Shown: one piece after another, positions 1 through 64,000 of the stretch
Layout: each line of letters opens with the position of its first letter
How positions within the stretch are numbered: the first letter of the stretch is position 1
The notes under the pieces: model-generated
Databases searched by the model: none
Told to the model about the DNA's origin: nothing
What the model saw: the letters and a program-made list of their open reading frames with translations, nothing else
DNA from: Aquamicrobium sp.
GTDB taxonomy: Bacteria; Pseudomonadota; Alphaproteobacteria; Rhizobiales; Rhizobiaceae
Assembly (NCBI GenBank): GCA_019739225.1
Contig: JAHHDT010000006.1
Coordinates: forward strand, 189,823 to 253,822
Direction of reading: 5' to 3'
DNA: 64,000 bases
Program-made: the position numbers and the translations under genes

Positions 1-124
1 ACATCGAGAGATCCGGAACCAGGATCAGCGCGGCGAACAGCCACCAGTTCCCGCCCGTAAGATGGAAGGCGACGAGCGCCGCAAGCGCCAGCGCGGCATG
101 TTCGAGGCGGAGGAACAGGGTCAC
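1..124 (-). CDS. DUF4260-like hydrophobic protein, 5' part only (continues past window start)
   Basis: Reverse strand from GTG at 124..122 reads [41 protein letters not shown], which matches my memory of the DUF4260 membrane family. The GTG overlaps the trmD stop (GTGA). There is no stop inside the window, so it is absent from the ORF track. Confidence 0.4.
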
Positions 125-831
125 TTCTTCGACCCCTTTTCCGTTTGGTGGGCAACGAAAAGATCCGGCCGCCGCTCGGCTGTCAGTCGCTCGGCTTCCC
201 CGCGACGCCATTCGGCGATCCGACCGTGGTTGCCGGAGGTCAGAATGTCGGGAATTGGGCGGCCTTCGAAGTCCTGCGGCCGGGTATAATGCGGGTGCTC
301 CAGCAGCCCGCTCTCGAAGCTTTCCTCGGCGCCGGAGGCGTCGTTGCCCATGACACCGGGTAGCAGGCGCACCACCGCATCGAGCAGCACCAGGGCGGCC
401 GGCTCGCCGCCCGACAAGATGTAGTCGCCGATGGAGACTTCCTCCAGGCCCCGCGCGTCGATCACACGCTGGTCCACACCCTCGAAGCGACCGCAGACGA
501 TCACCGCGCCGGGGCCGCCCGCCAGCTCGCGGACGCGCGCCTGGGTCAGCGGTTTTCCGCGCGGGCTCATCAGCAGTTTGGGGCGGGGGTCGCCATCGGG
601 CGCGGCATGATCGATGGCTTTCGCCAGAATGTCGGCCCGCAACACCATGCCGGCGCCGCCGCCCGCCGGCGTATCGTCCACGGTGCGGTGACGGTCGGTG
701 GCGAAGTCGCGGATCTGGAGCGCTGCCAGCGACCAGTCGCCGCGCTCTAGCGCGCGCCCCGCCAGCGAATGGCCCAGCGCGCCGGGAAACATCTCCGGAT
801 AGAGCGTCAGCACGGTGGCCGAAAAGCTCAT
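121..831 (-). CDS. trmD: tRNA (guanine37-N1)-methyltransferase TrmD
   Basis: 236-aa ORF with TrmD hallmarks ([32 protein letters not shown]). It overlaps the rimM stop by 4 nt. Confidence 0.95.
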
Positions 832-1358
832 TCGCCGTCATCCTCCTCGACCAGCCCCGCGCCGGCGCTGTCGATGCGGATGAAGCCGTTGCGTACAGAG
901 ATTTCGGGGATCGCGGCGAGCGTGAAGGGGATCATCACGGTTCGGCGACCGGCAAGGGCGACCTCGACGATGTCGCCGCCACCGAAATTCTGGATCGCGG
1001 CGACCTTGCCGATCGACGAGCCTGTCTCGTCGCGCACGACAAGGCCGATCAGATCGGCGTGATAGAATTCATCGTCATCGAGATCGTCGGGCAGCGCCGA
1101 GCGGTCGATGAAGAGTTCGGTGCCGGTCACGGCTTCCGCGGCCTCGCGGCTTGCGATCTCCCTGAAGCGGACGACGACGACTGTCTTCGCCGGACGGATC
1201 GCCGCCACGGTGAAGGTCCGTCCATCCGCCGAGCGCAGTGGGCCGTAATCGCCAAGCGCCAACGGGTCACCGGTGAAGGTCTTGACCCGCACCTCGCCCT
1301 TCACGCCATGCGGCGCGCCGATCACCGCCATCTGGACGGTTTTGTCATCCTTTGTCAT
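828..1358 (-). CDS. rimM: 16S rRNA processing protein RimM
   Basis: 176-aa ORF. The N-terminal [21 protein letters not shown] and a PRC-barrel-like C-terminus are typical of RimM. It is coupled to trmD. Confidence 0.92.
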
Positions 1359-1631
1359 CGCCCGTCTCTAACGGTGCCGCCGGTGCAATTCAATCCGGGA
1401 GGCGGGGAGGACGTGCCTCGCTACCGTCATGCCGGCCGACCGAGCCACCCACAATACCCCCTCCACCATGCTTCGCATGGTCCCCCGCCCCCATAAAATG
1501 GAGGAGGAACCAAGGCCGCGGACCGCCGCAGGCGGTCGAGGGGGCGTTCGGGTACGCATCGATCCGATCGCGAACGATGTTCGTGCCGCGAGGATGCCCT
1601 TTCGATCTGAACGGTCCGCAGTGGTTTCGCG

Positions 1632-2444
1632 TCATGATGTATCGGTGGGCTCCATCGTCCAGAAAGCTAGGTCGTGTACGATGTTGAGCACGTCATGGAC
1701 CGGGTGGGCGTGCCGCCCTTCCCGACACCACCCCGGCGGACGGCCGGGACGCAGCGGCCATACGCGGCGGGTGATGCCGCGCCGGGCAGGCGACTCGCGC
1801 TGGACATTATCCTGCCGGGCCGCATCGCGCCGCGCCCGCCAGCGGGCGAAGCGGCCTGCATGGGCGGGCAGGTCGTCGAGTGCCGCGGCCACGGCCCGCA
1901 GGCGCAGGGCAAGGCGGGTGGCGTCGATGGGATCGTCGGGCATCGGCGGCTGGCGTGGGAAAAGCGGCACCGACGCGCCGTCGCCCGGAAACGAGATGCG
2001 CGGCACGCCGGCGGAAACCGGCCGCCTCGGGCCACGCCAGCGCGGCAGCGGATCGAACAGCGGCAGGGTCGCGCGCCGCGCGGCTTTGCGCGCCGTTGGC
2101 GAAGCGGGGCTTGGAGCGTGCGTGCGACCTTCGAGGCTTGGGTCTTGCGTTCGCATCTTGGGATGAGGCAGGTCGCGCGCCATCACGATGACGAGCCGCC
2201 GCGCCGCCGCCTCGGCGGGGCGCAGCAGCCGCAGCACCGCGCGATGGAGATGGCGGGGCAGGGTGGGGTGGCGGTCGGCAGTCGGCAATGGGCAATCGGT
2301 CCGGTCATCGGTGGCCTGTGCCGATCCCGACTGCCGAATACCGATTGCCGACTGTCCGTTTCCCAGCCCGGCCATTGCCACGAGCGTCGCCAGGATGCGC
2401 CTCAGCGCCTCCCGATTTGTCTCGATCGCTGCGCTCCAGTCCAT
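1632..2444 (-). CDS. hypothetical protein (Arg/Pro-rich, no family recognised)
   Basis: Part of the 359-aa ORF 1632..2711. I start it at the internal ATG at 2444 (MDWSAAIETNREALRRIL...), because the upstream 89 codons translate the palindromic repeat at 2563-2700. Codon usage looks genuine but the function is unknown. Confidence 0.5.
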   Translation of the reverse strand: MDWSAAIETNREALRRILATLVAMAGLGNGQSAIGIRQSGSAQATDDRTDCPLPTADRHPTLPRHLHRAVLRLLRPAEAAARRLVIVMARDLPHPKMRTQDPSLEGRTHAPSPASPTARKAARRATLPLFDPLPRWRGPRRPVSAGVPRISFPGDGASVPLFPRQPPMPDDPIDATRLALRLRAVAAALDDLPAHAGRFARWRARRDAARQDNVQRESPARRGITRRVWPLRPGRPPGWCREGRHAHPVHDVLNIVHDLAFWTMEPTDTS

Positions 2445-2562
2445 CGCCGCCTTCTCCGGTTCGGTCGGGGCGATTGTCGGGCGAGGTTGAGAGGGGGTGG
2501 ATAAGCCGGGCGTGAAGATTTTTTCGGCTGGATTGCGGGCCGCCTGTGACGCCTGCGCCAAT

Positions 2563-2700
2563 CCCCCTCTCCGTCTCGGCTCCGCCTCGACACCTCTCCC
2601 CCGTAAGCGGGGGCGAGGAACGGGGCCCAGCATTGCGGCCGGCATTTCCTCGCTCCCACCACGTGGGGGAGAGGTGGCCGCGAAGCGGACGGAGAGGGGG
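2563..2700. repeat. Palindromic intergenic repeat element, family A copy 1 (REP/RIME-like)
   Basis: Two inverted modules of about 58 bp. Left module: ccccctctccgtc...cacctctcccccgtaagcgggggcgaggaac. The right module is its reverse complement: ...ttcctcgctcccaccacgtgggggagaggtg...gacggagaggggg. A second copy lies at 49709-49866. Confidence 0.8.
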
Positions 2701-2820
2701 CGAACGCCCATATGCGATTGCCCTGCCTTAAAGGGGGCGAGGAACGGCGCCGCTTAACACGTTCCGCCCATACGAAATCAGCGGCCGGGATTCACCCCGC
2801 GCTAACCACGATGCGGCAGA

Positions 2821-3768
2821 ATGGCCTGCATGGAAGAATTCCTCGTATCCGCGCGTCCCGACCTGCAGAAGGCGCGGCAGGACTGGCTTGCCTCGCTTGC
2901 CGCTGAGCGGCGGCTTTCGGCGCTGACGGTCGATGCCTATGAGCGCGATACGCGCCAGCTTCTGCAATTCCTGACCGGGCATTGCGGCGGCGCGCCCGGG
3001 ATTGCCGACATCGCCGAGCTGAAACCCTTCGACCTGCGCGCTTTCCTGGCGCATCGCCGCAACGGTGGCGCGGGGGCGCGCTCACTGGGCCGGGGGCTGG
3101 CGGGCATCCGCTCCTTCCTGCGTTTCCTCGAAAGGCGCGGGCTGGCGAATGCCGCCGGCGCGGCCGCCATGCGGGCGCCGAAGCAACCGAAATCTTTGCC
3201 CAAGCCGCTGACGGCGGTCGACGCCAAGCGAGTGGTTTCAGCCGGCGAGCAACTGGCGGAGGAGCCGTGGATCGCCGCGCGCAACGCGGCGGTGCTGACC
3301 CTGCTCTATGGTTGTGGACTGCGCATCTCCGAAGCGCTCGGACTGCCGGGCGCAGCCCTTGCCGACAGCGCGGAGACGGTGCTGCGCGTCACCGGCAAGG
3401 GCGGCAAGACGCGGCTCGTGCCGGTGCTGCCGGTGGCGCACAGGGCCGTTGCCGAATACCGACGTCTATGCCCCTATCATCTCGGGGCGGACGGGCCGCT
3501 GTTTCGCGGCGCACGCGGCGGCGCGCTGCAGCCGGCGATCATCCAGCGCGAGATGCAGAAGCTGCGCTCTGCGCTGAACCTGCCGGACACGGCGACGCCA
3601 CACGCACTGCGCCATTCGTTTGCGACGCATCTGCTTGCACGCGGCGGCGATCTGCGCACCATCCAGGAGCTGCTCGGCCACGCCAGTCTGTCGACGACGC
3701 AGATCTATACCGGGGTCGACACGGGGCGACTGCTCGACATCTACGATTCGGCCCATCCCAGGGCGTAG
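2821..3768 (+). CDS. xerC: Tyrosine site-specific recombinase XerC
   Basis: 315-aa ORF with an N-terminal SAM-like domain (LSALTVDAYERDTRQLLQFL) and the C-terminal catalytic region HALRHSFATHLLARGGDLRTIQELLGHASLSTTQIYT. The choice of XerC over XerD rests on overall pattern only. Confidence 0.85.
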   Translation: MACMEEFLVSARPDLQKARQDWLASLAAERRLSALTVDAYERDTRQLLQFLTGHCGGAPGIADIAELKPFDLRAFLAHRRNGGAGARSLGRGLAGIRSFLRFLERRGLANAAGAAAMRAPKQPKSLPKPLTAVDAKRVVSAGEQLAEEPWIAARNAAVLTLLYGCGLRISEALGLPGAALADSAETVLRVTGKGGKTRLVPVLPVAHRAVAEYRRLCPYHLGADGPLFRGARGGALQPAIIQREMQKLRSALNLPDTATPHALRHSFATHLLARGGDLRTIQELLGHASLSTTQIYTGVDTGRLLDIYDSAHPRA

Positions 3769-3790
3769 AAGATGTTGCGCCATTTTTGTG

Positions 3791-4081
3791 GTGCGTCCTT
3801 CGAGGCTCGCTGCGCTCGCACCTCAGGATGAGGAGCGTGGGTTGATCGAACCGGCAACGCCGCAGGCTCGATGTACTTCAGGAGAATAACCCTCGAGCCC
3901 ACCGGCTTGCGCAAGTGATACACAACGTTCCTCATCCTGAGGAGCGTGGGTTGATCGAACCGGCAACGCCGCGGGCTCGATGTACTTCAGGAGAACAACC
4001 CTCGAGCCCACCTGCTTGCGCAAGTGATATACAACGTCCCTCATCCTGAGGTGCGAGCAAAGCGAGCCTCGAAGGACGCAC
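3791..4081. repeat. Composite repeat: 43-bp terminal inverted repeats enclosing two tandem 109-bp units
   Basis: IR-L 3791-3833 (gtgcgtccttcgaggctcgctgcgctcgcacctcaggatgagg) matches the reverse complement of 4039-4081 at 41 of 43 positions. The unit starting at 3832 repeats at 3941 with 5 mismatches in 109. Each unit ends in cctcatcctgagg and has an internal hairpin gggctcga-N21-tcgagccc. Confidence 0.9.
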
Positions 4082-4141
4082 GGCAGCAATTTTTCCGATT
4101 GGCTTAACGGTTTGGCCGCACTTGTCTGCGAGATTCCGGCC

Positions 4142-5216
4142 ATGAAGCCCGCCACTGCCATAACCGAGCGCGCCGCCGATCTTTCGTTGAGGCTGATCGC
4201 GGCGTTCAATCTACTTTTCCTCATCGCGTTCATCGCGACGCTGCTGTTTGCCGCAACGCAGGCGCGGGCGCAGGACGATGCGACGGCGTGCACCGGTGGC
4301 GACCTGCTCGCGGCGATGGAACAAGACGATCCGGCAAAGCTGGAGCGGATCCGGGCGGAAGCCGCAAGCGTGGCGAATGGCGACGCGCTGCTGTGGCGGA
4401 TCGAGAAGGCCGGCGCCGAACCCTCCTATCTGTTCGGCACCATGCACATGTCGGACCCGCGGGTGGTCCGGTTGAGCGACGATGCGGAGGCTGCGCTCGA
4501 GGCCTCCAGGACCGTGGTGATCGAAACCACCGAAATTCTCGATCAGTCGAAGATGATGGCGGCCATGGTCGCTCAACCCGAACTGATGATGTTCACCGAC
4601 GACACGACGCTGTTTTCGCTGCTGTCGGAGGAGGACCGGGCAACTGCGGAAGCGGCGCTGAATCAGCGGGGCATACCGCCGGCCAGCGTGCAGAAGATGA
4701 AGCCCTGGATGATTGCCTCGATGGTTGCGCTGCCGGCATGCGAGCTGGCGCGCAAGGCATCCGGCGCGAAAGTGCTCGATGTCGAGCTCGCCGAGCGCGC
4801 GCAGGCGGACGGCAAGGCGCTCGCGGGCCTCGAGACGATCGTCGACCAGCTCGGCGCGATGGCATCGCTGCCGATGGAGTTCCACATGCGCGGGCTGGTG
4901 GATACGCTGGCGCTGGGCGAGCGGATCGACGACGTCATCGAAACGATGATCGTGCTCTATCTCGACGGAGAGACCGGCATGTTCTGGCCGTTTTTTCCGG
5001 GCGGTGCTGCCTTCGGACGAACAGTCCGCCGCCGGGTTCGCGGCATTCGAGGAAGCCATGATCACCGCCCGCAACGACACGATGGCCGCGCGTGCCGCAC
5101 CCTTCATCGATGCCGGCGGCGCATTCATCGCAGTCGGCGCATTGCACCTGCCCGGCGACGAGGGCCTCGTCGCGCTGTTGCGCGAGGCTGGCTACACGGT
5201 CAGCGCGGTGCAGTGA
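4142..5216 (+). pseudogene. TraB/GumN family protein, apparent +1 frameshift in a T6 run
   Basis: The N-terminal 285 aa (ORF 4112..5266) show a TraB/GumN pattern (LLWRIEKAGAEPSYLFGTMHMSD). After MFWPFF the frame turns into Arg-rich nonsense, while the natural C-terminus (LPSDEQSAAGFAAFEEAMITARN...GALHLPGDEGLVALLREAGYTVSAVQ) continues in ORF 5004..5216. The junction is the tttttt run at 4991-4996. Confidence 0.8.
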
Positions 5217-5220
5217 GCCG

Positions 5221-5967
5221 GTGGCCGGCGCACACGGAAAAACCTACGAGCCGATCAACACGCTGAAGCGGGTGTGTGACGAGGTCTGGATCGTCGACGG
5301 GCCGGTCATCCGTTTTGGCATGCCGTGGCCGAAGATGCCGTTTCCGACGCGGATGACGGTGATCCGGGTCGACGGCGACCTGTTCCTGCATTCGCCGACC
5401 GAACTGACGCCGGAGCTTGCCGATGCGGTGCGGAATCTCGGCAGGCCCCGGTGGATCGTCGGGCCGAACCGCATCCATTACTGGTGGATTGCCGACTGGC
5501 ACCGCGTCTTTCCGGAGGCGGAAGTCCATCTTGCGCCGCGCATACCGGAGCAGGCCGGTGATCGGATCGATTTTGCTTACCAGACGCTCGATCGCAGCTC
5601 CGGCTATGGCTGGGATGCGGCGCTCGATACGCTGCCGATTTCCGGCAGCTTCATGACCGAGGTCGAGTTCTTCGACCGGCGCAGCCGGACGCTGGTGCTG
5701 ACCGACCTTATCGAGAACTTCGAGCCGGCGAAGCTGGGTTGGTTCTGGATGCGCTGGTTGACGAAGCTGGGCGGGGTTCAGGATCCCGACGGGCAGATGC
5801 CGCGCGACATGCGCCTGACGTTTCGCCAGCAGAAGGCGGAACTGAAGGCAGCGGTGCAAACGATGATTTCGTGGGAGCCCGAACGCGTGATCCTCGCGCA
5901 TGGCCGGTGGTATGAAAAGAACGGCGCGGCTGAACTGCGGCGCGCCTTCCGCTGGCTGCTGGACTGA
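5221..5967 (+). CDS. DUF4336-like protein
   Basis: Inside ORF 5092..5967, starting at the in-frame GTG at 5221 just after the upstream stop. EVWIVDGPVIRFGMPWPKMPFPTRMTVIRV...LFLHSP...RVILAHGRW fits my memory of DUF4336. Confidence 0.7.
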   Translation: MAGAHGKTYEPINTLKRVCDEVWIVDGPVIRFGMPWPKMPFPTRMTVIRVDGDLFLHSPTELTPELADAVRNLGRPRWIVGPNRIHYWWIADWHRVFPEAEVHLAPRIPEQAGDRIDFAYQTLDRSSGYGWDAALDTLPISGSFMTEVEFFDRRSRTLVLTDLIENFEPAKLGWFWMRWLTKLGGVQDPDGQMPRDMRLTFRQQKAELKAAVQTMISWEPERVILAHGRWYEKNGAAELRRAFRWLLD

Positions 5968-6053
5968 GCGGGCACGATCACGACAATCGTGATTTGGCGG
6001 GGACCGGGTCGCCTTGGTAGCCTGCGGGCGTATCGAAGCAGAGGATACGCACC

Positions 6054-6230
6054 ATGAAGACAGTCTTGGCACTTGCAGCCGCTCTCGGACTTTCCGTTTC
6101 GGTTGCGGCCGCCTGCCCGATGAAGCGCGATACAACCGCTTCGACGGACACCAAGCTGACGGTTGCCAGCATCTCTTCGGGATCGATGTCGACCCCGGCG
6201 GATGCGACGACGGTCAAGAAAGAGAAATAG
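6054..6230 (+). CDS. Small secreted or lipoprotein-like protein (58 aa), not in ORF track
   Basis: My translation is MKTVLALAAALGLSVSVAAACPMKRDTTASTDTKLTVASISSGSMSTPADATTVKKEK. It has a clear signal peptide ending AAAC, agagga 9-10 nt upstream of the ATG, and a hairpin downstream. Confidence 0.45.
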   Translation: MKTVLALAAALGLSVSVAAACPMKRDTTASTDTKLTVASISSGSMSTPADATTVKKEK

Positions 6231-6272
6231 GCCGCTACGGCCTCTTTCTCGAAACCCTGTGAATGTTCCTTC

Positions 6273-6308
6273 CGCCGCTCCGCAGCCATGCGGGGCGGGC
6301 TTTATGTT
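6273..6308 (+). terminator. Candidate intrinsic terminator between convergent genes
   Basis: Imperfect GC stem gccgctccgc / gcggggcgggc followed by tttatgtt. It lies between the small ORF stop (6230) and the asd stop (6322). Confidence 0.35.
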
Positions 6309-6321
6309 CGAAAGGCAGGCC

Positions 6322-7356
6322 TCAGGCGGCCTGCTTCTTCGGCTGGATCAGCCCGCGCGCGACCAGCAGCTCGGCGATCTGCACGGTGTTGAGCGCAGCA
6401 CCCTTGCGCAGATTGTCGGAGACGACCCACATGTTGAGGCCGTTCTCGACGGTCTGGTCCTCGCGGATGCGGGAGATGTAGGTCGCATCCTCGCCGGCCG
6501 ATTCGAGCGGGGTGATGTAGCCGCCGTCCTCGCGCTTGTCGATGACCAGGCAGCCCGGAGCGTCCCGGAGAATGTCGCGCGCCTCGTCCGCCGTGATCGG
6601 GTTCTCGAACTCGATGTTGACGGCTTCGGAATGGCCGATGAAGACCGGCACGCGCACGGCGGTGCAGGTGACCTTGATCTTGGGGTCGAGCATCTTCTTG
6701 GTCTCGGCGGTGACCTTCCACTCTTCCTTGGTCTGGCCGTCTTCCATGAAGACGTCGATGTGGGGAATGACGTTGAAGGCGATGCGCTTGGTGAACTTCT
6801 TGGCCTCGACCGGGTCGGCGACGAAGACGGCGCGTGTCTGGGTGAAGAGTTCGTCCATGCCTTGCTTGCCGGCGCCGGAAACCGACTGATAGGTGGCGAC
6901 CACGACGCGGCGTATCTTCGCGTGATCGTGCAGCGGCTTCAGCGCGACGACGAGCTGAGCGGTCGAGCAGTTCGGGTTGGCGATGATGTTCTTCTTCGAA
7001 AAGCCCTCGATCGCATCCGGGTTCACTTCCGGCACGATCAGCGGCACCTCGGCGTCGTAGCGCCAGGCGGAGGAGTTATCGATGACGACGCAGCCCTGGC
7101 GACCGATCTTCGGCGACCACTCCTTCGAAACATTGCCGCCGGCCGACATCAGGCAGATGTCCGTGTCGGAGAAATCGTAGGTGGAGAGGTCCTTCACCTT
7201 CAGCGTGCGGTCGCCATAGGAGACCTCGGTGCCGACCGAGCGGCGCGAGGCCAGCGCCACGACCTCGTCGGCCGGGAAGCCGCGCTCCTCCAGGATGTTG
7301 AGCATTTCGCGCCCGACATTGCCCGTGGCGCCGGCGACTGCAATCTTGAAACCCAT
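6322..7356 (-). CDS. asd: Aspartate-semialdehyde dehydrogenase
   Basis: 344-aa ORF with MGFKIAVAGATGNVGREML, NPNCSTAQLVVALKPLH and SGAGK motifs typical of Asd. Confidence 0.95.
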   Translation of the reverse strand: MGFKIAVAGATGNVGREMLNILEERGFPADEVVALASRRSVGTEVSYGDRTLKVKDLSTYDFSDTDICLMSAGGNVSKEWSPKIGRQGCVVIDNSSAWRYDAEVPLIVPEVNPDAIEGFSKKNIIANPNCSTAQLVVALKPLHDHAKIRRVVVATYQSVSGAGKQGMDELFTQTRAVFVADPVEAKKFTKRIAFNVIPHIDVFMEDGQTKEEWKVTAETKKMLDPKIKVTCTAVRVPVFIGHSEAVNIEFENPITADEARDILRDAPGCLVIDKREDGGYITPLESAGEDATYISRIREDQTVENGLNMWVVSDNLRKGAALNTVQIAELLVARGLIQPKKQAA

Positions 7357-7785
7357 TCCCGTTGCTCCTGTTCAGTGCATGGTCCTGCAAGAGAAGCGGA
7401 TTTCATCCGCAGGATCGTGCTCAAGCTCTCCGCTGGTTTTGGAAAGAACCCGCCGGCTGCGGGATCGCCCCTCGGGCCGGACCCGGGGAGAGAGGGCGAG
7501 CAGGCCGAGAGACGTCAGACCGTTTTGGCGGTCGTCGATTTGGCCATGGTTTTGGTGAAACGCGCGCGTGCGGCATCGCTGCCCGCAGCGGAAAGAAGCC
7601 CGCCATGGGAGAAGAATGCAAGATATGCCGTCAAAAGGCCGCGCATCGCGTTTGTCCCGGTTCGCGCCCGCCTTTTACGCGCTTCCGGTCAAGAGTCAAT
7701 GACGGCGATTGCGGGCGATCAGGCGCACGTGATTTGACCCGGCGGCCTAGCGCCATAGGGTCTTCATCATGATTGCGCGCCATTC

Positions 7786-8181
7786 ATGAGGTCTCTTATG
7801 TCCATCCAGACATCCATCCGCCGCACCTGCCTTGCCCTGGCGCTTCTGCTGCCTGCTTCCGCCGCACTCGCCCATCACGGCTGGTCGTGGACCGACGACG
7901 GCTTCTTCGAACTGGAGGGGGTGGTTGCCGCGATCTATCTCGGCAACCCGCACGCCACGATGGACGTCGACGTCGAGGGCGAGACATGGCGGGTCGAACT
8001 GGCGCCGCCGCGACAGACCGAACGCTCCGGCTTCACGGAGGAATCGGCTGCGGTGGGCGACGAGGTGAAGGCGATCGGCAACCGCTCGCGCGACGAGACC
8101 GAACCGCGGATGAAGGCCGTGCGCATCATCGTCCACGACATGACCTATGACATCTATCCGAACCGGGTGCCGACAAACTGA
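7786..8181 (+). CDS. Small secreted protein with predicted mature N-terminus HHGW (DUF6152-like as recalled)
   Basis: 131-aa ORF. The signal peptide is ...LALALLLPASAALA followed by HHGWSWTDDGFFELEG, then a beta-rich remainder. Confidence 0.65.
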   Translation: MRSLMSIQTSIRRTCLALALLLPASAALAHHGWSWTDDGFFELEGVVAAIYLGNPHATMDVDVEGETWRVELAPPRQTERSGFTEESAAVGDEVKAIGNRSRDETEPRMKAVRIIVHDMTYDIYPNRVPTN

Positions 8182-8210
8182 CCGAGACGCTGTTCGATAT
8201 ACTGGCCAGC

Positions 8211-8657
8211 GTGGAGCGGCTGCGGGCCGTCAATGCGCTGAAGGGCTCCTATTACGCCTATCCGCTGGTCAACGCCCTGCATATCCTCGCCATCGGCACG
8301 CTGGTGGGAGCCGTGCTGCTGATGGATTTGCGCATACTCGGCGTCGTGCGCTCCGTCGCACGGGAGCCGCTGCTGCATCTGCTGCGCGAGGCCGTGGCGC
8401 TGATCTTTCCGGTGGCGGTGGTTACGGGGTTGGCGCTGTTCTCGATCCGGGCGCAGGAATATGCGACGAACCCCGCCTTTATCGCAAAGATGGCACTTCT
8501 GGTGCTGGCGGGCGTGAACTTCTGGGCCTTCCAGCGGTTCGCCGGCTCAGAGTCCGACGCCGACGCATATTCCACGGCCGCGCGGCTTTCGGCGGCGCTT
8601 TCGATCGTTCTGTGGGTTTCGGTGCTGGTCGCAGGCCGCTTCATCGGCTTCATCTGA
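8211..8657 (+). CDS. Multi-pass membrane protein, partner of the preceding secreted protein
   Basis: 148-aa ORF from GTG at 8211 with about 4 hydrophobic helices (YPLVNALHILAIGTLVGAVLLMDLRILG...). An in-frame CTG at 8178 overlapping the upstream stop (CTGA) would add LTETLFDILAS. Confidence 0.6.
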   Translation: MERLRAVNALKGSYYAYPLVNALHILAIGTLVGAVLLMDLRILGVVRSVAREPLLHLLREAVALIFPVAVVTGLALFSIRAQEYATNPAFIAKMALLVLAGVNFWAFQRFAGSESDADAYSTAARLSAALSIVLWVSVLVAGRFIGFI

Positions 8658-8718
8658 GCGCCAGGGCCGCGGAACTTTCGGCGCGGCATGCCGGTTATCA
8701 GCATAAAGGAGCCGACCA

Positions 8719-8883
8719 ATGTCAGAGCTCAAGCGGCAGAAGGAGTTTTCGGGCCGTAACGCACGTCAGGGCGAGATCGTCCTGCGTACACCGATGCGGA
8801 AGGCGATCTTCATCGCCGGACTTGCCGGCTGCGTGTTGTTGGCGGTGCTGTTAGCCGTCTCTGCCTGCGTGCCGACGCCATAA
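8719..8883 (+). CDS. Small single-pass membrane protein (54 aa), not in ORF track
   Basis: My translation is MSELKRQKEFSGRNARQGEIVLRTPMRKAIFIAGLAGCVLLAVLLAVSACVPTP. aaagga sits 8 nt upstream of the ATG. The basic N-terminus followed by one TM helix resembles small proteins I recall next to leuB in rhizobia. Confidence 0.5.
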   Translation: MSELKRQKEFSGRNARQGEIVLRTPMRKAIFIAGLAGCVLLAVLLAVSACVPTP

Positions 8884-8923
8884 GCCGTGGCGCCGGCATG
8901 GAGGACCATTTTCCACTGCCGGA

Positions 8924-10030
8924 TCAGGCCGCCCGGAACTTCTCCACGATCGCGTCGCCCATGGCGACGGTGCCGACTTCGGTCATGCCTTCGGACATGA
9001 TGTCCTTCGTGCGCAGGCCGTCGTCGAGCACGGCCGAGATGGCGGCTTCGAGGCGGTCGGCCTCTGCGACCATGTTGAAGGAATAGCGCAGGCACATGGC
9101 GAACGACGCGATCATGGCGATCGGGTTGGCGATGCCCTGGCCGGCGATGTCGGGCGCGGAGCCGTGCACGGGCTCGTAGAGCGCCTTGCGCGAACCGGTC
9201 TTGGCATCCGGTGCGCCGAGCGAGGCCGACGGCAGCATGCCCAGCGAGCCGGTGAGCATGGCGGCGACATCCGACAGCATGTCGCCGAACAGATTGTCGG
9301 TGACGATCACGTCGAACTGCTTGGGCCAGCGCACGAGCTGCATGCCGCCGGCGTCCGCCAGCATGTGGGTGAGCTCGACGTCGGAATATTTCGCCTTGTG
9401 GGTGGCCGTGACGACCTCGTTCCACAACACGCCAGACTTCATGACGTTGCGCTTTTCCATCGAGCAGACCTTGTTGCGGCGGGTGCGCGCCAGCTCGAAG
9501 GCGACGCCCGAGATGCGCTCGATCTCGAACGTGTCGTAGACCTGCGTATCGATACCGCGCTTCTGGCCATTGCCGAGGTCGATGATCTCCTTGGGCTCGC
9601 CGAAATAGACGCCGCCGGTCAGCTCACGCAGGATGAGGATGTCCAGCCCCTCGACCACGTCGGGCTTGAGCGACGAGGAGGAGGCAAGGGCGGGGTAGCA
9701 GATCGCCGGGCGCAGATTGGCGAAGAGCTCCATCTCCTTGCGAAGGCGCAGCAGGCCAGCCTCGGGGCGCACCTCGTAGGGAACGCCATCCCATTTCGGC
9801 CCACCGACCGCGCCGAACAGCACGGCATCGGCCGCCATCGCCTTGTCCATGTCGGCATCGGAGATCGAGGCGCCGTGCGTGTCATAGGCGCAGCCGCCGA
9901 CCAGGCCTTCCTCGGTCTCGAAGCCGGCATTCATGTCGGCGTTCATCACCGCAATCAGTTTCCTGACCTCCGCCATCGCCTCGGGGCCGATGCCGTCGCC
10001 GGGAAGGAGGAGGAGTTTGCGCGATGCCAT
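8924..10030 (-). CDS. leuB: 3-isopropylmalate dehydrogenase
   Basis: ORF 8924..10078 trimmed to the ATG at 10030 ([17 protein letters not shown]...). It shows typical LeuB motifs: NLFGDMLSD and [14 protein letters not shown]. Confidence 0.95.
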
Positions 10031-10103
10031 GGGAAGACCTTTCGAAAGAATGTTCAGCCGGCGTCTTGCTAGCGGCATGGCAGCGGGCGCGCAAGCTCAG
10101 ATG

Positions 10104-11405
10104 TCAGGCCATCGCCTCGGTTTCGCGGCGAAGCTGGAGGGCGGGTGTGTCGGCAAGCGGCTCGACATCGTTCAGCGTGACGACCTCGCCCGTCTTCACC
10201 GGACGTGTGATCCGGACGCCGTGGGCAAGGCCTATCGGCAGCGCCTTCGTGTCCACAGAGGCTCGCGCCGGCATCAGCCTGCCCCAGACAGTGTAGCCGC
10301 CTTCACCATCGAGCATGTCACCCACGGCAAGGTTGCGCTTGGCAACGGCCACGGCGTCACCACGGAAGAAGCGGCTGTGGCCGGTCGGCTCACCGCGCAG
10401 GGAGGCGGAAAGGACGGAAATGCCGAGCTCCAGCCCGATGAGGTGGAACGGCTTGTACATGGCCGCATAGCGGCCGGTGGAATCGACAGGCAGGCCGTAT
10501 TGCCTGAAGCATGCGGCGGCATAATCGTTCGGCGCTTCCAGCACCACATAGACGCCCCAGCGCAGATCGCGGAAGACAGGCCGCCCGTCGCGCTCGAGCG
10601 ACGAGATCACCTCGACCATGCCTTCGCCTTCGAGCTGCCCGCCTACGGCGCGCGGCCGTAGCACATGAGCAAGGTCGTCGACGCCGCAGGGCGGAAACGA
10701 AAGCCCGGCTTCCGGAACGGCGAGACCGCAGGCGTTGGCGATGGCCGCCATTTCGATGGCCGACTTGGTGCCGTCGAGAAAGGAGTTGAACATCTGGCTG
10801 TTCATGCCGGCCGCCTTCGCGGCATCCGGCGTGAGACCGTAGTGGGTCCACACCTCGTCGGGCGTGACCTGGTGGTAGGCAGGCAGGTACTTCGTGCCCT
10901 TCCCGGCGGCTTGAACCGTAAAGCCCGCGGCACGCCCCCAATCAACCATCTCGGACACAAGAGCGGGCTGGTCGCCATAGGCCATCGAATAAACGGTGCC
11001 GGCCTTGCGGGCGCGGGCGGCAAGCGCCGGCCCGGCCAGAACGTCCGCCTCGACATTGACCATGACGATGTGCTTGCCGTTTTCGATCGCGGCAAGCGCG
11101 TGAACCACGCCGGCGCCCGGCGAGCCTGTCGAATCGATGACGACATCGACAGCGTCGGAAGCGCACAGCCCGGTGCCATCCTCGACGAAACTGGTCGCAG
11201 CGATGCGCTCCTCGCTCCAGCCAACAGCCCGGCAGCTTTGCTTTGCGCGCTCGGGCGACAGATCGGCAATAACCGTCACCTGAAGCCCCGGCGTGCTCGG
11301 CACTTGCGACAGGAACATCGAGCCGAACTTTCCGGCTCCTATCAGCCCTACCCGCACAGGCGCATTTGCGTCCGCGCGTGCCTGCAGCAACGCATGAAGG
11401 TTCAT
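10104..11405 (-). CDS. NAD(P)-binding oxidoreductase with C-terminal SAF domain (homoserine-dehydrogenase-like)
   Basis: 433-aa ORF with a Rossmann N-terminus VRVGLIGAGKFGSMF. The C-terminal segment AKRNLAVGDMLDGEGGYTVWG looks like a SAF domain. Confidence 0.75.
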   Translation of the reverse strand: MNLHALLQARADANAPVRVGLIGAGKFGSMFLSQVPSTPGLQVTVIADLSPERAKQSCRAVGWSEERIAATSFVEDGTGLCASDAVDVVIDSTGSPGAGVVHALAAIENGKHIVMVNVEADVLAGPALAARARKAGTVYSMAYGDQPALVSEMVDWGRAAGFTVQAAGKGTKYLPAYHQVTPDEVWTHYGLTPDAAKAAGMNSQMFNSFLDGTKSAIEMAAIANACGLAVPEAGLSFPPCGVDDLAHVLRPRAVGGQLEGEGMVEVISSLERDGRPVFRDLRWGVYVVLEAPNDYAAACFRQYGLPVDSTGRYAAMYKPFHLIGLELGISVLSASLRGEPTGHSRFFRGDAVAVAKRNLAVGDMLDGEGGYTVWGRLMPARASVDTKALPIGLAHGVRITRPVKTGEVVTLNDVEPLADTPALQLRRETEAMA

Positions 11406-11424
11406 CCTCTCCTCCCCGTTCGGT

Positions 11425-11814
11425 TCATCCGCGGTCGCGCCGGAGCGCCGTCACCTCGATCTCGATCTTCATCTCCGGCTCGTTGAGCTCGCAGACGACC
11501 ATGGTCGCGGCCGGGCGGATGTCGCCGAAATGCTCGCCGAGGATCGGAAACACCTTCTGCACGAAGGCGCGGTCGGTGACGTAGTAGCGGGCGCGGACCA
11601 CGTCGGCGAGGGTGAAGCCGCCTTCCTGAAGTGCTGTAGCGATGGTTGCCAGACAGTTGCGCGTCTGCGCCTCGACGGTGTCGGGCATGGTCATGGAGGC
11701 GTAGTCGTAGCCGGTGGTGCCGGCAACGAAACACCAATCGCCGTCAACCACGGCGCGTGAATAGCCCGCCGTCTTCTCGAAGGGGGAGCCGGTTGAAATG
11801 AGGCGGCGTGTCAT
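11425..11814 (-). CDS. RidA/YjgF family protein
   Basis: Internal ATG at 11814 of ORF 11425..11961 gives 129 aa: MTRRLISTGSPFEKTAGYSRAVVDGDWCFVAGTTG...MKIEIEVTA, the classic RidA fold pattern. Confidence 0.85.
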   Translation of the reverse strand: MTRRLISTGSPFEKTAGYSRAVVDGDWCFVAGTTGYDYASMTMPDTVEAQTRNCLATIATALQEGGFTLADVVRARYYVTDRAFVQKVFPILGEHFGDIRPAATMVVCELNEPEMKIEIEVTALRRDRG

Positions 11815-11821
11815 CGGCTGC

Positions 11822-12638
11822 TCAGAAATCGGAGGGGATGAGGGCAGCGGCGGCCTGCGGCCACTGGTCCCGCGCCGGCCAGAAGCGTGTCGCCTCGCCC
11901 TGCTGGGCGAAATAGAGCGTCTTTTCGTTGCGGTCGACGACCATGAAGGTGTCGGAGACACCGCAGGCGTGCGGCACGCAACCGCGCGCGCTGAGCAGCC
12001 CGTCCGCTTCCTCCGGTGCGCTGGATGTGCCGAGGCCCGTCGCCACGTCGCTCAGCGCGTCGCCTAGCAGCGATTGCGCCGCTGCGTAGATGGCCGCGTT
12101 GCGAAACAGGTCGAGCGGGTGCGGGGTGGCGGCCAGGTCGAGACCGTCCCAATCGGTGCCGGGTTCCGGCGCGTAGGTGATGACGCCCTGCAGCCGGAAG
12201 CCGTCGTCGGGATTCCACGCACGCACATCGGCCGTGTCGCCCGGCATAAGGTAGGGGACGAAAAAGACGTCGTAGTCGGAGACCGCGGCACCCGGTGTGT
12301 TGCACTCGTCATCGAGTTTGGCGGTGGTCACCTCCGCATCCCGCGGCTTCCAGACCATCACGGTTGCCGGAGCGCAGGCGTTGCCTCCCGGACCGACGCT
12401 GAAGAAGGCGACGGGGGTGCCGCGAACATCGGCGATCTTGTCGAGCATGACGAAATAGTCACGCGCAAGCTCGCGGCCGTCGAAGGCCAGCACCTTCTCG
12501 TAGTCGTCGGCTCTCCGTGATCGTGAATTCGCCACCGGCGAAGGGAACGGTTTCGGGCGCATCGTCCTGCGCGGCAACCGGCGACGCGGCGAGCGCGATC
12601 AGGGATGCGGAAAGAAGGGTCTTGAACGCGAAGGACAT
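11822..12638 (-). pseudogene. Secreted protein of unknown function, apparent single-base frameshift
   Basis: The signal peptide and N-terminus MSFAFKTLLSASLIALAASPVAAQDDAPETVPFAGGEFTITE lie in the frame of ORF 12459..12851. The rest (ADDYEKVLAFDGRELARDYF...IPSDF) lies in ORF 11822..12577. The frames meet near 12510-12515. Confidence 0.7.
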
Positions 12639-12711
12639 GACGGCTCCCATGCTGTTGCGAGCGGGCACCTTATCCGGCTCGCGGCCGATCGCGAAACAGG
12701 GATCGCGCCGG

Positions 12712-12948
12712 TCAGCTTTCCCGCACGATGTGGCGCAGGATGCGACGCACGAAGGGCGCCACCACCAAAACGGCCGGAAAGGCGAGCGCCCATGACGGCA
12801 GCCATGCCGCGAGCCAGACGGACGGCAGGCTGGCGTCGACGCCGCGCGCAATCACCGTGGACAGGCCCGAGACCAGAAACGACATCAGGCCAGACAGGAG
12901 AAGCCCGAACACGATGTGCTCGAAGCGCCTGGGAATGAACGGCTGCAT
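12712..12948 (-). CDS. DUF2798-like small membrane protein
   Basis: 78-aa ORF. FEHIVFGLLLSGLMSFLVSGLSTV and two TM helices match my memory of DUF2798. Confidence 0.7.
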   Translation of the reverse strand: MQPFIPRRFEHIVFGLLLSGLMSFLVSGLSTVIARGVDASLPSVWLAAWLPSWALAFPAVLVVAPFVRRILRHIVRES

Positions 12949-12956
12949 TCGTCAGC

Positions 12957-13562
12957 TCAGGCCCAGGGGCGGCTTTCGGTGTTGCGCTTTTCGAAGACGT
13001 CGATGGAGCCGGCCTTTTCCATGGTCAGTCCGATGTCATCGAGGCCGTTGAGCAGACAGTGACGCTTGAAATCGTCGAGGTCGAAGGTGACCACGCCGCC
13101 GTCGGGACCGCGGATTTCCTTTGCCTCGAGGTCGACGGTGAGCGTGGCGTTGGCGCCGCGGCTGGCGTCGTCCATCAGCTTGTCTAGGTCTTCCTGGCTG
13201 ACGGTGATCGGCAGGATGCCGTTCTTGAAGCAGTTGTTGTAGAAGATGTCGGCGAACGAGGTGGAGATCACGCAGCGGATGCCGAAGTCGAGCAGCGCCC
13301 ACGGCGCGTGCTCGCGCGAGGAGCCGCAGCCGAAATTGTCGCCGGTGACGAGAATCTGCGCGCTCCGGTAGGCCGGCTTGTTGAGCACGAAATCGGGGTT
13401 TTCCGAGCCGTCCTCGTTGAAGCGCATCTCGGCGAAGAGGCCCTTGCTGAGCCCCGTGCGCTCGATGGTCTTGAGGTAATCCTTCGGGATGATCATGTCG
13501 GTGTCGACATTGACGATCGGAAGGGGAGCGGCGACGCCCGTCAGCTTGGTGAACTTGTCCAT
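12957..13562 (-). CDS. leuD: 3-isopropylmalate dehydratase small subunit
   Basis: ATG at 13562 inside ORF 12957..13631 gives 201 aa: [27 protein letters not shown]...[17 protein letters not shown]. Confidence 0.95.
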
Positions 13563-13662
13563 GGTTCTGCCTGTCTTTCGGCCTTCGGATTTTCTTCCCG
13601 CCCGCTTTACACACAAAGCCCGAAAATTCAAAGCGGGCGTTGTACCGCCGCTTCCATCGGTT

Positions 13663-13884
13663 TCAATCCGTCTTGGCAGCCGGGCGCCAGCCTGCCGTGT
13701 ATGGCAGCACGAACATGTAGACGCCGGTGACCAGAAGAAAGGCCAGCGGCAGCAACGGCATCAGGTAGAGCCACTCGGCGGGCTCCTGCCCGAGACCGAG
13801 CGCGGCGAACAGGGCCGCAACGATGGCGACGAAGACGACCGAGACCCAGCGGTGGGTCTGGCGGATCCATTTGTTCCAGTTCAT
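13663..13884 (-). CDS. Small two-helix membrane protein
   Basis: 73-aa [29 protein letters not shown]... with two hydrophobic helices. No family is assigned. Confidence 0.5.
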
Positions 13885-13895
13885 GAAAATCGTCC

Positions 13896-14309
13896 CTAGC
13901 GCTTTTTCTTCTTCGATACGTTCAGCGCCACCGCGGCGCGCACGAGCGTCTTCAGCGCGTCCGCATCGACGGCCTGGCCTTCGCTGAAATCGATGGCGCG
14001 GCGGACATTGCCGTCGAGGCTGGAGTTGAAGAGGCCAGACGGATCATCGATCGCCGCGCCGTGGGCGAAGGTGAGCTTCACCTTGTCCTTGTAGGTCTCG
14101 CCGGTGCAGATGATGCCGTCGCGCTCCCAGGTCGGCACGCCGAGCGGGTTCGAGGGCTTGCGCCACTTCACCGCCTCGATGATGTCGGGGTCGGCCTGCC
14201 TGATGATGTCGCGAAGGCGGCCAAGCATCGTGCCTCGCCAGTCGGTCATCTGTTTGATCCGGGCGTCGATCAGCCGGGAAGGGTTCGCTTCCTCGTTCAT
14301 GTCATTCAT
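13896..14309 (-). CDS. DUF1801 (YdhG-like) domain protein
   Basis: 137-aa ORF. IEAVKWRKPSNPLGVPTWERDGIICTGETYKDKVKLTFAHGA is typical of DUF1801. Confidence 0.8.
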   Translation of the reverse strand: MNDMNEEANPSRLIDARIKQMTDWRGTMLGRLRDIIRQADPDIIEAVKWRKPSNPLGVPTWERDGIICTGETYKDKVKLTFAHGAAIDDPSGLFNSSLDGNVRRAIDFSEGQAVDADALKTLVRAAVALNVSKKKKR

Positions 14310-14346
14310 TCTTCGTCACCTTTTCTTCCGGTTGCCGCGCGGGCGG

Positions 14347-14815
14347 CTACATCTTCTCGCCGGGCAGCCGGCTTGCCTGCTTCACCCAGTCGGCGAACAG
14401 GGCTTCATCGAACCGGCCGTCCTCGTGGATGTGGAGGTAGCGCACATCCTTCTGCTTCGAGCCGACCGGCGGGAGAGGGTCGAGCGAAGCGCCCTTGAAG
14501 AAGGCGACCTTGATGTATTTCGTCATGCAGTGGAAACCGAGGAACCAGCCCTGGTCCTCTCGCCGCCAGCGCCATAGAAGGGCGAGTTCCATTTGACGGC
14601 CTTCGCACACCGTTTGGAACCGCTTGCACGACGAGCGCGTCTATGCGGCGGCCGACATCGCTCTTCCAGTCCGGCATGGCCGCGATATAGGCCTGTACCG
14701 GGGCGTCGCCGTAGCCCTTGGCGATCTGCGGATTGCCGCCGGAGAGAAGCACGACCTCGCCGGGCTTCGCCTTCGGCAGCGGCTTGCGGTCCTTGCCTGT
14801 CGATGGGTTTGCCAT
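14347..14815 (-). pseudogene. Second DUF1801 domain protein, two apparent 1-nt deletions
   Basis: The N-terminus MANPSTGKDRKPLP...IDALVVQAVPNGV is in one frame. KAVKWNSPFYGAGGE is in a second frame (tail of ORF 14523..15143). DQGWFLGFHCMTKYIKVAFFKGASL...LPGEKM is in a third (ORF 14347..14610). The junctions are near 14604 and 14555. Confidence 0.75.
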
Positions 14816-14839
14816 TGTGTTTGCTCCTTTGCGGGGCCT

Positions 14840-15250
14840 TCAATCCATCCGCGCCAGCACCTGTTCCAGCCCGTCGAGGAAACGCGGCCAGCCAACGGTC
14901 GCGCCGCGGTAATAGGGCTGCTGGTCCTGACGGAAGCCAGACTGCTCCATGCGCAGGAGGGTGCCGCGGCTGGTGGGCGTCAGCGTCCAGACGACGAGGC
15001 TTCTCAAGTCCTTGGTGTCCCAGGTGTAGCAGAGGGTGCGGTTCACCTCGACCGACTGCACCTGGCAGTCGACGGTGCCCCAGTCGGCGCTGAGATTGAA
15101 GCGATGGTCGACGACCGGCTTGAACTGGTTCTTCATCAGCCACTCCTCGAGGAGGTGCGGTTGGGTGAGGGCGCGCCAGATCTTCTCCGGCGGATGGGCG
15201 ATGTCGCGCTCGACGACGACGGACAGGGTTTCGGACGACGTTTCGTTCAT
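14840..15250 (-). CDS. SRPBCC/AHSA1-family protein
   Basis: 136-aa ORF. ERDIAHPPEKIWRALTQPHLLEEWLM...GWPRFLDGLEQVL is the typical Aha1-like SRPBCC pattern. It overlaps the ArsR gene by 4 nt. Confidence 0.85.
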   Translation of the reverse strand: MNETSSETLSVVVERDIAHPPEKIWRALTQPHLLEEWLMKNQFKPVVDHRFNLSADWGTVDCQVQSVEVNRTLCYTWDTKDLRSLVVWTLTPTSRGTLLRMEQSGFRQDQQPYYRGATVGWPRFLDGLEQVLARMD

Positions 15251-15573
15251 TGATCCATTCTTTCGAGCAGGTCTTCGAGATCGTCGAACCGGTGATGCCA
15301 GAACTGGGACATGCGGTGGGTCCAGTCGATCAGCGGCGCGAGCGCGCCGAGATGGGCGCTGTAGTGGGTCTGCCGGCCCTGATGGCGGTCGCGCACGAGG
15401 CCGGCCCGCTTGAGCACGCCGAGATGCTTGGAGACGGCCGGCTGCGAGATGCCGGCGCGCGCGGTGAGCGCGCCGACCGTCTGTTCTCCCTCGCGACAGA
15501 GCCGCTCGAAGATGGCTCGCCGGCTCGGGTCGGCCAGCGTCCGGAAGAGGATTTCATGCGGCTGTTCGATCAC
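15247..15573 (-). CDS. ArsR/SmtB family transcriptional regulator
   Basis: 108-aa ORF (GTG start). It carries the winged-helix signature LADPSRRAIFERL...QTVGALTARAGISQPAVSKHLGVLKRAGLV. Confidence 0.9.
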   Translation of the reverse strand: MIEQPHEILFRTLADPSRRAIFERLCREGEQTVGALTARAGISQPAVSKHLGVLKRAGLVRDRHQGRQTHYSAHLGALAPLIDWTHRMSQFWHHRFDDLEDLLERMDQ

Positions 15574-15577
15574 TATT

Positions 15578-15623
15578 CATAACCCGGTGGATATGGTTTA
15601 GACCCATAACCAGAGAGATATGG
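15578..15623. promoter_or_regulatory. Direct repeat CATAACC-N6-ATATGG (x2) just upstream of the ArsR gene, candidate operator
   Basis: The repeat reads cataacccggtggatatgg at 15578-15596 and cataaccagagagatatgg at 15605-15623. It sits in the divergent region between the ArsR operon and the aminotransferase gene. Confidence 0.3.
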
Positions 15624-15725
15624 ATGTGTCAACCCGGGGGTGGGGAGCGCGAACTTGAGGTTCTTCAAGAGATTCAACCGACGCTGGAAAGGCCTTGTTC
15701 GGACGGCTAGAAATGGTCGTAGCGA

Positions 15726-16862
15726 ATGGAGGTGGCGATGAGGATCGAGGCGTTCGGGGTCGAGATATGGATGAACCGGCACGAGAATCACTGCCGCTAT
15801 AATCTCGCCGAGACATGCGTGGAATCGCTGATGGTGGCCGAGCTGCTGGCGCTGGCTGGACGGCCGAATTCGGTGCTCGACGATCTCCTGCCGATGAAGC
15901 TGACCTATGGCGCGATCGAGGGCTCGGCGCGGCTGCGGGAGGCGATCGCCGGGCTTTATGAAAACCGAAGCGCGGATGAGGTGCTGGTCGCCCACGGTGC
16001 GATCGGCGCCAATGCGCTGGTTTATGCGGCGCTGGTGGAGCCGGGCGACCGTGTCGTTTCCGTCGTGCCGACCTATCAGCAGCACGTCTCGATACCGGAA
16101 AGCCTGGGAGCCGACGTGCTGACGCTGCCATTGCGCGCGGAAGACGGCTACGCGCCCGACCTCGACGCGCTGCGGCGGCTGGCGGGCGACAAGGCGAAGC
16201 TGATCGTGTTCGCCAATCCCAACAACCCGACCGGGGCGTTGATGGACAGGGGGGCGCTCGAGGAGGTCGTGCGCATCGCGGAAGGTTGCGGCGCCTGGGT
16301 GCTGGCGGACGAAGTTTATCGTGGGCTCGACCAGCAGGGCGAAGGCAGCACCGTTTCGGTCGCCGATCTGTTCGACCGGGGCATTTCCACCGGTTCGATG
16401 TCGAAGGCGTTTTCACTTGCGGGGCTGAGGCTGGGATGGATCGCGGCGCGGCGCGACCTGCTGGAAGCCGTTTCGATCCACCGTGACTACAACACGATCA
16501 GCGTCGGCATGATCGACGACCTGCTGGCGGCCATCGCGCTGGAGAGCCGCGACGCGGTGCTGGCGCGCAACCGCGCCATCGTGCGCGAAAACCTTGCGGT
16601 GCTCGACGCATGGGTCGCCGGCGAGCCGTCGATTTCGTGGGTGAAGCCGCGTTCAGGCACGACGGCGCTGCTGCGCTATACGCACGAGATGGGTTCGGAG
16701 GCGTTCTGTACAAGGCTGCTGGAAGAGACCGGCGTGCTGTTCACGCCGGGGGCGGCGCTGGGTGCGGAGGGTACGGTGCGCATCGGCTATGCGAACAATC
16801 CGCGGATCATGCGCGAGGGGCTTGCGGCGGTGTCGGGGTTTCTGAAGCGGGTGGGACAATAG
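15726..16862 (+). CDS. Class I/II pyridoxal-phosphate-dependent aminotransferase
   Basis: 378-aa ORF with an alternative ATG at 15738 behind ggagg. It shows the typical fold-type I pattern: NPNNPTGA, and SMSKAFSLAGLRLGW with the PLP lysine. Confidence 0.88.
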   Translation: MEVAMRIEAFGVEIWMNRHENHCRYNLAETCVESLMVAELLALAGRPNSVLDDLLPMKLTYGAIEGSARLREAIAGLYENRSADEVLVAHGAIGANALVYAALVEPGDRVVSVVPTYQQHVSIPESLGADVLTLPLRAEDGYAPDLDALRRLAGDKAKLIVFANPNNPTGALMDRGALEEVVRIAEGCGAWVLADEVYRGLDQQGEGSTVSVADLFDRGISTGSMSKAFSLAGLRLGWIAARRDLLEAVSIHRDYNTISVGMIDDLLAAIALESRDAVLARNRAIVRENLAVLDAWVAGEPSISWVKPRSGTTALLRYTHEMGSEAFCTRLLEETGVLFTPGAALGAEGTVRIGYANNPRIMREGLAAVSGFLKRVGQ

Positions 16863-16881
16863 GACGGTGGTCGAAGGGTGG

Positions 16882-16912
16882 CACCTTCTCCCCATTCCCC
16901 GGGGAGAAGGTG
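16882..16912 (+). terminator. Strong GC hairpin after the aminotransferase gene (repeat-family core, possible terminator)
   Basis: caccttctcccc-attcccc-ggggagaaggtg is a 12-bp perfect stem followed by tttctgcc. The core resembles family A repeat modules. Confidence 0.4.
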
Positions 16913-16976
16913 TTTCTGCCAGAACGGGATGAAACGAGACCGCGTCATCCCGGCCGACCGAGCTTGCGAGGGAGAG

Positions 16977-17087
16977 CCGGGACCCATTGAGCGGTGCGGC
17001 CGGTTTGTTGTTGCACGCTACAGTGCTGACATGCGCCAAGATGAAGACCGGGCCGTACGCGACGATGTTCCGACCAATGGGTCCCGG
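16977..17087. repeat. 13-bp perfect inverted repeats flanking an 85-bp spacer, within a mosaic of short palindromes
   Basis: ccgggacccattg at 16977-16989 pairs with caatgggtcccgg at 17075-17087. Neighbouring hairpins are gggatga-N12-tcatccc (about 16925-16950) and a cttccgggatgac motif at about 17110. Confidence 0.7.
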
Positions 17088-17166
17088 ATAGCCTCCGCTT
17101 CGCTCCGGCTTCCGGGATGACGTCGAGCCTTGCGGACGAACCTCAACGCATCCCGCCTCACCCGCT

Positions 17167-17604
17167 TCACGCGCGGTGGAGCGCCATCACGCCGGTCTCG
17201 GTGCCGGTGAGCCGGCGCGAGCGGCCATCGGCGCCCACCACCATCTCGACACGGCGGCGTTCGGCCGCGAAGTGCCGCGAGGTTGATGCGTTGACCGGCG
17301 GGTCGAACTGCACCGTCACGCGCCACAGCGACGGCTTGATGGTCTCGGCAAGGCCAATGATGCGGCCCTGAGCGGGGCTGTCGTTGAACGTGCCCTCGAC
17401 GCGGTCGCCGACGCTGAAAGGCGTCGTCTGTGCGGTCGTTTCGGTGCCGTTTTCCCTTGCGGCAAGCGTGTTCCAGTCTCGTGCGCCGTTCTGGCGGGCG
17501 ACGAGTTCCAGCGCCTTGCCGTGCGATACGGCGATGCCGTCCGCGGCAAGCGCGTCGCGCAGGCGTTTTGCATGGGTCTTGTAGTCGGATGACGTATCGG
17601 TCAT
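17167..17604 (-). CDS. Hypothetical protein with a glyoxalase-superfamily-associated N-terminal helical domain
   Basis: 145-aa ORF. The N-terminus AKRLRDALAADGIAVSHGKALELVARQNGARDWNTLAA matches a domain I recall on glyoxalase-related proteins. The C-terminal half is uncharacterised. Confidence 0.6.
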   Translation of the reverse strand: MTDTSSDYKTHAKRLRDALAADGIAVSHGKALELVARQNGARDWNTLAARENGTETTAQTTPFSVGDRVEGTFNDSPAQGRIIGLAETIKPSLWRVTVQFDPPVNASTSRHFAAERRRVEMVVGADGRSRRLTGTETGVMALHRA

Positions 17605-17841
17605 CGCGTTTCTCCTATCCTTCAGGTGGACGGCATGCTGTTCACGGGAGCCCGCATTGCCGTTTCGGCCGTCGGATGACAGGGAAACGAGATCGTCTCG
17701 TGAGCAGCGGATTCCGCTTTTCGGTCCGATGCTCCGGGAAGCTTCACCATGGCGTCAGCCTGCGGGCGGCAGGGGCTTCCCAACCCGGCCGCTCACATAG
17801 GGATTGCCGCACGCTGCGTCAATGGTGGCCGGGAACGCGCT

Positions 17842-19014
17842 CTAGATCACGTTGAGTTCGCGGAAGGGGCGGCCATCGGCGATGCGCTGCCAGGCAAAGG
17901 GGCTGCAGTCGACGGTGCGGTAGCCTCCGTGGACGATTAATTCGGCCAGCGCCTTGCCGACAGCCGGCGCCTGCTGCAGGCCGTGGCCGGAAAAGCCGTT
18001 GGCGAACAGGAAGTTCTGAACTTCCGGGTGCGGGCCGATCACGGCGTTCTGGTCGAGCGTGTTGTATTCATAGTGGCCGGCCCAGGCGCGGCCGGGCCTG
18101 ATCGCCTCGAAGGCGGGAATGCGGGCGGCGAGCGTCGGCCAGACCACCTCCTCGAACAGCGACCAGTCCGGATCGAAATCCGCCGGATCGGCCGGGCCTT
18201 CGCCGTCCTCGTTCTCGGCGCCCCCGGTGATATAGACCGAGCCTTCCGGTCTCACCCAGACGCCGGACGGATCGACCAGCAGCGGCATGTCCTCGAAGCG
18301 CTCGCGCGCCTCGAAGACGAAGACCGACCGCTTGCGCGGCTCGACCGGCAGGACGAGGCCGGCAACGCGCGGCGACGCGGCCGGCATTGGGGCCTGCCGC
18401 GTTGATGACGAGGCCCGCGTCGAGGCTTTCGCCGTCGGCAAGGGTGACGCCGGTCACGCGGTCGCCCTCGCGCCGGATTGCGAACTGACCTCGCCCGTGA
18501 TCATCTCCACATTGCGCTGCCTGAGCGCCTTGCGGAACAGCATCAGCAGCGCATGGGCGTCGAACCAGCCTTCGCCCGAGCGGCCATAGGCACCTGCGGA
18601 AAGACCTTCGCCGGACAGCCAGGCGAAACGCTTCTGCAGCGTCTCGGCGTCCTCCAGCACGATGTCGGCGCCTTCGGCCAGCTGCACGGCGTGGTTGGCT
18701 TCGAGGATCGAGCCGCCTTCGGGGCCGGCGAGGATCAGGTAGCCTTTCTCGCGAAAGCCGATGTCGGCGTCGTCGCCGAAGTGCTTTTTCAGCTCACGGA
18801 AGAGGCCGAGGGTGAACCGCGACAGGCGGATGTTTTCGGCGATCGAGAATTGCTGGCGGATCGAGGCGGCCGACAGGGTGGTGGCGGAGCAGGTGAATTG
18901 CGGGTCGCGCTCGATCAGCGCGATGGAACCCGCAAAGCCCTCCTCGCGCAGGGACCAGGCGATGGAGGCGCCGACGATCGCGCCGCCGATGATGACGATG
19001 TCGGTACTGGCCAT
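17842..19014 (-). pseudogene. FAD-dependent (DAO-family) oxidoreductase with two opposite frameshifts 115 nt apart
   Basis: The N-terminus MASTDIVIIGGAIVGASIAW... (ORF 18454..19137 from the ATG at 19014) and the C-terminus [19 protein letters not shown]...[21 protein letters not shown] (ORF 17842..18441) share one frame, separated by a TGA at 18454-18456. The family-typical middle segment [37 protein letters not shown] is in another frame (ORF 18068..18457). Confidence 0.8.
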
Positions 19015-19135
19015 GCCCGGCTCTTCCTCTGTCGATGCGGCGCGGACAGAAACAGTTTCGTCGCCGGCCCGCAAGTGGGGCATTGCCGCGCGCTTGCGCT
19101 TGCGCGGGGAAATCCGTTGCGCCAGAAAGGACGCC

Positions 19136-20026
19136 ATGCAGATCAGACCGACACGCCCGCGCCGCTCAGTGCTCTATGTTCCTGCCGCCAACGAAAAGGC
19201 GCTGGCGAAGGTGCCTAGCCTTGCCTGCGACTGTGTCGTCGTCGACCTCGAGGATGCGGTAGCACCGGCGCAGAAGGTAGTGGCGCGCGAGCGCATGCGC
19301 GACTTCGTTGCCGCGCGAGGCGAGGGCGGGCCGGAAATCGTCGTGCGCGTCAATGCGCTGTCGAGCGAATGGGGTAACGCCGATCTGCTGGCCGCGCGCG
19401 AGGCTCGCCCGGATGCGATCCTGCTGCCCAAGGTGGAGACGGCGCGCGACGTGCTGGAGGCGAACGACGTGCTGGACGAAACGGAAGCGCGCGCCTCGCT
19501 GTGGCTTTGGGCGATGATCGAGACGCCACGGGCGATGCTCAACATTGGCGCGATCGCCGCGTTGGGGCGCGATCGCGGGGCGCGGCTGGCCTGCCTAGTG
19601 GCCGGCACCAACGATCTCGTCAAGGAAACCGGCGTTCTCGCCACCCCCGACCGGCGCTATCTGGTGCCGTGGCTGATGCAGATCGTGCTGGCTGCGCGCG
19701 CCGGCGGGCTCGACGCGCTGGACGGGGTCAGAAACGATTTTTCCGATCTCGACGCCTTCGGGGCCGAATGCGGCGAAGGCCGCGACATGGGCTTCGACGG
19801 CAAGACACTGATACACCCGGCGCAGATCGGCCCCGCCAACACGGCATTTTCGCCCTCTGCCGAAGCCGTCGCGGAAGCGCTGGCGATCCGCGCGGCCTTC
19901 GCGCTGCCGGAGAACGCGGCCAGCGGCGTCATCTCGCTGGATGGGAAGATGGTCGAGCGGCTGCATCTCGACCAAGCCGAGCGGCTGTTGGCGAAAGCGG
20001 ATTTGGGAAAGGACCAGACGCGATGA
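19136..20026 (+). CDS. HpcH/HpaI aldolase / citrate lyase beta (CitE)-like lyase
   Basis: ATG at 19136 inside ORF 18761..20026 gives 296 aa: RSVLYVPAANEKALAKV...VVVDLEDAV...ETPRAMLNIGAIAA...GFDGKTLIHPAQI. Confidence 0.85.
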   Translation: MQIRPTRPRRSVLYVPAANEKALAKVPSLACDCVVVDLEDAVAPAQKVVARERMRDFVAARGEGGPEIVVRVNALSSEWGNADLLAAREARPDAILLPKVETARDVLEANDVLDETEARASLWLWAMIETPRAMLNIGAIAALGRDRGARLACLVAGTNDLVKETGVLATPDRRYLVPWLMQIVLAARAGGLDALDGVRNDFSDLDAFGAECGEGRDMGFDGKTLIHPAQIGPANTAFSPSAEAVAEALAIRAAFALPENAASGVISLDGKMVERLHLDQAERLLAKADLGKDQTR

Positions 20027-20229
20027 AACTCTACCGATTCCTGACCGGACCGGACGATTCGAGCTTCTGCCACAAGGTGACGGCGGCGCTGAACAAGGGC
20101 TGGCACATCTACGGCTCGCCCACCTATGCGTTCGATGCCGAAACCAAGACCATGCGTTGCGGGCAGGCGGTTTTCAAGGAAGTCGAGGGCAAGGACTACC
20201 ACCCGGACATGAAGCTGGGCGAGCAGTAG
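20023..20229 (+). CDS. DUF1737 domain protein
   Basis: 68 aa: MKLYRFLTGPDDSSFCHKVTAALNKGWHIYGSPTYAFD... Its ATG overlaps the CitE-like stop (ATGA). Confidence 0.75.
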   Translation: MKLYRFLTGPDDSSFCHKVTAALNKGWHIYGSPTYAFDAETKTMRCGQAVFKEVEGKDYHPDMKLGEQ

Positions 20230-20259
20230 CGCGCCGGGCTTCAATAGGCGCTAAGCCGA

Positions 20260-21042
20260 TCAGACGCTGACCCCGAACAGCCGGCCTATGCCCGCAGTGA
20301 CCGCCATGGCGAACACGCCCCAGACAACGACCCGTGCGCTGGCCCTGAGGACCGGTGCCGCCCCGGCCTTGGCGCCGAGCGCGCCGAGAATGGCGAGTGT
20401 CGCCACGGTGACAATCAGCACGACCGGGATGACGGCCCCATCCGGCGCGAACCATGCCGCTGCCAGCGGGATGGCGGCGGCTGCGCTGAAGGTGGCCGCC
20501 GAGGTGAAGGCTGCCTGAAGGGGATTGGCGGCGAGGTGCTCCGAAAGGCCAAGCTCGTCGCGGACATGGGCGCCGAGTGCGTCGCGTTCGGTGAGCTCGC
20601 GGGCGACCTGCATGGCCGTCGCCTCGCTCAGGCCACGCTCGCGGTAGATGGTGGCCAGCTCGACCAGTTCGGTTTCCGGGTCGTCGCGGAGCGCGGCCTT
20701 TTCACGGGCAATATCGGCTTTTTCAGTGTCCGACTGCGAGGAGACCGAAACATATTCGCCCGCAGCCATCGACATCGCGCCTGCCGTCAGACCGGCAATT
20801 CCCGCGATGATGACGGTTTTGGGATCCGGGCCGGCTGCCGCCACGCCGACGATGAGCGAGGAGACCGAGACGATGCCGTCATTGGCACCCAGAACGGCAG
20901 CACGAAGCCAGCCGCTGCGGGTGATGTAGTGCGGATCATCCGGATGCGCTGAAGGGCCGGTCAAGGTTTTTCGCCTTATCGCCTTATCGCCTGATTGTCG
21001 GGCTCGCACTGTAGGAATAGCGTCGCCAGCGGCTGCAGGCAA
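20260..21042 (-). CDS. VIT1/CCC1 family transporter
   Basis: 260-aa ORF with LRAAVLGANDGIVSVSSLIVGVAAAG and MSMAAGEYVSVSSQSD. The true start may be downstream of 21042. Confidence 0.85.
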   Translation of the reverse strand: MPAAAGDAIPTVRARQSGDKAIRRKTLTGPSAHPDDPHYITRSGWLRAAVLGANDGIVSVSSLIVGVAAAGPDPKTVIIAGIAGLTAGAMSMAAGEYVSVSSQSDTEKADIAREKAALRDDPETELVELATIYRERGLSEATAMQVARELTERDALGAHVRDELGLSEHLAANPLQAAFTSAATFSAAAAIPLAAAWFAPDGAVIPVVLIVTVATLAILGALGAKAGAAPVLRASARVVVWGVFAMAVTAGIGRLFGVSV

Positions 21043-21072
21043 CTACCGAAACGCCGGAATTGCGGGGTTCCG

Positions 21073-21504
21073 CTAGGGCCGGGTCTCGGCGTTTTCCTCG
21101 ATCTGCGCCATGTCGTCGTCGGACAGGCCGAAATGATGCCCGATCTCGTGGATCAGCACATGGGCGACGATGTCGCCCAGCGTCTCCTCGTTCTCGGCCC
21201 AGTAGTCCAGGATGGCGCGGCGATAGAGGGTCACGCGGTTCGGGCCCTCTCCGGTGGAAGGGTTCCAGCGCTCGGCGATGCCGCGGCCCTCGAACAGGCC
21301 GAGCAGGTCGAACGGCGTCTCAAGCGCGAGGTCGTCCATGATCTCGTCGGTCGGAAATTCGGCGATCTGGATGACGATCTCGCCGGTGAGCTTGCGGAAT
21401 TCGCCGGGCAGATGCGCATAGGTTTCCAGCGCCAGAAGCTCGAACTCCTGAAGCGAGGGCGAAAGCTGGTCGGTCCAGTCGCGGGTCTGATAGATGCGGG
21501 CCAT
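21073..21504 (-). CDS. Zinicin-like metallopeptidase family protein
   Basis: ATG at 21504 inside ORF 21073..21918 gives 143 aa ending ...VLIHEIGHHFGLSDDDM (HExxH). Confidence 0.8.
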   Translation of the reverse strand: MARIYQTRDWTDQLSPSLQEFELLALETYAHLPGEFRKLTGEIVIQIAEFPTDEIMDDLALETPFDLLGLFEGRGIAERWNPSTGEGPNRVTLYRRAILDYWAENEETLGDIVAHVLIHEIGHHFGLSDDDMAQIEENAETRP

Positions 21505-21671
21505 GCAGTGTCCTTTGGCCGCCATATAGACCTTTGCAGCGCGGCTTTCGACCCCTGATTCCGCAAGCGTTACCGCGCCAGGCGCGCGCGATGGCGGATT
21601 GGCCGCCAGAGTAGAGGAATAAATTCTTCGAGACTCCGCTTGACTCTTCGGTGCGGCTCTGGAATCCATTA

Positions 21672-21686
21672 GAACATAATAGGAAC
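21672..21686 (+). promoter_or_regulatory. Alphaproteobacterial LexA (SOS) box GAAC-N7-GAAC
   Basis: gaacataataggaac lies 24 nt upstream of the imuA ATG at 21710. The direct-repeat GAAC-N7-GAAC is the LexA operator described for alphaproteobacteria. Confidence 0.75.
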
Positions 21687-21709
21687 ATTTAGCGCGAAAG
21701 AGCAGCATC

Positions 21710-22649
21710 ATGGCGACATCCGCCGTGGCGCGAGAGGCTGTTTGTGCCTTGCGCCGGGAAATTGCGAGGATCGAGGGTACGCTGCCGGAGCGGCTGGAGC
21801 CGGCTGAGGTGCGCCGGCTCGGCCAGTGCCGGGGCGGGCATTGTCCTGCGCCGGCAGGGCGCTGCCGACGGCACGGCAGGACTTCTGCCGACGGGCGCAG
21901 GCGGCCTCGACGCCGCACTGGGCGGCGGGTTGCCGCTCGCGGCTCTGGTGGAGATCCATGGCAGGGAAACGCGCGATGCAGGCGCCGTGGCCGGTTTCGC
22001 GCTGGCGATGGTCGCGCTGGCGCGCAGGCAGGCCACGGTGAAGGCGCCGCTTCTGTGGGTGACTGCGGGCGAAACGTTCCCCGAGGCGGGAAGCCCTTAT
22101 GCGCCCGGTATCCTGCACCGGTTCGGCCTGCCGCCGGCGGCCCTGCTGGTCGCGCAGGGCCGCCGGCTGGAGGATGCGCTGTGGGTGGCGGAGGAGGCCG
22201 CTGCGCTTGGCGCGCTTTCGGCGGTGCTGCTCGAGGTGCGGGGGCACACGCCGAAGCTCGACCTGACCGCCACGCGCCGCCTGCATCGGCGCACCCAGGC
22301 CGCCGGCCGCCCGCTCTATCTCCTGCGTCATGCCGGCGAGCCGGCGCCGACGGCAGCGCCGGTGCGGCTCGTCGTGTCGGCCGCGCCCGCGGCGAAGCGG
22401 CAGATCCTTTCGGGTACGCTTGCCGGATCGATCGGTCCGCCCGCTTTCACCGTCGCGGTTTCCCGAAGCCGCCTGGGCATACCTGCAACCTTCACACTGG
22501 AATGGAACGACGATGAGCGCGCCTTTGACGAGAGACGATCCGACCCCGGCGGGGCGCAGGATCATGGCGCTTTGGTTTCCGCTGCTGCCGACGGAACGTA
22601 TCCTGAGAGCGCGGCTGGGGCGGGCCTGGCGCTCAGAGGCGCGGCGTGA
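21710..22649 (+). pseudogene. imuA: ImuA (SOS mutagenesis cassette), apparent frameshift near codon 35-45
   Basis: The N-terminus MATSAVAREAVCALRREIARIEGTLPE (frame of ORF 21710..22516) is ImuA-like. The RecA-fold-like body LLPTGAGGLDAALGGGLPLAALVEIHG...TLEWNDDERAF lies in ORF 21744..22649. The frames must join around 21805-21845. Confidence 0.7.
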
Positions 22650-24117
22650 GGTCAAGGGTGCCCGCCGGCCGCTCGCCATCAGCCGCCGCGAGAACAATAC
22701 GCAACGCATCGCAGCCCTCGACGAGGCGGCCGCCGCCCTCGGGCTGCGCCCGGGAATGGGGGTGGCCGATGCGCGCGCCATGCATCCCGGGCTGGACGTG
22801 ATCGAGGCGGAGCCGGAGGCCGACCGCAGGCTTCTGGAAAGCCTTGCTGACTGGTGCGACCGTTATACGCCGCTGGTCGCGCTGTGCGGAGAGGACGGGC
22901 TTTTTCTCGACATCACCGGTTGCGTCCACCTCTTCGGCGGCGAACAGGCGATGCTCGACGAGGTGCTGGAGCGGCTTTACAGCCAGGGCTTTCGCGCCCG
23001 TGCGGGGCTCGCCTCCACGCCGGGCATGGCATGGGCGGCCGCCCGTTTCCTGCGGCCCGCCCCGATCGAACCGGGCGCGGAGGCACCGGCGCTCTCCGGC
23101 CTGCCGCCGGCGGCGCTGCGGCTTGAGCCTCCCGCATGCAAGGGGCTCGAAAGCCTGGGCCTGCGCACCGTCGGCGCGCTGATGGAAACGCCGCGCGGGC
23201 CGCTCGTGCGCCGTTTCGGCAAGCTGCCGGTCATGCGCCTCGACCAGGCGCTCGGCCGGCTGGAGGAGGCTGTGTCGCCACGCCTGCCCGTCGCGCCGCT
23301 TTCGGTGGAGCGTCGCCTCGCCGAGCCGGTTGTGCTGGAGGATGACATCGAACGGCTGCTGCTTCTCCTGTCGGCGACGCTGAAAGCCGATCTGGAGCGA
23401 CGCGACGAAGGCGCGCGCCTGCTCCAGCTCGCCCTTTTCCGGGTGGATGGCGCCGTGCATCGCCTGACCGTCGGCGCGTCACGGCCGCTGCGCGAGCCGG
23501 CGCTGATCCTCAAGCTCTTCCGCGAAAAGCTCAAGGCCCTTGGCGGCGTCGATGCCGATTACGGGTTCGAAATGGTGCGGCTTTCGGCACTTGAAGCCGC
23601 ACCCTTCGCGGCGGAACAGGTCGACCTGGCCGGCGAAAGCAAGGCGGATGATGCGGGGCTGGCGCTTTTTGCCGATCGTGTCCGCGCCCGGCTGGGCGAC
23701 CGTTCGATCCTGCAGCCCGTCATGGTCGAAAGCCACATCCCCGAACGCGCCGTTGCGTTCCTCCCCTTCACCGGCGTGATTGAAAATGTCGGCCGCACGG
23801 ATGAAGGACACCTTGCCCGCGGCATGGAGCGGCCCGTCAGGCTTTTTCCGCATCCCGAACCGGTCGAGGTGATGGCGGAGATCCCCGAGGGGCCGCCGGC
23901 CCGTTTCCGCTGGCGGCGGGCATCCTATCGCGTCGCAGGGGCGGAAGGTCCCGAGCGCATCGCCCCGGAATGGTGGCAGGAAAGGGAGGAGGGCGAAACG
24001 CGGGACTATTATCGGGTCGAGGATGATCGCGGGCGGCGCTACTGGCTTTATCGCGAAGGCTTTTACGACGAGGGCGAAACGCCGCCGCGCTGGTTCATGC
24101 AAGGGGTCTTCGCATGA
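22513..24117 (+). CDS. imuB: ImuB, Y-family-polymerase-like protein
   Basis: ATG at 22513 inside ORF 22330..24117. RRIMALWFPLLPTERILR is the typical ImuB N-terminus. It overlaps dnaE2 by 4 nt. Confidence 0.88.
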   Translation: MSAPLTRDDPTPAGRRIMALWFPLLPTERILRARLGRAWRSEARREVKGARRPLAISRRENNTQRIAALDEAAAALGLRPGMGVADARAMHPGLDVIEAEPEADRRLLESLADWCDRYTPLVALCGEDGLFLDITGCVHLFGGEQAMLDEVLERLYSQGFRARAGLASTPGMAWAAARFLRPAPIEPGAEAPALSGLPPAALRLEPPACKGLESLGLRTVGALMETPRGPLVRRFGKLPVMRLDQALGRLEEAVSPRLPVAPLSVERRLAEPVVLEDDIERLLLLLSATLKADLERRDEGARLLQLALFRVDGAVHRLTVGASRPLREPALILKLFREKLKALGGVDADYGFEMVRLSALEAAPFAAEQVDLAGESKADDAGLALFADRVRARLGDRSILQPVMVESHIPERAVAFLPFTGVIENVGRTDEGHLARGMERPVRLFPHPEPVEVMAEIPEGPPARFRWRRASYRVAGAEGPERIAPEWWQEREEGETRDYYRVEDDRGRRYWLYREGFYDEGETPPRWFMQGVFA

Positions 24118-27100
24118 GCGCTGCGCCTGTCTCCTATGTCGAGTTCGCCACGCAATCGAACTTTTCGTTCCTGCGCGCGGCGTCGAGGCCGGAGGAACTG
24201 GTGGTTTCCGCTTACATGCTCGGTCACGCGGCCATGGGACTTGCCGATCGCAACACGGTTGCGGGTGTGGTGCGCGCCTGGAGCCAGTCGAAGCAGATCC
24301 TTCTGGAAGAGAAAGGGCCTGTGTTTACCCTGCCCTACCATCCCGGCTGCCGTCTCGTCTTTGCCGACGGCACGCCCGATGTGCTTGTCTATCCGCGCGA
24401 CCGAAAGGGCTGGGGGAACCTGTGCCGCCTGCTCACCCAGGCGAATTTTCGCGACGAGAGCCCGAAAGGCGACCCGAAGGTCTATCTCGCGGACCTGCTC
24501 GAATGGGGCGGGCACATGTCGCTGGCCGTTATCCCGTTCCTTTCAAAGGAGGTGACGAAAGAGCTCGGTCTTTTGCGGCAGTTGCGGGAGCGTTTCGGCC
24601 GGCAGGCGGTGTGGCTCGCCGTGGCACCCCTTTATGACGGTAACGATCGCTTTCGCATCGAGCAGGCGGCTGCGATGGCCTCTAAAGCCGGTCTGCGGCT
24701 GATGGCGATCAACGATGTGCTCTATCATGCCGCCGAACGACGGCCGTTGCAGGACGTGCTTACCGCGATCCGCCTCAACACGCCCGTCGCCAGGGCAGGT
24801 TATGCGCTGCAGGCCAATAACGAGCGCCATCTGAAACCGCCGGCGGAAATGGCGCGGCTGTTCAAGCGATATCCGGGTGCGATCGCCGAGACGGTGCGTT
24901 TTGCCGCGACGCTGTCCTTTTCGCTCAGGGAGCTGAGTCACAACTATCCCGAAGACACGACGATGGCCGGCGCCGATCCTCAGGAGGAGCTCGAACGGCT
25001 GACATGGGATGGCGCCGAAAAACGCTACAAGGGCGCGATCCCTGAATCGGTGAAGAAGCAGATCCGGCATGAACTGCAGATCGTCGCCATAAAGGATTAT
25101 GCGCGCTATTTCCTGACCGTCCACGACATCGTCCGGTTTGCGCGCTCGAAGGAGATTCTTTGCCAGGGACGCGGATCGGCGGCCAATTCCGTGATCTGCT
25201 ATTGTCTCGAGATCACGGAGGTCGACCCCATTCTTGTCGGCAATGGGCTCTTCGAGCGCTTCGTCTCAACCGAGCGCGACGAGCCGCCGGACATCGACGT
25301 CGATTTCGAGCATGAAAAGCGCGCTCAGGTCATTGCCTATATCTACGAAAAGTACAGCAACACGCGCACCGCATTGGCCGCATCCGTCGTCACCTATCGG
25401 GGCCGTTCGGCGGTGCGGGAAGTGGCGAAGGCCATGGGCCTCTCCGACGATGTCCAGTCAGCCCTGTCGAGCTCGATCTGGGGCTGGTGGTCGAGCGAGC
25501 TGGGCGACAGGGAAGCCAGAAGCGCCGGCATGGCCGATGACGAGGTGGTGAGGAACCATGTTATCAACCTCGCCAACGAACTGATCCGAAGCGAGTGCCC
25601 GCGCCACCTTTCGCAGCATGTCGGCGGGTTCGTGATAACCAAGGACCGGCTGGACGAAATCGTCCCCATCGTCAGGACGGCGATGGACGAGCGCAAGATG
25701 GTCGAGTGGGACAAGAACGATCTCGATGCGGTCGGTCTCATCAAGGTCGATGTGCTGGCGCTCGGAATGCTGTCCTGCCTCAAGCGCGCCTTCGTCCTGC
25801 TGGACGAGCATTATGGGCTAAATCTGACGCTCGACAGCATGCCGAAGGAAGACGGTCGGGTCTACGACATGATCTGCCGTGCCGACACGCTGGGGGTCTT
25901 CCAGATCGAGAGCCGCGCCCAGATGTCGATGCTGCCGCGATTGAAGCCGCGCGAATTCTACGATCTGGTCATCGAGGTTGCGATCGTTCGACCCGGTCCC
26001 ATCCAGGGCAACATGGTCCACCCCTATCTGCGGCGCAGGATGGAAAAGGAGAATGTCGACTACCCCAAAGAGGAGATGCGGCAAATTCTCGGCAGGACCC
26101 TCGGCGTGCCCCTGTTCCAGGAACAGGCGATGAAGATAGCCATCGTCGCGGGCGGTTATTCCGCGAGCGAAGCCGACAAGCTTCGGCGCTCGATGGCAAC
26201 CTTCAGACGTGACGGCACCATTGAGAAGCATCGCGACAAGCTCGTCGGTGGAATGGTCGAAAACGGATACACCGAGGAATTCGCGCAGCGTGTCTTCAAG
26301 CAGATCGAGGGGTTCGGCGATTATGGCTTTCCGGAAAGCCATGCCGCCTCTTTCGCGCTGCTGGTCTATGCGTCTTGCTGGTTCAAGACCTTCTATCCGG
26401 ACGTCTTCTGCGCGGCGATCCTCAATTCCCAGCCGATGGGTTTCTACGCCCCGGCGCAGCTCGTCCGCGACGCGGCCGACCACGGCGTGGAGGTCCGGCC
26501 GGTCGACATCAACCATTCCGCCTGGGACTGCACGCTCGAGGAAGCGCCATTCGATCCCGCGAAGGTCGCACACCGGCACAGGGAGATGCGCGGTGTCATC
26601 GAGACACGCCATGCTGTGCGGCTGGGGTTCCGGCAGATCAAGGGCCTGTCCGAAGCGGAAATGACGACATTCGTGCAACAGCGCGGCGACGGCTACGAAT
26701 CCGTGCGCGACGTGTGGCTGCGATCACGCCTCCATGTCGACGCGATCAGAAAGCTGGCGGAGGCCGACGCGTTCGGCTCCATCGGTCTCGACCGGCGAGC
26801 GGCGCTGTGGGCGGTACGCGCGCTTGACGGCAGGAGTGCCGCCGAGCGCCTGCCCTTGTTCGACCGGCCGGATGTCCGGCTGCCCGACAACGAACCCCAG
26901 ACGACCCTTCCCGCCATGCCGCTCGGCGAGCACGTCATCCACGACTATCGCCTGCTTCGCCTTTCACTCAAGGCGCATCCGGTCTCCTTCCTGCGCGCCG
27001 GGCTGGAGCGAGACGGCATCACGCCCAACGCGGTGCTGCCCAACATTCCTGATGGGCGCCGCGTGTCGGTTGCCGGGCTGGTGCTGGTGCGGCAGCGTCC

Positions 27101-27503
27101 CGGCAACGGCAAGGCGATCTTCCTCACACTGGAGGATGAGAATTCGATCGCCAACGTCATCATCTGGACGCGGGTGTTCGATCGTTACCGTCCGGTCATC
27201 CTCGGCGGACGGCTGGTGCGGGTGACGGGGAAGCTGCAATCGGAGTCGGACGTCATCCATATCGTCGCCGAACGGATCGAGGATCTGAGCCATCGGCTGG
27301 AGGCGCTGTCGGAAGCGGCCCAGACCGTCGATTTCCGTTCGCCTCCGGACGAGATCAAGCGTGCTATCGGCCATGACAGCCGGGTCCGCCCGGACAAGCG
27401 GGGGGTCGATCGAGAAGCCCTGCGAGAGCCGGCCGGGCACATTGGCGGCGAGCCCGCCGCCAATGTGAAGAAGCTGATGCCCAAGGGGCGCAACTTTCAC
27501 TGA
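24114..27503 (+). CDS. dnaE2: Error-prone DNA polymerase DnaE2 (ImuC)
   Basis: 1129-aa ORF with a PHP-domain N-terminus YVEFATQSNFSFLRAAS, a Pol III alpha core and an OB fold. It sits downstream of imuAB. Confidence 0.95.
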   Translation: MSAAPVSYVEFATQSNFSFLRAASRPEELVVSAYMLGHAAMGLADRNTVAGVVRAWSQSKQILLEEKGPVFTLPYHPGCRLVFADGTPDVLVYPRDRKGWGNLCRLLTQANFRDESPKGDPKVYLADLLEWGGHMSLAVIPFLSKEVTKELGLLRQLRERFGRQAVWLAVAPLYDGNDRFRIEQAAAMASKAGLRLMAINDVLYHAAERRPLQDVLTAIRLNTPVARAGYALQANNERHLKPPAEMARLFKRYPGAIAETVRFAATLSFSLRELSHNYPEDTTMAGADPQEELERLTWDGAEKRYKGAIPESVKKQIRHELQIVAIKDYARYFLTVHDIVRFARSKEILCQGRGSAANSVICYCLEITEVDPILVGNGLFERFVSTERDEPPDIDVDFEHEKRAQVIAYIYEKYSNTRTALAASVVTYRGRSAVREVAKAMGLSDDVQSALSSSIWGWWSSELGDREARSAGMADDEVVRNHVINLANELIRSECPRHLSQHVGGFVITKDRLDEIVPIVRTAMDERKMVEWDKNDLDAVGLIKVDVLALGMLSCLKRAFVLLDEHYGLNLTLDSMPKEDGRVYDMICRADTLGVFQIESRAQMSMLPRLKPREFYDLVIEVAIVRPGPIQGNMVHPYLRRRMEKENVDYPKEEMRQILGRTLGVPLFQEQAMKIAIVAGGYSASEADKLRRSMATFRRDGTIEKHRDKLVGGMVENGYTEEFAQRVFKQIEGFGDYGFPESHAASFALLVYASCWFKTFYPDVFCAAILNSQPMGFYAPAQLVRDAADHGVEVRPVDINHSAWDCTLEEAPFDPAKVAHRHREMRGVIETRHAVRLGFRQIKGLSEAEMTTFVQQRGDGYESVRDVWLRSRLHVDAIRKLAEADAFGSIGLDRRAALWAVRALDGRSAAERLPLFDRPDVRLPDNEPQTTLPAMPLGEHVIHDYRLLRLSLKAHPVSFLRAGLERDGITPNAVLPNIPDGRRVSVAGLVLVRQRPGNGKAIFLTLEDENSIANVIIWTRVFDRYRPVILGGRLVRVTGKLQSESDVIHIVAERIEDLSHRLEALSEAAQTVDFRSPPDEIKRAIGHDSRVRPDKRGVDREALREPAGHIGGEPAANVKKLMPKGRNFH

Positions 27504-27951
27504 ACCGGGTATCGATGGTCAGGAGAATGCCAGCCACCAACAACCGATCAGTCGAGCTGTCTGTATTCTCATGCGGCTGAGTTCGCTGCATTGCGCCGCG
27601 CACGCAAGCGGCCTACCTGCCGGCGGTGGGGCTCGGCCGGACCTCGTTCGCAAGCGGCTGCATCATATGCCGAGGAGAATGGCCGGACGCAGCCACATGG
27701 CACTGAACTCAGGTCAGCGTCGTGCGAAAAGCCCCTACTCCGTCTTGCGCCCAATTCGAGGGAGAGGAATGGTGCCAAGCGGTTTGGTCGGCGCTTTCTT
27801 TCTACCGCCTCTCACGGGAGAGAGATGGCCGTGAAGCGGTAGGGGTCGGCGAAACATGCGCAATCCGGCGTTGAATGCAGTGGCATAGACCAGCGACCGC
27901 CTCGTCGAAATCCTGCGTGGGGCACACAAATGCCGTCGGGTGCCTGAGCCG

Positions 27952-28581
27952 TCACTGCGCGCCGAGCAGGCGCTCCATGCGGCGGAAGCTTTCCGAGAGA
28001 ACGGTCGCGTCCTTCAGCGCATGGGCGAGCATGATGCCGCCCTGCCATTCGGCAAGGGCCGCGCGTGCCTGCGCGAGCGCCAGCGAAGGCCGCTGGCCTG
28101 TGCGGCCAAGCTCGCGCGCCATGAAGCCTATCAGCATGGTGAAGGACTCGGCCGCGCGGTCCGAGGCCTCCGGCGCATCGCCACGGAAGTCGCGGACGCA
28201 AAGCGCGATTGGGCAACCATGGGCGACACGGCTCGGCGCGCTGCGCGCGAGCCTGGAGACCAGCGCGGCGAGCCGCCGGCGGGGCTCCGCCTCATCCTCG
28301 GCTGTGGCCTGAAGCATCGCCTCCGTTTCCGCGCAGAACACGTCGGCAACGGCGCGGGCAATGTCGGCTTTCGTGCGGAAGTAGTAGAAAAGATTGCCCG
28401 GCGGCACATTTGCCGCCACGGCGATGCCGGCAAGGGTGGTGGCCGCATATCCCTCGCGCCAGAAGAGGCTTGCCGCTGCCGCCGCGATCGCCTCGCGATT
28501 GGCGTCGCCCTTGCGCCGCCGAGACTGCCCCTGCCCCGCCTCGGCCGCGGATGCCGCGGCTACGGCGCTTCGACCGCTCAC
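27952..28581 (-). CDS. TetR/AcrR family transcriptional regulator
   Basis: 209-aa ORF with the HTH region [44 protein letters not shown]. It overlaps the upstream gene by 4 nt. Confidence 0.88.
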
Positions 28582-28817
28582 CGGCCGGGCTCATCGTCGC
28601 CAAGCGGGCGCGCTTCGGAGGGCAGCATGATCGGGACGCCGTCGCGCACCGGATAGGCGAGCCTTGCTCCCGGCGAGATCAGTTCGTTCCTTTCTGCATC
28701 CCACCTCAGTGGCGCCTTGGTCAGCGGACAGGCCAGCATCTCGAGCAGCTTCGGATCGACCGCCCGCGTCGCAAGGTCCCTGCCTATCGGCTTGCGCTGG
28801 TCATCCGGTCCTCTCAT
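28578..28817 (-). CDS. Trm112/UPF0434 family protein
   Basis: 79-aa ORF; [47 protein letters not shown]. Confidence 0.88.
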
Positions 28818-29485
28818 TGCAGGCTAGATCCGAAATCCTCGTCGTCGCGGGCAAGCGCAATCTCCGTGATTGCGATCAGCGTCTCGGCGCGCGTCTTCAG
28901 GTCGGGCGCCTCCAGCAGGGCCTGCTTCTCGGCCGCACCATAAGGCGCCATCATCGACAACGCATTGACCAGCATCGCGTTTTCCGCGCGGCTGACGCTT
29001 TCCCAGTCCGCGTCGAGATCATTTGCCTTCAGATAGGCACGAAACGCCTTGAGCAGGGCCGGGCGGTCGATCTCCGCCGCTCCCGCCTCCAAATCCAGAT
29101 CGGCAATGAAGGACTTGATACGGCACTGACGGAACGGCGTCTTGACTGCCATCTCCGACAGAACCCGAAAGCGGCACACGCCCTGCAGCGAGATCAGATA
29201 ACGCCCATCACCGGTTTCGGCAAAGGACGTCAGACGGCCAAGGCAGCCTACTTCGCATAGTTCAGGCTCGCCATCATCGCGCAGCGCACCGTCGAGTCGC
29301 GGCTGCACCATGCCGACGAGCCGCTGGTGCGAAAGCGCATGGTCGACCATTTCGAGATAGCGCGGCTCGAAGATGTTGAGCGGCATGCGGCCGCCGGGGA
29401 GGAGGAGGGCAGCTTCGAGCGGAAACACCGGGATCGTCTCGGGAAGATCCCTTGCCGTTCGGTATCGCGCATTTCCGGCCTGCAC
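28814..29485 (-). CDS. LON substrate-binding (N-terminal) domain protein
   Basis: 223-aa ORF; [30 protein letters not shown] is the classic LON N-domain start. Confidence 0.85.
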
Positions 29486-29532
29486 CTATCGTTCTCCCTG
29501 TCTTACCGTGCCGCCGCACGGCCATTTGACGC

Positions 29533-30492
29533 TCAGGAAAACAGCAGCGACGAGAGCTTGCGCCGCGCCGCGAGCGTCGCTTCGTCCGCCATGCCCCATG
29601 CCTCGAAGAATTTCAGCAGTTGGAGGCGCGCTCCGTCGTCGTTCCAGCTCCGGTCTGCCTTCATGATTGCCAGCAGCGCGTCGGCCGCCTCGTCGCGGCG
29701 GTCGTGCGCGTTGTGAATGAGGGCGAGGTCGAAGCGTGCCTGATGGTCGTTCGGGTTGGCGGCCAGGCGCTGTTCCAGCGCCGCGGCGTCGCCGAGCGCG
29801 GCTACCTGCTCGGCCAGCGCCAGCTTGGCGCGCACGCCGGCAAGCTGCGGCGCGTCGGCGGCCGCCTCTGGCACCCGTGCCAGCACCTCGCGTGCGGTAT
29901 CCGCGTCGCCGCTATCGAACAGCATGTCGGCAAGGCCGGCAATGGCGTCGAGGTTTTCCGGCTCTTGCTGGAGGATCGCGGCATAAATCTGGGCGGCGCC
30001 CTGGACATCGCCCTCAGCGCGCACTTCGGCGGCGGCGGCCAACGCGTCGGCGGTGGCCTGACCGGCGTCGGCACCGGCGACCTTGTCGATGAATTCGCGG
30101 ATCTTGCTTTCGGGGATGGCGCCCATGAAGCCGTCGACGGGCTGGCCATCACGGAACGCGATCACCGCGGGGATCGACTGGATCCCAAGCTGGCCGGCGA
30201 TCGACGGATGCTCGTCGATATTCATCTTGACGAGCTTGACCCGCCCTCCGGCTTCCCGCACCGCCTTTTCCAGCGCCGGCGCGAGCTGCTTGCAAGGGCC
30301 GCACCAAGGTGCCCAGAAATCGACGAGAACGGGCTGCTGTCGCGATTCCTGGATCACGTCGGCTGTAAATTGCGCCGTCGTAGTGTCCTTGATCTCGAAA
30401 CCGGTGTCGGCCTGGCCACCGGCATCGTCCGCCGCGCCATTGCCGAATTGAACGGCATAGCCGCCACCGAAGGGATTGTCCTGAACGCTCAT
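29533..30492 (-). CDS. Thioredoxin-domain protein with TPR-like C-terminus (YbbN/CnoX type)
   Basis: 319-aa ORF. It has the VLVDFWAPWCGPCKQL active-site motif and a helical repeat C-terminal half. Confidence 0.9.
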   Translation of the reverse strand: MSVQDNPFGGGYAVQFGNGAADDAGGQADTGFEIKDTTTAQFTADVIQESRQQPVLVDFWAPWCGPCKQLAPALEKAVREAGGRVKLVKMNIDEHPSIAGQLGIQSIPAVIAFRDGQPVDGFMGAIPESKIREFIDKVAGADAGQATADALAAAAEVRAEGDVQGAAQIYAAILQQEPENLDAIAGLADMLFDSGDADTAREVLARVPEAAADAPQLAGVRAKLALAEQVAALGDAAALEQRLAANPNDHQARFDLALIHNAHDRRDEAADALLAIMKADRSWNDDGARLQLLKFFEAWGMADEATLAARRKLSSLLFS

Positions 30493-30579
30493 CGCAAATC
30501 CTTGCTTTGCCGCCTTTCCGTCAACGCTGTAAACCCAAGCTTGCTGCCGGTCGAGTGGCGATGACCGGAAATGTGGCGT

Positions 30580-31077
30580 CTAGACCGAGAGTTTCAAGAC
30601 GAGCGGTTCATGTCCGGTGGCCTCGATGAAGCGCAGCAGGTCGTCGCGGCCGATCGATGTCGTCGCCTCGTTGGTGAGTGGGTGCGCGTTGATGACGTCA
30701 TGGCGCATCAGCGCCTCGTCGAGCACGATCGTCACATTGTGCGCGGTGTCGTTGAAGACTCCGAATGCAGTCACCGCGCCCGGCGTGACGCCGAGATAGT
30801 CGAGCAGCTTCTCCGGCTTGCCGAAGGATACGCGGCCCGAAGCGCCTATGACCTGATGGATCGTCTTCAGATCGACTTCGGCATCCTCCTCGACCGTGAG
30901 CAGGAAATATCTTTCTTTCTTGTCCCTGAGGAACAGGTTCTTCGTGTGGCCACCTGGAATCTCGCCGCGCAACGCCTGCGAATCCGCCACGGTGAAGAGC
31001 GGCGGGTGCGTCACGGTCTTCACTGCGATGCCGATTTCGGCGAGAAATGCGAGGAGATCGTCCGGGGTCTTGGGCAT
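30580..31077 (-). CDS. Prolyl-tRNA-synthetase-associated (YbaK/ProX-like) deacylase domain protein
   Basis: 165-aa ORF; GGHTKNLFLRDKKERYFLL...LGVTPGAVTAFG pattern. Confidence 0.82.
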   Translation of the reverse strand: MPKTPDDLLAFLAEIGIAVKTVTHPPLFTVADSQALRGEIPGGHTKNLFLRDKKERYFLLTVEEDAEVDLKTIHQVIGASGRVSFGKPEKLLDYLGVTPGAVTAFGVFNDTAHNVTIVLDEALMRHDVINAHPLTNEATTSIGRDDLLRFIEATGHEPLVLKLSV

Positions 31078-31202
31078 GGGTACGGGCGCCTGTGAACGTG
31101 CCTGCCGTGCTTAGCCGAGGCGGCACGGAGCCGTCCAGTGCATGGTTTGCCTTCCGTCGGGAGCACGCAGGGCGAAGCCGTCGAAATTCGCAGTTTTGCC
31201 TG

Positions 31203-31231
31203 TTGCAATCGCAAGCGAGTTCGGTCATATA
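31203..31231 (+). promoter_or_regulatory. Candidate sigma70-type promoter for tRNA-Gly
   Basis: ttgcaa (31203-31208), a 17-nt spacer, then catata (31226-31231), about 29 nt upstream of the tRNA 5' end. Confidence 0.3.
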
Positions 31232-31259
31232 GGCGCGGCTTGCGGCGAGAGCCGCGTGA

Positions 31260-31334
31260 GCGGGTGTAGCTCAGGGGTAGAGCACAACCTTGCCAAGGTT
31301 GGGGTCGAGCGTTCGAATCGCTTCACCCGCTCCA
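31260..31334 (+). tRNA. tRNA-Gly (anticodon GCC)
   Basis: gcgggtgtagctcaggggtagagcacaaccttGCCaaggttggggtcgagcgttcgaatcgcttcacccgctcca folds by hand into a cloverleaf. It has a 7-bp acceptor stem, a GCC anticodon in a 7-nt loop, a TTCGAAT T-loop and an encoded CCA. Confidence 0.93.
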
Positions 31335-31349
31335 AATCATCTAACATCG

Positions 31350-31383
31350 AAAAGCCGCGGTTCGCCGCGGCTTTCGTGTTTTC
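31350..31383 (+). terminator. Rho-independent terminator after tRNA-Gly
   Basis: agccgcgg-ttcg-ccgcggct stem-loop followed by ttcgtgtttt. Confidence 0.75.
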
Positions 31384-31586
31384 CGGGTGGTTGAATCACC
31401 CGGCGCGGTTACATGCGGGCTTGCATTCTTCTGCGTACCGCTTTGCTTCCGTCGTACGGATCATCGGTTGCGCATCGGAGAGCCGCAGCGAGCGCCGGAA
31501 CTACCTGATCGTTCCGGCAGACGCGGACCTCCCGACTTGTTATGTCCGTTCACGGCGCAGACGAGGTATGTGCGGCGCAGCCGGGC

Positions 31587-31997
31587 TCAGGGGTGGCTGG
31601 CGTTTCCCGTGCCGGCGAGCGAGGCGGCGATTATATTTGCCAGTAGCGGCGGCGGGGTTGGTTTGGAAAAAACGCGCAGGCTGGGATACAGCCGCTGAAG
31701 CTCCGGCGTGAGGCCCGCCCCGGTATGGACCAGAAAAACGATCTCCCTGGCAGCCAGCGCCGCGATGACCGGGCCGACATCGCCATCGGGAAGATTAACG
31801 TCAAGTATCGCAGCTTCGACGGTCTGCTTGTCGAGCAACTGCAAGGCTTCCCTTACAGTCGACGCTGGTCCGACCACCGTGCCGCCGGAACTTTCGATCG
31901 CATCGGCCAGGTCGAATGCGATGAACGGCTCGTCCTCGACGATGAGTACTTGCCGGCGATCGAGGGCCGTTGCAGCTAAGGTGTCAGATTCTCTCAT
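31587..31997 (-). CDS. Single-domain response regulator (CheY-like receiver)
   Basis: 136-aa ORF; VLIVEDEPFIAFDLADAIE...AILDVNLPDG...FSKP. It lies directly downstream of the HWE kinase. Confidence 0.88.
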   Translation of the reverse strand: MRESDTLAATALDRRQVLIVEDEPFIAFDLADAIESSGGTVVGPASTVREALQLLDKQTVEAAILDVNLPDGDVGPVIAALAAREIVFLVHTGAGLTPELQRLYPSLRVFSKPTPPPLLANIIAASLAGTGNASHP

Positions 31998-32031
31998 TGC
32001 TCTGCTTTATGTCAAATTCTTTACAATACAG

Positions 32032-33942
32032 TCAACGCCCCAACTCGCTGACCGGCAGGTTGAAAGAGATTTCGACGCCTGTGGCGCGCCAATCGTAGCT
32101 GATTTCCCCCCTGAGCTGTCCTGTCACGCTGGAATTGGCCAGCTTGCTTCCGAATCCGTTGGATTGCGGCGGGAGGATCGTCCTGTCCGGGACGAATTCC
32201 TGCCATTTCAACTGGAGTTGGCTTCCAACGACTTCCCATGTGATCGAAACCCTGCCTTCGAAGGCGCTCAGGGCTCCATATTTTGCGGCATTGGTCGCGA
32301 GCTCGTGAAAGATCAGCGCGAGGCTGGTCGAAGCGTCGGTTCCGAGCCAGATCTCGGGTCCGTTCACTGAAAGTTGCCGTCCATCGCTCGCATCGACATG
32401 CGGCTTGATGACCTCTTCTACGAGCGCGCGCAGCGACGACTTGTGGGACCTGTCTCCTTCGGTCGTGATCGCGGAACGGATCAGCTCATGCGCCTTGGCT
32501 AGAGCTCCGAGCCTGCCCCGCAGCCTGTCGCCCATCTCCTTGACCGAAGGCGCGGTGCGGGCAGTCATCGTGATCATGCCGGATGCGATCGCAAACAAGT
32601 TCTTGATCCTGTGGTTCATTTCCCGAAGCAGGAGCTGGCGGTGTTCTTCCGCTTCCTTCAGATCATGAATGTCAGTGCATGATCCGAACCAGCGGACAAT
32701 CTCTCCCCGGTCGTTCCTGATGCATTGCGCGCGGCCGATGACCCAGCGGTACTGACCCGAGTGGTGCCTGAGGCGATACTCGATGTGGTAAGGCTCGCCG
32801 GTGGCAAGGCTGTGGCGCCATACCTGCCATGCGCGCTCCTGATCTTCCGGATGGAACATGCCGTTCCACGCCTCCCCGTCGGTCGAGCCGTAGGGAACCC
32901 CGGTATATTCGTACCAGCGATCATTGTAGTAGTCATGAAACCCGTCCGGTCGGGTCGACCAGAGCATCTGGTCAATCGAATTGACCATCGCTTCGTATTT
33001 CGCCTCGCTCGCCTGAAGTGCGGCTTCAGCGCGCGCGGCATCGGTGACATCCGTTGCCTGCACGAAGACGCCGCTGCGGACGCCCGCGAGATTGGTGAGC
33101 GGCTGATAGACGAAGTCGATGAGGCGCTCTTCCAGGAGCCCGTCGGAGCGGCGCGACAGGGAAATCGGAACGGCGCGTCCGACATGCGGTTCCCCAGTTC
33201 TGAAGACGTGGTCGAGAAGCTGGATGAACCCCTGAGCGGCTACCTCTGGAAGGACCTCGGCAACGGATTTTCCAACGATGTTCGTACGGCCCACCAGTTC
33301 CTCGTAGGCCGCATTCACGACTTCGAAAACGTGGTTGGGCCCGCCGAGAACCGCTACGGCGCTCGGCGCCTGTGCGAACATGTGGCCAAGCCGCTCGACC
33401 TCTGCCTCCGCCTGCCGCCGCGCAAGCACGGCGCCGGTGGTCTCGTTGCCCTGATTGAAGACGCCGACGACGGTACCGTCTTCGCCGCGAATGGGGGTGA
33501 AGCTGTAGTTCCAGTAGGTCTCATGCCGGACACCGTTGCGGACCATCGGCAGCATCTGATCGAAGACCGAGAACCCTTCGCCCGTTTCCAGCACGTGCGC
33601 GAATTGCGGCCCCACAACGTCCCAGATGTCGGACCAGACTTCGGCAGCCGGACGGCCGAGGGCCCAAGGATGCCGCTCGGCAGGGATCGGCGCCCACGCA
33701 TCGTTATACAGGAGGCGCAGTTCCGGACCCCAATAGATCGATGTCGGAAAGCTCGAATGAAGGCAGATCGAAAGGGCGGAACGCAAGGACTGCGGCCAGG
33801 TCGCGGGGCGGCCCAGCGGGGTGGCTTGCCAATCATGGGACCGAATGAGATTGCCCAGTTCGCCGCCTCCCGACAGGAACGAAACCGGATCGGCCGAATT
33901 CAACTCAGAGAGCATATAGTGTCGTCGCCTTGTCTCCGGCAC
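32032..33942 (-). CDS. Multi-PAS sensor histidine kinase, HWE/HisKA_2 type, cytoplasmic
   Basis: 636-aa ORF with about three PAS-like segments and an H-box EMNHRIKNLFAIASGMI. The ATPase region is HELATNAAKYGALS...GFGSKL. No TM helices are evident. An alternative start is the ATG at 33915. Confidence 0.9.
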   Translation of the reverse strand: MPETRRRHYMLSELNSADPVSFLSGGGELGNLIRSHDWQATPLGRPATWPQSLRSALSICLHSSFPTSIYWGPELRLLYNDAWAPIPAERHPWALGRPAAEVWSDIWDVVGPQFAHVLETGEGFSVFDQMLPMVRNGVRHETYWNYSFTPIRGEDGTVVGVFNQGNETTGAVLARRQAEAEVERLGHMFAQAPSAVAVLGGPNHVFEVVNAAYEELVGRTNIVGKSVAEVLPEVAAQGFIQLLDHVFRTGEPHVGRAVPISLSRRSDGLLEERLIDFVYQPLTNLAGVRSGVFVQATDVTDAARAEAALQASEAKYEAMVNSIDQMLWSTRPDGFHDYYNDRWYEYTGVPYGSTDGEAWNGMFHPEDQERAWQVWRHSLATGEPYHIEYRLRHHSGQYRWVIGRAQCIRNDRGEIVRWFGSCTDIHDLKEAEEHRQLLLREMNHRIKNLFAIASGMITMTARTAPSVKEMGDRLRGRLGALAKAHELIRSAITTEGDRSHKSSLRALVEEVIKPHVDASDGRQLSVNGPEIWLGTDASTSLALIFHELATNAAKYGALSAFEGRVSITWEVVGSQLQLKWQEFVPDRTILPPQSNGFGSKLANSSVTGQLRGEISYDWRATGVEISFNLPVSELGR

Positions 33943-34366
33943 ATAACCGGCAGGGCCCGGGTTCCGGGCAGTCGATGGTCAATTGTGAAATGTGCGAAGG
34001 CAATTGCAATCAGCCACACAATAGTTAGCCCCGCGAACGGATTGCAACCGTTCGAACGGCACAAGGGGTAGGATGCGACCTGGTTGACGGTAGCTCGTGA
34101 CGGGATAGACGGGCGGCTCGCGGACATGGACTATCGCTCGCCAGCCGCTTTCTTGCCGCCGACACCGGGCGGACCTTTCCGCCGGCCAAAGGGCGGCGGT
34201 TTCCTGGGGACAGGCGGCACCTCATCGCGTCGCCCAAGTGGCGACCGTCTTCGCACGACCTGAGGCTTGGCCGGGCTCAGTTCTGCGAACAAACTGCGCA
34301 GATAAGAGAACATGCTGGCCTCCATCGAATGGAGGCCAACGCAAAGTAGCAGCGAAGAGTTCCAAT

Positions 34367-34660
34367 TCAGGCTTCGATCCGTTCCACCTGCTCGATACGT
34401 GGCGCGTCGGGCAGCGGGCCTTCCAGCAGGAAACCACGGCGTCGCGCATAGGCGACAAACACGTCGTGAGCTTCCTGTGCAGAGCACCGCCCCGTCATTG
34501 CATCGCGGCAGGCGTCGCAGGTTGCGTGATAGACCTCGTCACGTTGAAGGGTCGGAACGTCTTCGAGATATACGAATGCCTCGCGCACATTGTTTATCGA
34601 TCGCGGCACCCCCAGCCCAACAAGCACTGTGACTGGATGCATAAAAGCGCCTTTGGTCAT
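34367..34660 (-). CDS. DUF982 domain protein
   Basis: 97-aa ORF. PVTVLVGLGVPRSINNVREAFVYLEDVP...YHATCDACRDAMTGRCSAQEAHDVFVAYARRRGFLL matches the DUF982 pattern common in rhizobia. Confidence 0.7.
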   Translation of the reverse strand: MTKGAFMHPVTVLVGLGVPRSINNVREAFVYLEDVPTLQRDEVYHATCDACRDAMTGRCSAQEAHDVFVAYARRRGFLLEGPLPDAPRIEQVERIEA

Positions 34661-35083
34661 TGTAAGTCCTGCCTACCAGAATTCGTCCGACGGCAGCCGT
34701 ATGTGTGGCAGCGCATTTAAACCCCCGTTCGGACAAAAGGTTCCCGCTTGATCGCCCCCTGTCGGCCAAGCGGTAGACCGCCGAAGCCAGGCGGGCGCGA
34801 ACTGAAGATGGAGTCTGGGCAATGGCTCGCCAAATGACAGGTGGAAAATCTGCTTATTGCCTGCGCGGCGGTCGGAACCGGGACCACCAGAACAGATGAC
34901 GCTCATTCGCCGATTTGGTCGCAAGTCGCACATTCGAGCATGTTCGACCGACTTTCAGCAGTCAGGCGCGAAAGCTCCGGTCCTGTCGCCTCGTAGACGG
35001 CCTCCACGGTCGTGGTCGAGCGGGCCTGGCGCGGAGGGATTACGGGAATTCTGTACGTGGATGTTCCCTTTTTCGATGCGCTA

Positions 35084-36022
35084 ATGCGATATTCGCCCGA
35101 GCTGTGTTGCGAAGCGAGGAACGCGGAATTGGACATCGAAGATCTACAGACATTCGTCGCGGTGGCCGATGCTGGCGGCGTGTCGGCCGCCGCGCGCCGT
35201 CTCGGCATCTCGAAATCGATCGTCAGTCGGCGGCTTTTCCGGATTGAGGCGGAGCTGGGTGTCCAGCTTCTCGCCCGCACGACCCGCGGCGCCGCCCTGA
35301 CCGAGGCAGGCGCGTTGTTTCGAGACCATGCCGCCAGGGTGGGCGCCGAGATCGATCTGGCCAGGGAAACGATCCTTCCGGAGGGTGCGCTTCGCGGCCG
35401 CCTGCGCGTTGCCATGCCGCTGTCCTTCGGCCCCACGCACTTCGCACCCGTGCTTGTCGAGATGGCGCGACGACACCCCCGGCTGCATATCCACAGCTCC
35501 TACAGCGATCGCTTCGTCGACCTCATCGCCGAGGGTTTCGACTGCGCGATCCGGGTGGGCTATCTTCAGGACTCCAACCTGCTGGCGCGACGCATCGGGC
35601 CGGTCAACGGAAGGATCGTCGCGAGCCCGGACTATATCAAGGCGCACGGTGCTCCAGAAACGCCGGAGGAGGTCGTCCATCACGAGGCGGTCATGCAGGG
35701 AACCGAAACCTGGCAACTGACGGACGGCGGCAGGATCGTCACGGTTCAGCCTCAGGGGCGGTTCAAGGCAGACAACGGCACGGCGATCACGGTCGCCGCG
35801 ATTGCGGGGCTGGGCATCGCATGGCTGCCCGATTGCCTGACCCACGAGCACATCGCCTCCGGAGCGCTCGTTGCGATCATGGCCGGCTATCCCCCGCCGC
35901 CCGCGGGGGCCTATCTGGTTCGCCCGCCGGGACAGCATCCGGCGCGCAAGATCAGGATACTGACCGATATGCTGATCGAGCATTTCGAGCGCAATCCACA
36001 ACTCTGGGGACTCGACCGGTGA
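35084..36022 (+). CDS. LysR family transcriptional regulator
   Basis: Within ORF 35012..36022, with the HTH LQTFVAVADAGGVSAAARRLGISKSIVSRRLFRIEAELGVQLL. A TTG at about 35129 behind gagga is an alternative start. Confidence 0.88.
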   Translation: MRYSPELCCEARNAELDIEDLQTFVAVADAGGVSAAARRLGISKSIVSRRLFRIEAELGVQLLARTTRGAALTEAGALFRDHAARVGAEIDLARETILPEGALRGRLRVAMPLSFGPTHFAPVLVEMARRHPRLHIHSSYSDRFVDLIAEGFDCAIRVGYLQDSNLLARRIGPVNGRIVASPDYIKAHGAPETPEEVVHHEAVMQGTETWQLTDGGRIVTVQPQGRFKADNGTAITVAAIAGLGIAWLPDCLTHEHIASGALVAIMAGYPPPPAGAYLVRPPGQHPARKIRILTDMLIEHFERNPQLWGLDR

Positions 36023-36186
36023 GAAACCCCGGCTGACCCCGCACGACTTTCGGGGCGCTCCGGTTCGGCAGGCAGCCGCATTCCTGCAGTCCAGCCGGAC
36101 AATCGCGATTGGATCGGAGCACGTTTCCGGCTTTACTGTGAAGCGGCGGAGGCATTTGCCGTCGTTTGGCGAAGGTATGGGTGAGG

Positions 36187-37797
36187 ATGAGCGTTTCGAA
36201 CCGGCTGGATCTTGGTGTTTTCGACTACGTGATCGTCGGGGCGGGTTCGTCCGGATGCGTGCTGGCGAACCGGCTGAGCGCGGATCCCGGCAAGCGCGTG
36301 CTGCTGCTGGAGGCCGGCGGTTCCGACAATTATCACTGGATCCACATTCCCGTCGGCTATCTCTACTGCATGGGCAATCCGCGCACCGACTGGGGCTACT
36401 CCACGGTCAAGGAGACGGGGCTGAACGGACGTTCGCTTGCCTATCCGCGCGGCAAGGTGATGGGCGGATGCTCGTCGATCAACGGCATGATCTACATGCG
36501 CGGCCAGGCGGCCGACTACGACCACTGGCGCCAGCTCGGCAATCCCGGCTGGGGCTGGGACGACGTGCTGCCCTTGTTTCGCAAATCGGAGAACCACCAC
36601 GCGTCCGGCGCGCCGTTTCACGGACAGGACGGTGAGCTCAGGGTCGAGCGCCAGCGGCTTTCTTGGCCAATACTCGACGCCGTGCGGGAGGCGGCCGAGG
36701 AGCTGGGCGTGCCGCAGGTGGACGATTTCAATGGAGGAGACAATTTCGGGTCGTCCTATTTCGAGGTGAACCAGAAGGCGGGCCTGCGTTTCAACGCCGT
36801 GCGCGCGTTCATCCGCCCGGTGCGGCACCGCCGGAACCTGACGGTGATGCCGCATGCGCAGGCCGAGCGCATCGTCTTCGACGGGCCGCGCGCCAAGGGC
36901 GTCGAACTCAGGCTCGGCGGGAAGCCTGCGCGGGTGCATGCTTCCGGCGAGGTCATCCTCTCCGCGGGCGCGATCGGCACGCCTCAGCTCCTTCAGCTTT
37001 CAGGGCTCGGCGCGGGCTGGCTGCTGCAGGCGCACGGCATTCCGGTCGTGCGCGATATGCCGGGGGTGGGTGAAAACCTGCAGGACCACCTGCAAATCCG
37101 CACCGCGTTCAGGATCACCGGCGCGAGAACGCTCAATGAGCGGCAGTCCACGCTTGCCGGCAAGGCGCGCATCGCGCTGGAATATGCGTTCAGGCGCTCG
37201 GGGCCGATGTCGATGGCGCCGAGCCAGCTCGGCATCTTCATGAAATCGGACACGATGTTCGACACGCCCAACATCGAGTTCCACGTGCAGCCGCTTTCGC
37301 TGGAGGCATTCGGGCAACCGCTCCACGATTTTCCCGCCATCACCGTCTCGGTGTGCAATCTCAGACCGCAATCGCGCGGTTCCGTGAAGATCGTGTCGCC
37401 CGACTTCGACAAGCATCCGGAGATCGCGCCGAACTATCTGTCGACCGATGGCGACCGCCAGGTGGCTGCCGACTCGATCAAGGCCGCGCGCCGGCTCATG
37501 GCCACGCGGCGCATGGCCGAATACCAGCCGGAGGAATTCAAGCCGGGCACGGCCATCCAGACGCCCGAGGAACTGGCGCGCGCCGCGGGCGATATAGCCA
37601 CGACCATCTTCCACCCGGTCGGCACGGCGCGGATGGGAACGGACGAGCTTGCCGTCGTCGATCCCCAGTTGCGCGTTCGGGGCGTCGAGGGTTTGCGGGT
37701 CGTCGACTGCTCCATCATGCCGACGATCGTGTCCGGTAACACCCATGCGCCAGCCGTCATGATCGCGGAGAAGGCCGCGCAGATGATCGTCGCCTGA
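36187..37797 (+). CDS. GMC family oxidoreductase (choline/alcohol dehydrogenase-like)
   Basis: ATG at 36187 in ORF 36166..37797; FDYVIVGAGSSGCVLANRLS...GGCSSINGMIYMRG...HPVGTARMG. Confidence 0.92.
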   Translation: MSVSNRLDLGVFDYVIVGAGSSGCVLANRLSADPGKRVLLLEAGGSDNYHWIHIPVGYLYCMGNPRTDWGYSTVKETGLNGRSLAYPRGKVMGGCSSINGMIYMRGQAADYDHWRQLGNPGWGWDDVLPLFRKSENHHASGAPFHGQDGELRVERQRLSWPILDAVREAAEELGVPQVDDFNGGDNFGSSYFEVNQKAGLRFNAVRAFIRPVRHRRNLTVMPHAQAERIVFDGPRAKGVELRLGGKPARVHASGEVILSAGAIGTPQLLQLSGLGAGWLLQAHGIPVVRDMPGVGENLQDHLQIRTAFRITGARTLNERQSTLAGKARIALEYAFRRSGPMSMAPSQLGIFMKSDTMFDTPNIEFHVQPLSLEAFGQPLHDFPAITVSVCNLRPQSRGSVKIVSPDFDKHPEIAPNYLSTDGDRQVAADSIKAARRLMATRRMAEYQPEEFKPGTAIQTPEELARAAGDIATTIFHPVGTARMGTDELAVVDPQLRVRGVEGLRVVDCSIMPTIVSGNTHAPAVMIAEKAAQMIVA

Positions 37798-38047
37798 CCG
37801 AGGACGCCTGAGAGCCGCATCTGTCCGCCCGCCCGCCAAGTTGATCTGCCTACCCGCCAACTAAAGTTGGCTGGCGGCCTTGCCGCGGACACAATCCATC
37901 CCTATATCCAGTCAATCGATCTTGTTGATGAACTTTGTTTCCGCGCCTTCGCGCTCCGACGATCTTCCCTCTCAATTTCGAAGACTGCGGCGTTTGGCAT
38001 CCGGTCAGGCGTCGGTGATCTGTGCCGATTTGAAAAGGAAAATCGAT

Positions 38048-38257
38048 ATGGCTACGGGAACCGTAAAATTCTTCAACTCCACCAAGGGCTTTGGCTTTAT
38101 CGAGCAGGACGGCGGCCAGCCGGACGTGTTCGTGCATATCTCCGCAGTCGAGCGGGCCGGCATGACCACGCTTGTCGAAGGCCAGAAGCTCAGCTTTGAG
38201 GTTGTCAAGGACAACCGCAACGGCAAGAGCGCAGCCGAGAACCTTCAGGCTGCATAA
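38048..38257 (+). CDS. cspA: Cold-shock protein CspA family
   Basis: 69 aa [34 protein letters not shown] (RNP1/RNP2 motifs), preceded by a long AT-richer leader. Confidence 0.95.
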
Positions 38258-38322
38258 GGAATAGCGTTTCTGGTCTTTGACCACGGATGTACTGGCACTG
38301 GCCATCGAGACGCTCAGGAGAA

Positions 38323-38346
38323 GGTCGGGAATTCCCGGCCTTTTTC
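38323..38346 (+). terminator. Rho-independent terminator after cspA
   Basis: ggtcggga-at-tcccggcc stem (one mismatch) followed by ttttt. Confidence 0.6.
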
Positions 38347-38365
38347 ACTTTGAGGAGACACGATC

Positions 38366-38584
38366 ATGGATGACGTTTTTATCAGTGCCGTCTTTCAGCC
38401 CAAGCCTTCCAAGCAGGAAAGCAAGGCGGACGTCACCACGAAGGCCGCCCGCGCGATAATCGACCACGAACTGTCGGCCCGCGAGGCCAAGACCGAGCGC
38501 CTGCGGGCCGCGAGGCTGGCGCAGGAAGAAGCCGCGGCAAGCAAGGCGCCTGCCGTTAAGAAGCCGCGCAAGAAGAAGACCTGA
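38366..38584 (+). CDS. Small Lys/Ala-rich hypothetical protein
   Basis: 72-aa ORF with gaggag 8 nt upstream. It is charged, helical-looking and ends KKPRKKKT. I recall similar small genes next to csp genes in rhizobia. Confidence 0.5.
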   Translation: MDDVFISAVFQPKPSKQESKADVTTKAARAIIDHELSAREAKTERLRAARLAQEEAAASKAPAVKKPRKKKT

Positions 38585-38673
38585 TCGCCAAAGGCGGCTC
38601 ACGTCGTTCGCCGGGTTTTGATGCTGCTGCATCGGAGCACCCGGATAGTCACCAGGTGCGCCTGCCGTATTGC

Positions 38674-39075
38674 CTAGAACCGGGTGAAACCCGCCAGCGG
38701 CTTGACGATCCTGCAGCGGCCATCGCGGATCATCTGCGACAGGCCGTCGAGGACTTCGTCGTCGGGACTGCCATAAATTTCGAAATTCTCGACCGTGCAG
38801 TGCTCCATCACCCGCTGGATGTAGGGGTCGGAGAGCTGCCAGTGACGAAGCACGTCCTGAGAATTGCGGTAGAGCTGGAAGCTGACGGCACTCAACTCCT
38901 CCTCGTCGATGAAGGTCTGGACCATCAGCTGGGGCCCGTGGAGGGCAACGAAGTCGACTGCCTCGCGGATCGCGTGGCTGAAGGGTTCAAGGCGGCCTTC
39001 GGCGATCTTCATCCGGTTCCGCATCAATATCTGGTCTGTCATACGCGCCTCCGTGTTCGACACGGAGGGCTTCAT
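38674..39075 (-). CDS. Hypothetical protein, possibly dimeric alpha/beta-barrel (ABM-like); last gene of the sugar string
   Basis: 133-aa ORF with an alternative ATG at 39042 (MTDQILMRNRMKIAEGRLEPF...). The size and pattern suggest an ABM fold but I cannot confirm this. It lies 43 nt downstream of the aldolase gene. Confidence 0.5.
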   Translation of the reverse strand: MKPSVSNTEARMTDQILMRNRMKIAEGRLEPFSHAIREAVDFVALHGPQLMVQTFIDEEELSAVSFQLYRNSQDVLRHWQLSDPYIQRVMEHCTVENFEIYGSPDDEVLDGLSQMIRDGRCRIVKPLAGFTRF

Positions 39076-39118
39076 ACGACCTCAACCGAAGTTGAGGTCA
39101 AGAGGCGCAAGCGGGGCG

Positions 39119-39805
39119 TCAGTTCTTGCCGCGCGGGCGGGCGACGTCGTTCGAGCCTTCGGCCTCGGGTCCGAAGCCGTAGCTCATGCGCTTCATCTGC
39201 GCGATGACGCGTTCCATCTCGTCGTCGGGCAGCACCGGCGGCTCGCCGAGCGCCAGCGCCTGCACATACATGCGCGACAGAGTCTCGACCTCGATCGCCA
39301 GCCACAGCGCGGCCTCGAGCGACGTGCCGAGCGAGATCTGGCCGTGCTGGCCGAGCAGGCAGGCAAGCCGCCCTTCCAGCGCCTCCAGTGCCGCGTCGGA
39401 CAGCGCCTGCGTGCCGAATGTCGCGTAGCGCGCGCAACGGATGGTGGTGCCGCCGGCAACGCCGGTCATGTAGTGAAATGCGGGAATGGTCTTGTGATGG
39501 CAGGCCAGCGTCGTCGCGTAGACCGAGTGGCAGTGCAGCACGACATTGATGTCTTCGCGGGCCCTGAGAATATCGCGATGGAAGCGCCATTCCGAGGACG
39601 GGCGACCACCGACATAGGTGCCGTCGAAATCCATCTCGACGATGTCGTCCGGCGTCATGACGTCGTAGGGCATGCTTGACGGCGTTATCAGGAAGCCGTC
39701 GCCGGAGCGCACGGAGAGGTTGCCCGCCGTGCCCTGGTTGATGTCGCTGGTATTCATGCGGCGGCAGATGGAAACCATCTCCTCGCGCAGCGTCTGGCTG
39801 TTCAT
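39119..39805 (-). CDS. Class II aldolase/adducin family protein (L-fuculose-phosphate-aldolase-like)
   Basis: 228-aa ORF; GTAGNLSVRS, PSSEWRFHRDIL, VVLHCHSVYATTLA, LLGQHGQISLG. Confidence 0.88.
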   Translation of the reverse strand: MNSQTLREEMVSICRRMNTSDINQGTAGNLSVRSGDGFLITPSSMPYDVMTPDDIVEMDFDGTYVGGRPSSEWRFHRDILRAREDINVVLHCHSVYATTLACHHKTIPAFHYMTGVAGGTTIRCARYATFGTQALSDAALEALEGRLACLLGQHGQISLGTSLEAALWLAIEVETLSRMYVQALALGEPPVLPDDEMERVIAQMKRMSYGFGPEAEGSNDVARPRGKN

Positions 39806-39815
39806 CGTCCTGATC

Positions 39816-40133
39816 CTAATCCATGTGGAAAACGCGTTGCAGCGGCACGACGACCGGCTCGTTGCGGTCGCCCACCTGCATGATGTCGGCCATGAAATCC
39901 CACCAGCGCCGGTTGATCTTTGTATGAGGCAGATGGTCCATCGTGTGGTCGTCGGCGCGCACGAGAGTGGCGAAGAGATGGTTCGTTTCCGGGTCGAGCC
40001 AGATCGTGTAGTCCGAGATGCCGGCCTCGCGAAGTGCTGCCAGCATCTGCGGCCATATCTCGTCGTGACGCCGCCGGTATTCTTCAGCTTGGCCGGGGTT
40101 CAGCACCATGCGAAACGCGATCCGTTCGGGCAT
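39816..40133 (-). CDS. rhaM: L-rhamnose mutarotase
   Basis: 105-aa ORF; IAFRMVLNPGQAEEYRRRHDEIWPQMLAALREAGISDYTIW is the typical RhaM/RhaU pattern. Confidence 0.9.
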   Translation of the reverse strand: MPERIAFRMVLNPGQAEEYRRRHDEIWPQMLAALREAGISDYTIWLDPETNHLFATLVRADDHTMDHLPHTKINRRWWDFMADIMQVGDRNEPVVVPLQRVFHMD

Positions 40134-40145
40134 CGTCCGATCCTT

Positions 40146-41435
40146 CTAGATAATGCCGCCGCCGGCCGCGGCGACCGCCGGGCGCTCTGCGGTGACCTTC
40201 GCGCGGTAGCCCGCCGCGCGATAGGCGGACACCGGGTCGATCGCTCCGCCCGCATTCAGCCGCGCCATGGCAAGGATCGGCTCGACATCCGTGCGGTAGG
40301 CTGCCTTTAGCGTCTGCGTGGCCATCAGCGCGTCGTTGTCTTCCTGAAATGCGGTGAGCGCGTCACGATCCACTAGCAGCGCCTGCGCATAGGCGCGCTG
40401 CACTTCCATGGCCGACAGCATCAGGCTCTCGATCGGGTCGGTGACGTTGTGGCTCTGGTCGAGCATGTGGGCGGGGTGGAAGGCTTTGCCGGCGGACAGT
40501 TCCGCATCGACCAGCTCGTTGAAGACGAGGAACAGGCGGTATGGATCGATGGACCCTGCGTCGAGATCGTCGTCGCCATATTTGCTGTCATTGAAGTGGA
40601 AGCCGCCGAGCTTGCCGAACTGGATCAGCCGCGAGACGATCATCTCGATGTTGACATTGGGTGCGTGGTGACCGAGGTCGACGAGGCAGAAGGCCTTTGG
40701 CCCCAGCTCCTTAGCGATGATGTAATTGGTGCCCCAGTCCTGCACCACGGTCGAATAGAAGGCCGGCTCGTACATCTTGTGCTCGGTGAAGAGCCGCCAG
40801 TCGTCTGGCAGGGCGGCATAGATGTCGGCCATCGCTTCCAGATAGCGTGAAAAAGCGCGGGCGAAATTCACCTGGCCGGGGAAGTTGGATCCGTCGCCGA
40901 TCCAGACGGTCAGCGCCTTCGAGCCGAGCGTCCTGCCGATCTCGATACATTCGAGATTGTGTTCCACCGCCTGCCGGCGCACGGCAGCATCGGCATGGCT
41001 GAGCGAGCCGAACTTGTAGGAAAGCTTCTGGTCCGCCGCGTCGGAAAAGGTGTTGGAGTTCATCGCGTCGAAGTCGAGGCCGAAGCGCGCGGCCGCCTGC
41101 TTCAGGCGCTTCGGGTCGGCCTTGTCCCACGGAATGTGCAGCGACACGGTCGGTGTGGCGCGGGTAAGCTGCTGGACGACAGCGCAGTCCTCGATCTTGT
41201 CGAAGATGTCGCGCGGTTCGCCGCCGCCGGGAAAGCGCGCGAAGCGGGTCCCGCCGGTGCCGACGCCCCATGACGGGATCGCGACGCCGAAGGCCTGCAC
41301 CTTTGCCAGCACCGCATCGATGGCGATGCCCCGGCGTGCGAGCTGCTCGCCGAGTGCGGCATAGTCGGATTTCAGCGCGGTCTGCCTGGCCTCGTTTTCC
41401 CGCGAGACGATGTCGGTTTCTATAATCGTTTCCAT
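40146..41435 (-). CDS. rhaI: L-rhamnose isomerase, rhizobial / Pseudomonas stutzeri type (RhaI)
   Basis: ATG at 41435 (ggagga 5 nt upstream) inside ORF 40146..41705 gives 430 aa: METIIETDIVSRENEARQ...IPSWGVGTGGTRFARFP... The xylose-isomerase-like TIM barrel matches the 430-aa RhaI type. Confidence 0.88.
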   Translation of the reverse strand: METIIETDIVSRENEARQTALKSDYAALGEQLARRGIAIDAVLAKVQAFGVAIPSWGVGTGGTRFARFPGGGEPRDIFDKIEDCAVVQQLTRATPTVSLHIPWDKADPKRLKQAAARFGLDFDAMNSNTFSDAADQKLSYKFGSLSHADAAVRRQAVEHNLECIEIGRTLGSKALTVWIGDGSNFPGQVNFARAFSRYLEAMADIYAALPDDWRLFTEHKMYEPAFYSTVVQDWGTNYIIAKELGPKAFCLVDLGHHAPNVNIEMIVSRLIQFGKLGGFHFNDSKYGDDDLDAGSIDPYRLFLVFNELVDAELSAGKAFHPAHMLDQSHNVTDPIESLMLSAMEVQRAYAQALLVDRDALTAFQEDNDALMATQTLKAAYRTDVEPILAMARLNAGGAIDPVSAYRAAGYRAKVTAERPAVAAAGGGII

Positions 41436-41455
41436 CTGGTCCTCCGTGCGGGGGC

Positions 41456-42301
41456 TCACCATGCGAAAGCCGGCAGCAGAAAGTCGGGCGGCGCGCCGTG
41501 CTCGGCAAACAGCCGCTCCCGCTCCGTGGCGGTGCTGGTTTCCAGTATGCCGGTTGCGACCAGCGCCGTGTTCAGCCCGGCCGCCCCGCCGCCCGCGATG
41601 TCGTGCTCTATGCTGTCGCCGACACAGACGACGCAGCCCAGCGCTGGATTGCCGAGCAGCTCGAGTGCCGCCTCGTAGATGCGGGGGAAGGGCTTGCCGA
41701 TCCACTCCACCGCGCCCCCTAGTTCCGCATAGAGTTCGGCTATCCGGCCGGCACCGAAGCGCGGTCCGACGCTCGTCAGCATCACCTTGTCGGGATTGGT
41801 GCAGAGACAGCGCACGCCACGGGCCGCAGCCGGCTCCAGCAGGCGGCGATAGTGATCGAGATCGTAGCGGTCGCCCTCACTGCCCGACAGAAGCAAGATG
41901 TCGGCGTCAGCACCGCTTTCCGTCACGGTCAGGGGCAGGCCTTCAATCGCCGAGCGATCGCCGTCGCGGGCGATGAGCAGGCAGCGGGCGTTGACGGTAT
42001 CGCTCAGTTCTTCGGCAAGCATGCGCCATGCGACCTCGCCGGACGACAGGAAATGGTCCCAGCTTCCAGGCTCGAAGCCCAGTCGCACCAGCCGCGCCTC
42101 GTTGGGGGCCGAGCGCTTCCCCGAATTGGACAGGAGCAGGCTCTTCTTGTCCGCCGCCTTCAGCCGTGACAGCGCCTCTACAGCGCCGGGATAGGGCGCG
42201 GCGCCATCGTGCAGCACGCCGAACTGGTCGAGCACGAAATAGTCGAACCGGGCTGCGAGTTCGCTGATCCCGGAAAGCGGTTTCGGTGCGGTCTTACTCA
42301 T
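41456..42301 (-). CDS. HAD superfamily subfamily IIA hydrolase (sugar-phosphate-phosphatase-like)
   Basis: 281-aa ORF. FVLDQFGVLHDG (DxxG nucleophile motif) and LLLSNSGKRS are present. Its ATG overlaps the FGGY kinase stop (ATGA). Confidence 0.85.
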   Translation of the reverse strand: MSKTAPKPLSGISELAARFDYFVLDQFGVLHDGAAPYPGAVEALSRLKAADKKSLLLSNSGKRSAPNEARLVRLGFEPGSWDHFLSSGEVAWRMLAEELSDTVNARCLLIARDGDRSAIEGLPLTVTESGADADILLLSGSEGDRYDLDHYRRLLEPAAARGVRCLCTNPDKVMLTSVGPRFGAGRIAELYAELGGAVEWIGKPFPRIYEAALELLGNPALGCVVCVGDSIEHDIAGGGAAGLNTALVATGILETSTATERERLFAEHGAPPDFLLPAFAW

Positions 42302-43575
42302 GCGGGCTCCCGAGCGTGTTCGAGCCCCTTCAGCGCCAGCCGCGCCGCGCCGGCGGCGGCCTGTTCGGAATGTGCCGACAGGAAAGGAACGCCGAGCCTG
42401 CGCTGGCGGATGGCGGTCCAGGCGGCATTGCCGGCGCCGCCGCCGACGCTGCGAACGGAGCGAAGCGCGGGCGCGCCAAGATCGGCGAGGCGGTCATAGC
42501 CGCGTTTTTCGATCGCCGCGATGCCTTCCAGCATGCCCTTCAGGAACGCGGCGTCCGATGCCGGTCTCGGTTCGAGGCGCGGCTGCAAGTTGGCGTCCAT
42601 GACCGGGAAGCGCTCGCCGGGCCCGAGCAGCGGGTAGTAGTCGAGGCCGGTTTCGTCCTGAGAATCGATTCCATCCGAGAGCCGCGCGATCTCATCGCCG
42701 GTGAAATACCGCGCAAGCACCCTGCCGCCCGTGTTCGACGCGCCGCCGGCGAGCCAGAGCTCGTTGATGCGGTGGCTGTAGACGCCGAATTCGGGGGCGA
42801 AGACGGGCTGGTCGCACAGGAGTTTCAGGGTCAGCGTCGAGCCCAGCACGGTGACGCCGTCGCCGGGCTCGCTCGCGCCCGTGGCGATGAACGACGCGCA
42901 ACCATCCGTCGTGCCGGCGACGATGGCGACGTCTTCGCCGAGGCCGAACCGTTGCGCCATGGTTGGCGCTACGGTGCAGACCGGCGTGCCGGGGGCAACC
43001 ACACGCGGCAGCAGTGCCGGCCGCAGACCGGTTGCGGCGATCCATTCGGGCCACCGCTTCGCGATGGGGTCGTAGCCGGTCTTGAGCGCATTGTTCTCGT
43101 CGGTCGTGTCGAAGCAGCCGGAAAGCTGCCCCGCGATCCAGTCGGCCTGATGCAGGACCTTGGCTACGCCTGGGACGCCCTGGAAGATCAGTGCCTTGGC
43201 GAGTCCGGACGTCGCGCCGTGGGCCGCGCTGTCGCGCGCGATGACCGGTGCGATGCGGGCAAGCAGGCCCTCGTCCCCGACCTTGTCGCTGTACATGAGC
43301 GGACGGGCCAGCGGCGTGCCGTCGGCATCGACTGGCAGCAGCGTGCCGGAGGTGCCGTCGACGGCGATCGCGCGCACAGAATATGGCTCGACGGCCATCA
43401 GCACCTGCTCCAGCGCGGTCTCGACGGCGCGCCACCAGAGGGCCGGATCGCGGGCGTCGGCGCCGTGGTCGGTCAGGGATGATGCGCCCTGGGCAACGAT
43501 GTCGAAGGCCGGCGTCATTGCGACCGCGCGCGCGCCGGATGTGCCGAGGTCGATGCCGATGGCGAGGGGCGTCAC
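42298..43575 (-). CDS. FGGY-family carbohydrate kinase (ribulokinase/xylulokinase-like, short form)
   Basis: GTG at 43575 inside ORF 42298..43911 gives 425 aa: VTPLAIGIDLGTSGARAV...GGASNTGG...SVGGGAGNAAWTAIRQ. The upstream part of the ORF translates repeat DNA. Confidence 0.85.
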   Translation of the reverse strand: MTPLAIGIDLGTSGARAVAMTPAFDIVAQGASSLTDHGADARDPALWWRAVETALEQVLMAVEPYSVRAIAVDGTSGTLLPVDADGTPLARPLMYSDKVGDEGLLARIAPVIARDSAAHGATSGLAKALIFQGVPGVAKVLHQADWIAGQLSGCFDTTDENNALKTGYDPIAKRWPEWIAATGLRPALLPRVVAPGTPVCTVAPTMAQRFGLGEDVAIVAGTTDGCASFIATGASEPGDGVTVLGSTLTLKLLCDQPVFAPEFGVYSHRINELWLAGGASNTGGRVLARYFTGDEIARLSDGIDSQDETGLDYYPLLGPGERFPVMDANLQPRLEPRPASDAAFLKGMLEGIAAIEKRGYDRLADLGAPALRSVRSVGGGAGNAAWTAIRQRRLGVPFLSAHSEQAAAGAARLALKGLEHAREPA

Positions 43576-43605
43576 CGGTGACGCTCCGGCTTGATGGCGG
43601 CAGTA

Positions 43606-43738
43606 CCCCCACCCCTCACCCCTCCCCACAGGGGGGAGGGGGATTCTGAACCGGAGACGCTCGGCCGAATCGGTTGCAGTGGAGACGAGGCGCTGACGCC
43701 CACCTCCCCCTTGTGGGGAGGGGTGAGGGGTAGGGGTG
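43606..43738. repeat. Palindromic intergenic repeat element, family B (two inverted 38-bp modules)
   Basis: cccccacccctcacccctccccacaggggggaggggg (43606-43642) and cccacctcccccttgtggggaggggtgaggggtaggggtg (43699-43738) are near reverse complements. Each module is itself a hairpin. Confidence 0.8.
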
Positions 43739-43780
43739 CGGCAGGCGCGCAACTGTCCATGTCGGGTATCCCAAGCACCA

Positions 43781-44836
43781 TCACGCGGACTTTCGCGCCG
43801 CCTTGCGGGCCAGTTCCTGCCGGTATTTCTCGGCGTCCCAATCGGTGAGCTGCAGGTGTTCTTCGGCGGTGAGCACACGCAGGGGCGCGCCGGGCGGGAT
43901 GCGCGCCGCAACGTCGGCTAGACAGCGCGCCATGGCGTCGGCGCTCGGCGTCGCGTCCCCGCGCATCAGCACGCCGATGCCGGGGAACACGATCGAGACC
44001 GGTGTTGTGCCGAGGCGCGCCACGACCGCTTGCGCATCTTCTCCCGGCAGCGCGATGGCCGAGCCCTCGCCAAGGAAGATGACATGGTCCGGATAGAGGC
44101 TGCCGCGCGCCGCGATTTCGGTGCTGGCGGGATCGGTGGCGACGGCATGGGCAGCGTCGCTTTCGGGCAGTCGGAAAGTTGCGACCGCGAGCGCACGCAA
44201 TTTCTCCATGTCGGCGGGGGGCGCGGAGCGCGGTTCGGTGGCGAGCCTTTGCGTGACGTCATTCAACAATGCTTCGGCCGCGTCGACGGTTTCGGCGGCG
44301 ACTACCAGCCCGTGATTGGCCAGCACCAGAACGTCGGGTCTCTTCGAGGAATGCTCCTCAATGGCCAGCGCCAGCGGCAGGCCCGGCCTTGCATAGGGCA
44401 CCAGCGCCCAGTTTAGGCCGTCGAGCCTTGTCGCCAGTTCCGCTTCGCAATCGGTTCGGACCGCAAGGGCTATGGTGTTGACGCAATGCACATGCACGAC
44501 AACGCGTTGCGGCATCAGCGCGTGCACCGTCGTCTCGATCGAGGGCCGCAGGCCGGATGCGCCGAGGCCGGGCACGACGAATTGTTCGGCCCGCTCGGCG
44601 GCCGGGTTCACGGACGAGACGGCGTCGAGCAGCGGTGCGATCTCGACCGGCACCATGATGTCGCGGTCGAGCGCATGGGCGAGCCATGTGCCCGAAGCCT
44701 TGATCCAGAGGATGCCGTCAGCCTTCAGCGAGGTGTTACCGCCGGCGCCCTGGATAAGAAGGGGATCGGAGCCGATCCGTGCCGAAAGCGCCCGCAGGTC
44801 GGCGAGCTCGACCTTTGGTGAAGCCGCTTTTCGCAT
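43781..44836 (-). CDS. Stand-alone class II aldolase-like protein, paralogue of the RhaD N-terminal domain
   Basis: ATG at 44836 inside ORF 43781..45262 gives 351 aa. IQGAGGNTSLKADGILWIKASGT and VVHVHCVNTIA parallel VTNYGGGNTSSKI...VLWVKGSGGD and YVDHMHPDAIIA in the 700-aa RhaD at 56808. Confidence 0.8.
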   Translation of the reverse strand: MRKAASPKVELADLRALSARIGSDPLLIQGAGGNTSLKADGILWIKASGTWLAHALDRDIMVPVEIAPLLDAVSSVNPAAERAEQFVVPGLGASGLRPSIETTVHALMPQRVVVHVHCVNTIALAVRTDCEAELATRLDGLNWALVPYARPGLPLALAIEEHSSKRPDVLVLANHGLVVAAETVDAAEALLNDVTQRLATEPRSAPPADMEKLRALAVATFRLPESDAAHAVATDPASTEIAARGSLYPDHVIFLGEGSAIALPGEDAQAVVARLGTTPVSIVFPGIGVLMRGDATPSADAMARCLADVAARIPPGAPLRVLTAEEHLQLTDWDAEKYRQELARKAARKSA

Positions 44837-45035
44837 GGTGGCGATCCTTTCCCTTGTCTGACTGCCCGTGACGACCGTTGCCGACCGGCGGGCAGTTCGG
44901 GAGAGGCGGTGCCCCTCCCGGGTTCCGACCCCTGGAGCAACGGGCGTTCTGACGAACGCAGTTCCGTTGCTCCAGTTTCGTTTTCCTAGCCGCATTTGTG
45001 CGACGCCAGACAATTCCGCCTGGCTGCAAAATGCT

Positions 45036-46142
45036 CTAGAAGTCGAAGTCGTTGATGTTGTCCTTTGTGAACACGAAGGGCGCGCCAAGAAGGATCTCCG
45101 AGCCGTTGATGACCTGGAGTTCGCCCAGCTTGCCGGCCTCAACCGACGTGGCGCCCGGCTGAAGCGTTCCATCGGCCACTGCGCGCAGCACGTAGGCTGC
45201 CGCATAGCCGAGGTCGACCGGGTTCCACAGCACCACCGACTTGACGCAGTCGGAAGCGACATAGGGCTTCATGGCGTTGGGCGTGGCGAGACCGACAACG
45301 GCGACGTTGCCGCACTGTCCTGCCTGCGTCACCGCATCGGCGGCAGCCGGCGTGGCGACGCTGGTCATGCCGAGTATGCCCTTCATCTCGTCGCCATACT
45401 TGTTGATGAGCGTGTTGGCCTGGTTGAAGGACAGGATGTTGTCTTCCTGAGCCTCGACCGTCTCCAGCCACTTCATGTTCGGGTAGCACGCGCTCTGGTA
45501 GGCCTCCATCTCGGCGATCCAGCGCGCCTGGTTCGGCGTGGTGAAGGTCGAGGTGACGATGGCGAATGCGCCGTCCTCGCCGATCTCGGCCGCCATCGCG
45601 TCGATCATCGACTTTGCGATGCCGTTGAACTCGGCCTGGTTGACGAACCACTGGCGCGCATCCGGCTGCGAATTGGCGTCGTAGCCGACGACATTGATGC
45701 CGGCGGCAAGCGCCTTCTTCAGCACCGGCGAGATCGCGACCGGATCGTTGGCGGCGAACAGGATGCCGTCGACGCCGCTGGTGATGTAGTTGTCGATCAG
45801 GGTGATCTGGTCGTCGATATTGGCGCGGCTGGGGCCGTCGGTCTTGGCATTCATCGTGCCCATCTCGGCGGCCGCTTCGGCGATGCCCTTCGAGGTGGCG
45901 TTGAAGTAGCCGATGCCGACGAGCTTCGGCACGTCGACCACGGTCAGCGTCTTGCCCTTGCGGTCGGGGGCGTCGGTCGGCTCGCCGCCGTCATAGGGAA
46001 CCGCAGCCGCCGTGGCCGCAGCCCCGTCGCAGGCGAGCGGATTGGTCGGCAGGTCGTCGCCGCCGGTCCAGGTCGACTGTGCGTGGCTGAGGCTGGTCGA
46101 AAACGACAAGGCCAGAATTGCAGACAGAACTATCTTACCCAT
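45036..46142 (-). CDS. ABC transporter periplasmic sugar-binding protein, RhaS/LsrB type
   Basis: ATG at 46142 (ggagga upstream). The signal peptide is MGKIVLSAILALSFSTSLSHA. VGIGYFNATSKGIAEAA...VVLWNPVDLGYAAAY resembles rhamnose/AI-2-type binding proteins. Confidence 0.85.
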   Translation of the reverse strand: MGKIVLSAILALSFSTSLSHAQSTWTGGDDLPTNPLACDGAAATAAAVPYDGGEPTDAPDRKGKTLTVVDVPKLVGIGYFNATSKGIAEAAAEMGTMNAKTDGPSRANIDDQITLIDNYITSGVDGILFAANDPVAISPVLKKALAAGINVVGYDANSQPDARQWFVNQAEFNGIAKSMIDAMAAEIGEDGAFAIVTSTFTTPNQARWIAEMEAYQSACYPNMKWLETVEAQEDNILSFNQANTLINKYGDEMKGILGMTSVATPAAADAVTQAGQCGNVAVVGLATPNAMKPYVASDCVKSVVLWNPVDLGYAAAYVLRAVADGTLQPGATSVEAGKLGELQVINGSEILLGAPFVFTKDNINDFDF

Positions 46143-46203
46143 GTTTTCCTCCACTGAGCGTCGAGGCACCCGCGAGCGGCGGTGCCCGGCGAAAGCGTTC
46201 CTC

Positions 46204-47148
46204 CTATCGGGAGCCGCTCCTCCCGAATATGTTGCTGACCAGTATGGCCAGTATCAGCACGGCGCCGATCAGCATGATCGTGCCGTCGCCCTTGACCCCG
46301 GCGAGCGACAGGCCGTTTTTCAGCGCCTGGATGAGGCAGAGCCCGATGATCGTGCCGAGGATCGTGCCGCGGCCGCCGAATATCGACGTGCCGCCGAGAA
46401 CCACCGCGGTGATCGCGTCGAGCTCGATGCCGGTGCCCATGTCGGAGCGCGTCGTCGATACGCGCGACACGAAGATCACGGCTGCCAGCGACGCCGCGAA
46501 GCCCGAGGCGGTGTAGAGCGCGAGTTTCGTCTTCTCGACCGAAAGGCCCGAAAAGCGGCTGGCGACCTCGTTGGAACCGATGGCGTAGACCGTTCGTCCC
46601 CAGCGCGTATAGGCGAGGATGATCGCGGCGATGATCGCGGCGGCGAAAAGGATCCAGAGCTGTGTCGGCACGCCAAGCACCTGGCCCTGGCCGAGCACGT
46701 AGAACCAGTCGGGATAGCCGCGCACCGAACGGGCCTGGCTGATGCCTTCGGCCAGGCCGCGATAGAGCGCCAGCGTCGCCAGCGTCGCGATCAGCGGCGG
46801 CACGCGGAAGCGGGTGATGATGAAGCCGTTCATGAAGCCGGCAAGGGTGCCGGCCGCGATGGCCGCGACGATGGCCATCGGCAGAGGCATGCCGACATTC
46901 TGCCAGAACACGCCGAGCAGGATCGCCACGAGCCCTAGGATCGAGCCAACGGAAAGGTCGATGCCGCCGGTGGCGATAACGAAGGTCATGGCGATCGCGA
47001 TCAGGCCGATCTCCGTCATCAGCCGGCCCTGATTGAGCAGGTTGGAGACGGTGAAGAAGCGGTCGGACTGCCACGACAGCACGACAAGTACCAGCACGAG
47101 GAGCAGCGCCAGAAACGTCTCGTGGCGGATGAGGGAGCGAAGGTTCAT
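46204..47148 (-). CDS. Sugar ABC transporter permease (RbsC/AraH-type)
   Basis: 314-aa hydrophobic ORF; TGGIDLSVGSILGL and GGTSIFGGRGTILGT motifs. Confidence 0.9.
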   Translation of the reverse strand: MNLRSLIRHETFLALLLVLVLVVLSWQSDRFFTVSNLLNQGRLMTEIGLIAIAMTFVIATGGIDLSVGSILGLVAILLGVFWQNVGMPLPMAIVAAIAAGTLAGFMNGFIITRFRVPPLIATLATLALYRGLAEGISQARSVRGYPDWFYVLGQGQVLGVPTQLWILFAAAIIAAIILAYTRWGRTVYAIGSNEVASRFSGLSVEKTKLALYTASGFAASLAAVIFVSRVSTTRSDMGTGIELDAITAVVLGGTSIFGGRGTILGTIIGLCLIQALKNGLSLAGVKGDGTIMLIGAVLILAILVSNIFGRSGSR

Positions 47149-47158
47149 GTTCGCTCCC

Positions 47159-48160
47159 TCATGTCCGCCGGTGCCGGCGCAGCATGTCGGCCAGCACCGT
47201 CGCCAGGATCAGGAGGCCGATGACGGCCCGCAGCCAGTAGGCGGAGACATTGATGAAGATCAGCGCCGAGCCGATCGTGGCGAACAGGATGGTCGCCAGC
47301 GTCGAGCCGATGACCGTGCCGGAACCGCCGAGGATCGACACGCCGCCGATGACGGTCGCGGTGATGATCGTCAGTTCGAGGTTCGGCGGCACCGTCGACT
47401 GGATAACCTGGAGCTGCGTGGCGAACAGGATTGCCGCCACGCCGGCGAATGCGCCGTGGATGGCGAAGACGGAGACCAGCCGCCGCTCGACGGGGATGCC
47501 GGTGGCGACTGCCGCCTCCGGGTTGCCGCCGATGGCGTAGATGGAGCGGCCGAATGCCGAATAACGCATCCACAGGAAGGCCGCGATGGTCAGGACGATC
47601 ATGAACAGGAACGGCACGGGCAAGCCGAGCAGCCGCTTTTGCGCGATCAGGAAATCGGGTGGCAGGTCGCTGATCCAGGTGCCGCCGGTGACGCTGATGA
47701 GGCCGCCGCGCAGGATCGACAGCGCGCCCAGCGTGACGACGATGGAGGGTATCTTCGCGTAGGCGACGAGCACGCCGATGACCGTGTTGACCGCCATGCC
47801 GACGAATATCGGCGCAACCAGCGCGAACCAGATCGGATAGCCGGAGACGGCCAGCGTTCCGGCCACGGTCGCCAGCACGCCGATCAGCGCGCCGACGGAG
47901 ACATCGATGTTTCCGGTCATGATGACCATGGCCATGCCGATGGCGGCGACCGCGATATAGGCGTTGCCGGAAAAGATGGTGACGAGGTTGTTGGCGTTGA
48001 CGAAGCGCGGATTGACAAGCGTCACCACCACGAACAGCAGCATGATGGCGGCCAGCACCACGCATTCCTGGCCGTATTCGGCGACGATGCGGCGCAGCAG
48101 GCCGGGCCGCTTGTGGTCGGTCTGCGGGCGGACGGGGGGAAGGTTCACCGCCATGCTCAT
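47159..48160 (-). CDS. Sugar ABC transporter permease (RbsC/AraH-type)
   Basis: 333-aa hydrophobic ORF; TGNIDVSVGALIGV and GGVSILGGSGTVIGS. Its start overlaps the ATPase stop (TGATG). Confidence 0.9.
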   Translation of the reverse strand: MSMAVNLPPVRPQTDHKRPGLLRRIVAEYGQECVVLAAIMLLFVVVTLVNPRFVNANNLVTIFSGNAYIAVAAIGMAMVIMTGNIDVSVGALIGVLATVAGTLAVSGYPIWFALVAPIFVGMAVNTVIGVLVAYAKIPSIVVTLGALSILRGGLISVTGGTWISDLPPDFLIAQKRLLGLPVPFLFMIVLTIAAFLWMRYSAFGRSIYAIGGNPEAAVATGIPVERRLVSVFAIHGAFAGVAAILFATQLQVIQSTVPPNLELTIITATVIGGVSILGGSGTVIGSTLATILFATIGSALIFINVSAYWLRAVIGLLILATVLADMLRRHRRT

Positions 48161-49668
48161 CAGGCCGCCTCCGCGCCGCGATGCGCCGTCATGGCGGCGC
48201 CGACGCGTTCGGGCGTCGCGTCGGCCCGGTCGATCTCGGCTGTGACGCGGCCACCGCTCATCACCAGCATGCGATCGCTCATGCCGAGCACTTCGGGCAG
48301 TTCACTCGAGATCATCAGGATGGCGACGCCGCGTTTGACCAGCTCGCCCATGATCGTGTGGATTTCGGCCTTCGCGCCAACGTCGACGCCGCGTGTGGGT
48401 TCATCGAGAATCAGCACCTTCGGCTCGGTCTCCAGCCATTTGGCGATCACCACCTTCTGCTGGTTGCCGCCGGACAATTCGCTGACCGGCTGGTCGATGT
48501 CGCGGCAGCGGATGCCGAACCGCCTGACGGCCTCCCTCGCGCGCTCCGCCTCGGCGCGGGCCTTGATGAAGATGCCCGAAGACAGCTTCTCGATGGTGGC
48601 CATGGAAACGTTCTTGCGGATCGCCATCGGCCGCACGAGGCCTTGCAGCCCGCGATCCTCCGGCACGTAGGCGATGCCGAGATCGCGCGCCTGGCGTGGC
48701 GAGCCGATGCGCACCGGCACGCCTTCCATGAGGATTTCGCCCGACGTCGCCGGCGTCATGCCGAAGAGGGTCAGCGCGAGCTCGGTGCGACCGCTACCAA
48801 CGAGACCGGCAATGCCGAGGATCTCGCCGCGCCGGAGCCTGAACGAGATGTCCTGCACATGGCGGCCGTGATTGAGGCTCTTCACCTCCAGCACGGTTTC
48901 GCCGATCTCGGCCTCGGCCTTGGGGAACAGGCTGTCGATGGGGCGGCCGACCATCATCGAGACCAGTTGCTGCTCGTTTACCTCGCCGATGTCGCAGGTG
49001 GCGACATGCGCGCCGTCGCGCAGGACGGTGACGCGATCTGCAAGCGCGAAAATCTCGGACATGCGGTGGCTGACATAGACGATGCCGACGCCGCGTTCCC
49101 GCAATTGGCGGACCACCTGCATCAGCCGCTGGACGTCGGATTCCACCAGCGAGGCCGTCGGTTCGTCCATGATGAGGATGCGCGCGTTGCGGCTCAGCGC
49201 CTTGGCGATCTCCACCCGCTGGCGCTGCGCGACAGACAGCGTCAGCACCTTGGCGTCGACGTCGAGATCGTGGGTGTCGAGCTGGTCGAGCAGTTCGCGG
49301 GTGCGCGCGCGCACGGCCGCCCAGTCGATCCAGCCGGCGCCGGTGCGGGGATAGTGGCCGAGAAAGACGTTTTCGGCGACGGTCAGCTCGGGGAAAAGCA
49401 GAAGCTCCTGATAGACGGTGGCGATGCCTGCGGCGGTCGCGTCACCGGTGGCGGCGAACTTCATCTCCTCACCGTTCACGGTGATGGTGCCGCTATCCGG
49501 CTTGTATAGCCCCGCCATCATCTTGATGAGCGTCGACTTGCCGGCGCCGTTCTCGCCGAGCAGCGCATGGACCTCGCCTTCGCGCACGTCGAAATCGACA
49601 TCCTTCAGAACCCTGATGCCTACGAAGGACTTCGACATGCCGCTGAGGCTGATGAAGGGGGCGGTCAT
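48160..49668 (-). CDS. Sugar ABC transporter ATP-binding protein (duplicated ABC domains)
   Basis: ATG at 49668 inside ORF 48160..49791 gives 502 aa: [22 protein letters not shown], and the second domain [15 protein letters not shown]. The upstream part of the ORF translates repeat DNA. Confidence 0.92.
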   Translation of the reverse strand: MTAPFISLSGMSKSFVGIRVLKDVDFDVREGEVHALLGENGAGKSTLIKMMAGLYKPDSGTITVNGEEMKFAATGDATAAGIATVYQELLLFPELTVAENVFLGHYPRTGAGWIDWAAVRARTRELLDQLDTHDLDVDAKVLTLSVAQRQRVEIAKALSRNARILIMDEPTASLVESDVQRLMQVVRQLRERGVGIVYVSHRMSEIFALADRVTVLRDGAHVATCDIGEVNEQQLVSMMVGRPIDSLFPKAEAEIGETVLEVKSLNHGRHVQDISFRLRRGEILGIAGLVGSGRTELALTLFGMTPATSGEILMEGVPVRIGSPRQARDLGIAYVPEDRGLQGLVRPMAIRKNVSMATIEKLSSGIFIKARAEAERAREAVRRFGIRCRDIDQPVSELSGGNQQKVVIAKWLETEPKVLILDEPTRGVDVGAKAEIHTIMGELVKRGVAILMISSELPEVLGMSDRMLVMSGGRVTAEIDRADATPERVGAAMTAHRGAEAA

Positions 49669-49708
49669 GGGCGGGCTCCCTTGTGGCCGCGGACGTTGCG
49701 GGTGAGGC

Positions 49709-49866
49709 GCCCCCTCTCCGCCTCGCTCGCGCTCGGCACCTCTCCCCCACTCCGTGGGGGCGAGGAACCCAAGCTGGAAAAGCGCCGGCATCGCGGCCGC
49801 AGTTCCTCACCCCTGCCGAAGGCGGGGGAGAGGTGTCGAGCTCGAAGAGCGAGACGGAGAGGGGGG
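49709..49866. repeat. Palindromic intergenic repeat element, family A copy 2, inside the sugar gene string
   Basis: The left module is gccccctctccgcctcgctcgcgctcggcacctctcccccactccgtgggggcgaggaaccc. The right module is gttcctcacccctgccgaaggcgggggagaggtgtcgagctcgaagagcgagacggagagggggg. Both are near-identical in core to the copy at 2563-2700. Confidence 0.85.
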
Positions 49867-49873
49867 ACCCGGA

Positions 49874-51307
49874 TCATACGTGACGTTCCTCCCCGACTCT
49901 CGCGGAAGCCGCTGCCTTTGCCGCCTGCCGCCGGTCCGCGGCCAGTTTGCGCCAGCGGTCGCGATAGGCTTCCAGGCCGGGGATGCTGCTAGGGGCGACG
50001 GAGACCGTCTCGTCGCGGAAGGGCGAGAGGCCGAGCGCCTTGAAGGCGAGGGCGGCGGCACCGGTGGCCGACCCCTCGCTCATGGTCGAGCGGGCGACTG
50101 TCTGGGACGGACGAAGCTGGCCGAGCATCGCGGTGAACAAGTCGATCCTTGCGAGGCCGCCATCGACGACAAGCAGGTTGTCGGAACGGATGAGGTCGAG
50201 CGACAGGTCGGTCATCATGACCACGTAGAGCGCGGCGACGGCGGCGCGTTCCTCGCCCTCGACATCGCCGCCGACGATCTCGCCGGTCGTTTCCGGAAAC
50301 GGGCCGCCGGCTGCCCATGACGGCATGGCGAAGATGCCGCGCGCCATCACGCGCTCGACCGCATCCCGTGTGATCGGCTTGTCCCAGCCTCCGCTGATGA
50401 CGTCATATTCGCGGCCGCCCATGAAGCGAAGCGACGGCGCCGGCTCGCCGTTGACGGTGACGTTTGCGATCATGTCGCGTTCGCCGTCGAGTGCATCCAG
50501 CGGGCAGTCGAGGTTGATGATGATGACCCAGGTTCCGGTCGAGACCAGCGTGAAGCCGGACAGCCCGGTCATCCGGTAATAGGCGAGGGCGGCGTTGGAA
50601 TCGTGGACGCCATTGTGGACGTTCAATGTGCGATGCGCGCCGTCGGGAAGCGTGACCTCGGTGGTGCCGACCACTGCACCGGCTGGCGCGATCTCCGGAA
50701 AGAGATCGCGCCAGCCCAGCCGGTCTACCAGGGAGGAAAAGTCACGCTTCAGGGGAGCCCAGAGCTGGTTGTGCGCACCGAGATAGGACCATTCGGCCAG
50801 CGGCCTGCCGGTAAAACGCCAGACCCAGTATTGCGGGAAGCAGAGGATGGACCGCGTCTTCGCGAAGCGTTCGGGCTCCTCGGTTTCGAGCCAGTGGATG
50901 TGGCGCGCGATCGAGAAGCCGAGCGGCAGGCGCGGCGTGTAGGTCTCGGAGAAATCCGGCAGGATCGGGTCGATTTTCGCGGCGACCGCGTCGGGAATCT
51001 CCTGCTCGTAGTCGAGGATCGGATGAAGCAGTTCGCCGTCGCGCACCAGCGCGAAGGCGCAGCCATGCGCCGAGATCATCAGGCCGGTGACGCCATGCAT
51101 GGCGGTGACATCAGCGAGTTCGGCGCTCATCCACGAAAACAGGGCCTCGTCGTCCAGCACGCCGCGGCCACGGAAATCCGTCCAGACGGGTTTCGTGCGC
51201 CGTTCGTCCAGCAGCTTCCCGTCCGGCGCGAAGACGAACAGCTTCGAGTTCGTCTTGCCGAGATCGAAGACGGCGAGCGGGCCGGCTTTCGGGGGCGGCC
51301 TCGTCAC
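49874..51307 (-). CDS. FGGY-like carbohydrate kinase, RhaK-like
   Basis: 477-aa ORF (GTG start overlapping the upstream stop, GTGA). LAVFDLGKTNSKLFVF and LVSTGTWVI resemble the rhizobial rhamnose kinase type as I recall it. It lies directly upstream of the ATPase gene. Confidence 0.75.
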   Translation of the reverse strand: MTRPPPKAGPLAVFDLGKTNSKLFVFAPDGKLLDERRTKPVWTDFRGRGVLDDEALFSWMSAELADVTAMHGVTGLMISAHGCAFALVRDGELLHPILDYEQEIPDAVAAKIDPILPDFSETYTPRLPLGFSIARHIHWLETEEPERFAKTRSILCFPQYWVWRFTGRPLAEWSYLGAHNQLWAPLKRDFSSLVDRLGWRDLFPEIAPAGAVVGTTEVTLPDGAHRTLNVHNGVHDSNAALAYYRMTGLSGFTLVSTGTWVIIINLDCPLDALDGERDMIANVTVNGEPAPSLRFMGGREYDVISGGWDKPITRDAVERVMARGIFAMPSWAAGGPFPETTGEIVGGDVEGEERAAVAALYVVMMTDLSLDLIRSDNLLVVDGGLARIDLFTAMLGQLRPSQTVARSTMSEGSATGAAALAFKALGLSPFRDETVSVAPSSIPGLEAYRDRWRKLAADRRQAAKAAASARVGEERHV

Positions 51308-52197
51308 GGCCTATGCTCCGCGGCGACAAGCTCGTGCTTGCGACGCGCGGTCTCCATGCCGACTTCGATGAAGCGCCGCGCGTGGCGCGCCAGCTCGACA
51401 TTGTCGGACCAGAGGTTGCGCCAGATCGCGGTCTTGCGCGACAGGTTCTCGTCGACGATCTCGGACGAGAAGGATTCGAAGGAGACGTCCTTCGCATAAC
51501 CGACTGCGACGAGCGCGTCGAAGATGGCCGGCCAATCGATGCTGCCGGTGCCGAGGAAGCCGCGATGGCTTTCGCCGATATGGAAATAGCCGATCCTGTC
51601 GGCCGCGTGCCTGATGGCAAGCGCAGCGTCCGCCTCCTCGATGTTCATGTGAAACGTGTCGAGGTGCAGGAAGATGTTGTCCGACCCGGAGGTCTCGATA
51701 TAGGCGAGGCCCTGGGACGCGGTGTTGAGCAGGTTGCTCTCGAAGCGGTTGACGATCTCGACATTGAGCGAGACTCCGGCGCGTTTGGCACGCTCGGCGA
51801 CTTCGGCAAGCGTGTGGGCGCTGCGGTTCCAGCCGTCCTTCGTCGGCATCTCCGTCTGCAGGCCATGGCTCGTCTGCAGGATGCCAGCAAGGACATTGCC
51901 GCCAAGATCGCGGGTGAGCGCGACCATGTCATCGAGAATCTCGACGCCGTGTGCGGCGACTGCCTTGTCGGCGTTGGAGATGTCGCCTTCTTCCGGCAGG
52001 CCAATGCTGATCGCCACGCCCAGCCCGTGTCCGGCGATGCGTCTGGCGAGACGGTCGATGTCGACGTCGGCCGGATCGAGATAGGAGAATTCGATCAGGT
52101 CGAAACCTGCTTCCTTCGTCCGCTCCAGTGTGCGGTCGAGCGCCGACTGGTCGGATGCCGCCGACCAGACGAAGGAATGAATGCCGACATGCGCCAT
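51304..52197 (-). CDS. Xylose-isomerase-like TIM barrel protein, ketose 3-epimerase (DTE/DPE) family-like
   Basis: 297-aa ORF. LNVEIVNRFESNLLNTA, HLDTFHMNIEE and GYFHIGESHRGFLGTGSIDW match the metal-binding pattern (E, D, H, E) of free-ketose 3-epimerases. Confidence 0.8.
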   Translation of the reverse strand: MAHVGIHSFVWSAASDQSALDRTLERTKEAGFDLIEFSYLDPADVDIDRLARRIAGHGLGVAISIGLPEEGDISNADKAVAAHGVEILDDMVALTRDLGGNVLAGILQTSHGLQTEMPTKDGWNRSAHTLAEVAERAKRAGVSLNVEIVNRFESNLLNTASQGLAYIETSGSDNIFLHLDTFHMNIEEADAALAIRHAADRIGYFHIGESHRGFLGTGSIDWPAIFDALVAVGYAKDVSFESFSSEIVDENLSRKTAIWRNLWSDNVELARHARRFIEVGMETARRKHELVAAEHRP

Positions 52198-52264
52198 GGT
52201 TCTTTCCCCGTTCGAAATGGAAGGCTTCCGGCCGCGATCGACGCGGCCGGAAAAATACGCGTGG

Positions 52265-53203
52265 TCAGCGGGCGGCGGTCCAGCCTTGATATTCGCCGAG
52301 ATTTTCCGCAGTGATCAGCTTCGGATCGAGCAGGACCGTGGGTTCCGCAGGCTTCTCGCCCGCAAGCACGGCGGCCGCCATGTCAAGCGCCTGCCCCGCC
52401 ATCACATACGGATCCTGCGAGGCCGAGGCCTTGATCATGGAGTTGCCGCTGGAAAGTTCCTTCTCGATGTCCGGCGCGCCGTCGACGGCGGTGATGATGA
52501 ACTCGTTGCGGTTGAGCTGGCGAGCGGCGAGCTGGGCGCCGATGCCGGTCGGATCGTTGATCGCGAACACGGCGTCGATCTGGTCGAAGCGGGTCAACAG
52601 CGCCTGGAAGACCTTCAGGCCGCCATCGCGCGAGCCTTCCGCGTTCTGGTCGTCCGACAGGATCTTGATGTCGGGGTGCTGCGAAAGCACGTTCTTGCAG
52701 CCCTCGACGCGGTCGATGATGGACGACGAGGCCGGGCCGTTGAGGATGACGTAGTTGCCCTTGCCGCCCGTGTGGTCGACCAGATACTGGCAGGCGACCT
52801 CGCCGGCCTTGACGTTGTTGGTCATCACGGTGACGTCGGCGCCCGGCGCGGAGACGTCGAAGGCGGCGACCACGATGCCTGCTGCCTGCGCCTTCTTCAC
52901 CGCCGGTTCGATCGCCTTGGCATCGACCGCGTTCAGCATGATGACGTCGACGCCGGCGGCAATGAAGCTGTCGACCTGCGAGACCTGCTTGTTGAGATCG
53001 TAGTCGGCTGACACCGATGTCACCTCGACGTCGGGATTGATCTTCCTGGCAGCATCCTCGATGCCTTTGATGGTCGCCACGAAGAACGGGTTGCCGAGCA
53101 GGCCGACCGAGATGCCGACCTTTTCGAGATCCTTGGCGGATGCAGGGGCGATGGCAACCGAGGCGAGCGCGGCTGCGCAAAGCAGTTTGGTGATGCACTT
53201 CAT
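52265..53203 (-). CDS. ABC transporter periplasmic sugar-binding protein, RbsB type
   Basis: ATG at 53203 (ggagga upstream) inside ORF 52265..53281. The signal peptide is MKCITKLLCAAALASVAIAPASA, followed by a typical PBP type I sequence GNPFFVATIKGIEDAA. Confidence 0.9.
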   Translation of the reverse strand: MKCITKLLCAAALASVAIAPASAKDLEKVGISVGLLGNPFFVATIKGIEDAARKINPDVEVTSVSADYDLNKQVSQVDSFIAAGVDVIMLNAVDAKAIEPAVKKAQAAGIVVAAFDVSAPGADVTVMTNNVKAGEVACQYLVDHTGGKGNYVILNGPASSSIIDRVEGCKNVLSQHPDIKILSDDQNAEGSRDGGLKVFQALLTRFDQIDAVFAINDPTGIGAQLAARQLNRNEFIITAVDGAPDIEKELSSGNSMIKASASQDPYVMAGQALDMAAAVLAGEKPAEPTVLLDPKLITAENLGEYQGWTAAR

Positions 53204-53281
53204 TTGCTTCTCCTCCGACTGCGCCGCGCCTCTCGCGGCGCGATGCTTATGTCCGGCCGGCGGCCGGCGCGTTGAGGCCAA

Positions 53282-54193
53282 TCATGTTCGTGCTCCTGCC
53301 TGGAGCCTGTAGCGGTCGAGGGCGACCGCGACGATGATGACCAAGCCTTTGATGATGTACTGCCAGATGTCCGAAACACCGGCGAGGATGAGCCCGTTGG
53401 ACAGCACGGCGATGATGAGGCCACCGATCAGCGTGCCCCAGATGGACCCGACGCCGCCGACGAAGCTGGTGCCGCCGAGGATAACGGCGGCGATGGCGTC
53501 GAGCTCGTAGGATTGCCCGAGCTGGAGGCCGTTCGCAGCGTAAAGACGCGCGGCCGACAGAGCTCCGCCGAGGCCGGCGAGCAGACCGGAGACCCCGTAG
53601 ACGAACAGCAGCACCAGAGGCACCTTGATACCGGTGAGCCTCGCAGCCTCCGCGTTGCCGCCGACGGCATAGATCCAGGTGCCCAGCACCGTGCGCCTGA
53701 GCACGAACCACGAAATCACCACGACCAGAAGTGCGATGATGACGAGCCAGGGGACGCCGAGAAAGGTGCCGTTGCCGAGGAAGGCGAACGGCAGATCGGA
53801 ATTGAAGACGGTTGTGTCGTTGCCGAGCAGGCGCGCCACGCCGCGCACCGCCGTCAGCGACCCGAGCGTGACGATGAAGGGTGGCAGCTTCAGATAGGCG
53901 ATGAGCACGCCGTTCATCATGCCGAAGGCGAGACCGGCGAGAATTGCAGCCGGTACGCCGAGCATGCCGATTTCCGGCATCAGCGACACGATCACGGCGA
54001 TCATCGCCGAAGCAGCCAGTATGGAACCGACCGACAGGTCGATGCCGCCCGTGAGAATGACGAAGGTCATGCCGGCGGCAAGAACGATGTTGATCGAGGA
54101 TTGCTGCAGAACGATCAGCAGGTTCGTCTCGGTCATGAAGCGCGGATTGATGACCTGGAAGATCACCGCCAGCAGGATGAGGGCAGGCAGCAT
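53282..54193 (-). CDS. Sugar ABC transporter permease (RbsC type); N-terminus uncertain
   Basis: 303-aa ORF; TGGIDLSVGSILAA and GGTSFVGGVGSIWGT. The same frame stays open and sensible upstream (ARQARFRVAFAALG), but no ATG, GTG or TTG lies there. An ATG at 54272 that overlaps the ATPase stop (ATGA) is in another frame. Confidence 0.85.
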   Translation of the reverse strand: MLPALILLAVIFQVINPRFMTETNLLIVLQQSSINIVLAAGMTFVILTGGIDLSVGSILAASAMIAVIVSLMPEIGMLGVPAAILAGLAFGMMNGVLIAYLKLPPFIVTLGSLTAVRGVARLLGNDTTVFNSDLPFAFLGNGTFLGVPWLVIIALLVVVISWFVLRRTVLGTWIYAVGGNAEAARLTGIKVPLVLLFVYGVSGLLAGLGGALSAARLYAANGLQLGQSYELDAIAAVILGGTSFVGGVGSIWGTLIGGLIIAVLSNGLILAGVSDIWQYIIKGLVIIVAVALDRYRLQAGART

Positions 54194-54268
54194 GCCGAGT
54201 GCGGCGAATGCAACGCGGAAGCGCGCCTGCCGGGCGCCGTCGCTCGGTGCGGTGCTTGCTCTTGTCAG

Positions 54269-55792
54269 TCATGTGCCTGACGCTCCGGTGGCAAGTTCCA
54301 TGATCTCTTCCTGGGTGAACCGTCGGTCTGCGCGGGCGGATACTTCGCCGACGATCTTACCGTCGCGCATGACAAGCACGCGGTCGGCCACACCGATGAT
54401 TTCCGGCAGCTCGCTGGAGATCATCAGGATGGCGATGCCGTCCTTGGCGAGGTCGTCGATGATGCGGTAGATTTCGGACTTGGCGCCGACATCGACGCCG
54501 CGCGTCGGCTCGTCCAGGATGACGACCCTGGGCTTGGTCTCCAGCAGGCGGGCAAGCAGCACCTTCTGCTGGTTGCCGCCCGACAGCGAACCGACATTCA
54601 TGCGCGTCGAACTGGTGCGGATCGACAGATTCGACACCGCGCGCGCGGCGCGTTTGTCGGCCACCGCAAAGTCCCGGAAGCCGAGCCGCCGCGCATCGCG
54701 CGCCATGACACCCATGTTGATATTGTCGGCGATCGACATGTCGAGGAAGAGACCGAGTTCCCTGCGATCCTCGGTGAGATAGGCGATGCCCGCTTCCAGC
54801 GCGGCTCCCGGCGAGGCGATCTCCACCGGGCGGCCGCCAAGCTCCATGGTTCCGGCGGTCTTGCGGTCCGCCCCGTAGATCAACCGGGCAAGCTCGGTGC
54901 GCCCGGAACCGATCAGCCCCGAGAGCGCCAGGATCTCGCCCTCGTGCAGATCAAGCGAGCAGTCTTTCACCAGCTGCTCGGCGGACAGGCCGCGGACCGA
55001 AAGCGCGACCGGCCGCTGCGCACCGGGCGCCTGATGCTCCTTCTTGTAGAAAGAAGAGATGTCGCGCCCCACCATCATCGAGACGAGGCGCGGCGCATCG
55101 ACCTCCTCGCGGCCCAGCGTGCCGACATAGCCGCCGTCGCGCAGCACGCTGACGCGGTCGGCGAGCTGATACACTTCTTCCATGCGGTGGCTGATGTAGA
55201 TGATGGCGATGCCCTGCGCCTTGAGCCCGGCGATCACCTCGAACAGGCGATCGGTCTCGCGCGAGGTGAGCGATGTCGTCGGCTCATCCATGACGATAAT
55301 GCGCGCATCGGTGGACAGGGCCCGCGCGATCTCGACGAGTTGACGTTCGCCGAGGGAAAGCTGCGAAACCCGGGTGCGGGGCGAGAAGGTCAGACCAAGC
55401 CGGTCGATGATCGGCTTCGCGCGCGTCATCATCGCGCCGGCATCGACGACGCCGAACCGGCGCGGCTCGTTGCCGAGGAAGATGTTCTGCGCAACGGTCA
55501 GGTTCGGCGCGAGCGACAGCTCTTGATAGATGACCGCGACGCCGTTCGCGCGGGCCTTGATCGGGTCGCCGGTGGTGACGGGCTGCCCGTCGATGAGGAT
55601 TTCGCCGCCGGGATCGGGCCGGTAGGCGCCGGACAGCATCTTCATCAGCGTTGATTTGCCGGCCCCGTTCTCGCCCATCAAGGCATGCAGTTCGCCGGCG
55701 TGGACCGTCAGTGAGACGTTGCGCAATGCCCGCACGACGCCGAACGTCTTGCTGATGTCGCGCATTTCCAGGACGGGCGCGGCGCCGGCCAT
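54269..55792 (-). CDS. Sugar ABC transporter ATP-binding protein (duplicated ABC domains)
   Basis: ATG at 55792 inside ORF 54269..55981 gives 507 aa: [41 protein letters not shown]. It starts 1 nt after the DeoR gene stop. Confidence 0.92.
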
Positions 55793-55793
55793 G

Positions 55794-56573
55794 TCAGCCT
55801 CCAAGCCCGTTGGCGGAGACAACGCAGAGGCTGACGCCCGCGTTCTCCAGCATCTTGGCATGCTGGTCGCTGATGCCGTCATCGGTGATGAGGGTCGCGA
55901 TCCTGGAGAGCGGCAGGGCGACGTTGCGGGCGTGTATCGAGAATTTGCGGCTGTCGGCCAGCACGACGATCTGGTCGACATTCATGCTGAGTTCCTGGAT
56001 CGAGCGCACCATCAGCGGGTGCGATTCCAGGAGGCCGTCGGGGCTGATCCCCTGTGCGCCGACGAAATATTTGGACGCGAAAAAGGATACGGGCTGGGCA
56101 GGAGAATAGATGACGCGCGGCTCGCGGTGCAGCTCGCCGCCGGCGACGGTGAGGCTGCACTTGCCGTGATCGCCCAGATAGGCTGCCAGCGGCATCGAGT
56201 TGGTGAACAGGCGGATGTTGCGCTCGGCGAGCTTGACGCCGAGGTGAAAGCAGCTCGAGCCGCCATTGACGATGACGGAGTCGCCGTCGGCCACCATTGT
56301 CGCGGCGCGATCGGCGATCTGGCGCTTTGCGTCGACCGCGAGGTCACGGTTCTCGTCATAGGGCCGGGCGAATGCGGTTGCCTGTGCCGCGCCGTCGAGC
56401 GCGGAGATGCCGCCATAGACCTTCCGCGCGGCGCCGGAGCCGTCGATCTTGTCGATGTCGCGCCGGATGGTGGCGGCCGAGACGCCGAGGCGCTCCTGCA
56501 GGTCGCGCACGGAGGCAAACGGCCTGTCACGCAGGATCTCGATGATCTGCTTGTGGCGGCTCAGGTCGCTCAC
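55794..56573 (-). CDS. DeoR/GlpR family transcriptional regulator (RhaR-like position)
   Basis: 259-aa ORF. The HTH is [35 protein letters not shown], followed by a DeoR C-terminal sugar-binding domain. It is divergent from rhaD. Confidence 0.9.
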
Positions 56574-56662
56574 GATTCCTCCTCCCGTGGCGCCGCGAAA
56601 CGCGTCGTATGAGTTAAGTTACGCAAAATGACGCCGCACGCAAGCGGATAGTGACAATCTTT

Positions 56663-56708
56663 GCTCATATCGCAATGCAAACAAAGGCTATTGCGACGCA
56701 ATATGAGC
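56663..56708. promoter_or_regulatory. Imperfect 46-bp palindrome with TTGCGA(T/C) repeats, candidate DeoR operator
   Basis: gctcatatcgcaat-N13-attgcgacgcaatatgagc. A third ttgcgat copy lies at 56723-56729, next to a ttgaca-N17-tgaatt promoter-like sequence (56728-56756) facing rhaD. Confidence 0.4.
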
Positions 56709-56807
56709 GACTTCACTCTTTTTGCGATTGACAAACCGCATGTGTTGGCCTGAATTGCCGGCAGCGAAGCGGCACTCCCTTCGTGCCGCGCCGGGAGGAG
56801 TGTGGAG

Positions 56808-58910
56808 ATGGTCGAGAACGGGGCCGCGCGGCTCGAAAACCTTTGGGACGACGCCAGGGCGGCTGCGATGAGCGAGCCGGAACGGCTGGTCTACCGCTCG
56901 AACCTGCTCGGGTCCGACAAGCGCGTGACCAACTATGGCGGCGGCAACACCTCTTCCAAGATCACACAAAAAGACCCACTGACAGGCGAAGACGTCGAGG
57001 TGCTGTGGGTCAAGGGATCGGGCGGCGACAGCGCCTCGATCAAGCTCGACGGTTTCGCAACCCTCTACATGGACAGGCTGAACGCGCTTAAGGGGCTCTA
57101 TCGCGGGCTCGCGCATGAAGACGAAATGGTCGGCTACCTGCCGCATTGCACCTTCAACCTCAATCCACGCGCGGCCTCGATCGACACGCCCCTGCACGCC
57201 TTCGTGCCGCATCGATATGTCGATCACATGCACCCCGACGCGATCATCGCGATCGCGGCTGCCAAGGATTCCGAAGCGCTGACAAAGAGGATCTTCGGCG
57301 ATGACATCGGCTGGCTGCCCTGGAAGCGGCCGGGCTTCGAGCTCGGCCTGTGGCTGGAAAAATTCTGCCGCGAGAATCCGCAGGCCAAGGGCGTCGTGCT
57401 GGGAAGCCACGGACTGTTTACCTGGGGCGACACGCCGAAGGACTGCTACGCGACCACCATCGACACCATCAACCAGGCGATCGCCTGGTTCGAGAAGGAA
57501 GCGGCGGACAAGCCGGCCTTTGGCGGACCGGTGGCCAGCTCCCTACCGGCTGCGGAGCGCCGGGCGATTGCCGTGCGGCTAATGCCGCGCATACGCGGCA
57601 TGATCTCGGCGGACGGTCCGCGCAAGGTCGGGCACTTCGACGATTCCGATACAGTGCTCGAATTCGTCAACTCCGGCGAGCTGCGGCCGCTCGCGGCGCT
57701 CGGCACATCCTGTCCCGATCATTTCCTGCGCACCAAGATCCGGCCGCTGGTGATCGAGTTCGATCCCGTGCGACCGGATGTCGATGCCGTGGTCGCGGCG
57801 CTGCCCGGCGCGCTCGATGAATACCGCGCCGGCTACCGGGCCTATTACGAGCAATGCAAGCATGCGGATTCGCCTGCCATGCGCGACCCCAATGCGGTGG
57901 TGTACCTGATGCCAGGCGTCGGCATGTTCACATTCGCCGCCGACAAGGCGACGGCGCGCATTTCCGGCGAGTTTTACGTCAACGCCATCAACGTGATGCG
58001 CGGCGCTTCATCGGTGTCGAGCTATGTCGGCCTGCCGGCGCAGGAGGCGTTCGACATCGAATACTGGCTTCTCGAAGAGGCCAAGCTGCAGCGCCTGCCG
58101 AAGCCCAAGTCGCTGGCTGGCCAGATCGCCTTCGTGACCGGCGGGGCGGGTGGCATCGGCAAGGCAACCGCGACACGGCTGTTGCGCGAGGGCGCATGCG
58201 TCGTGCTCGCCGATATCGACGAGCCGGCGCTGGGCAGTGCCCGTGACGAATTCGCCAAGGCCTTCGGAGCCGATTTCGTACGCACCGTGAAACTGGACGT
58301 GACCGACGAGACGGCAGTCGCCTCGGCCTATGCTCGTGCCGCGGTCGACTATGGCGGCGTCGACATCCTCGTCTCCAACGCCGGCATCTCGTCCTCGGCG
58401 CCGATTGACGAAACGGAACTGTCGATGTGGGACCGCAATATGGATATTCTCGCCAAGGGGTATTTCCTCGTCTCGCGGGAAGCGTTCCGCACCTTCAAGC
58501 AGCAGGGCGTGGGCGGCAACATCGTGTTCATCGCCTCGAAGAACGGACTGGCCGCCTCGCCGAACGCGGCGGCCTATTGCACCGCCAAGGCTGCCGAAAT
58601 CCATCTCGCGCGCTGCCTGGCGCTGGAGGGCGCGGAACACCAGATCCGCGTCAACACGGTCAATCCGGATGCGGTGCTGCGCGGCTCCAAGATATGGACC
58701 GGCGAGTGGCGCGAACAGCGTGCGGCCGCTTACGCGATGGAGCCGGATCAGCTCGAGGAGCATTACCGCAAGCGCTCCATGCTGAAGCGGTCGGTGCTTC
58801 CCGAAGACGTCGCCGAGGCGGTGTACTTCCTGGCATCCGAGATGTCGGCGAAATCGACCGGCAACATCATCAATGTCGATGCGGGCAACGCACAGAGTTT
58901 CACCCGCTAA
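56808..58910 (+). CDS. rhaD: Bifunctional rhamnulose-1-phosphate aldolase / short-chain dehydrogenase (RhaD, rhizobial type)
   Basis: ATG at 56808 (gggaggag 8 nt upstream) in ORF 56802..58910. The N-terminal class II aldolase-like half has NYGGGNTSSKI. The C-terminal SDR half has VTGGAGGIGKA...YCTAKAA. Confidence 0.9.
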   Translation: MVENGAARLENLWDDARAAAMSEPERLVYRSNLLGSDKRVTNYGGGNTSSKITQKDPLTGEDVEVLWVKGSGGDSASIKLDGFATLYMDRLNALKGLYRGLAHEDEMVGYLPHCTFNLNPRAASIDTPLHAFVPHRYVDHMHPDAIIAIAAAKDSEALTKRIFGDDIGWLPWKRPGFELGLWLEKFCRENPQAKGVVLGSHGLFTWGDTPKDCYATTIDTINQAIAWFEKEAADKPAFGGPVASSLPAAERRAIAVRLMPRIRGMISADGPRKVGHFDDSDTVLEFVNSGELRPLAALGTSCPDHFLRTKIRPLVIEFDPVRPDVDAVVAALPGALDEYRAGYRAYYEQCKHADSPAMRDPNAVVYLMPGVGMFTFAADKATARISGEFYVNAINVMRGASSVSSYVGLPAQEAFDIEYWLLEEAKLQRLPKPKSLAGQIAFVTGGAGGIGKATATRLLREGACVVLADIDEPALGSARDEFAKAFGADFVRTVKLDVTDETAVASAYARAAVDYGGVDILVSNAGISSSAPIDETELSMWDRNMDILAKGYFLVSREAFRTFKQQGVGGNIVFIASKNGLAASPNAAAYCTAKAAEIHLARCLALEGAEHQIRVNTVNPDAVLRGSKIWTGEWREQRAAAYAMEPDQLEEHYRKRSMLKRSVLPEDVAEAVYFLASEMSAKSTGNIINVDAGNAQSFTR

Positions 58911-59021
58911 AAGCCGGCGCGAAGGCACCCGCAAACTCTATTTCTGAAGGACGTTCGGTCTTCGGTTTGGGATATAGCCGGAGCCGTTTCAGGCTGTGTG
59001 CGGTTTCCGGACAGGTTTCGT

Positions 59022-59050
59022 TTGACATTCGTTATGTTTTCGAAATAATC
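59022..59050 (+). promoter_or_regulatory. Candidate sigma70 promoter of glpD with an overlapping TTTCGAAA palindrome
   Basis: ttgaca (59022-59027), a 17-nt spacer, then ataatc (59045-59050). The perfect 8-bp palindrome tttcgaaa at 59038-59045 overlaps the spacer and the -10. ttcgt repeats lie just upstream. Confidence 0.45.
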
Positions 59051-59108
59051 CCCCTTGGTTTTCATACTGCGCATTTATGCTGCATTGCGAAAGCAAGGGG
59101 AATCCTGC

Positions 59109-60632
59109 GTGGGTACTGCCAGCCACGACATCTTCATTATAGGCGGCGGCATCAACGGATGCGGCGTGGCGCGCGATGCCGCGGGGCGAGGCTACTCGGT
59201 TTTCCTTGCCGAAATGAACGATCTGGCCAGCGGAACCTCGTCGGGCTCGACCAAGCTGATCCATGGCGGCCTGCGCTATCTCGAACACTACGAATTCCGG
59301 CTGGTGCGCGAAGCGCTGATGGAGCGCGAGGTTTTGTGGCGCGCCGCACCGCACATCATCTGGCCGATGCGTTTCGTGCTGCCTTATGCCGACGGCATCC
59401 GCCCGGCATGGCTGATCCGGCTCGGACTGTTCCTCTACGACCATCTGGGCGGGCGGAAGCTCTTGCCCGCGACGCGGACGCTGGACATGCGGACGGATCC
59501 GGCGGGCAAGCCGCTCAAGCCGCTTTTCCGCAAGGCCTTCGAATATTCGGACGGCTTCGTCAACGATGCCCGCCTGGTCGTGCTCAATGCGCGCGATGCC
59601 GCTGACCGCGGCGCGGTGATCCGCACCCGGACAAGGGTGGCGAGCGCGCGCCGCGAGGACGGGCTGTGGACGGTGACGATCGAAGATACTGGGACCGGCA
59701 AGGCCCAAGAGGTGAAGGCGCGGCTGCTCGTCAATTCCGCCGGACCATGGGTCGATGATGTGCTGGCGGGCACGCTGGGGCGCAACGACGTTCACAATGT
59801 GCGGCTGGTGCAGGGTAGCCACATCGTGATCCGCAAGAAGTTTTCGGACCCGCGCGCCTATTTCTTCCAGAACCGGGACGGCCGCATCATCTTCGCGATC
59901 CCGTATGAGGACGATTTCACCCTTATCGGCACCACTGACCACGATTACGAGGGCAACCCCGCCGATACCTCGATCACCGAAGAGGAGATCGATTATCTGT
60001 GTGCGGCGGCCAGCGAATATTTCACCGAGCCGGTCGAGCGCACCGATATCGTGTGGACCTATTCCGGCGTGCGCCCGCTCTATGACGACGGCGCATCGAA
60101 GGCGCAGGAGGCCACGCGGGACTATGTGCTTGCGGCCGAGGGGAGCAATGGCGAAGCGCCGCTGATCAACGTTTTCGGCGGCAAGATCACCACCTATCGC
60201 CGGCTCTCGGAGGCCATGCTCGAAAAGATCGAAGGCCTTCTCGGGGCTAAGGGTAAGTCCTGGACGGCGGATGCGGTCCTGCCTGGCGGCGACTTCCCGG
60301 CGACTGGCTATGATGCGGAGGTTGCGTCGCTTCGGAAGGATTATCCGTTTGTCGACCAGCGTATGGCGCAACGGCTGGTGCGCCTCTACGGCACGCGCGC
60401 CCGGACGATTCTGGGTTCGGCTGCTTCGCTTGCCGATCTCGGGCGCAATTTCGGCGCTGATCTCTTCGAGGCCGAAGTGCGCTATCTTGTCGAGAACGAA
60501 TGGGCGGTGACCGCGGACGACGTCCTGTGGCGGCGTACCAAGCGCGGGCTGCATCTGAGCGCCGAGGAGGAAGCGGTGCTCGAGAAATACATGAAGGAAC
60601 TGGGAGGGCGCCGGCACACAGCCGCCGCGTAA
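59109..60632 (+). CDS. glpD: Glycerol-3-phosphate dehydrogenase (FAD-dependent)
   Basis: GTG at 59109 in ORF 59055..60632 gives 507 aa: HDIFIIGGGINGCGVARDAAGRG...GTSSGSTKLIHGGLRYLE. Confidence 0.93.
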   Translation: MGTASHDIFIIGGGINGCGVARDAAGRGYSVFLAEMNDLASGTSSGSTKLIHGGLRYLEHYEFRLVREALMEREVLWRAAPHIIWPMRFVLPYADGIRPAWLIRLGLFLYDHLGGRKLLPATRTLDMRTDPAGKPLKPLFRKAFEYSDGFVNDARLVVLNARDAADRGAVIRTRTRVASARREDGLWTVTIEDTGTGKAQEVKARLLVNSAGPWVDDVLAGTLGRNDVHNVRLVQGSHIVIRKKFSDPRAYFFQNRDGRIIFAIPYEDDFTLIGTTDHDYEGNPADTSITEEEIDYLCAAASEYFTEPVERTDIVWTYSGVRPLYDDGASKAQEATRDYVLAAEGSNGEAPLINVFGGKITTYRRLSEAMLEKIEGLLGAKGKSWTADAVLPGGDFPATGYDAEVASLRKDYPFVDQRMAQRLVRLYGTRARTILGSAASLADLGRNFGADLFEAEVRYLVENEWAVTADDVLWRRTKRGLHLSAEEEAVLEKYMKELGGRRHTAAA

Positions 60633-60667
60633 ACGACAGCACGGCATACGATCTGGGAGGAGGATCA

Positions 60668-61735
60668 ATGCTCGAACTGCGCAACGTATCCAAGGTTGTC
60701 GGACGCGACACGCATATCGGCGACGTGTCGCTGACGCTGTCGCATGGCAGCCTCAACGTGCTGCTCGGCCCGACCCTTTCCGGCAAGACCAGCCTGATGC
60801 GCCTCATGGCAGGCCTCGACGTGCCGACCTCCGGTTCGGTGTGGCTCGACGGCAAGGACGTGACCGGCGTTGCCGTGCAGAAGCGCAATGTCGCGATGGT
60901 CTACCAGCAGTTCATCAATTATCCGGCGATGACGGTCTACGAGAACATCGCGTCACCACTGCGGGTCGCGGGCCATGACAGGGCGGCCATCGACCGCGAG
61001 GTCCGGCAGGCGGCCGAGCTCCTGCGGCTGACGCCCTATCTCGACCGCAAGCCGCTCAACCTTTCGGGCGGACAGCAGCAGCGCACCGCGCTTGCCCGGG
61101 CCATCGTCAAGAATGCCGGGCTGGTGCTGCTCGACGAGCCCTTGGCCAATCTCGACTACAAGCTGCGCGAGGAATTGCGCGCCGAGCTGCCGCGCATCTT
61201 CTCGCAGTCTGGCGCGATCTTCGTCTATGCGACCACCGAACCGTCGGAGGCGCTGCTTCTGGGCGGCAACACCGCGACGCTGTCGGAGGGGCGGGTGACC
61301 CAGTTCGGCCCGACCATCGAGGTGTTCCGCAAGCCCAACGACCTGCTCACCGCGATGACCTTCGCCGATCCGCCGCTCAACACGATGCTGCTGACCAAGC
61401 GCGGGAACCGTTTCGAGCTGGATGGCGGGCTCAGCCTGCCGGCGCCGGCCCATCTGGCGGGCATCGCGGACGGCTCCTACACGATCGGCTTCCAGCCGCA
61501 TCATCTCACGCTGGCGCCAGCCGACGACCGGGCGGTCGCGGTGAAGGCGAAGGTGACCGTCACCGAGATCACCGGCTCGGAGAGTTTCGTTCACCTGGCC
61601 GTGGCCGATGAAAAGTGGGTGATGCTGGCGCGTGGCATTCACAACTTCGAGGCCGACCAGATGATCGACGCCTACATCGATCCGCGGCATCTGATGGTCT
61701 TCGACAGCACCGGCCGCATGGCGCAGGCAGCCTGA
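60668..61735 (+). CDS. ABC transporter ATP-binding protein (glycerol importer GlpS-like)
   Basis: ATG at 60668 (gggaggagg upstream) in ORF 60500..61735. It has a degenerate Walker A GPTLSGKTSL, LSGGQQQRTALARA, and a MalK-like C-terminal domain. Confidence 0.88.
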   Translation: MLELRNVSKVVGRDTHIGDVSLTLSHGSLNVLLGPTLSGKTSLMRLMAGLDVPTSGSVWLDGKDVTGVAVQKRNVAMVYQQFINYPAMTVYENIASPLRVAGHDRAAIDREVRQAAELLRLTPYLDRKPLNLSGGQQQRTALARAIVKNAGLVLLDEPLANLDYKLREELRAELPRIFSQSGAIFVYATTEPSEALLLGGNTATLSEGRVTQFGPTIEVFRKPNDLLTAMTFADPPLNTMLLTKRGNRFELDGGLSLPAPAHLAGIADGSYTIGFQPHHLTLAPADDRAVAVKAKVTVTEITGSESFVHLAVADEKWVMLARGIHNFEADQMIDAYIDPRHLMVFDSTGRMAQAA

Positions 61736-61744
61736 GGGGAAGAG

Positions 61745-62815
61745 ATGGCACGGATCGACCTCGACCACATCCGCCACTCCTACGGGCCGAAGCCGCAGGG
61801 CCCGGCCGACTATGCGCTGAAGGAAGTGCATCACACGTTCCGCGACGGCGGCGCCTACGCGCTGCTCGGGCCGTCGGGCTGCGGCAAGACCACGCTACTC
61901 AACATCATATCCGGGCTGGTGGAGCCGTCGGAAGGTCGCATCCTCTTCGACGGCAACGATGTGAGCCGGCTTTCCACCCAGGAGCGCAACATCGCGCAGG
62001 TGTTTCAGTTCCCGGTGATCTACGACACGATGACGGTCTACGATAATCTGGCCTTTCCGCTGCGCAATCGCGGGGTGCCGGCGGGCGAGATCGACCGCAA
62101 GGTTCGCGAGATCATCGAGATGATCGACCTGCAGGATTGGGCGCAGCGCAAGGCCCGGGGGCTTACGGCTGACCAGAAGCAGAAGATCTCGCTCGGCCGC
62201 GGGCTGGTGCGTTCCGACGTCAACGCCATCCTGTTCGACGAGCCGCTGACGGTCATCGATCCGCACATGAAATGGGTGCTGCGCTCGCAGTTGAAGCAGC
62301 TTCACCGGCGCTTCGGCTATACGATGGTCTATGTCACGCACGACCAGACCGAGGCGCTGACCTTCGCCGACGATGTCGTTGTCATGTATGAGGGCGAGAT
62401 CGTGCAGATCGGCACGCCGGACGAGTTGTTCTCGCGGCCAAAACATACCTTCGTCGGCTATTTCATCGGCTCGCCGGGCATGAACGTGCTGCCGGTGGCG
62501 CTCGACGGCCAACAGGTCCAGCTCGGCGGCCAGACGATCCAGCTTCCCGCCGCGCCTGCCGGCAAGCCCGCAGGCACAATCGAGCTCGGCATCCGGCCGG
62601 AGTTCGTGCGCGTGGGGCGCAGCGGCATGCCGGTCGCGATCAGCAAGGTGGAGGATGTCGGGCGCTACCGGATCGTGCGGGTGATGCTCGAAGGCCGCGA
62701 GATCGCGGCGATCCTCGACGAGGACGACGACATTCCCACCGATCCGAAGGTGAGCTTCGATCCGGCGGGGATCAATCTCTATTCCGATTCCTGGCGGATA
62801 GCGACGGAGGGCTGA
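61745..62815 (+). CDS. ABC transporter ATP-binding protein (GlpT-like)
   Basis: 356-aa ORF; GPSGCGKTTLLN, LTADQKQKISLGRGL, VTHDQTEA. Confidence 0.9.
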   Translation: MARIDLDHIRHSYGPKPQGPADYALKEVHHTFRDGGAYALLGPSGCGKTTLLNIISGLVEPSEGRILFDGNDVSRLSTQERNIAQVFQFPVIYDTMTVYDNLAFPLRNRGVPAGEIDRKVREIIEMIDLQDWAQRKARGLTADQKQKISLGRGLVRSDVNAILFDEPLTVIDPHMKWVLRSQLKQLHRRFGYTMVYVTHDQTEALTFADDVVVMYEGEIVQIGTPDELFSRPKHTFVGYFIGSPGMNVLPVALDGQQVQLGGQTIQLPAAPAGKPAGTIELGIRPEFVRVGRSGMPVAISKVEDVGRYRIVRVMLEGREIAAILDEDDDIPTDPKVSFDPAGINLYSDSWRIATEG

Positions 62816-62817
62816 CC

Positions 62818-63687
62818 ATGGAGAAGACCTGGAACAATCGGGCCTGGTTCATGGTGCTGCCGGTGCTGCTGCTGGTGGCGTTCTCGGCCGTGATCCCGCT
62901 GATGACGGTCGTCAACTATTCGGTGCAGGACACGTTCGGCGGCAACCAGTTCTTCTGGGCCGGTACCGAATGGTTCGAGGAGATACTCAGCTCCGACAGG
63001 TTCTGGCTGGCGATGGGCCGCAATCTCGCTTTTTCGGCCATCATCCTGGCGATCGAGATTCCGCTGGGCATCTTCATTGCGCTGAACATGCCGCGCAAGG
63101 GCTGGGGCGTGCCGGTCTGCCTCGTGCTGATGGCGCTGCCGCTGCTGATACCGTGGAACGTGGTCGGCACGATCTGGCAGGTCTTCGGCCGCATCGACAT
63201 CGGCCTGCTCGGGCGCACCCTCTACACGCTCGGCATCGACTACAACTACGTCAACGATCCGATCGATGCCTGGGTGACGGTCATCGTCATGGACGTCTGG
63301 CACTGGACGAGCCTCGTCGTGCTGCTGTGTTACGCCGGCCTCGTCTCGATCCCGGAAGCCTACTATCAGGCGGCCAAGATCGACGGCGCGTCGCGCTGGG
63401 CGGTGTTCCGCTATATCCAGTTGCCGAAGATGAGCCGCGTGCTGCTCATCGCGATCCTGCTGCGGTTCATGGATTCCTTCATGATCTACACCGAGCCCTT
63501 CGTGGTGACGGGCGGCGGGCCGGGCAACTCGACGACGTTCCTGTCGATCGATCTCGTGAAGATGGCGATCGGGCAGTTCGACCTCGGCCCGGCTGCCGCG
63601 ATGTCGATCATCTACTTCCTGATCATCCTGGCGATGTCGTGGGTGTTCTACACGGTCATGACCAATTACGACGCGGAGAAGAAGTGA
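62818..63687 (+). CDS. Carbohydrate ABC transporter permease (MalF/UgpA-like)
   Basis: 289-aa ORF with 6 TM helices and the EAA-type loop EAYYQAAKIDGASRWAVFRYIQLP. Confidence 0.9.
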   Translation: MEKTWNNRAWFMVLPVLLLVAFSAVIPLMTVVNYSVQDTFGGNQFFWAGTEWFEEILSSDRFWLAMGRNLAFSAIILAIEIPLGIFIALNMPRKGWGVPVCLVLMALPLLIPWNVVGTIWQVFGRIDIGLLGRTLYTLGIDYNYVNDPIDAWVTVIVMDVWHWTSLVVLLCYAGLVSIPEAYYQAAKIDGASRWAVFRYIQLPKMSRVLLIAILLRFMDSFMIYTEPFVVTGGGPGNSTTFLSIDLVKMAIGQFDLGPAAAMSIIYFLIILAMSWVFYTVMTNYDAEKK

Positions 63688-64000
63688 TGGCCGGCGACGA
63701 AAGGACGGCCACGATGCGCAACGGCGAGGCCGTGCCCGCGACCCGGAACGCGGCCGACAAGGCGGCGGCGAACGAGCGCGTGCTGCGGCAGATGCGCCGG
63801 CGCGGCGGGGAATCCCGCTTCTGGTGGCTGGTGCCGACGCTCTACATCATCTTCCTGATGCTGCCGATCTACTGGCTCATCAACATGAGCTTCAAGACCA
63901 ATCAGGAAATCCTCAACGTCTTCTCGCTGTGGCCCCAAAGCCCGACGCTGCGCAACTACGCGGTGATCTTCACCGATCCATCCTGGTATTCGGGCTACAT
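63687..64000 (+). CDS. Carbohydrate ABC transporter permease (MalG/UgpE-like), 5' part only
   Basis: My translation from the ATG at 63687 (overlapping the previous stop, TGATG) is MAGDERTATMRNGEAV...WWLVPTLYIIFLMLPIYWLINMSFKTNQEILNVFSLWPQSPTLRNY... It runs off the window end and is not in the ORF track. Confidence 0.8.
   Translation, partial: MAGDERTATMRNGEAVPATRNAADKAAANERVLRQMRRRGGESRFWWLVPTLYIIFLMLPIYWLINMSFKTNQEILNVFSLWPQSPTLRNYAVIFTDPSWYSGY

Follow-up and report, generated by a model that had tools for sequence, protein, structure and literature searches.

On balance, we favour reading the sugar-utilisation locus of Aquamicrobium sp. as a conserved composite catabolic operon, here termed type C, in which an L-rhamnose and an L-pentulose regulon are fused, rather than as a new branch of 6-deoxyhexose catabolism. 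The locus lies in a window of 64,000 nucleotides (the whole stretch of DNA that was analysed). Assignment of its proteins with Pfam and NCBIfam profiles recovered the full set of 17 minus-strand ORFs and the divergently transcribed rhaD gene that a sequence-only reading had listed, each in its listed position or within a few codons of it and each with the listed fold. The string is ~18 kb long and, as had been claimed, contains a single regulator gene, of the DeoR family. It is a real sugar-utilisation string, in which genuine rhamnose enzymes sit alongside two pentose/pentitol modules that have been described before.

RhaD, RhaI and RhaM stay in their own families, above curated cut-offs. The rhaD gene (56802-58910, plus strand, divergent from the string) encodes a bifunctional rhamnulose-1-phosphate aldolase/short-chain (lactaldehyde) dehydrogenase with Aldolase_II and adh_short Pfam domains, which scores 1227 bits with NF006189 (cut-off 634) and 1082 bits with TIGR02632, and is 73% identical to canonical Shinella RhaD and 86% identical to the Aminobacter copy. 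The rhizobial-type L-rhamnose catabolism isomerase, RhaI (40146-41435, minus strand, as are all genes that follow), scores 866 bits with TIGR02629 (cut-off 647) and shares 77% identity with canonical Shinella RhaI, while the L-rhamnose mutarotase, RhaM (39816-40133), matches Pfam rhaM and TIGR02625 (106 bits, cut-off 99.6).

These three genes are what remains of the complete Rhizobium/Sinorhizobium rhamnose system, interrupted by three inserts, that had been claimed. The DeoR-family regulator that opens the string (55794-56573; Pfam HTH_DeoR and DeoRC), the RhaK-family sugar kinase (49874-51307; Pfam FGGY_C_2, 185 bits; PDB 3H6E, E = 6e-65) and the RhaS-family binding protein (45036-46142) share only 38%, 33% and 35% identity with canonical Shinella RhaR, RhaK and RhaS, and the last of them scores 241 bits with the TIGR02637 RhaS model, under its equivalog cut-off of 342. 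All three are paralogues of the canonical proteins. The regulator and the kinase are instead orthologous to those of a separate locus found beside the canonical rha locus in Shinella. In terms of the locus layouts described below, the regulator is 80-85% identical to type A and 73-77% identical to type B regulators, and the kinase is 76-82% identical to type A kinases and 58% identical to the Shinella type B kinase. The RhaS-like importer itself comprises a CUT2 ABC ATPase (48160-49668; two ABC_tran domains), with 85% identity to the Aminobacter protein and 48% to canonical RhaT, and two BPD_transp_2 permeases (47159-48160 and 46204-47148), with 81% and 90% identity to those of Aminobacter. 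The best PDB matches of its binding protein are the rhamnose-binding proteins 5BQ3 and 4KVF.

Module X contributes an Rbs-type importer and an epimerase, and both edges of the block keep start/stop overlaps. Its CUT2 ABC ATPase (54269-55792; two Pfam ABC_tran domains) shares 69-80% identity with its type B counterparts. Its RbsB-like periplasmic binding protein (52265-53203; Peripla_BP_4) has 4RWE as its top PDB match (E = 9e-89) and RbsB as its top NCBIfam model, far under the cut-off; that the binding proteins of both importers fall under every equivalog cut-off counts against the fused-regulon explanation. The RbsC-like permease gene (53282-54272; BPD_transp_2; RbsC model, 246 bits) carries a +1 frameshift in codon 5, caused by an extra G at 54259, as revealed by alignment with the 95%-identical locus L086. 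Its unbroken frame is 53282-54193, and in orthologues the start ATG overlaps the ATPase stop codon. Because the permease is frameshifted, the X importer may be inactive in this strain, which is a second point against our explanation. The last gene of the module encodes a ketose 3-epimerase (51304-52197) that aligns over all 297 residues with its orthologue, the M. loti L-ribulose 3-epimerase (PDB 3VYL, E = 7e-149), and shares 74-79% identity with its counterparts in Mesorhizobium type B loci. The relative activity of the M. loti enzyme is 100% on L-ribulose, 20% on D-ribulose and 2.3% on D-allulose, with only about 2% for D-allulose and D-fructose (PMC8167858).

The whole assembly had not been recognised as a described pathway. 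Besides the 3VYL orthologue in module X, however, module Y matches the lalA-rbtB-rbtC suboperon of S. meliloti, and the FucA-like class II aldolase of module Z (39119-39805; Aldolase_II, 181 bits; NF005984, 218 bits, under the cut-off of 264) corresponds to fucA1 of the polyol locus in S. meliloti (48% identity, and 53% with the Burkholderia copy); almost every type A and C locus has it. The LalA homologue (43781-44836) joins an Aldolase_II class II aldolase fold to an extra C-terminal domain of ~140 residues, for which no match was found in the PDB. At 59% identity it matches the gene in the lalA position of S. meliloti, and the M. loti ery locus confirms the mapping of lalA to Aldolase_II. 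Homology with RhaD is limited to residues 9-188; among LalA homologues the metal and phosphate residues do not vary, the catalytic Glu and three His included, and the predicted LalA model has a pLDDT of 88.6. The RbtB homologue (42298-43575; FGGY_N and FGGY_C) is a ribulokinase-like FGGY kinase with 61% identity to the S. meliloti copy, and its nearest solved homologue is SePSK (PDB 5HTN, E = 7e-96), an enzyme in which D-ribulose stimulates ATPase activity (PMC4880283). The RbtC homologue (41456-42301), a HAD-IIA protein with 56% identity to its S. meliloti counterpart at the rbtC position, scores 285 bits with TIGR01459 (cut-off 104). Its motif I reads DQFGV, not DxDGV, which leaves the DxD phosphatase motif without its second Asp, and the motif is kept in 80 of 81 homologues; without the Asp+2 general acid, a simple phosphatase role for RbtC is doubtful. 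In S. meliloti, lalA-rbtABC is required for the use of adonitol (ribitol) and L-arabitol, and Mesorhizobium has an independent lalA-rbtBC locus (PMC3599248); our literature search found no biochemical assignment of the LalA, RbtB and RbtC reactions. The ABM-like gene (38674-39042, 122 aa; ORF to 39075), which had been counted as a member of the gene set, is a strain-variable add-on outside the conserved set: it falls within ~430 bp that are absent from L086, the gene is present in L093, and its Sinorhizobium homologue has an unrelated gene context. It has no Pfam match and probably starts at 39042; the family is real, with 182 homologues, mostly of 122 aa and some named ABM in databases.

In the fused regulon that we favour, the substrate of the RhaS-like importer would be L-rhamnose or a closely similar sugar, for example L-lyxose or 6-deoxy-L-talose. 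RhaM and RhaI, judging from their families, would turn the aldose into the 2-ketose, the RhaK-family kinase would yield the ketose 1-phosphate, and RhaD, again by family, would cleave L-rhamnulose-1-P to DHAP and L-lactaldehyde and then oxidise the aldehyde. Pentose/pentulose uptake would be the task of the RbsB-like importer, and the interconversion of L-ribulose and L-xylulose that of the L-ribulose 3-epimerase, a specificity seen in vitro with the M. loti orthologue. LalA, with its RhaD-like catalytic core, together with RbtB, RbtC and the FucA-like aldolase, may process the pentulose phosphates, either by cleaving L-xylulose-1-P or D-ribulose-1-P, with DHAP and glycolaldehyde as products, or by a route resembling that of AraB/AraD, which would lead from L-ribulose-5-P to D-xylulose-5-P. 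The epimerase specificity, the response of the RbtB homologue SePSK to D-ribulose and the need for lalA-rbtBC in pentitol use together point to pentuloses as the substrates of the extra modules, and away from the rare-hexose or 6-deoxyhexose role first suggested for them.

The earlier multi-substrate idea survives, in a form close to the original, as a broad rare-sugar scavenging regulon acting on pentuloses, hexuloses and 6-deoxyhexuloses, which we regard as possible but unlikely. In this scheme, the epimerase would turn 3S- into 3R-ketoses, the two kinases would phosphorylate these, and RhaD/LalA-type (4S) and FucA-type (4R) aldolases would between them cleave many ketose 1-phosphates. Such breadth would suit a locus that has two importers, a free-ketose epimerase, three enzymes with the class II aldolase fold, which fall into two stereochemical types, and a rhizobial-type isomerase whose relatives have been reported to be promiscuous. 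However, the stereospecificity of the aldolases is predicted only from family resemblance, D-allulose and D-fructose are poor substrates of the M. loti epimerase, and nothing at the locus indicates hexulose or 6-deoxy-ketose use.

Comparison of 80 related genome loci distinguished three layouts. Type A, the window string minus module X, occurs in at least six genera (15 of the 80 loci) and, in a separate look-up, in marine Ahrensia and Labrenzia. Type B, seen in ~43 Mesorhizobium loci, consists of the DeoR gene, the kinase gene, module X and, in divergent orientation, module Y; RhaI, RhaD and RhaM are all absent within 10 kb of it. Common to types A and B is a core of the DeoR gene, a RhaK-family kinase gene immediately followed by that of a CUT2 ABC ATPase, and lalA-rbtB-rbtC. 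Type C, the layout of the window, is type A with module X between the DeoR and kinase genes (3 of the 80 loci, with L086, at 95% nucleotide identity, and L092/L093 as further copies). By species, the layout is shared with Neoaquamicrobium sediminum (95% nucleotide identity), M. retamae and two Bradyrhizobium. As the gene order recurs in 18 of the 80 independent genome loci, as well as in Ahrensia and Labrenzia (type A), it reflects more than chance. Type C probably arose when the importer and epimerase block of type B was inserted into its sister type A, separating the regulator gene from the kinase gene. The arrangement had been thought to be undescribed, and our literature search found no paper characterising type C as a unit, nor any experimental work on the locus itself or on either of the other two types.

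It is distinctly unlikely that the string is simply the L-rhamnose operon of this lineage, with the extra enzymes serving only to deal with by-products or toxic intermediates, for instance by relieving sugar-phosphate stress or handling lactaldehyde. A full RhaM-RhaI-kinase-RhaD route and a RhaS-family binding protein are present in types A and C, in type A the extras always accompany the rha genes across six genera, and an analogy exists in the HAD-IIA protein AraL of the B. subtilis ara operon, for which relief of sugar-phosphate stress has been proposed. Yet the regulator/kinase/lalA-rbtBC core is self-contained in the ~43 Mesorhizobium loci, which have no rha genes; Shinella has a type B locus beside its canonical rhaRSTPQMK/rhaDI locus, a separate locus of this kind was also seen in Mesorhizobium strains DSM 2626 and R88b, and a canonical rha gene set is listed for M. 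loti MAFF303099 (PMC3870299). Moreover, pentitol use in S. meliloti needs lalA-rbtBC (PMC3599248), and the epimerase, going by its M. loti orthologue, is pentulose-specific. In type B, no aldose isomerase or polyol dehydrogenase was found, making the source of free pentulose a point against the fused regulon.

Control of the fused regulon would fall to one DeoR repressor acting at the divergent promoter region. The spacer between the DeoR gene and rhaD (56574-56801) holds a palindrome, TCATATTGC...GCGATATGA, and promoter-like blocks conserved in an alignment of 14 orthologous intergenic regions. Three of the four matches to the half-site TCATWKYGC in the window lie at 56623-56706, and this motif, clustered only in the divergent promoter region, is a candidate operator half-site. 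The genes were said to be joined throughout by 1-4 nt overlaps or short gaps, which fails at three junctions: 49669-49873 (205 nt), 44837-45035 (199 nt) and 43576-43780 (205 nt). Two of these carry ~165-nt hairpin-forming palindromic elements on the minus strand, namely the kinase/ATPase spacer (inverted repeat I24; hairpin ~165 nt; RNA fold -134.9 kcal/mol, z -6.9) and the lalA/rbtB spacer (inverted repeat I1; 43-nt arms, 88% complementary; -115.9 kcal/mol, z -5.6). The copies in Aminobacter and Bradyrhizobium have neither element; their genes overlap or abut at these two sites, and their spacer before lalA is 91-103 nt, about half of the gap here. The gaps of ~200 nt, with their strong hairpins, could interrupt co-transcription, which again counts against a fused regulon. 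Nevertheless, it is very unlikely that the string is several independent adjacent operons (X; the second importer; lalA-rbtBC; rhaIM-fucA) without common regulation or function, even though every block is found separately elsewhere and a 12-bp GC-rich hairpin (52225-52253) also follows the X binding-protein gene, as there is one regulator gene in 18 kb, the gene order is conserved across genera, the large gaps are lineage-specific palindromic insertions or, before lalA, shorter elsewhere, and a scan, albeit one weak for alphaproteobacteria, found no sigma-70-like promoter inside the string.

Set against known systems, then, the layout is a conserved yet uncharacterised mix of known parts, common to several related soil bacteria, rather than a new kind of pathway.

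Between 56573, the start of a DeoR-type regulator gene, and 38674, the end of an ABM-like ORF, 17 co-directional genes lie on the minus strand, with rhaD divergent on the plus strand (56802-58910). This inventory, first proposed by the sequence-only reading, was upheld by ORF listing, translation and searches with Pfam and NCBIfam models. The rhamnose assignments made there likewise survived scoring against curated families: RhaD reaches equivalog level as a bifunctional aldolase and SDR protein (NF006189, 1227 bits; cut-off 634), and RhaI (TIGR02629, 866 bits; cut-off 647) and RhaM (TIGR02625, 106 bits; cut-off 99.6) both stay in their families. The HAD protein is a member of TIGR01459 (285 bits; cut-off 104). 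Only a fold or family assignment was reached for both ABC systems, both kinases, the pair of smaller class II aldolase-fold proteins and the TIM-barrel epimerase. Most of the genes are, as had been claimed, joined by overlaps or short gaps: a 1-nt gap separates the DeoR gene from the first ABC ATPase gene, 4-nt overlaps connect this ATPase to its permease, the epimerase to the main kinase and rbtB to rbtC, the second ATPase overlaps its permease by 1 nt, and seven further junctions are spaced by 10-78 nt. The description fails at three long gaps that it left unmentioned, at 49669-49873 (205 nt), 44837-45035 (199 nt, before lalA) and 43576-43780 (205 nt).

The canonical rhamnose locus of Rhizobium leguminosarum and Sinorhizobium meliloti is arranged rhaRSTPQUK - rhaDI (Richardson and Oresnik; PMC9025865, PMC3870299). 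On a Shinella plasmid, a canonical rhaR-S-T-P-Q-M-K / rhaD-rhaI locus adjoins a second locus, here called type B, in which DeoR, kinase, ATPase, permease, binding protein and epimerase genes are divergent from genes for an aldolase, an FGGY kinase and a HAD protein. RhaD, RhaI and RhaM of the window are 73%, 77% and 56% identical, respectively, to their counterparts in the canonical Shinella locus, whereas the window regulator is 64% identical to that of the neighbouring type B locus and 38% to that of the canonical one, and the main kinase (49874-51307) 58% and 33%. The regulator and kinase are thus not orthologues of RhaR and RhaK. The RhaS-like binding protein has 35% identity to its canonical counterpart, and its score against the RhaS equivalog model is 241 bits (TIGR02637; cut-off 342). 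Taken together, these identities single out RhaD, RhaI and RhaM as the only orthologues of the canonical system. When synteny was compared with the rha loci, as the sequence-only reading had proposed, the canonical order was not found. The string runs R, [X block], K, T, P, Q, S, lalA, rbtB, rbtC, I, M, fucA, the X block being the four genes of module X (51304-55792); the kinase stands ahead of the importer genes and the binding protein comes last of them, and rhaI and rhaM belong to the long operon and are separated from rhaD. With a paralogous regulator, kinase and binding protein and this different gene order, the window locus is not a member of the canonical rhaRSTPQUK/rhaDI arrangement.

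To place the locus among its relatives, one genome per species was scanned with an alignment of the module Y aldolase (module Y, 41456-44836) as query, and the 80 loci obtained were typed by best-hit maps of all 18 window proteins. Type A, the window order without module X, accounts for 15 loci, in Aminobacter, Mesorhizobium and Nitratireductor, and was seen outside this set in Ahrensia and Labrenzia; in type A, RhaD is divergent from DeoR, kinase, second ATPase, permeases P and Q, the RhaS-like binding protein, aldolase, FGGY kinase, HAD protein, RhaI, RhaM and FucA. A plasmid search found this string, lacking both module X and the ABM gene, on Aminobacter plasmids at ~80% nucleotide identity. 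Type B, with epimerase, module X binding protein, permease and ATPase, kinase and DeoR divergent from aldolase, FGGY kinase and HAD protein, is represented by ~43 loci, nearly all in Mesorhizobium. It is self-contained and its flanks are unrelated; RhaI, RhaD, RhaM and FucA were found within 10 kb of none of the ~43 loci. The window order itself, type C, was seen at three loci (M. retamae and two Bradyrhizobium species), with additional copies in Neoaquamicrobium sediminum (95% nucleotide identity) and one more close relative. The trio of aldolase, FGGY kinase and HAD protein stands with neither importer at 12 loci, some of which carry a FucA-like gene (for example in Ensifer), and seven loci have a lalA-like gene alone.

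The regulator (80-85%) and main kinase (76-82%) of the window are both nearest to those of type A, and its X block matches type B (importer 78-92% per component, epimerase 74-79%). Type C is therefore type A with the four-gene X block between regulator and kinase, an insertion that retains start/stop coupling at both edges. That the fusion recurs in three arrangements across genera argues that the parts cooperate in vivo. As to type B, a canonical rha gene set appears for M. loti MAFF303099 in a supplement listing of PMC3870299, M. loti DSM 2626 has a type B locus and M. loti R88b an ery locus, suggesting that type B serves a function other than rhamnose use. Our literature searches found no publication that treats types A, B or C as units; the window arrangement is a variant of known sugar regulons, present in many sequenced genomes and unstudied.

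Two of the three long gaps inside the operon, 43576-43780 and 49669-49873, are filled by palindromic elements of ~165 nt that are rich in GGGGAGGGG/CCCCTCCCC and are predicted to form RNA hairpins of -116 kcal/mol (z -5.6) and -135 kcal/mol (z -6.9), respectively. Both are kept in N. sediminum and in the other close relative with a type C locus, but not in the copies of Aminobacter and Bradyrhizobium. The corresponding junctions of the type C copy in Bradyrhizobium are tight, and its spacer before lalA is 91 nt compared with 199 nt in the window. The two elements are thus lineage-specific insertions in an otherwise tightly packed operon, and may serve as attenuators or mRNA-stability elements. 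Directly after the module X binding-protein gene lies a 12-bp GC-rich hairpin with a short T-rich tail (52225-52253), which agrees with the higher expression that the binding-protein gene usually has in operons of this type. In the case of the module X permease (53282-54272, minus strand), one extra G at 54259, in codon 5, distinguishes the window from the 95%-identical N. sediminum locus and from all other orthologues, leaving the annotated ATG (54272) in a different frame from the remainder of the protein; either the extra base is a sequencing error or an inactivating mutation, or translation restarts at the ATG at 54193. In the divergent promoter region, from which DeoR would repress, lie a conserved palindrome and three of the four TCATWKYGC half-sites present in the window. 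A sigma-70 promoter scan of the string, which is uninformative for a GC-rich alphaproteobacterium, found none, and an Rfam scan gave no match inside the string.

Turning to module X, the epimerase aligns over its full length (residues 1-297 on 1-297, E 7e-149) with the M. loti L-ribulose 3-epimerase (PDB 3VYL), an enzyme from a 2013 study, as cited in PMC8167858, with relative activities of 100% on L-ribulose, 20% on D-ribulose, 2.3% on D-allulose and 1.7% on D-fructose (PMC8167858). Against the NCBIfam D-psicose 3-epimerase equivalog (NF051856) it scores 172 bits, below the cut-off of 300, and this sequence score is consistent with a pentulose-preferring rather than a psicose-preferring enzyme. 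A D-allose/D-psicose pathway is disfavoured, the orthologue having ~2% relative activity on D-allulose. In the literature searched we found no physiological role for the M. loti enzyme, which has been studied as a biocatalyst.

Searching the proteins of plasmid records placed the aldolase of module Y within the erythritol/adonitol/L-arabitol locus of S. meliloti. Here the genes run eryA, a 2-hydroxyacid dehydrogenase, a FucA-like gene, eryB, a class II aldolase, an FGGY kinase, an unannotated stretch encoding a HAD homologue, eryC, eryR, tpiB and rpiB, and the window proteins are 59% (aldolase), 61% (kinase), 56% (HAD) and 48% (FucA-like) identical to their counterparts. The four genes recur, alongside eryA- and eryB-like genes, on a Burkholderia plasmid. 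According to PMC3599248, which cites Geddes and Oresnik 2012, lalA-rbtABC of S. meliloti is required for adonitol and L-arabitol catabolism and dispensable for erythritol; fucA1 is dispensable, and an independent lalA and rbtBC locus is present in all three Mesorhizobium genomes studied. The same work places an extra M. loti lalA copy between eryB and eryC, and at this position in the ery locus of M. loti R88b the single otherwise unnamed gene encodes an Aldolase_II protein, so that lalA must be the class II aldolase; from the gene order, rbtB is then the FGGY kinase and rbtC the HAD protein. With this mapping and the gene order, module Y is lalA-rbtB-rbtC, and the FucA-like gene that lies beside the ABM-like gene (module Z) is the counterpart of fucA1. 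A reading of the string as a pentitol locus proper was rejected: homologues of eryA, rbtA, eryB and mptABCDE are absent from the string, and the nearby DAO protein is a true GlpD. This glpD (NF008899, 800 bits) and two UgpC/MalK-type ATPase genes (59055-62815, plus strand) follow rhaD after a 144-nt gap and form a glp-type glycerol locus not related to the conserved cluster; between glpD and rhaD, no DeoR/GlpR gene belonging to that locus can be seen. In the S. meliloti Ak57 record the rbtC homologue (locus positions 11330-11818) is unannotated and aligns over its first 163 residues only, which could reflect a pseudogene or an incomplete gene table for the plasmid; this 3.7-Mb record carries a pSymB label and yet has a chromosome-like size.

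The literature searched contained no established biochemical reactions for the lalA-rbtB-rbtC trio. In LalA, the Glu, three His and the Asn/Ser/Gly residues of the phosphate site are invariant in an alignment of homologues, and the structural model (pLDDT 88.6) shows a class II aldolase fold over residues ~1-210. The confidently modelled C-terminal alpha/beta domain of ~140 residues (~210-351) finds no structural counterpart in the PDB, and homology to the equivalent part of bifunctional RhaD was not detectable; a profile comparison of LalA with RhaD aligned residues 9-188 only, at 30% identity. RbtB matches the Synechococcus putative sugar kinase SePSK (E 7e-96), whose ATPase activity is stimulated most strongly by D-ribulose among five substrates tested (PMC4880283). 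In RbtC homologues (TIGR01459, HAD-IIA), motif I reads DQ(F/Y)GV rather than DxDGV in 80 of 81 sequences, an aromatic residue replacing the Asp+2 general acid/base of HAD phosphatases, as in haloacid dehalogenases. As the usual general acid/base is absent, the label "phosphatase" is uncertain for RbtC. The FucA-like protein falls short of the curated scores of both NF005984 (218 bits; 264) and TIGR01086 (200 bits; 400). In its translation the motifs GTAGN, PSSEW, HCH, FHYM and QHG are visible, which may supply the catalytic Glu, three His, Tyr and phosphate-site residues described for E. coli FucA. An E. coli IncR plasmid (NZ_CP145712.1, locus positions 2809-11771) also has a lalA-like class II aldolase, 38% identical, whose neighbours, a HAD hydrolase, a kinase-like protein, an NTP-transferase, GtrA and a glycosyltransferase, look biosynthetic; this context hints that the lalA-like subfamily might also work as an epimerase or isomerase.

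At the far end of the string, the ABM-like ORF matches no Pfam family, the ABM model included, at E <= 0.5. It belongs to a family of 122-amino-acid proteins (182 matches), some of which are named ABM in UniRef. It is contained in a stretch of ~430 bp that the 95%-identical N. sediminum locus lacks; another close relative has the gene, and in Sinorhizobium it occurs in an unrelated context. It is a variable add-on outside the conserved set. Just beyond it, an Rfam match to the alphaproteobacterial sRNA ar35 (38240-38349, plus strand; 62 bits, gathering score 45) lies near a region that has a cold-shock protein gene in relatives. Further out, a tRNA-Gly(GCC) gene (31260-31334) is followed by ~4.7 kb (31395-36098) that are missing from the N. 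sediminum relative, encode a PAS/HWE histidine kinase, a response regulator and a LysR regulator, and look like a small tRNA-adjacent island. An AI-2 (Lsr) system was rejected, as the second binding protein scores 150 bits for LsrB and 241 for RhaS, LsrF and LsrK are absent and the ABM gene is not conserved. For methionine-salvage-like kinase/dehydratase/HAD logic and for tetronate (OtnC) chemistry, the family scores were only weak.

What chemistry, then, would the locus carry out? Three independent lines, the specificity of the epimerase, the nearest characterised kinase and S. meliloti genetics, point modules X and Y towards pentuloses rather than rare hexoses. The proposal of a multi-substrate regulon is partly supported: the locus is of this kind, but is built from known modules and leans towards pentuloses instead of rare hexoses or 6-deoxyhexoses. 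Beyond the family assignments, orthology and paralogy, conserved synteny, modular history and in-vitro specificity of the epimerase orthologue, which are established, L-rhamnose would enter through the RhaS-like importer (45036-49668) and pass via RhaM, RhaI, the RhaK-family kinase and RhaD to DHAP and L-lactate. The main kinase belongs to the RhaK family (FGGY_C_2) and in types A and B its gene is directly upstream of an ABC ATPase gene; according to a title cited in PMC3870299, R. leguminosarum RhaK is required for transport. The RbsB-like importer and the epimerase would supply the kinases with L-ribulose and L-xylulose. LalA would either cleave L-xylulose-1-phosphate, with RhaD-like stereochemistry, or act in an AraD-like manner on L-ribulose-5-phosphate made by RbtB. 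A cleavage role is mildly favoured by homology to the RhaD catalytic core; a route ending in D-xylulose-5-phosphate is mildly favoured by the fact that type B is self-contained and has no aldehyde dehydrogenase. The FucA-like enzyme would cleave D-ribulose-1-phosphate, or L-fuculose-1-phosphate if RhaI also takes 6-deoxy-L-talose. Taken as a whole, it is conceivable, if rather doubtful, that the shared core of DeoR, the RhaK-family kinase, LalA, RbtB and RbtC, joined by the L-ribulose 3-epimerase, breaks down free L-pentuloses (L-ribulose, L-xylulose), as well as 3R/3S ketoses related to them, by a route not yet described, in which LalA would be a class II aldolase of new specificity or a 4-epimerase and RbtC, an Asp+2-less HAD protein, would do something other than simple phosphate hydrolysis. 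If true, a ketose 3-epimerase so far known solely as a biocatalyst for rare sugars would have its first role in physiology, and the pentitol genes of S. meliloti would have a basis in biochemistry.

The locus does not represent a system of a new kind, and most of its parts already carry names from annotation by homology. It joins three so far unconnected fields: rhizobial rhamnose catabolism, which is a nodule-competitiveness trait, the lalA-rbtBC pentitol genes, which were defined genetically, and the M. loti L-ribulose 3-epimerase, which is used in rare-sugar production. In doing so, it suggests, in testable form, what the epimerase may act on in nature and which reactions LalA, RbtB and RbtC may carry out.

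In comparison with known systems, the window locus shares with the canonical rha system a bifunctional RhaD divergent from a DeoR-led operon, an orthologous RhaI (TIGR02629) and mutarotase, a kinase of the RhaK family and a CUT2 importer built from one ATPase, two permeases and a binding protein of the RhaS family, and by analogy its rhamnose branch would work in the same way; it carries eight genes beyond the canonical set. With M. loti type B it shares a full-length orthologue of the epimerase and the adjoining RbsB-like importer, but in M. loti the block follows DeoR and kinase, divergent to lalA-rbtBC and with rha genes absent nearby, whereas in the window it lies between DeoR and kinase in a rha-containing string. 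The S. meliloti suboperon has the same three genes in the same order with a FucA-like companion; unlike it, the window trio comes without eryA, eryB, rbtA and mptABCDE, and is joined to rha genes, a RhaK-family kinase and CUT2 importers. In Bacillus subtilis, araABDL encodes the FGGY kinase AraB, the class II aldolase-fold 4-epimerase AraD and the HAD-IIA phosphatase AraL, and offers the model L-ribulose to L-ribulose-5-phosphate to D-xylulose-5-phosphate. The same three folds stand side by side there, in a pentose operon, and in module Y; LalA, presumably nearer to the RhaD N-domain than to AraD, differs in its extra C-terminal domain, RbtC lacks Asp+2 and an AraA-type isomerase is absent. 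Finally, the Escherichia coli rha regulon acts on L-lyxose via L-xylulose-1-phosphate, a route for which mutations are needed. The two presumably share the logic of an isomerase, a 1-kinase and a class II aldolase, with which a 6-deoxyhexose and an L-pentose could both be handled, although E. coli RhaA, RhaB and RhaD are of families unrelated to RhaI, RhaK and RhaEW, and the window locus adds dedicated extra enzymes.

Follow-up and report, generated by a model that had tools for sequence, protein, structure and literature searches.

The window, a 64,000-nucleotide stretch of DNA from the soil-type alphaproteobacterium Aquamicrobium sp., contains known parts in a new combination: a broad-range L-rhamnose isomerase (RhaI) and a free-sugar 3-epimerase are encoded in one long string. 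Our preferred reading, held at about even confidence, is that the string is a DeoR-controlled super-operon in which RhaI and the epimerase act on free sugars as parallel entries to one kinase/aldolase core; judging from the comparison with related genomes, the sugars are probably L-rhamnose, L-lyxose and L-pentuloses. The string covers about 18 kb from the DeoR gene (56573) to a FucA-like aldolase gene (39119), with all genes on the minus strand, and includes both enzymes, as the preliminary description had stated. Its genes and the divergent rhaD are:

56802..58910, plus strand: RhaD, bifunctional rhamnulose-1-phosphate aldolase/short-chain dehydrogenase, divergent from the string (NF006189, TIGR02632)
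55794..56573, minus strand: regulator of the DeoR/GlpR family that heads the string (UlaR, AgaR and SrlR models below cutoffs)
54269..55792, minus strand: ATPase of an Rbs-like (CUT2) ABC importer (AraG, XylG and RbsA models below cutoffs)
53282..54272, minus strand: CUT2 permease, RbsC-like with 246 bits (longest ORF 53282-54193; apparent 5' frameshift)
52265..53203, minus strand: periplasmic solute-binding protein, Rbs-like, in the epimerase arm (CUT2 family)
51304..52197, minus strand: free-ketose 3-epimerase, ortholog of the M. loti L-ribulose 3-epimerase (PF01261 TIM barrel, 297 aa)
49874..51307, minus strand: RhaK-like FGGY kinase, KinK (PF21546 FGGY_C_2 and FGGY_N)
45036..49668, minus strand: RhaSTPQ-like CUT2 importer (ATPase 48160-49668; permeases 47159-48160 and 46204-47148; binding protein 45036-46142)
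43781..44836, minus strand: LalA-like class II aldolase-fold protein, 351 aa (PF00596)
42298..43575, minus strand: RbtB-like FGGY kinase, 425 aa (top PDB match 5HTN, SePSK, E 7e-96)
41456..42301, minus strand: RbtC-like HAD-IIA phosphatase (TIGR01459, 285 bits, cutoff 104)
40146..41435, minus strand: RhaI, L-rhamnose isomerase of the P. stutzeri/rhizobial type (TIGR02629 and 2HCV alignment)
39816..40133, minus strand: RhaM/RhaU L-rhamnose mutarotase (TIGR02625, 106 bits, cutoff 99.6)
39119..39805, minus strand: FucA1-like class II aldolase of 228 aa, with which the conserved part of the string ends (NF005984, 218 bits, cutoff 264)

The ORFs are supported by a GC3 of 0.79-0.91 across the string. 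Several genes overlap or nearly abut: the start of the ATPase gene at 54269..55792 lies 1 nt past the DeoR stop, and the epimerase stop overlaps the GTG start of KinK as GTGA. We infer that the string is co-transcribed under DeoR. Rhizobial sugar loci often cluster, and adjacency alone is therefore weak evidence for shared function. The string may be divided into three blocks. The first would be a Phyllobacteriaceae-type L-rhamnose block (divergent RhaD, DeoR, RhaK-like kinase, RhaSTPQ-like importer, RhaI and RhaM), the second would comprise a lalA-rbtB-rbtC-like triad (aldolase fold, ribulokinase-like FGGY kinase, HAD phosphatase) with the fucA1-like aldolase, and the third would be four genes inserted after DeoR and before the kinase, encoding the Rbs-like ABC importer and the epimerase.

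RhaI (429 aa, start METIIETD) is of the P. stutzeri/rhizobial isomerase type, as first proposed: in the profile search it scores 866.7 bits with TIGR02629 ‘L_rham_iso_rhiz’ (cutoff 646.75), and its alignment with P. stutzeri L-RhI 2HCV runs the full length (E 8e-230). The closest solved structure to the epimerase is the M. loti L-ribulose 3-epimerase (L-RE) 3VYL (E 7e-149, residues 1-297 of both), with 229/297 = 77% identity and zero gaps, followed by an Arthrobacter ketose/allulose 3-epimerase and then by DTE/DPE enzymes. The metal-site motifs EIVNRFE (E147), HLD (D180), H206 and FESF (E241) are retained, and models of hydroxypyruvate isomerases, IolE-type proteins and sugar-phosphate epimerases score far lower on this protein. 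The description of a TIM-barrel enzyme with an E/D/H/E site acting on unphosphorylated ketoses is thereby upheld, and the alternative of an inosose or hydroxypyruvate isomerase is disfavoured. The specificity could differ from that of the M. loti ortholog because 68 positions differ from 3VYL, including 108-110 (QTS versus SAG).

The relative activities of M. loti L-RE are 100% on L-ribulose and 42% on L-xylulose (the preferred pair), 24% on D-tagatose (the best hexulose), 20% on D-ribulose, 14% on L-psicose, 4% on L-fructose, 2.3% on D-allulose (D-psicose) and 1.7% on D-fructose. By our own stereochemical reading, its preferred substrates have the C4 configuration of L-rhamnulose. For L-RhIs, L-lyxose ranks second as a substrate, behind L-rhamnose. 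These profiles bear on the first route of the preliminary description, in which RhaI would turn imported D-allose into D-psicose and the epimerase would then form D-fructose, all before phosphorylation. Both conversions have precedent, the first in P. stutzeri-type L-RhI and the second in the ketose 3-epimerase family, and both genes lie with a CUT2 importer in one string. We nevertheless find this route extremely improbable: D-allulose and D-fructose are the poorest of the ortholog's substrates given above, D-allose is the poorest of those listed for this L-RhI type (3.0-7.5 U/mg), the string proteins scanned gave neither a PfkB- or ROK-type hexose kinase match nor an Als match above cutoff, and most genomes have the epimerase and its importer without RhaI.

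Concerning the importers, the binding protein at 52265-53203 scores 115 bits with RbsB (cutoff 337) and 72 bits with AlsB (cutoff 335), the latter also counting against the D-allose route; its top PDB match, 4RWE, has no named ligand. The importer claimed to be Rbs/Als-like is thus CUT2/Rbs-like and adjacent to the epimerase, but equivalent to neither Als nor Rbs. Its binding protein is 88-92% identical to Mesorhizobium and Bradyrhizobium counterparts, its permease 89% to a Mesorhizobium permease, and its ATPase 79% to the Mesorhizobium module ATPase. The permease gene has its conserved MTDK start at 54272, in a different reading frame from the remainder. In the second importer, the binding protein at 45036-46142 scores 241 bits with TIGR02637 RhaS (cutoff 342), and its top PDB matches are the rhamnose-binding proteins 5BQ3 and 4KVF; the importer proteins are 81-90% identical to those of Aminobacter, and identity to R. 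etli RhaS is only 33%.

The remaining proteins show a similar pattern of relatedness. RhaD (NF006189 1227 bits, cutoff 634; TIGR02632 1082 bits) is 86% identical to an Aminobacter protein and 73% to R. etli RhaD. DeoR shares 80% identity with its Aminobacter counterpart, 75% with the Mesorhizobium module DeoR and 36% with the canonical R. etli RhaR; for KinK the values are 81% with the Aminobacter kinase, 53-59% with the epimerase-module kinases and 36% with R. etli RhaK; the FucA1-like aldolase is 85% identical to its Aminobacter counterpart and 48% to S. meliloti fucA1.

The gene order of the window is also found in Bradyrhizobium sp. STM 3562 and ARR65, in a 96-99% identical relative and in two sequencing runs; the co-occurrence of RhaI and the epimerase is not a one-off. 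A 9-gene epimerase module (HAD<FGGY<LalA-like | DeoR>kinase>ABC>epimerase) is kept without RhaI in 10 Mesorhizobium, Phyllobacterium, R. cauense, Neorhizobium, Oryzicola, Antarcticirhabdus, R. tropici CIAT 899, R. grahamii and Sinorhizobium sp. B11; RhaI is absent within 10 kb of the module in about 20 genomes. The constant partners of the epimerase in Mesorhizobium, Rhizobium, Shinella and Sinorhizobium are the Rbs-like ABC importer, DeoR and the RhaK-like kinase, and the divergent class-II-aldolase/FGGY-kinase/HAD triad is conserved with it in the same four genera. Rhizobial RhaK binds RhaT, an ATPase, and ABC transport depends on RhaK (PMC9025865), a role that fits a kinase always adjoining an importer. 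Aminobacter plasmids have the order of the window, including RhaI and RhaM, but without the importer-plus-epimerase block (proteins 72-90% identical); a search confined to the plasmids found the epimerase on none of them, though one may lie elsewhere in those genomes. The string of the window is an Aminobacter-type locus with an inserted four-gene importer-plus-epimerase block. On these plasmids and in the modules each enzyme is found without the other, and so neither RhaI nor the epimerase depends on the other, which does not agree with the dedicated RhaI-epimerase pair first put forward.

Gene identities, orthology to characterised enzymes and this modular architecture are direct observations; from them we infer the substrates, the kinase regiochemistry and aldolase, not 4-epimerase, chemistry for the LalA-like protein. 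Under the parallel reading, different free sugars would enter, one through each of the two importers. RhaI would convert L-rhamnose to L-rhamnulose and L-lyxose to L-xylulose, and in parallel the epimerase would convert L-ribulose to L-xylulose, all unphosphorylated; both arms would yield 2-ketoses of the (3R,4S) L-xylulose/L-rhamnulose configuration. The single transporter-coupled RhaK-like kinase would phosphorylate those ketoses, most likely at C1, and RhaE-type aldolases, RhaD on the 6-deoxyhexulose and the LalA-like protein on the pentulose, would release DHAP and lactaldehyde or glycolaldehyde. Ribulose epimers would be handled in some further step by the RbtB-like kinase and the RbtC-like phosphatase. 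Of the earlier claim of catabolic use of the enzyme pair on free sugars, remodelling before phosphorylation in a catabolic operon survives, but the sequential routes are unsupported. Since neither free L-pentuloses nor L-lyxose is common in nature, the true substrate may be some other compound that has never been assayed. The aldolase version of the parallel model does not account for what the RbtB-like and RbtC-like proteins do.

The LalA-like protein is nearest to the RhaD/RhaE aldolase domain (29% identity over 200 aa with that of RhaD; SIET, HxH and NHG motifs retained). It could instead be an AraD-like sugar-phosphate 4-epimerase, since sequence cannot separate the two. The triad is likened to lalA-rbtB-rbtC of S. 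meliloti on the basis of the same eryB/eryC-flanked position in the S. meliloti-type polyol locus; identities are 59% (LalA-like), 60% (RbtB-like) and about 56% (RbtC-like, partial alignment), the three names having been given to the S. meliloti proteins by gene order, and all lie above the cutoffs set for homologs by Geddes et al. 2013 (PMC3599248). In S. meliloti this sub-operon is needed for L-arabitol and adonitol, and lalA is described as an L-arabitol catabolic gene (PMC3599248). A 4-epimerase would permit a sequential route: L-lyxose to L-xylulose by RhaI, to L-ribulose by the epimerase, to L-ribulose-5-phosphate by the RbtB-like kinase and to D-xylulose-5-phosphate by the LalA-like protein. 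This would follow the E. coli L-xylulose (Sgb/Ula) logic, but with 3-epimerisation shifted to the free sugar. It draws on the best substrate pair of the ortholog, the second-best L-RhI substrate, the ribulokinase-like subfamily of the RbtB-like kinase, the class II fold that the LalA-like protein, with metal motifs kept, shares with AraD, the co-linear RhaI and epimerase, and the L-arabitol role of lalA, which an L-Ru5P 4-epimerase would in our view fit. We regard it as unlikely: RhaI accompanies the triad on Aminobacter plasmids that lack the epimerase, and about 20 genomes have the epimerase and the triad with no nearby RhaI; it is the RhaE aldolase domain that the LalA-like protein matches, with no AraD model among the matches listed at E <= 1e-5; and the RhaK-like kinase and HAD phosphatase are left without a role.

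Several different architectures bring the epimerase module, or its core, together with rhamnose genes: in the window and Bradyrhizobium the two are interleaved, in Shinella it abuts canonical rhaI-rhaD, and in L142 and L108 they are neighbours. In L108 the triad has the epimerase operon on one side and the pentitol genes on the other. The second route of the preliminary description, from L-rhamnose through L-rhamnulose to 6-deoxy-L-psicose, leads away from the ketose usable by the kinase and aldolase of the locus; the reverse direction is chemically conceivable. So reversed, the Rbs-like importer would take up a 6-deoxy-L-ketohexose or a precursor, and the epimerase would convert 6-deoxy-L-psicose to L-rhamnulose for the RhaK-like kinase and RhaD. 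The joined architectures, the RhaK-like and RhaE-like character of the module kinase and LalA-like protein, and the ortholog's use of L-psicose and L-fructose, the 6-hydroxy analogues of the proposed pair, agree with this. However, 6-deoxy-L-psicose is not known to occur free in nature, the published M. loti L-RE characterisation gives no figures for 6-deoxy ketoses, the stand-alone module has no lactaldehyde-handling gene, and the genetic tie of the triad is to pentitols, not deoxyhexoses (PMC3599248); we consider it decidedly doubtful.

In a sister clade of the epimerase (49-50% identity), the gene belongs to a tagatose/hexitol-type cluster that also encodes PfkB, GatZ/KbaZ and SDRs, which shows the same design, with a free-ketose epimerase as entry enzyme. 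This, and the rank of D-tagatose as best hexulose of the ortholog, would suit a ketohexose route, in which D-tagatose (or L-psicose), once imported, would be converted by the epimerase to D-sorbose (or L-fructose), be phosphorylated at C1 and be split by the LalA-like protein into DHAP and glyceraldehyde; the RbtB-like kinase, given a role here, would phosphorylate glyceraldehyde. Such a route seems highly unlikely: the module of this epimerase clade has no tagatose-type kinase or GatZ gene, SePSK (5HTN), the solved structure closest to the RbtB-like kinase, has an ATPase stimulated by D-ribulose (glyceraldehyde not being among the five compounds tested), and the triad is linked to pentitols (PMC3599248).

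Four non-coding elements accompany the genes:

56574..56801, no strand: divergent DeoR/RhaD control region (228-bp intergenic)
52225..52253, minus strand: GC-rich hairpin between the binding-protein and epimerase genes (12-bp stem, 9 G-C pairs, weak T tail)
49710..49865, no strand: imperfect palindromic element inserted between KinK and the next ATPase gene (nested inverted repeats, 91-95% complementary)
43600..43742, no strand: second palindromic element (43-nt arms)

The control region has blocks in common with Aminobacter and Bradyrhizobium (GTCAATC..AAAAAGA, CTTGCG and GCGTAAGTTA) and gave no match to the sigma-70 consensus. In the one possible RNA run, depth is flat and genome-like. The first palindromic element is missing in relatives: the genes are adjacent in L168 and L169, and run X20 skips 49656-49929. 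Around the second, run X18 skips 43588-43745.

The genes analysed form a run of ~18 kb on the minus strand, unbroken from 56573 to 39119, and RhaD is divergent from the DeoR regulator at its head. The G+C content of the window is 61-71%, and GC at the third codon position sharply divides real genes from shadow ORFs. Both the L-rhamnose isomerase (L-RhI; here RhaI) and the epimerase belong to the same string, as the preliminary description had stated.

Features of the gene string (window positions)
55794-56573, minus strand: DeoR regulator, first in the string (profile matches)
54269-55792, minus strand: ABC ATPase of the first importer (profile matches)
53282-54193, minus strand: permease of the first importer (longest ORF)
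52265-53203, minus strand: Rbs-like binding protein (profile matches)
51304-52197, minus strand: TIM-barrel epimerase (profile matches)
49874-51307, minus strand: FGGY_C_2 kinase, RhaK-like (Pfam)
45036-49668, minus strand: second ABC importer (ATPase, two permeases, RhaS-like binding protein)
43781-44836, minus strand: class-II-aldolase-fold protein, LalA-like
42298-43575, minus strand: FGGY kinase, RbtB-like
41456-42301, minus strand: HAD-IIA phosphatase, RbtC-like
40146-41435, minus strand: RhaI
39816-40133, minus strand: RhaM
39119-39805, minus strand: FucA-like aldolase
56802-58910, plus strand: RhaD, divergent from DeoR

The epimerase and kinase genes overlap as GTGA, and the ATPase gene of the first importer starts 1 nt past the DeoR stop. 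RhaD, RhaI and the mutarotase all score above the cutoffs of their curated models. The permease of the first importer has an apparent 1-nt frameshift within its first ~10 codons (54193-54272): its conserved MTDK start overlaps the ATPase stop, out of frame with the remaining gene, and the longest ORF comprises 303 aa vs 329-331 aa in the loci L081, L168 (Bradyrhizobium sp. ARR65) and L169 (a close relative). This could be a true lesion or a sequencing error. At a distance of 43 nt past the FucA-like gene there is a 133-aa ORF (38674-39075, minus strand, GC3 0.84) that matched neither Pfam nor NCBIfam families; no counterpart was seen in the Aminobacter locus described below.

Concerning expression signals, a scan of 38000-57500 gave no sigma-70-type promoter, and terminator-like sites in this range occur at chance level; only a hairpin at 52225-52253 (minus strand) stands out. 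It is located between the binding-protein and epimerase genes, pairs over 12 bp (nine of them G-C) with only a weak tail of T residues, and looks like an intra-operon stabiliser or attenuator more than a full terminator. The 10-mer TCGCAATGCA is found exactly in both promoters flanking RhaD (56670 and 59081), was picked post hoc and is not statistically meaningful; considered as a DeoR operator, its matches with up to one mismatch occur at chance level. No 8-mer is common to at least four of six orthologous control regions, which share only loosely similar blocks by eye. Near-identical sequence is present in 24 sequencing runs, almost all of DNA. The single possible RNA run has flat depth over the locus and DNA-like coverage, and is therefore uninformative on operon structure or induction.

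The epimerase is a (beta/alpha)8 xylose-isomerase-like TIM barrel (PF01261, 127 bits, residues 25-254), and its assignment to the free-ketose 3-epimerases, made in the preliminary description, holds. Its closest relative of solved structure is the L-ribulose 3-epimerase of M. loti (MlLRE, PDB 3VYL): the two 297-aa proteins align without gaps over residues 1-297 (498 bits, 229 identical residues, 77% identity), compared with 248 bits for 5ZFS/8YEB. The motifs around E147, D180, H206 and E241 are the same as in 3VYL and identically placed, the metal-ligand role of these residues being taken from the family, and the long C-terminal region is also conserved. The 68 substitutions relative to MlLRE include residues 108-110. 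Against the D-psicose 3-epimerase equivalog (NCBIfam NF051856) the protein reaches 172 bits, below the cutoff of 300, and is thus placed in the L-ribulose 3-epimerase branch and not in the DPE clade. It scores 51 bits as an L-ribulose-5-P 3-epimerase, 81 as a hydroxypyruvate isomerase and 30 on IolE; it belongs neither to the hydroxypyruvate isomerases nor to the inosose dehydratases or sugar-phosphate epimerases. The 77%-identical ortholog is known to epimerise unphosphorylated ketoses at C3; by analogy this would be the reaction of the window enzyme too, and to this extent the earlier emphasis on free sugars was right. The relative activities of MlLRE (table of Uechi et al. 2013, reproduced in PMC8167858) are L-ribulose 100% (230 U/mg), L-xylulose 42%, D-tagatose 24%, D-ribulose 20%, L-psicose 14%, D-sorbose 6%, D-xylulose 5%, L-fructose 4%, D-psicose 2.3% and D-fructose 1.7%. 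In the literature searched, ketose 3-epimerases appear in biotechnology only, with no physiological role, and MlLRE itself only as a rare-sugar biocatalyst.

The family proposed for RhaI is equally well supported: it scores 866.7 bits on TIGR02629 (cutoff 646.75) and aligns at full length with the P. stutzeri L-RhI 2HCV (E 8e-230, residues 5-430 of the translated stretch), with no sequence-level difference from the P. stutzeri and M. loti enzymes detected. Judging from these relatives, RhaI would accept a wide set of aldoses (L-rhamnose, L-lyxose, L-mannose, D-ribose, D-allose). L-RhIs of this type prefer L-rhamnose, followed by L-lyxose, then L-mannose, then D-ribose and lastly D-allose, and the M. 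loti enzyme has 3.0 U/mg on D-allose. The suggested route from D-allose through D-psicose to D-fructose is not supported by these data, since each enzyme would have to use one of its worst substrates: D-allose comes last in the ranking of the isomerases, and MlLRE retains 2.3% and 1.7% activity on D-psicose and D-fructose. Nor is the first importer, described earlier as Rbs/Als-like, equivalent to Als or Rbs: against cutoffs of 335 for AlsB and 337 for RbsB, its binding protein reaches 72 and 115 bits. Among the scanned string proteins the AlsA and AlsC models also remain below their cutoffs, the AlsK and AlsE models are not listed, and no PfkB- or ROK-type hexose kinase was matched. Solved structures give no ligand clue for the Rbs-like binding protein: its best match, 4RWE, carries no ligand name, and polyol-binding mycobacterial proteins match it at only about E 1e-30.

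We scanned one genome per species and then applied tblastn with all window proteins. Among the Rhizobiales, 17 genomes whose epimerase is at least 63% identical to that of the window share a fixed nine-gene module; these include ten Mesorhizobium, Phyllobacterium trifolii, Rhizobium cauense, Neorhizobium, Oryzicola and Antarcticirhabdus. In this module the class-II-aldolase-like, FGGY and HAD genes run in one direction and, divergently, the genes for DeoR, an FGGY_C_2 kinase, an ATPase, a permease, an Rbs-like binding protein and the epimerase in the other. RhaI, RhaM and true RhaD are absent within reach of the module in all 17 genomes, and in two Mesorhizobium contigs (gene calls and Pfam) it is flanked by unrelated genes. 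The same stand-alone module is present in R. tropici CIAT 899, R. grahamii and Sinorhizobium sp. B11. Because it is conserved without RhaI, the conserved partners of the epimerase are the importer, DeoR, the RhaK-like kinase and the three genes of the aldolase-like protein, FGGY kinase and HAD phosphatase (the triad), and not RhaI. The Mesorhizobium orthologs of the epimerase lie in this module, the source type of the importer-plus-epimerase block of the window, whereas in the window epimerase and importer are part of a rhamnose-type operon. The module also occurs close to rhamnose genes: in Shinella it adjoins a canonical rhaI-rhaD pair divergent from rhaR-rhaS, and in the metagenome contig L142 the kinase-DeoR pair and the divergent triad are next to a canonical-type rhamnose block. 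In a second metagenome contig (L108, Ga0102590_1000887) the full epimerase module with lalA-rbtBC is flanked by genes for a RhaS-like binding protein and for a RhaK-like kinase of canonical type; ery/pentitol genes (EryB-, FucA-, RbtA- and EryA-like, mpt-type ABC) form a further contiguous block, and the triad sits between them and the epimerase operon. A sister clade of the epimerase (49-50% identity) is found at 10001-18144 of L030 (Rhizobium sp. CCGE 510) and in the similar loci L027-L036, with a CUT1 ABC importer, a ROK regulator, a PfkB kinase, a GatZ/KbaZ-like protein, two SDRs and a GFO/IDH oxidoreductase. In this tagatose/hexitol-type setting a free-ketose 3-epimerase may also be the entry enzyme, which suggests a recurring design.

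The reverse arrangement, RhaI without the epimerase, is found on Aminobacter plasmids; together with the module lacking RhaI, this speaks against an obligate RhaI-epimerase pair. These plasmids carry RhaD and, divergently, DeoR, kinase, ATPase, two permeases, RhaS-like binding protein, class-II-aldolase-like protein, FGGY, HAD, RhaI, RhaM and FucA-like genes, i.e. the window order minus the block of ATPase, permease, binding protein and epimerase; the epimerase was on none of the plasmids searched. All of their proteins are 72-90% identical to those of the window, and the four block proteins share 78-89% identity with their counterparts in the Mesorhizobium module. By this order and these identities, the window locus is of the Aminobacter type and carries the importer-plus-epimerase block as an insert that separates DeoR from the kinase. 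We considered whether the kinase came with the epimerase module as its own kinase and rejected this, as it shares 81% identity with the Aminobacter kinase and only 53-59% with the module kinases. The core of DeoR, RhaK-like kinase and triad therefore exists in three combinations: with importer and epimerase, with importer, RhaI and RhaM, and with both (the window). The composite order is also present in Bradyrhizobium sp. STM 3562 and ARR65, in a 96-99% identical relative and in two sequencing runs. Identities between Bradyrhizobium and window proteins are 64-91% (importers 79-91%), and these comparisons suggest horizontal transfer of the whole ~18-kb string between the Phyllobacteriaceae-like window type and Bradyrhizobium.

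The triad consists of three contiguous genes (44836 to 41456) in the order of S. meliloti lalA-rbtB-rbtC, and its products are 59% (class II aldolase), 60% (FGGY kinase) and, over a partial alignment, 56% (HAD) identical to those of S. meliloti Ak57; the homolog cutoffs used for lalA, rbtB and rbtC in PMC3599248 are 49%, 51% and 40%. LalA as the aldolase-fold protein, RbtB as the kinase and RbtC as the phosphatase are assigned from gene order. S. meliloti needs lalA-rbtB-rbtC for L-arabitol and adonitol, the genetic data being from this species only; the lalA-rbtBC sub-operon is described as mobile and forms an independent locus in all three Mesorhizobium genomes, and fucA1 is dispensable (Geddes et al. 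2013, PMC3599248). A metagenome scan with the class-II-aldolase-like protein revealed the triad in a further, frequent context, identified by Pfam and tblastn as the S. meliloti-type polyol locus: mpt-type ABC, EryA-like kinase, 2-hydroxyacid dehydrogenase, FucA-like aldolase, GlpD-like EryB, triad, EryC-like TIM barrel, DeoR and TpiB. The annotated S. meliloti record has the same order, with RpiB last. The window resembles this erythritol/adonitol/L-arabitol locus in the three families and their order, and its FucA-like protein is 48% identical to fucA1; it differs in that the triad accompanies an isomerase and a free-ketose epimerase, not a polyol kinase and a dehydrogenase. The whole 64-kb window contains no EryA-, RbtA-, EryC- or TpiB-type gene, and mpt-type ABC queries matched other ABC genes only (25-41% identity). 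Among proteins of solved structure, SePSK (E 7e-96) is closest to the RbtB-like kinase; of five compounds tested on SePSK, D-ribulose is stimulatory. The two FGGY kinases of the window are not covered by the FGGY family survey. The response of SePSK, the position of the triad in L108 and the pentulose preference of the epimerase point to pentulose metabolism. The LalA-like protein is closest to the aldolase half of RhaD, and its metal and acid/base motifs are kept.

Concerning the rhamnose-type parts, the window shares with the rhaRSTPQUK-rhaDI locus of R. leguminosarum and R. etli a RhaD divergent from a DeoR-led operon with ABC importer, mutarotase and FGGY_C_2 kinase, and RhaI is present. 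The gene order differs, RhaI being within the long operon and not behind RhaD, and the window has eight extra genes (triad, FucA-like aldolase, one additional importer, epimerase). The regulator, binding protein and kinase are just 33-36% identical: the kinase and DeoR belong to the same families as RhaK and RhaR (36% to the R. etli proteins), and the binding protein of the second importer is 33% identical to R. etli RhaS and scores 241 bits on TIGR02637 (RhaS), below the cutoff of 342. Rhizobial RhaK phosphorylates rhamnulose, and ABC transport depends on this kinase, which interacts with the ATPase RhaT by binding (PMC9025865); this fits the constant place of the kinase beside an importer.

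Directly downstream of RhaD there is a GlpD gene (800 bits), followed by two UgpC-like ATPase genes and a permease-like gene (59055-63687, plus strand); this stretch resembles a glycerol or glycerol-3-phosphate uptake locus, and the arrangement of GlpD and the two ATPase genes is kept in L169. GlpD as an EryB-type polyol-phosphate dehydrogenase was rejected on its score on the GlpD model, on the ATPase and permease-like genes downstream, as in glycerol loci, and on the lack of the EryA-, EryC- and TpiB-type genes in the window.

In the simplest reading, RhaI and the epimerase would be alternative entry enzymes to the common core. A free sugar would be converted by either of them to an L-rhamnulose- or L-xylulose-type ketose and then to its 1-phosphate, which would be cleaved to DHAP and lactaldehyde by RhaD or to DHAP and glycolaldehyde by the LalA-like protein. 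We prefer this pathway on the basis of stereochemistry, the RhaK family of the kinase and the likeness of the LalA-like protein to the aldolase half of RhaD. The preferred aldoses of L-RhIs (L-rhamnose, L-lyxose, L-mannose) yield (3R,4S) ketoses, as does the conversion of L-ribulose to L-xylulose, and this configuration is cleaved by rhamnulose-1-phosphate-type aldolases. E. coli mutants use L-lyxose via the rhamnose pathway, L-xylulose-1-phosphate being cleaved by RhaD. In an alternative to be taken seriously, L-ribulose-5-P would be the product of the RbtB-like kinase and the LalA-like protein would be a 4-epimerase, in which case RhaI and the epimerase could act sequentially on L-lyxose; the E. 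coli Sgb/Ula systems provide a 3-epimerase/4-epimerase route from L-xylulose-5-P. In chemical logic both schemes resemble E. coli, whether a (3R,4S) ketose is handled by a 1-kinase with an aldolase or D-xylulose-5-P is reached by epimerisation at C3 and C4. RhaB accepts L-xylulose (cited in PMC3245297). The window enzymes, however, are non-orthologous (RhaK-like, RhaE-like), and 3-epimerisation would act on the free sugar and not on a phosphate ester.

Returning to the preferred 1-phosphate pathway, we propose tentatively, as a possibility less likely than not, that the MlLRE-type epimerase is the committed entry enzyme of a Rhizobiales free-pentulose (L-ribulose/L-xylulose) module, whose RhaK-like 1-kinase and RhaE-like L-xylulose-1-phosphate aldolase (LalA) are common with L-lyxose/L-arabitol catabolism. 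As free L-pentuloses are rare, the actual substrate may lie outside the compounds assayed so far. While each part is known, the literature searched describes neither how they are combined here nor the physiological setting that this implies for the L-ribulose 3-epimerase clade. If the proposal is true, it would be the first natural pathway built on a free-ketose 3-epimerase, and lalA-rbtBC would gain a biochemical function. Ketose 3-epimerases and P. stutzeri-type L-RhIs are workhorses of industrial rare-sugar production, and the L-ribulose 3-epimerase clade now has a genomic setting with its own importer, a transporter-coupled RhaK-like kinase and lalA-rbtBC; the same core is reused with the isomerase replacing the epimerase. 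LalA, RbtB and RbtC, defined so far by genetics only, acquire testable biochemical functions. The locus further illustrates clearly how an operon is built by inserting a module, and the apparent transfer between Phyllobacteriaceae and Bradyrhizobium.

Two intergenic gaps of the string contain G/C-rich imperfect palindromes, at 43600-43742 (43-nt arms) and 49710-49865 (arms of 19 and 22 nt). In relatives the genes are adjacent at these places, and since the sequencing runs X18 and X20 lack exactly these stretches, the palindromes are strain-specific REP/MITE-like insertions inside the operon. Comparable inverted repeats are also found at 16966-17098 and 3817-3946.
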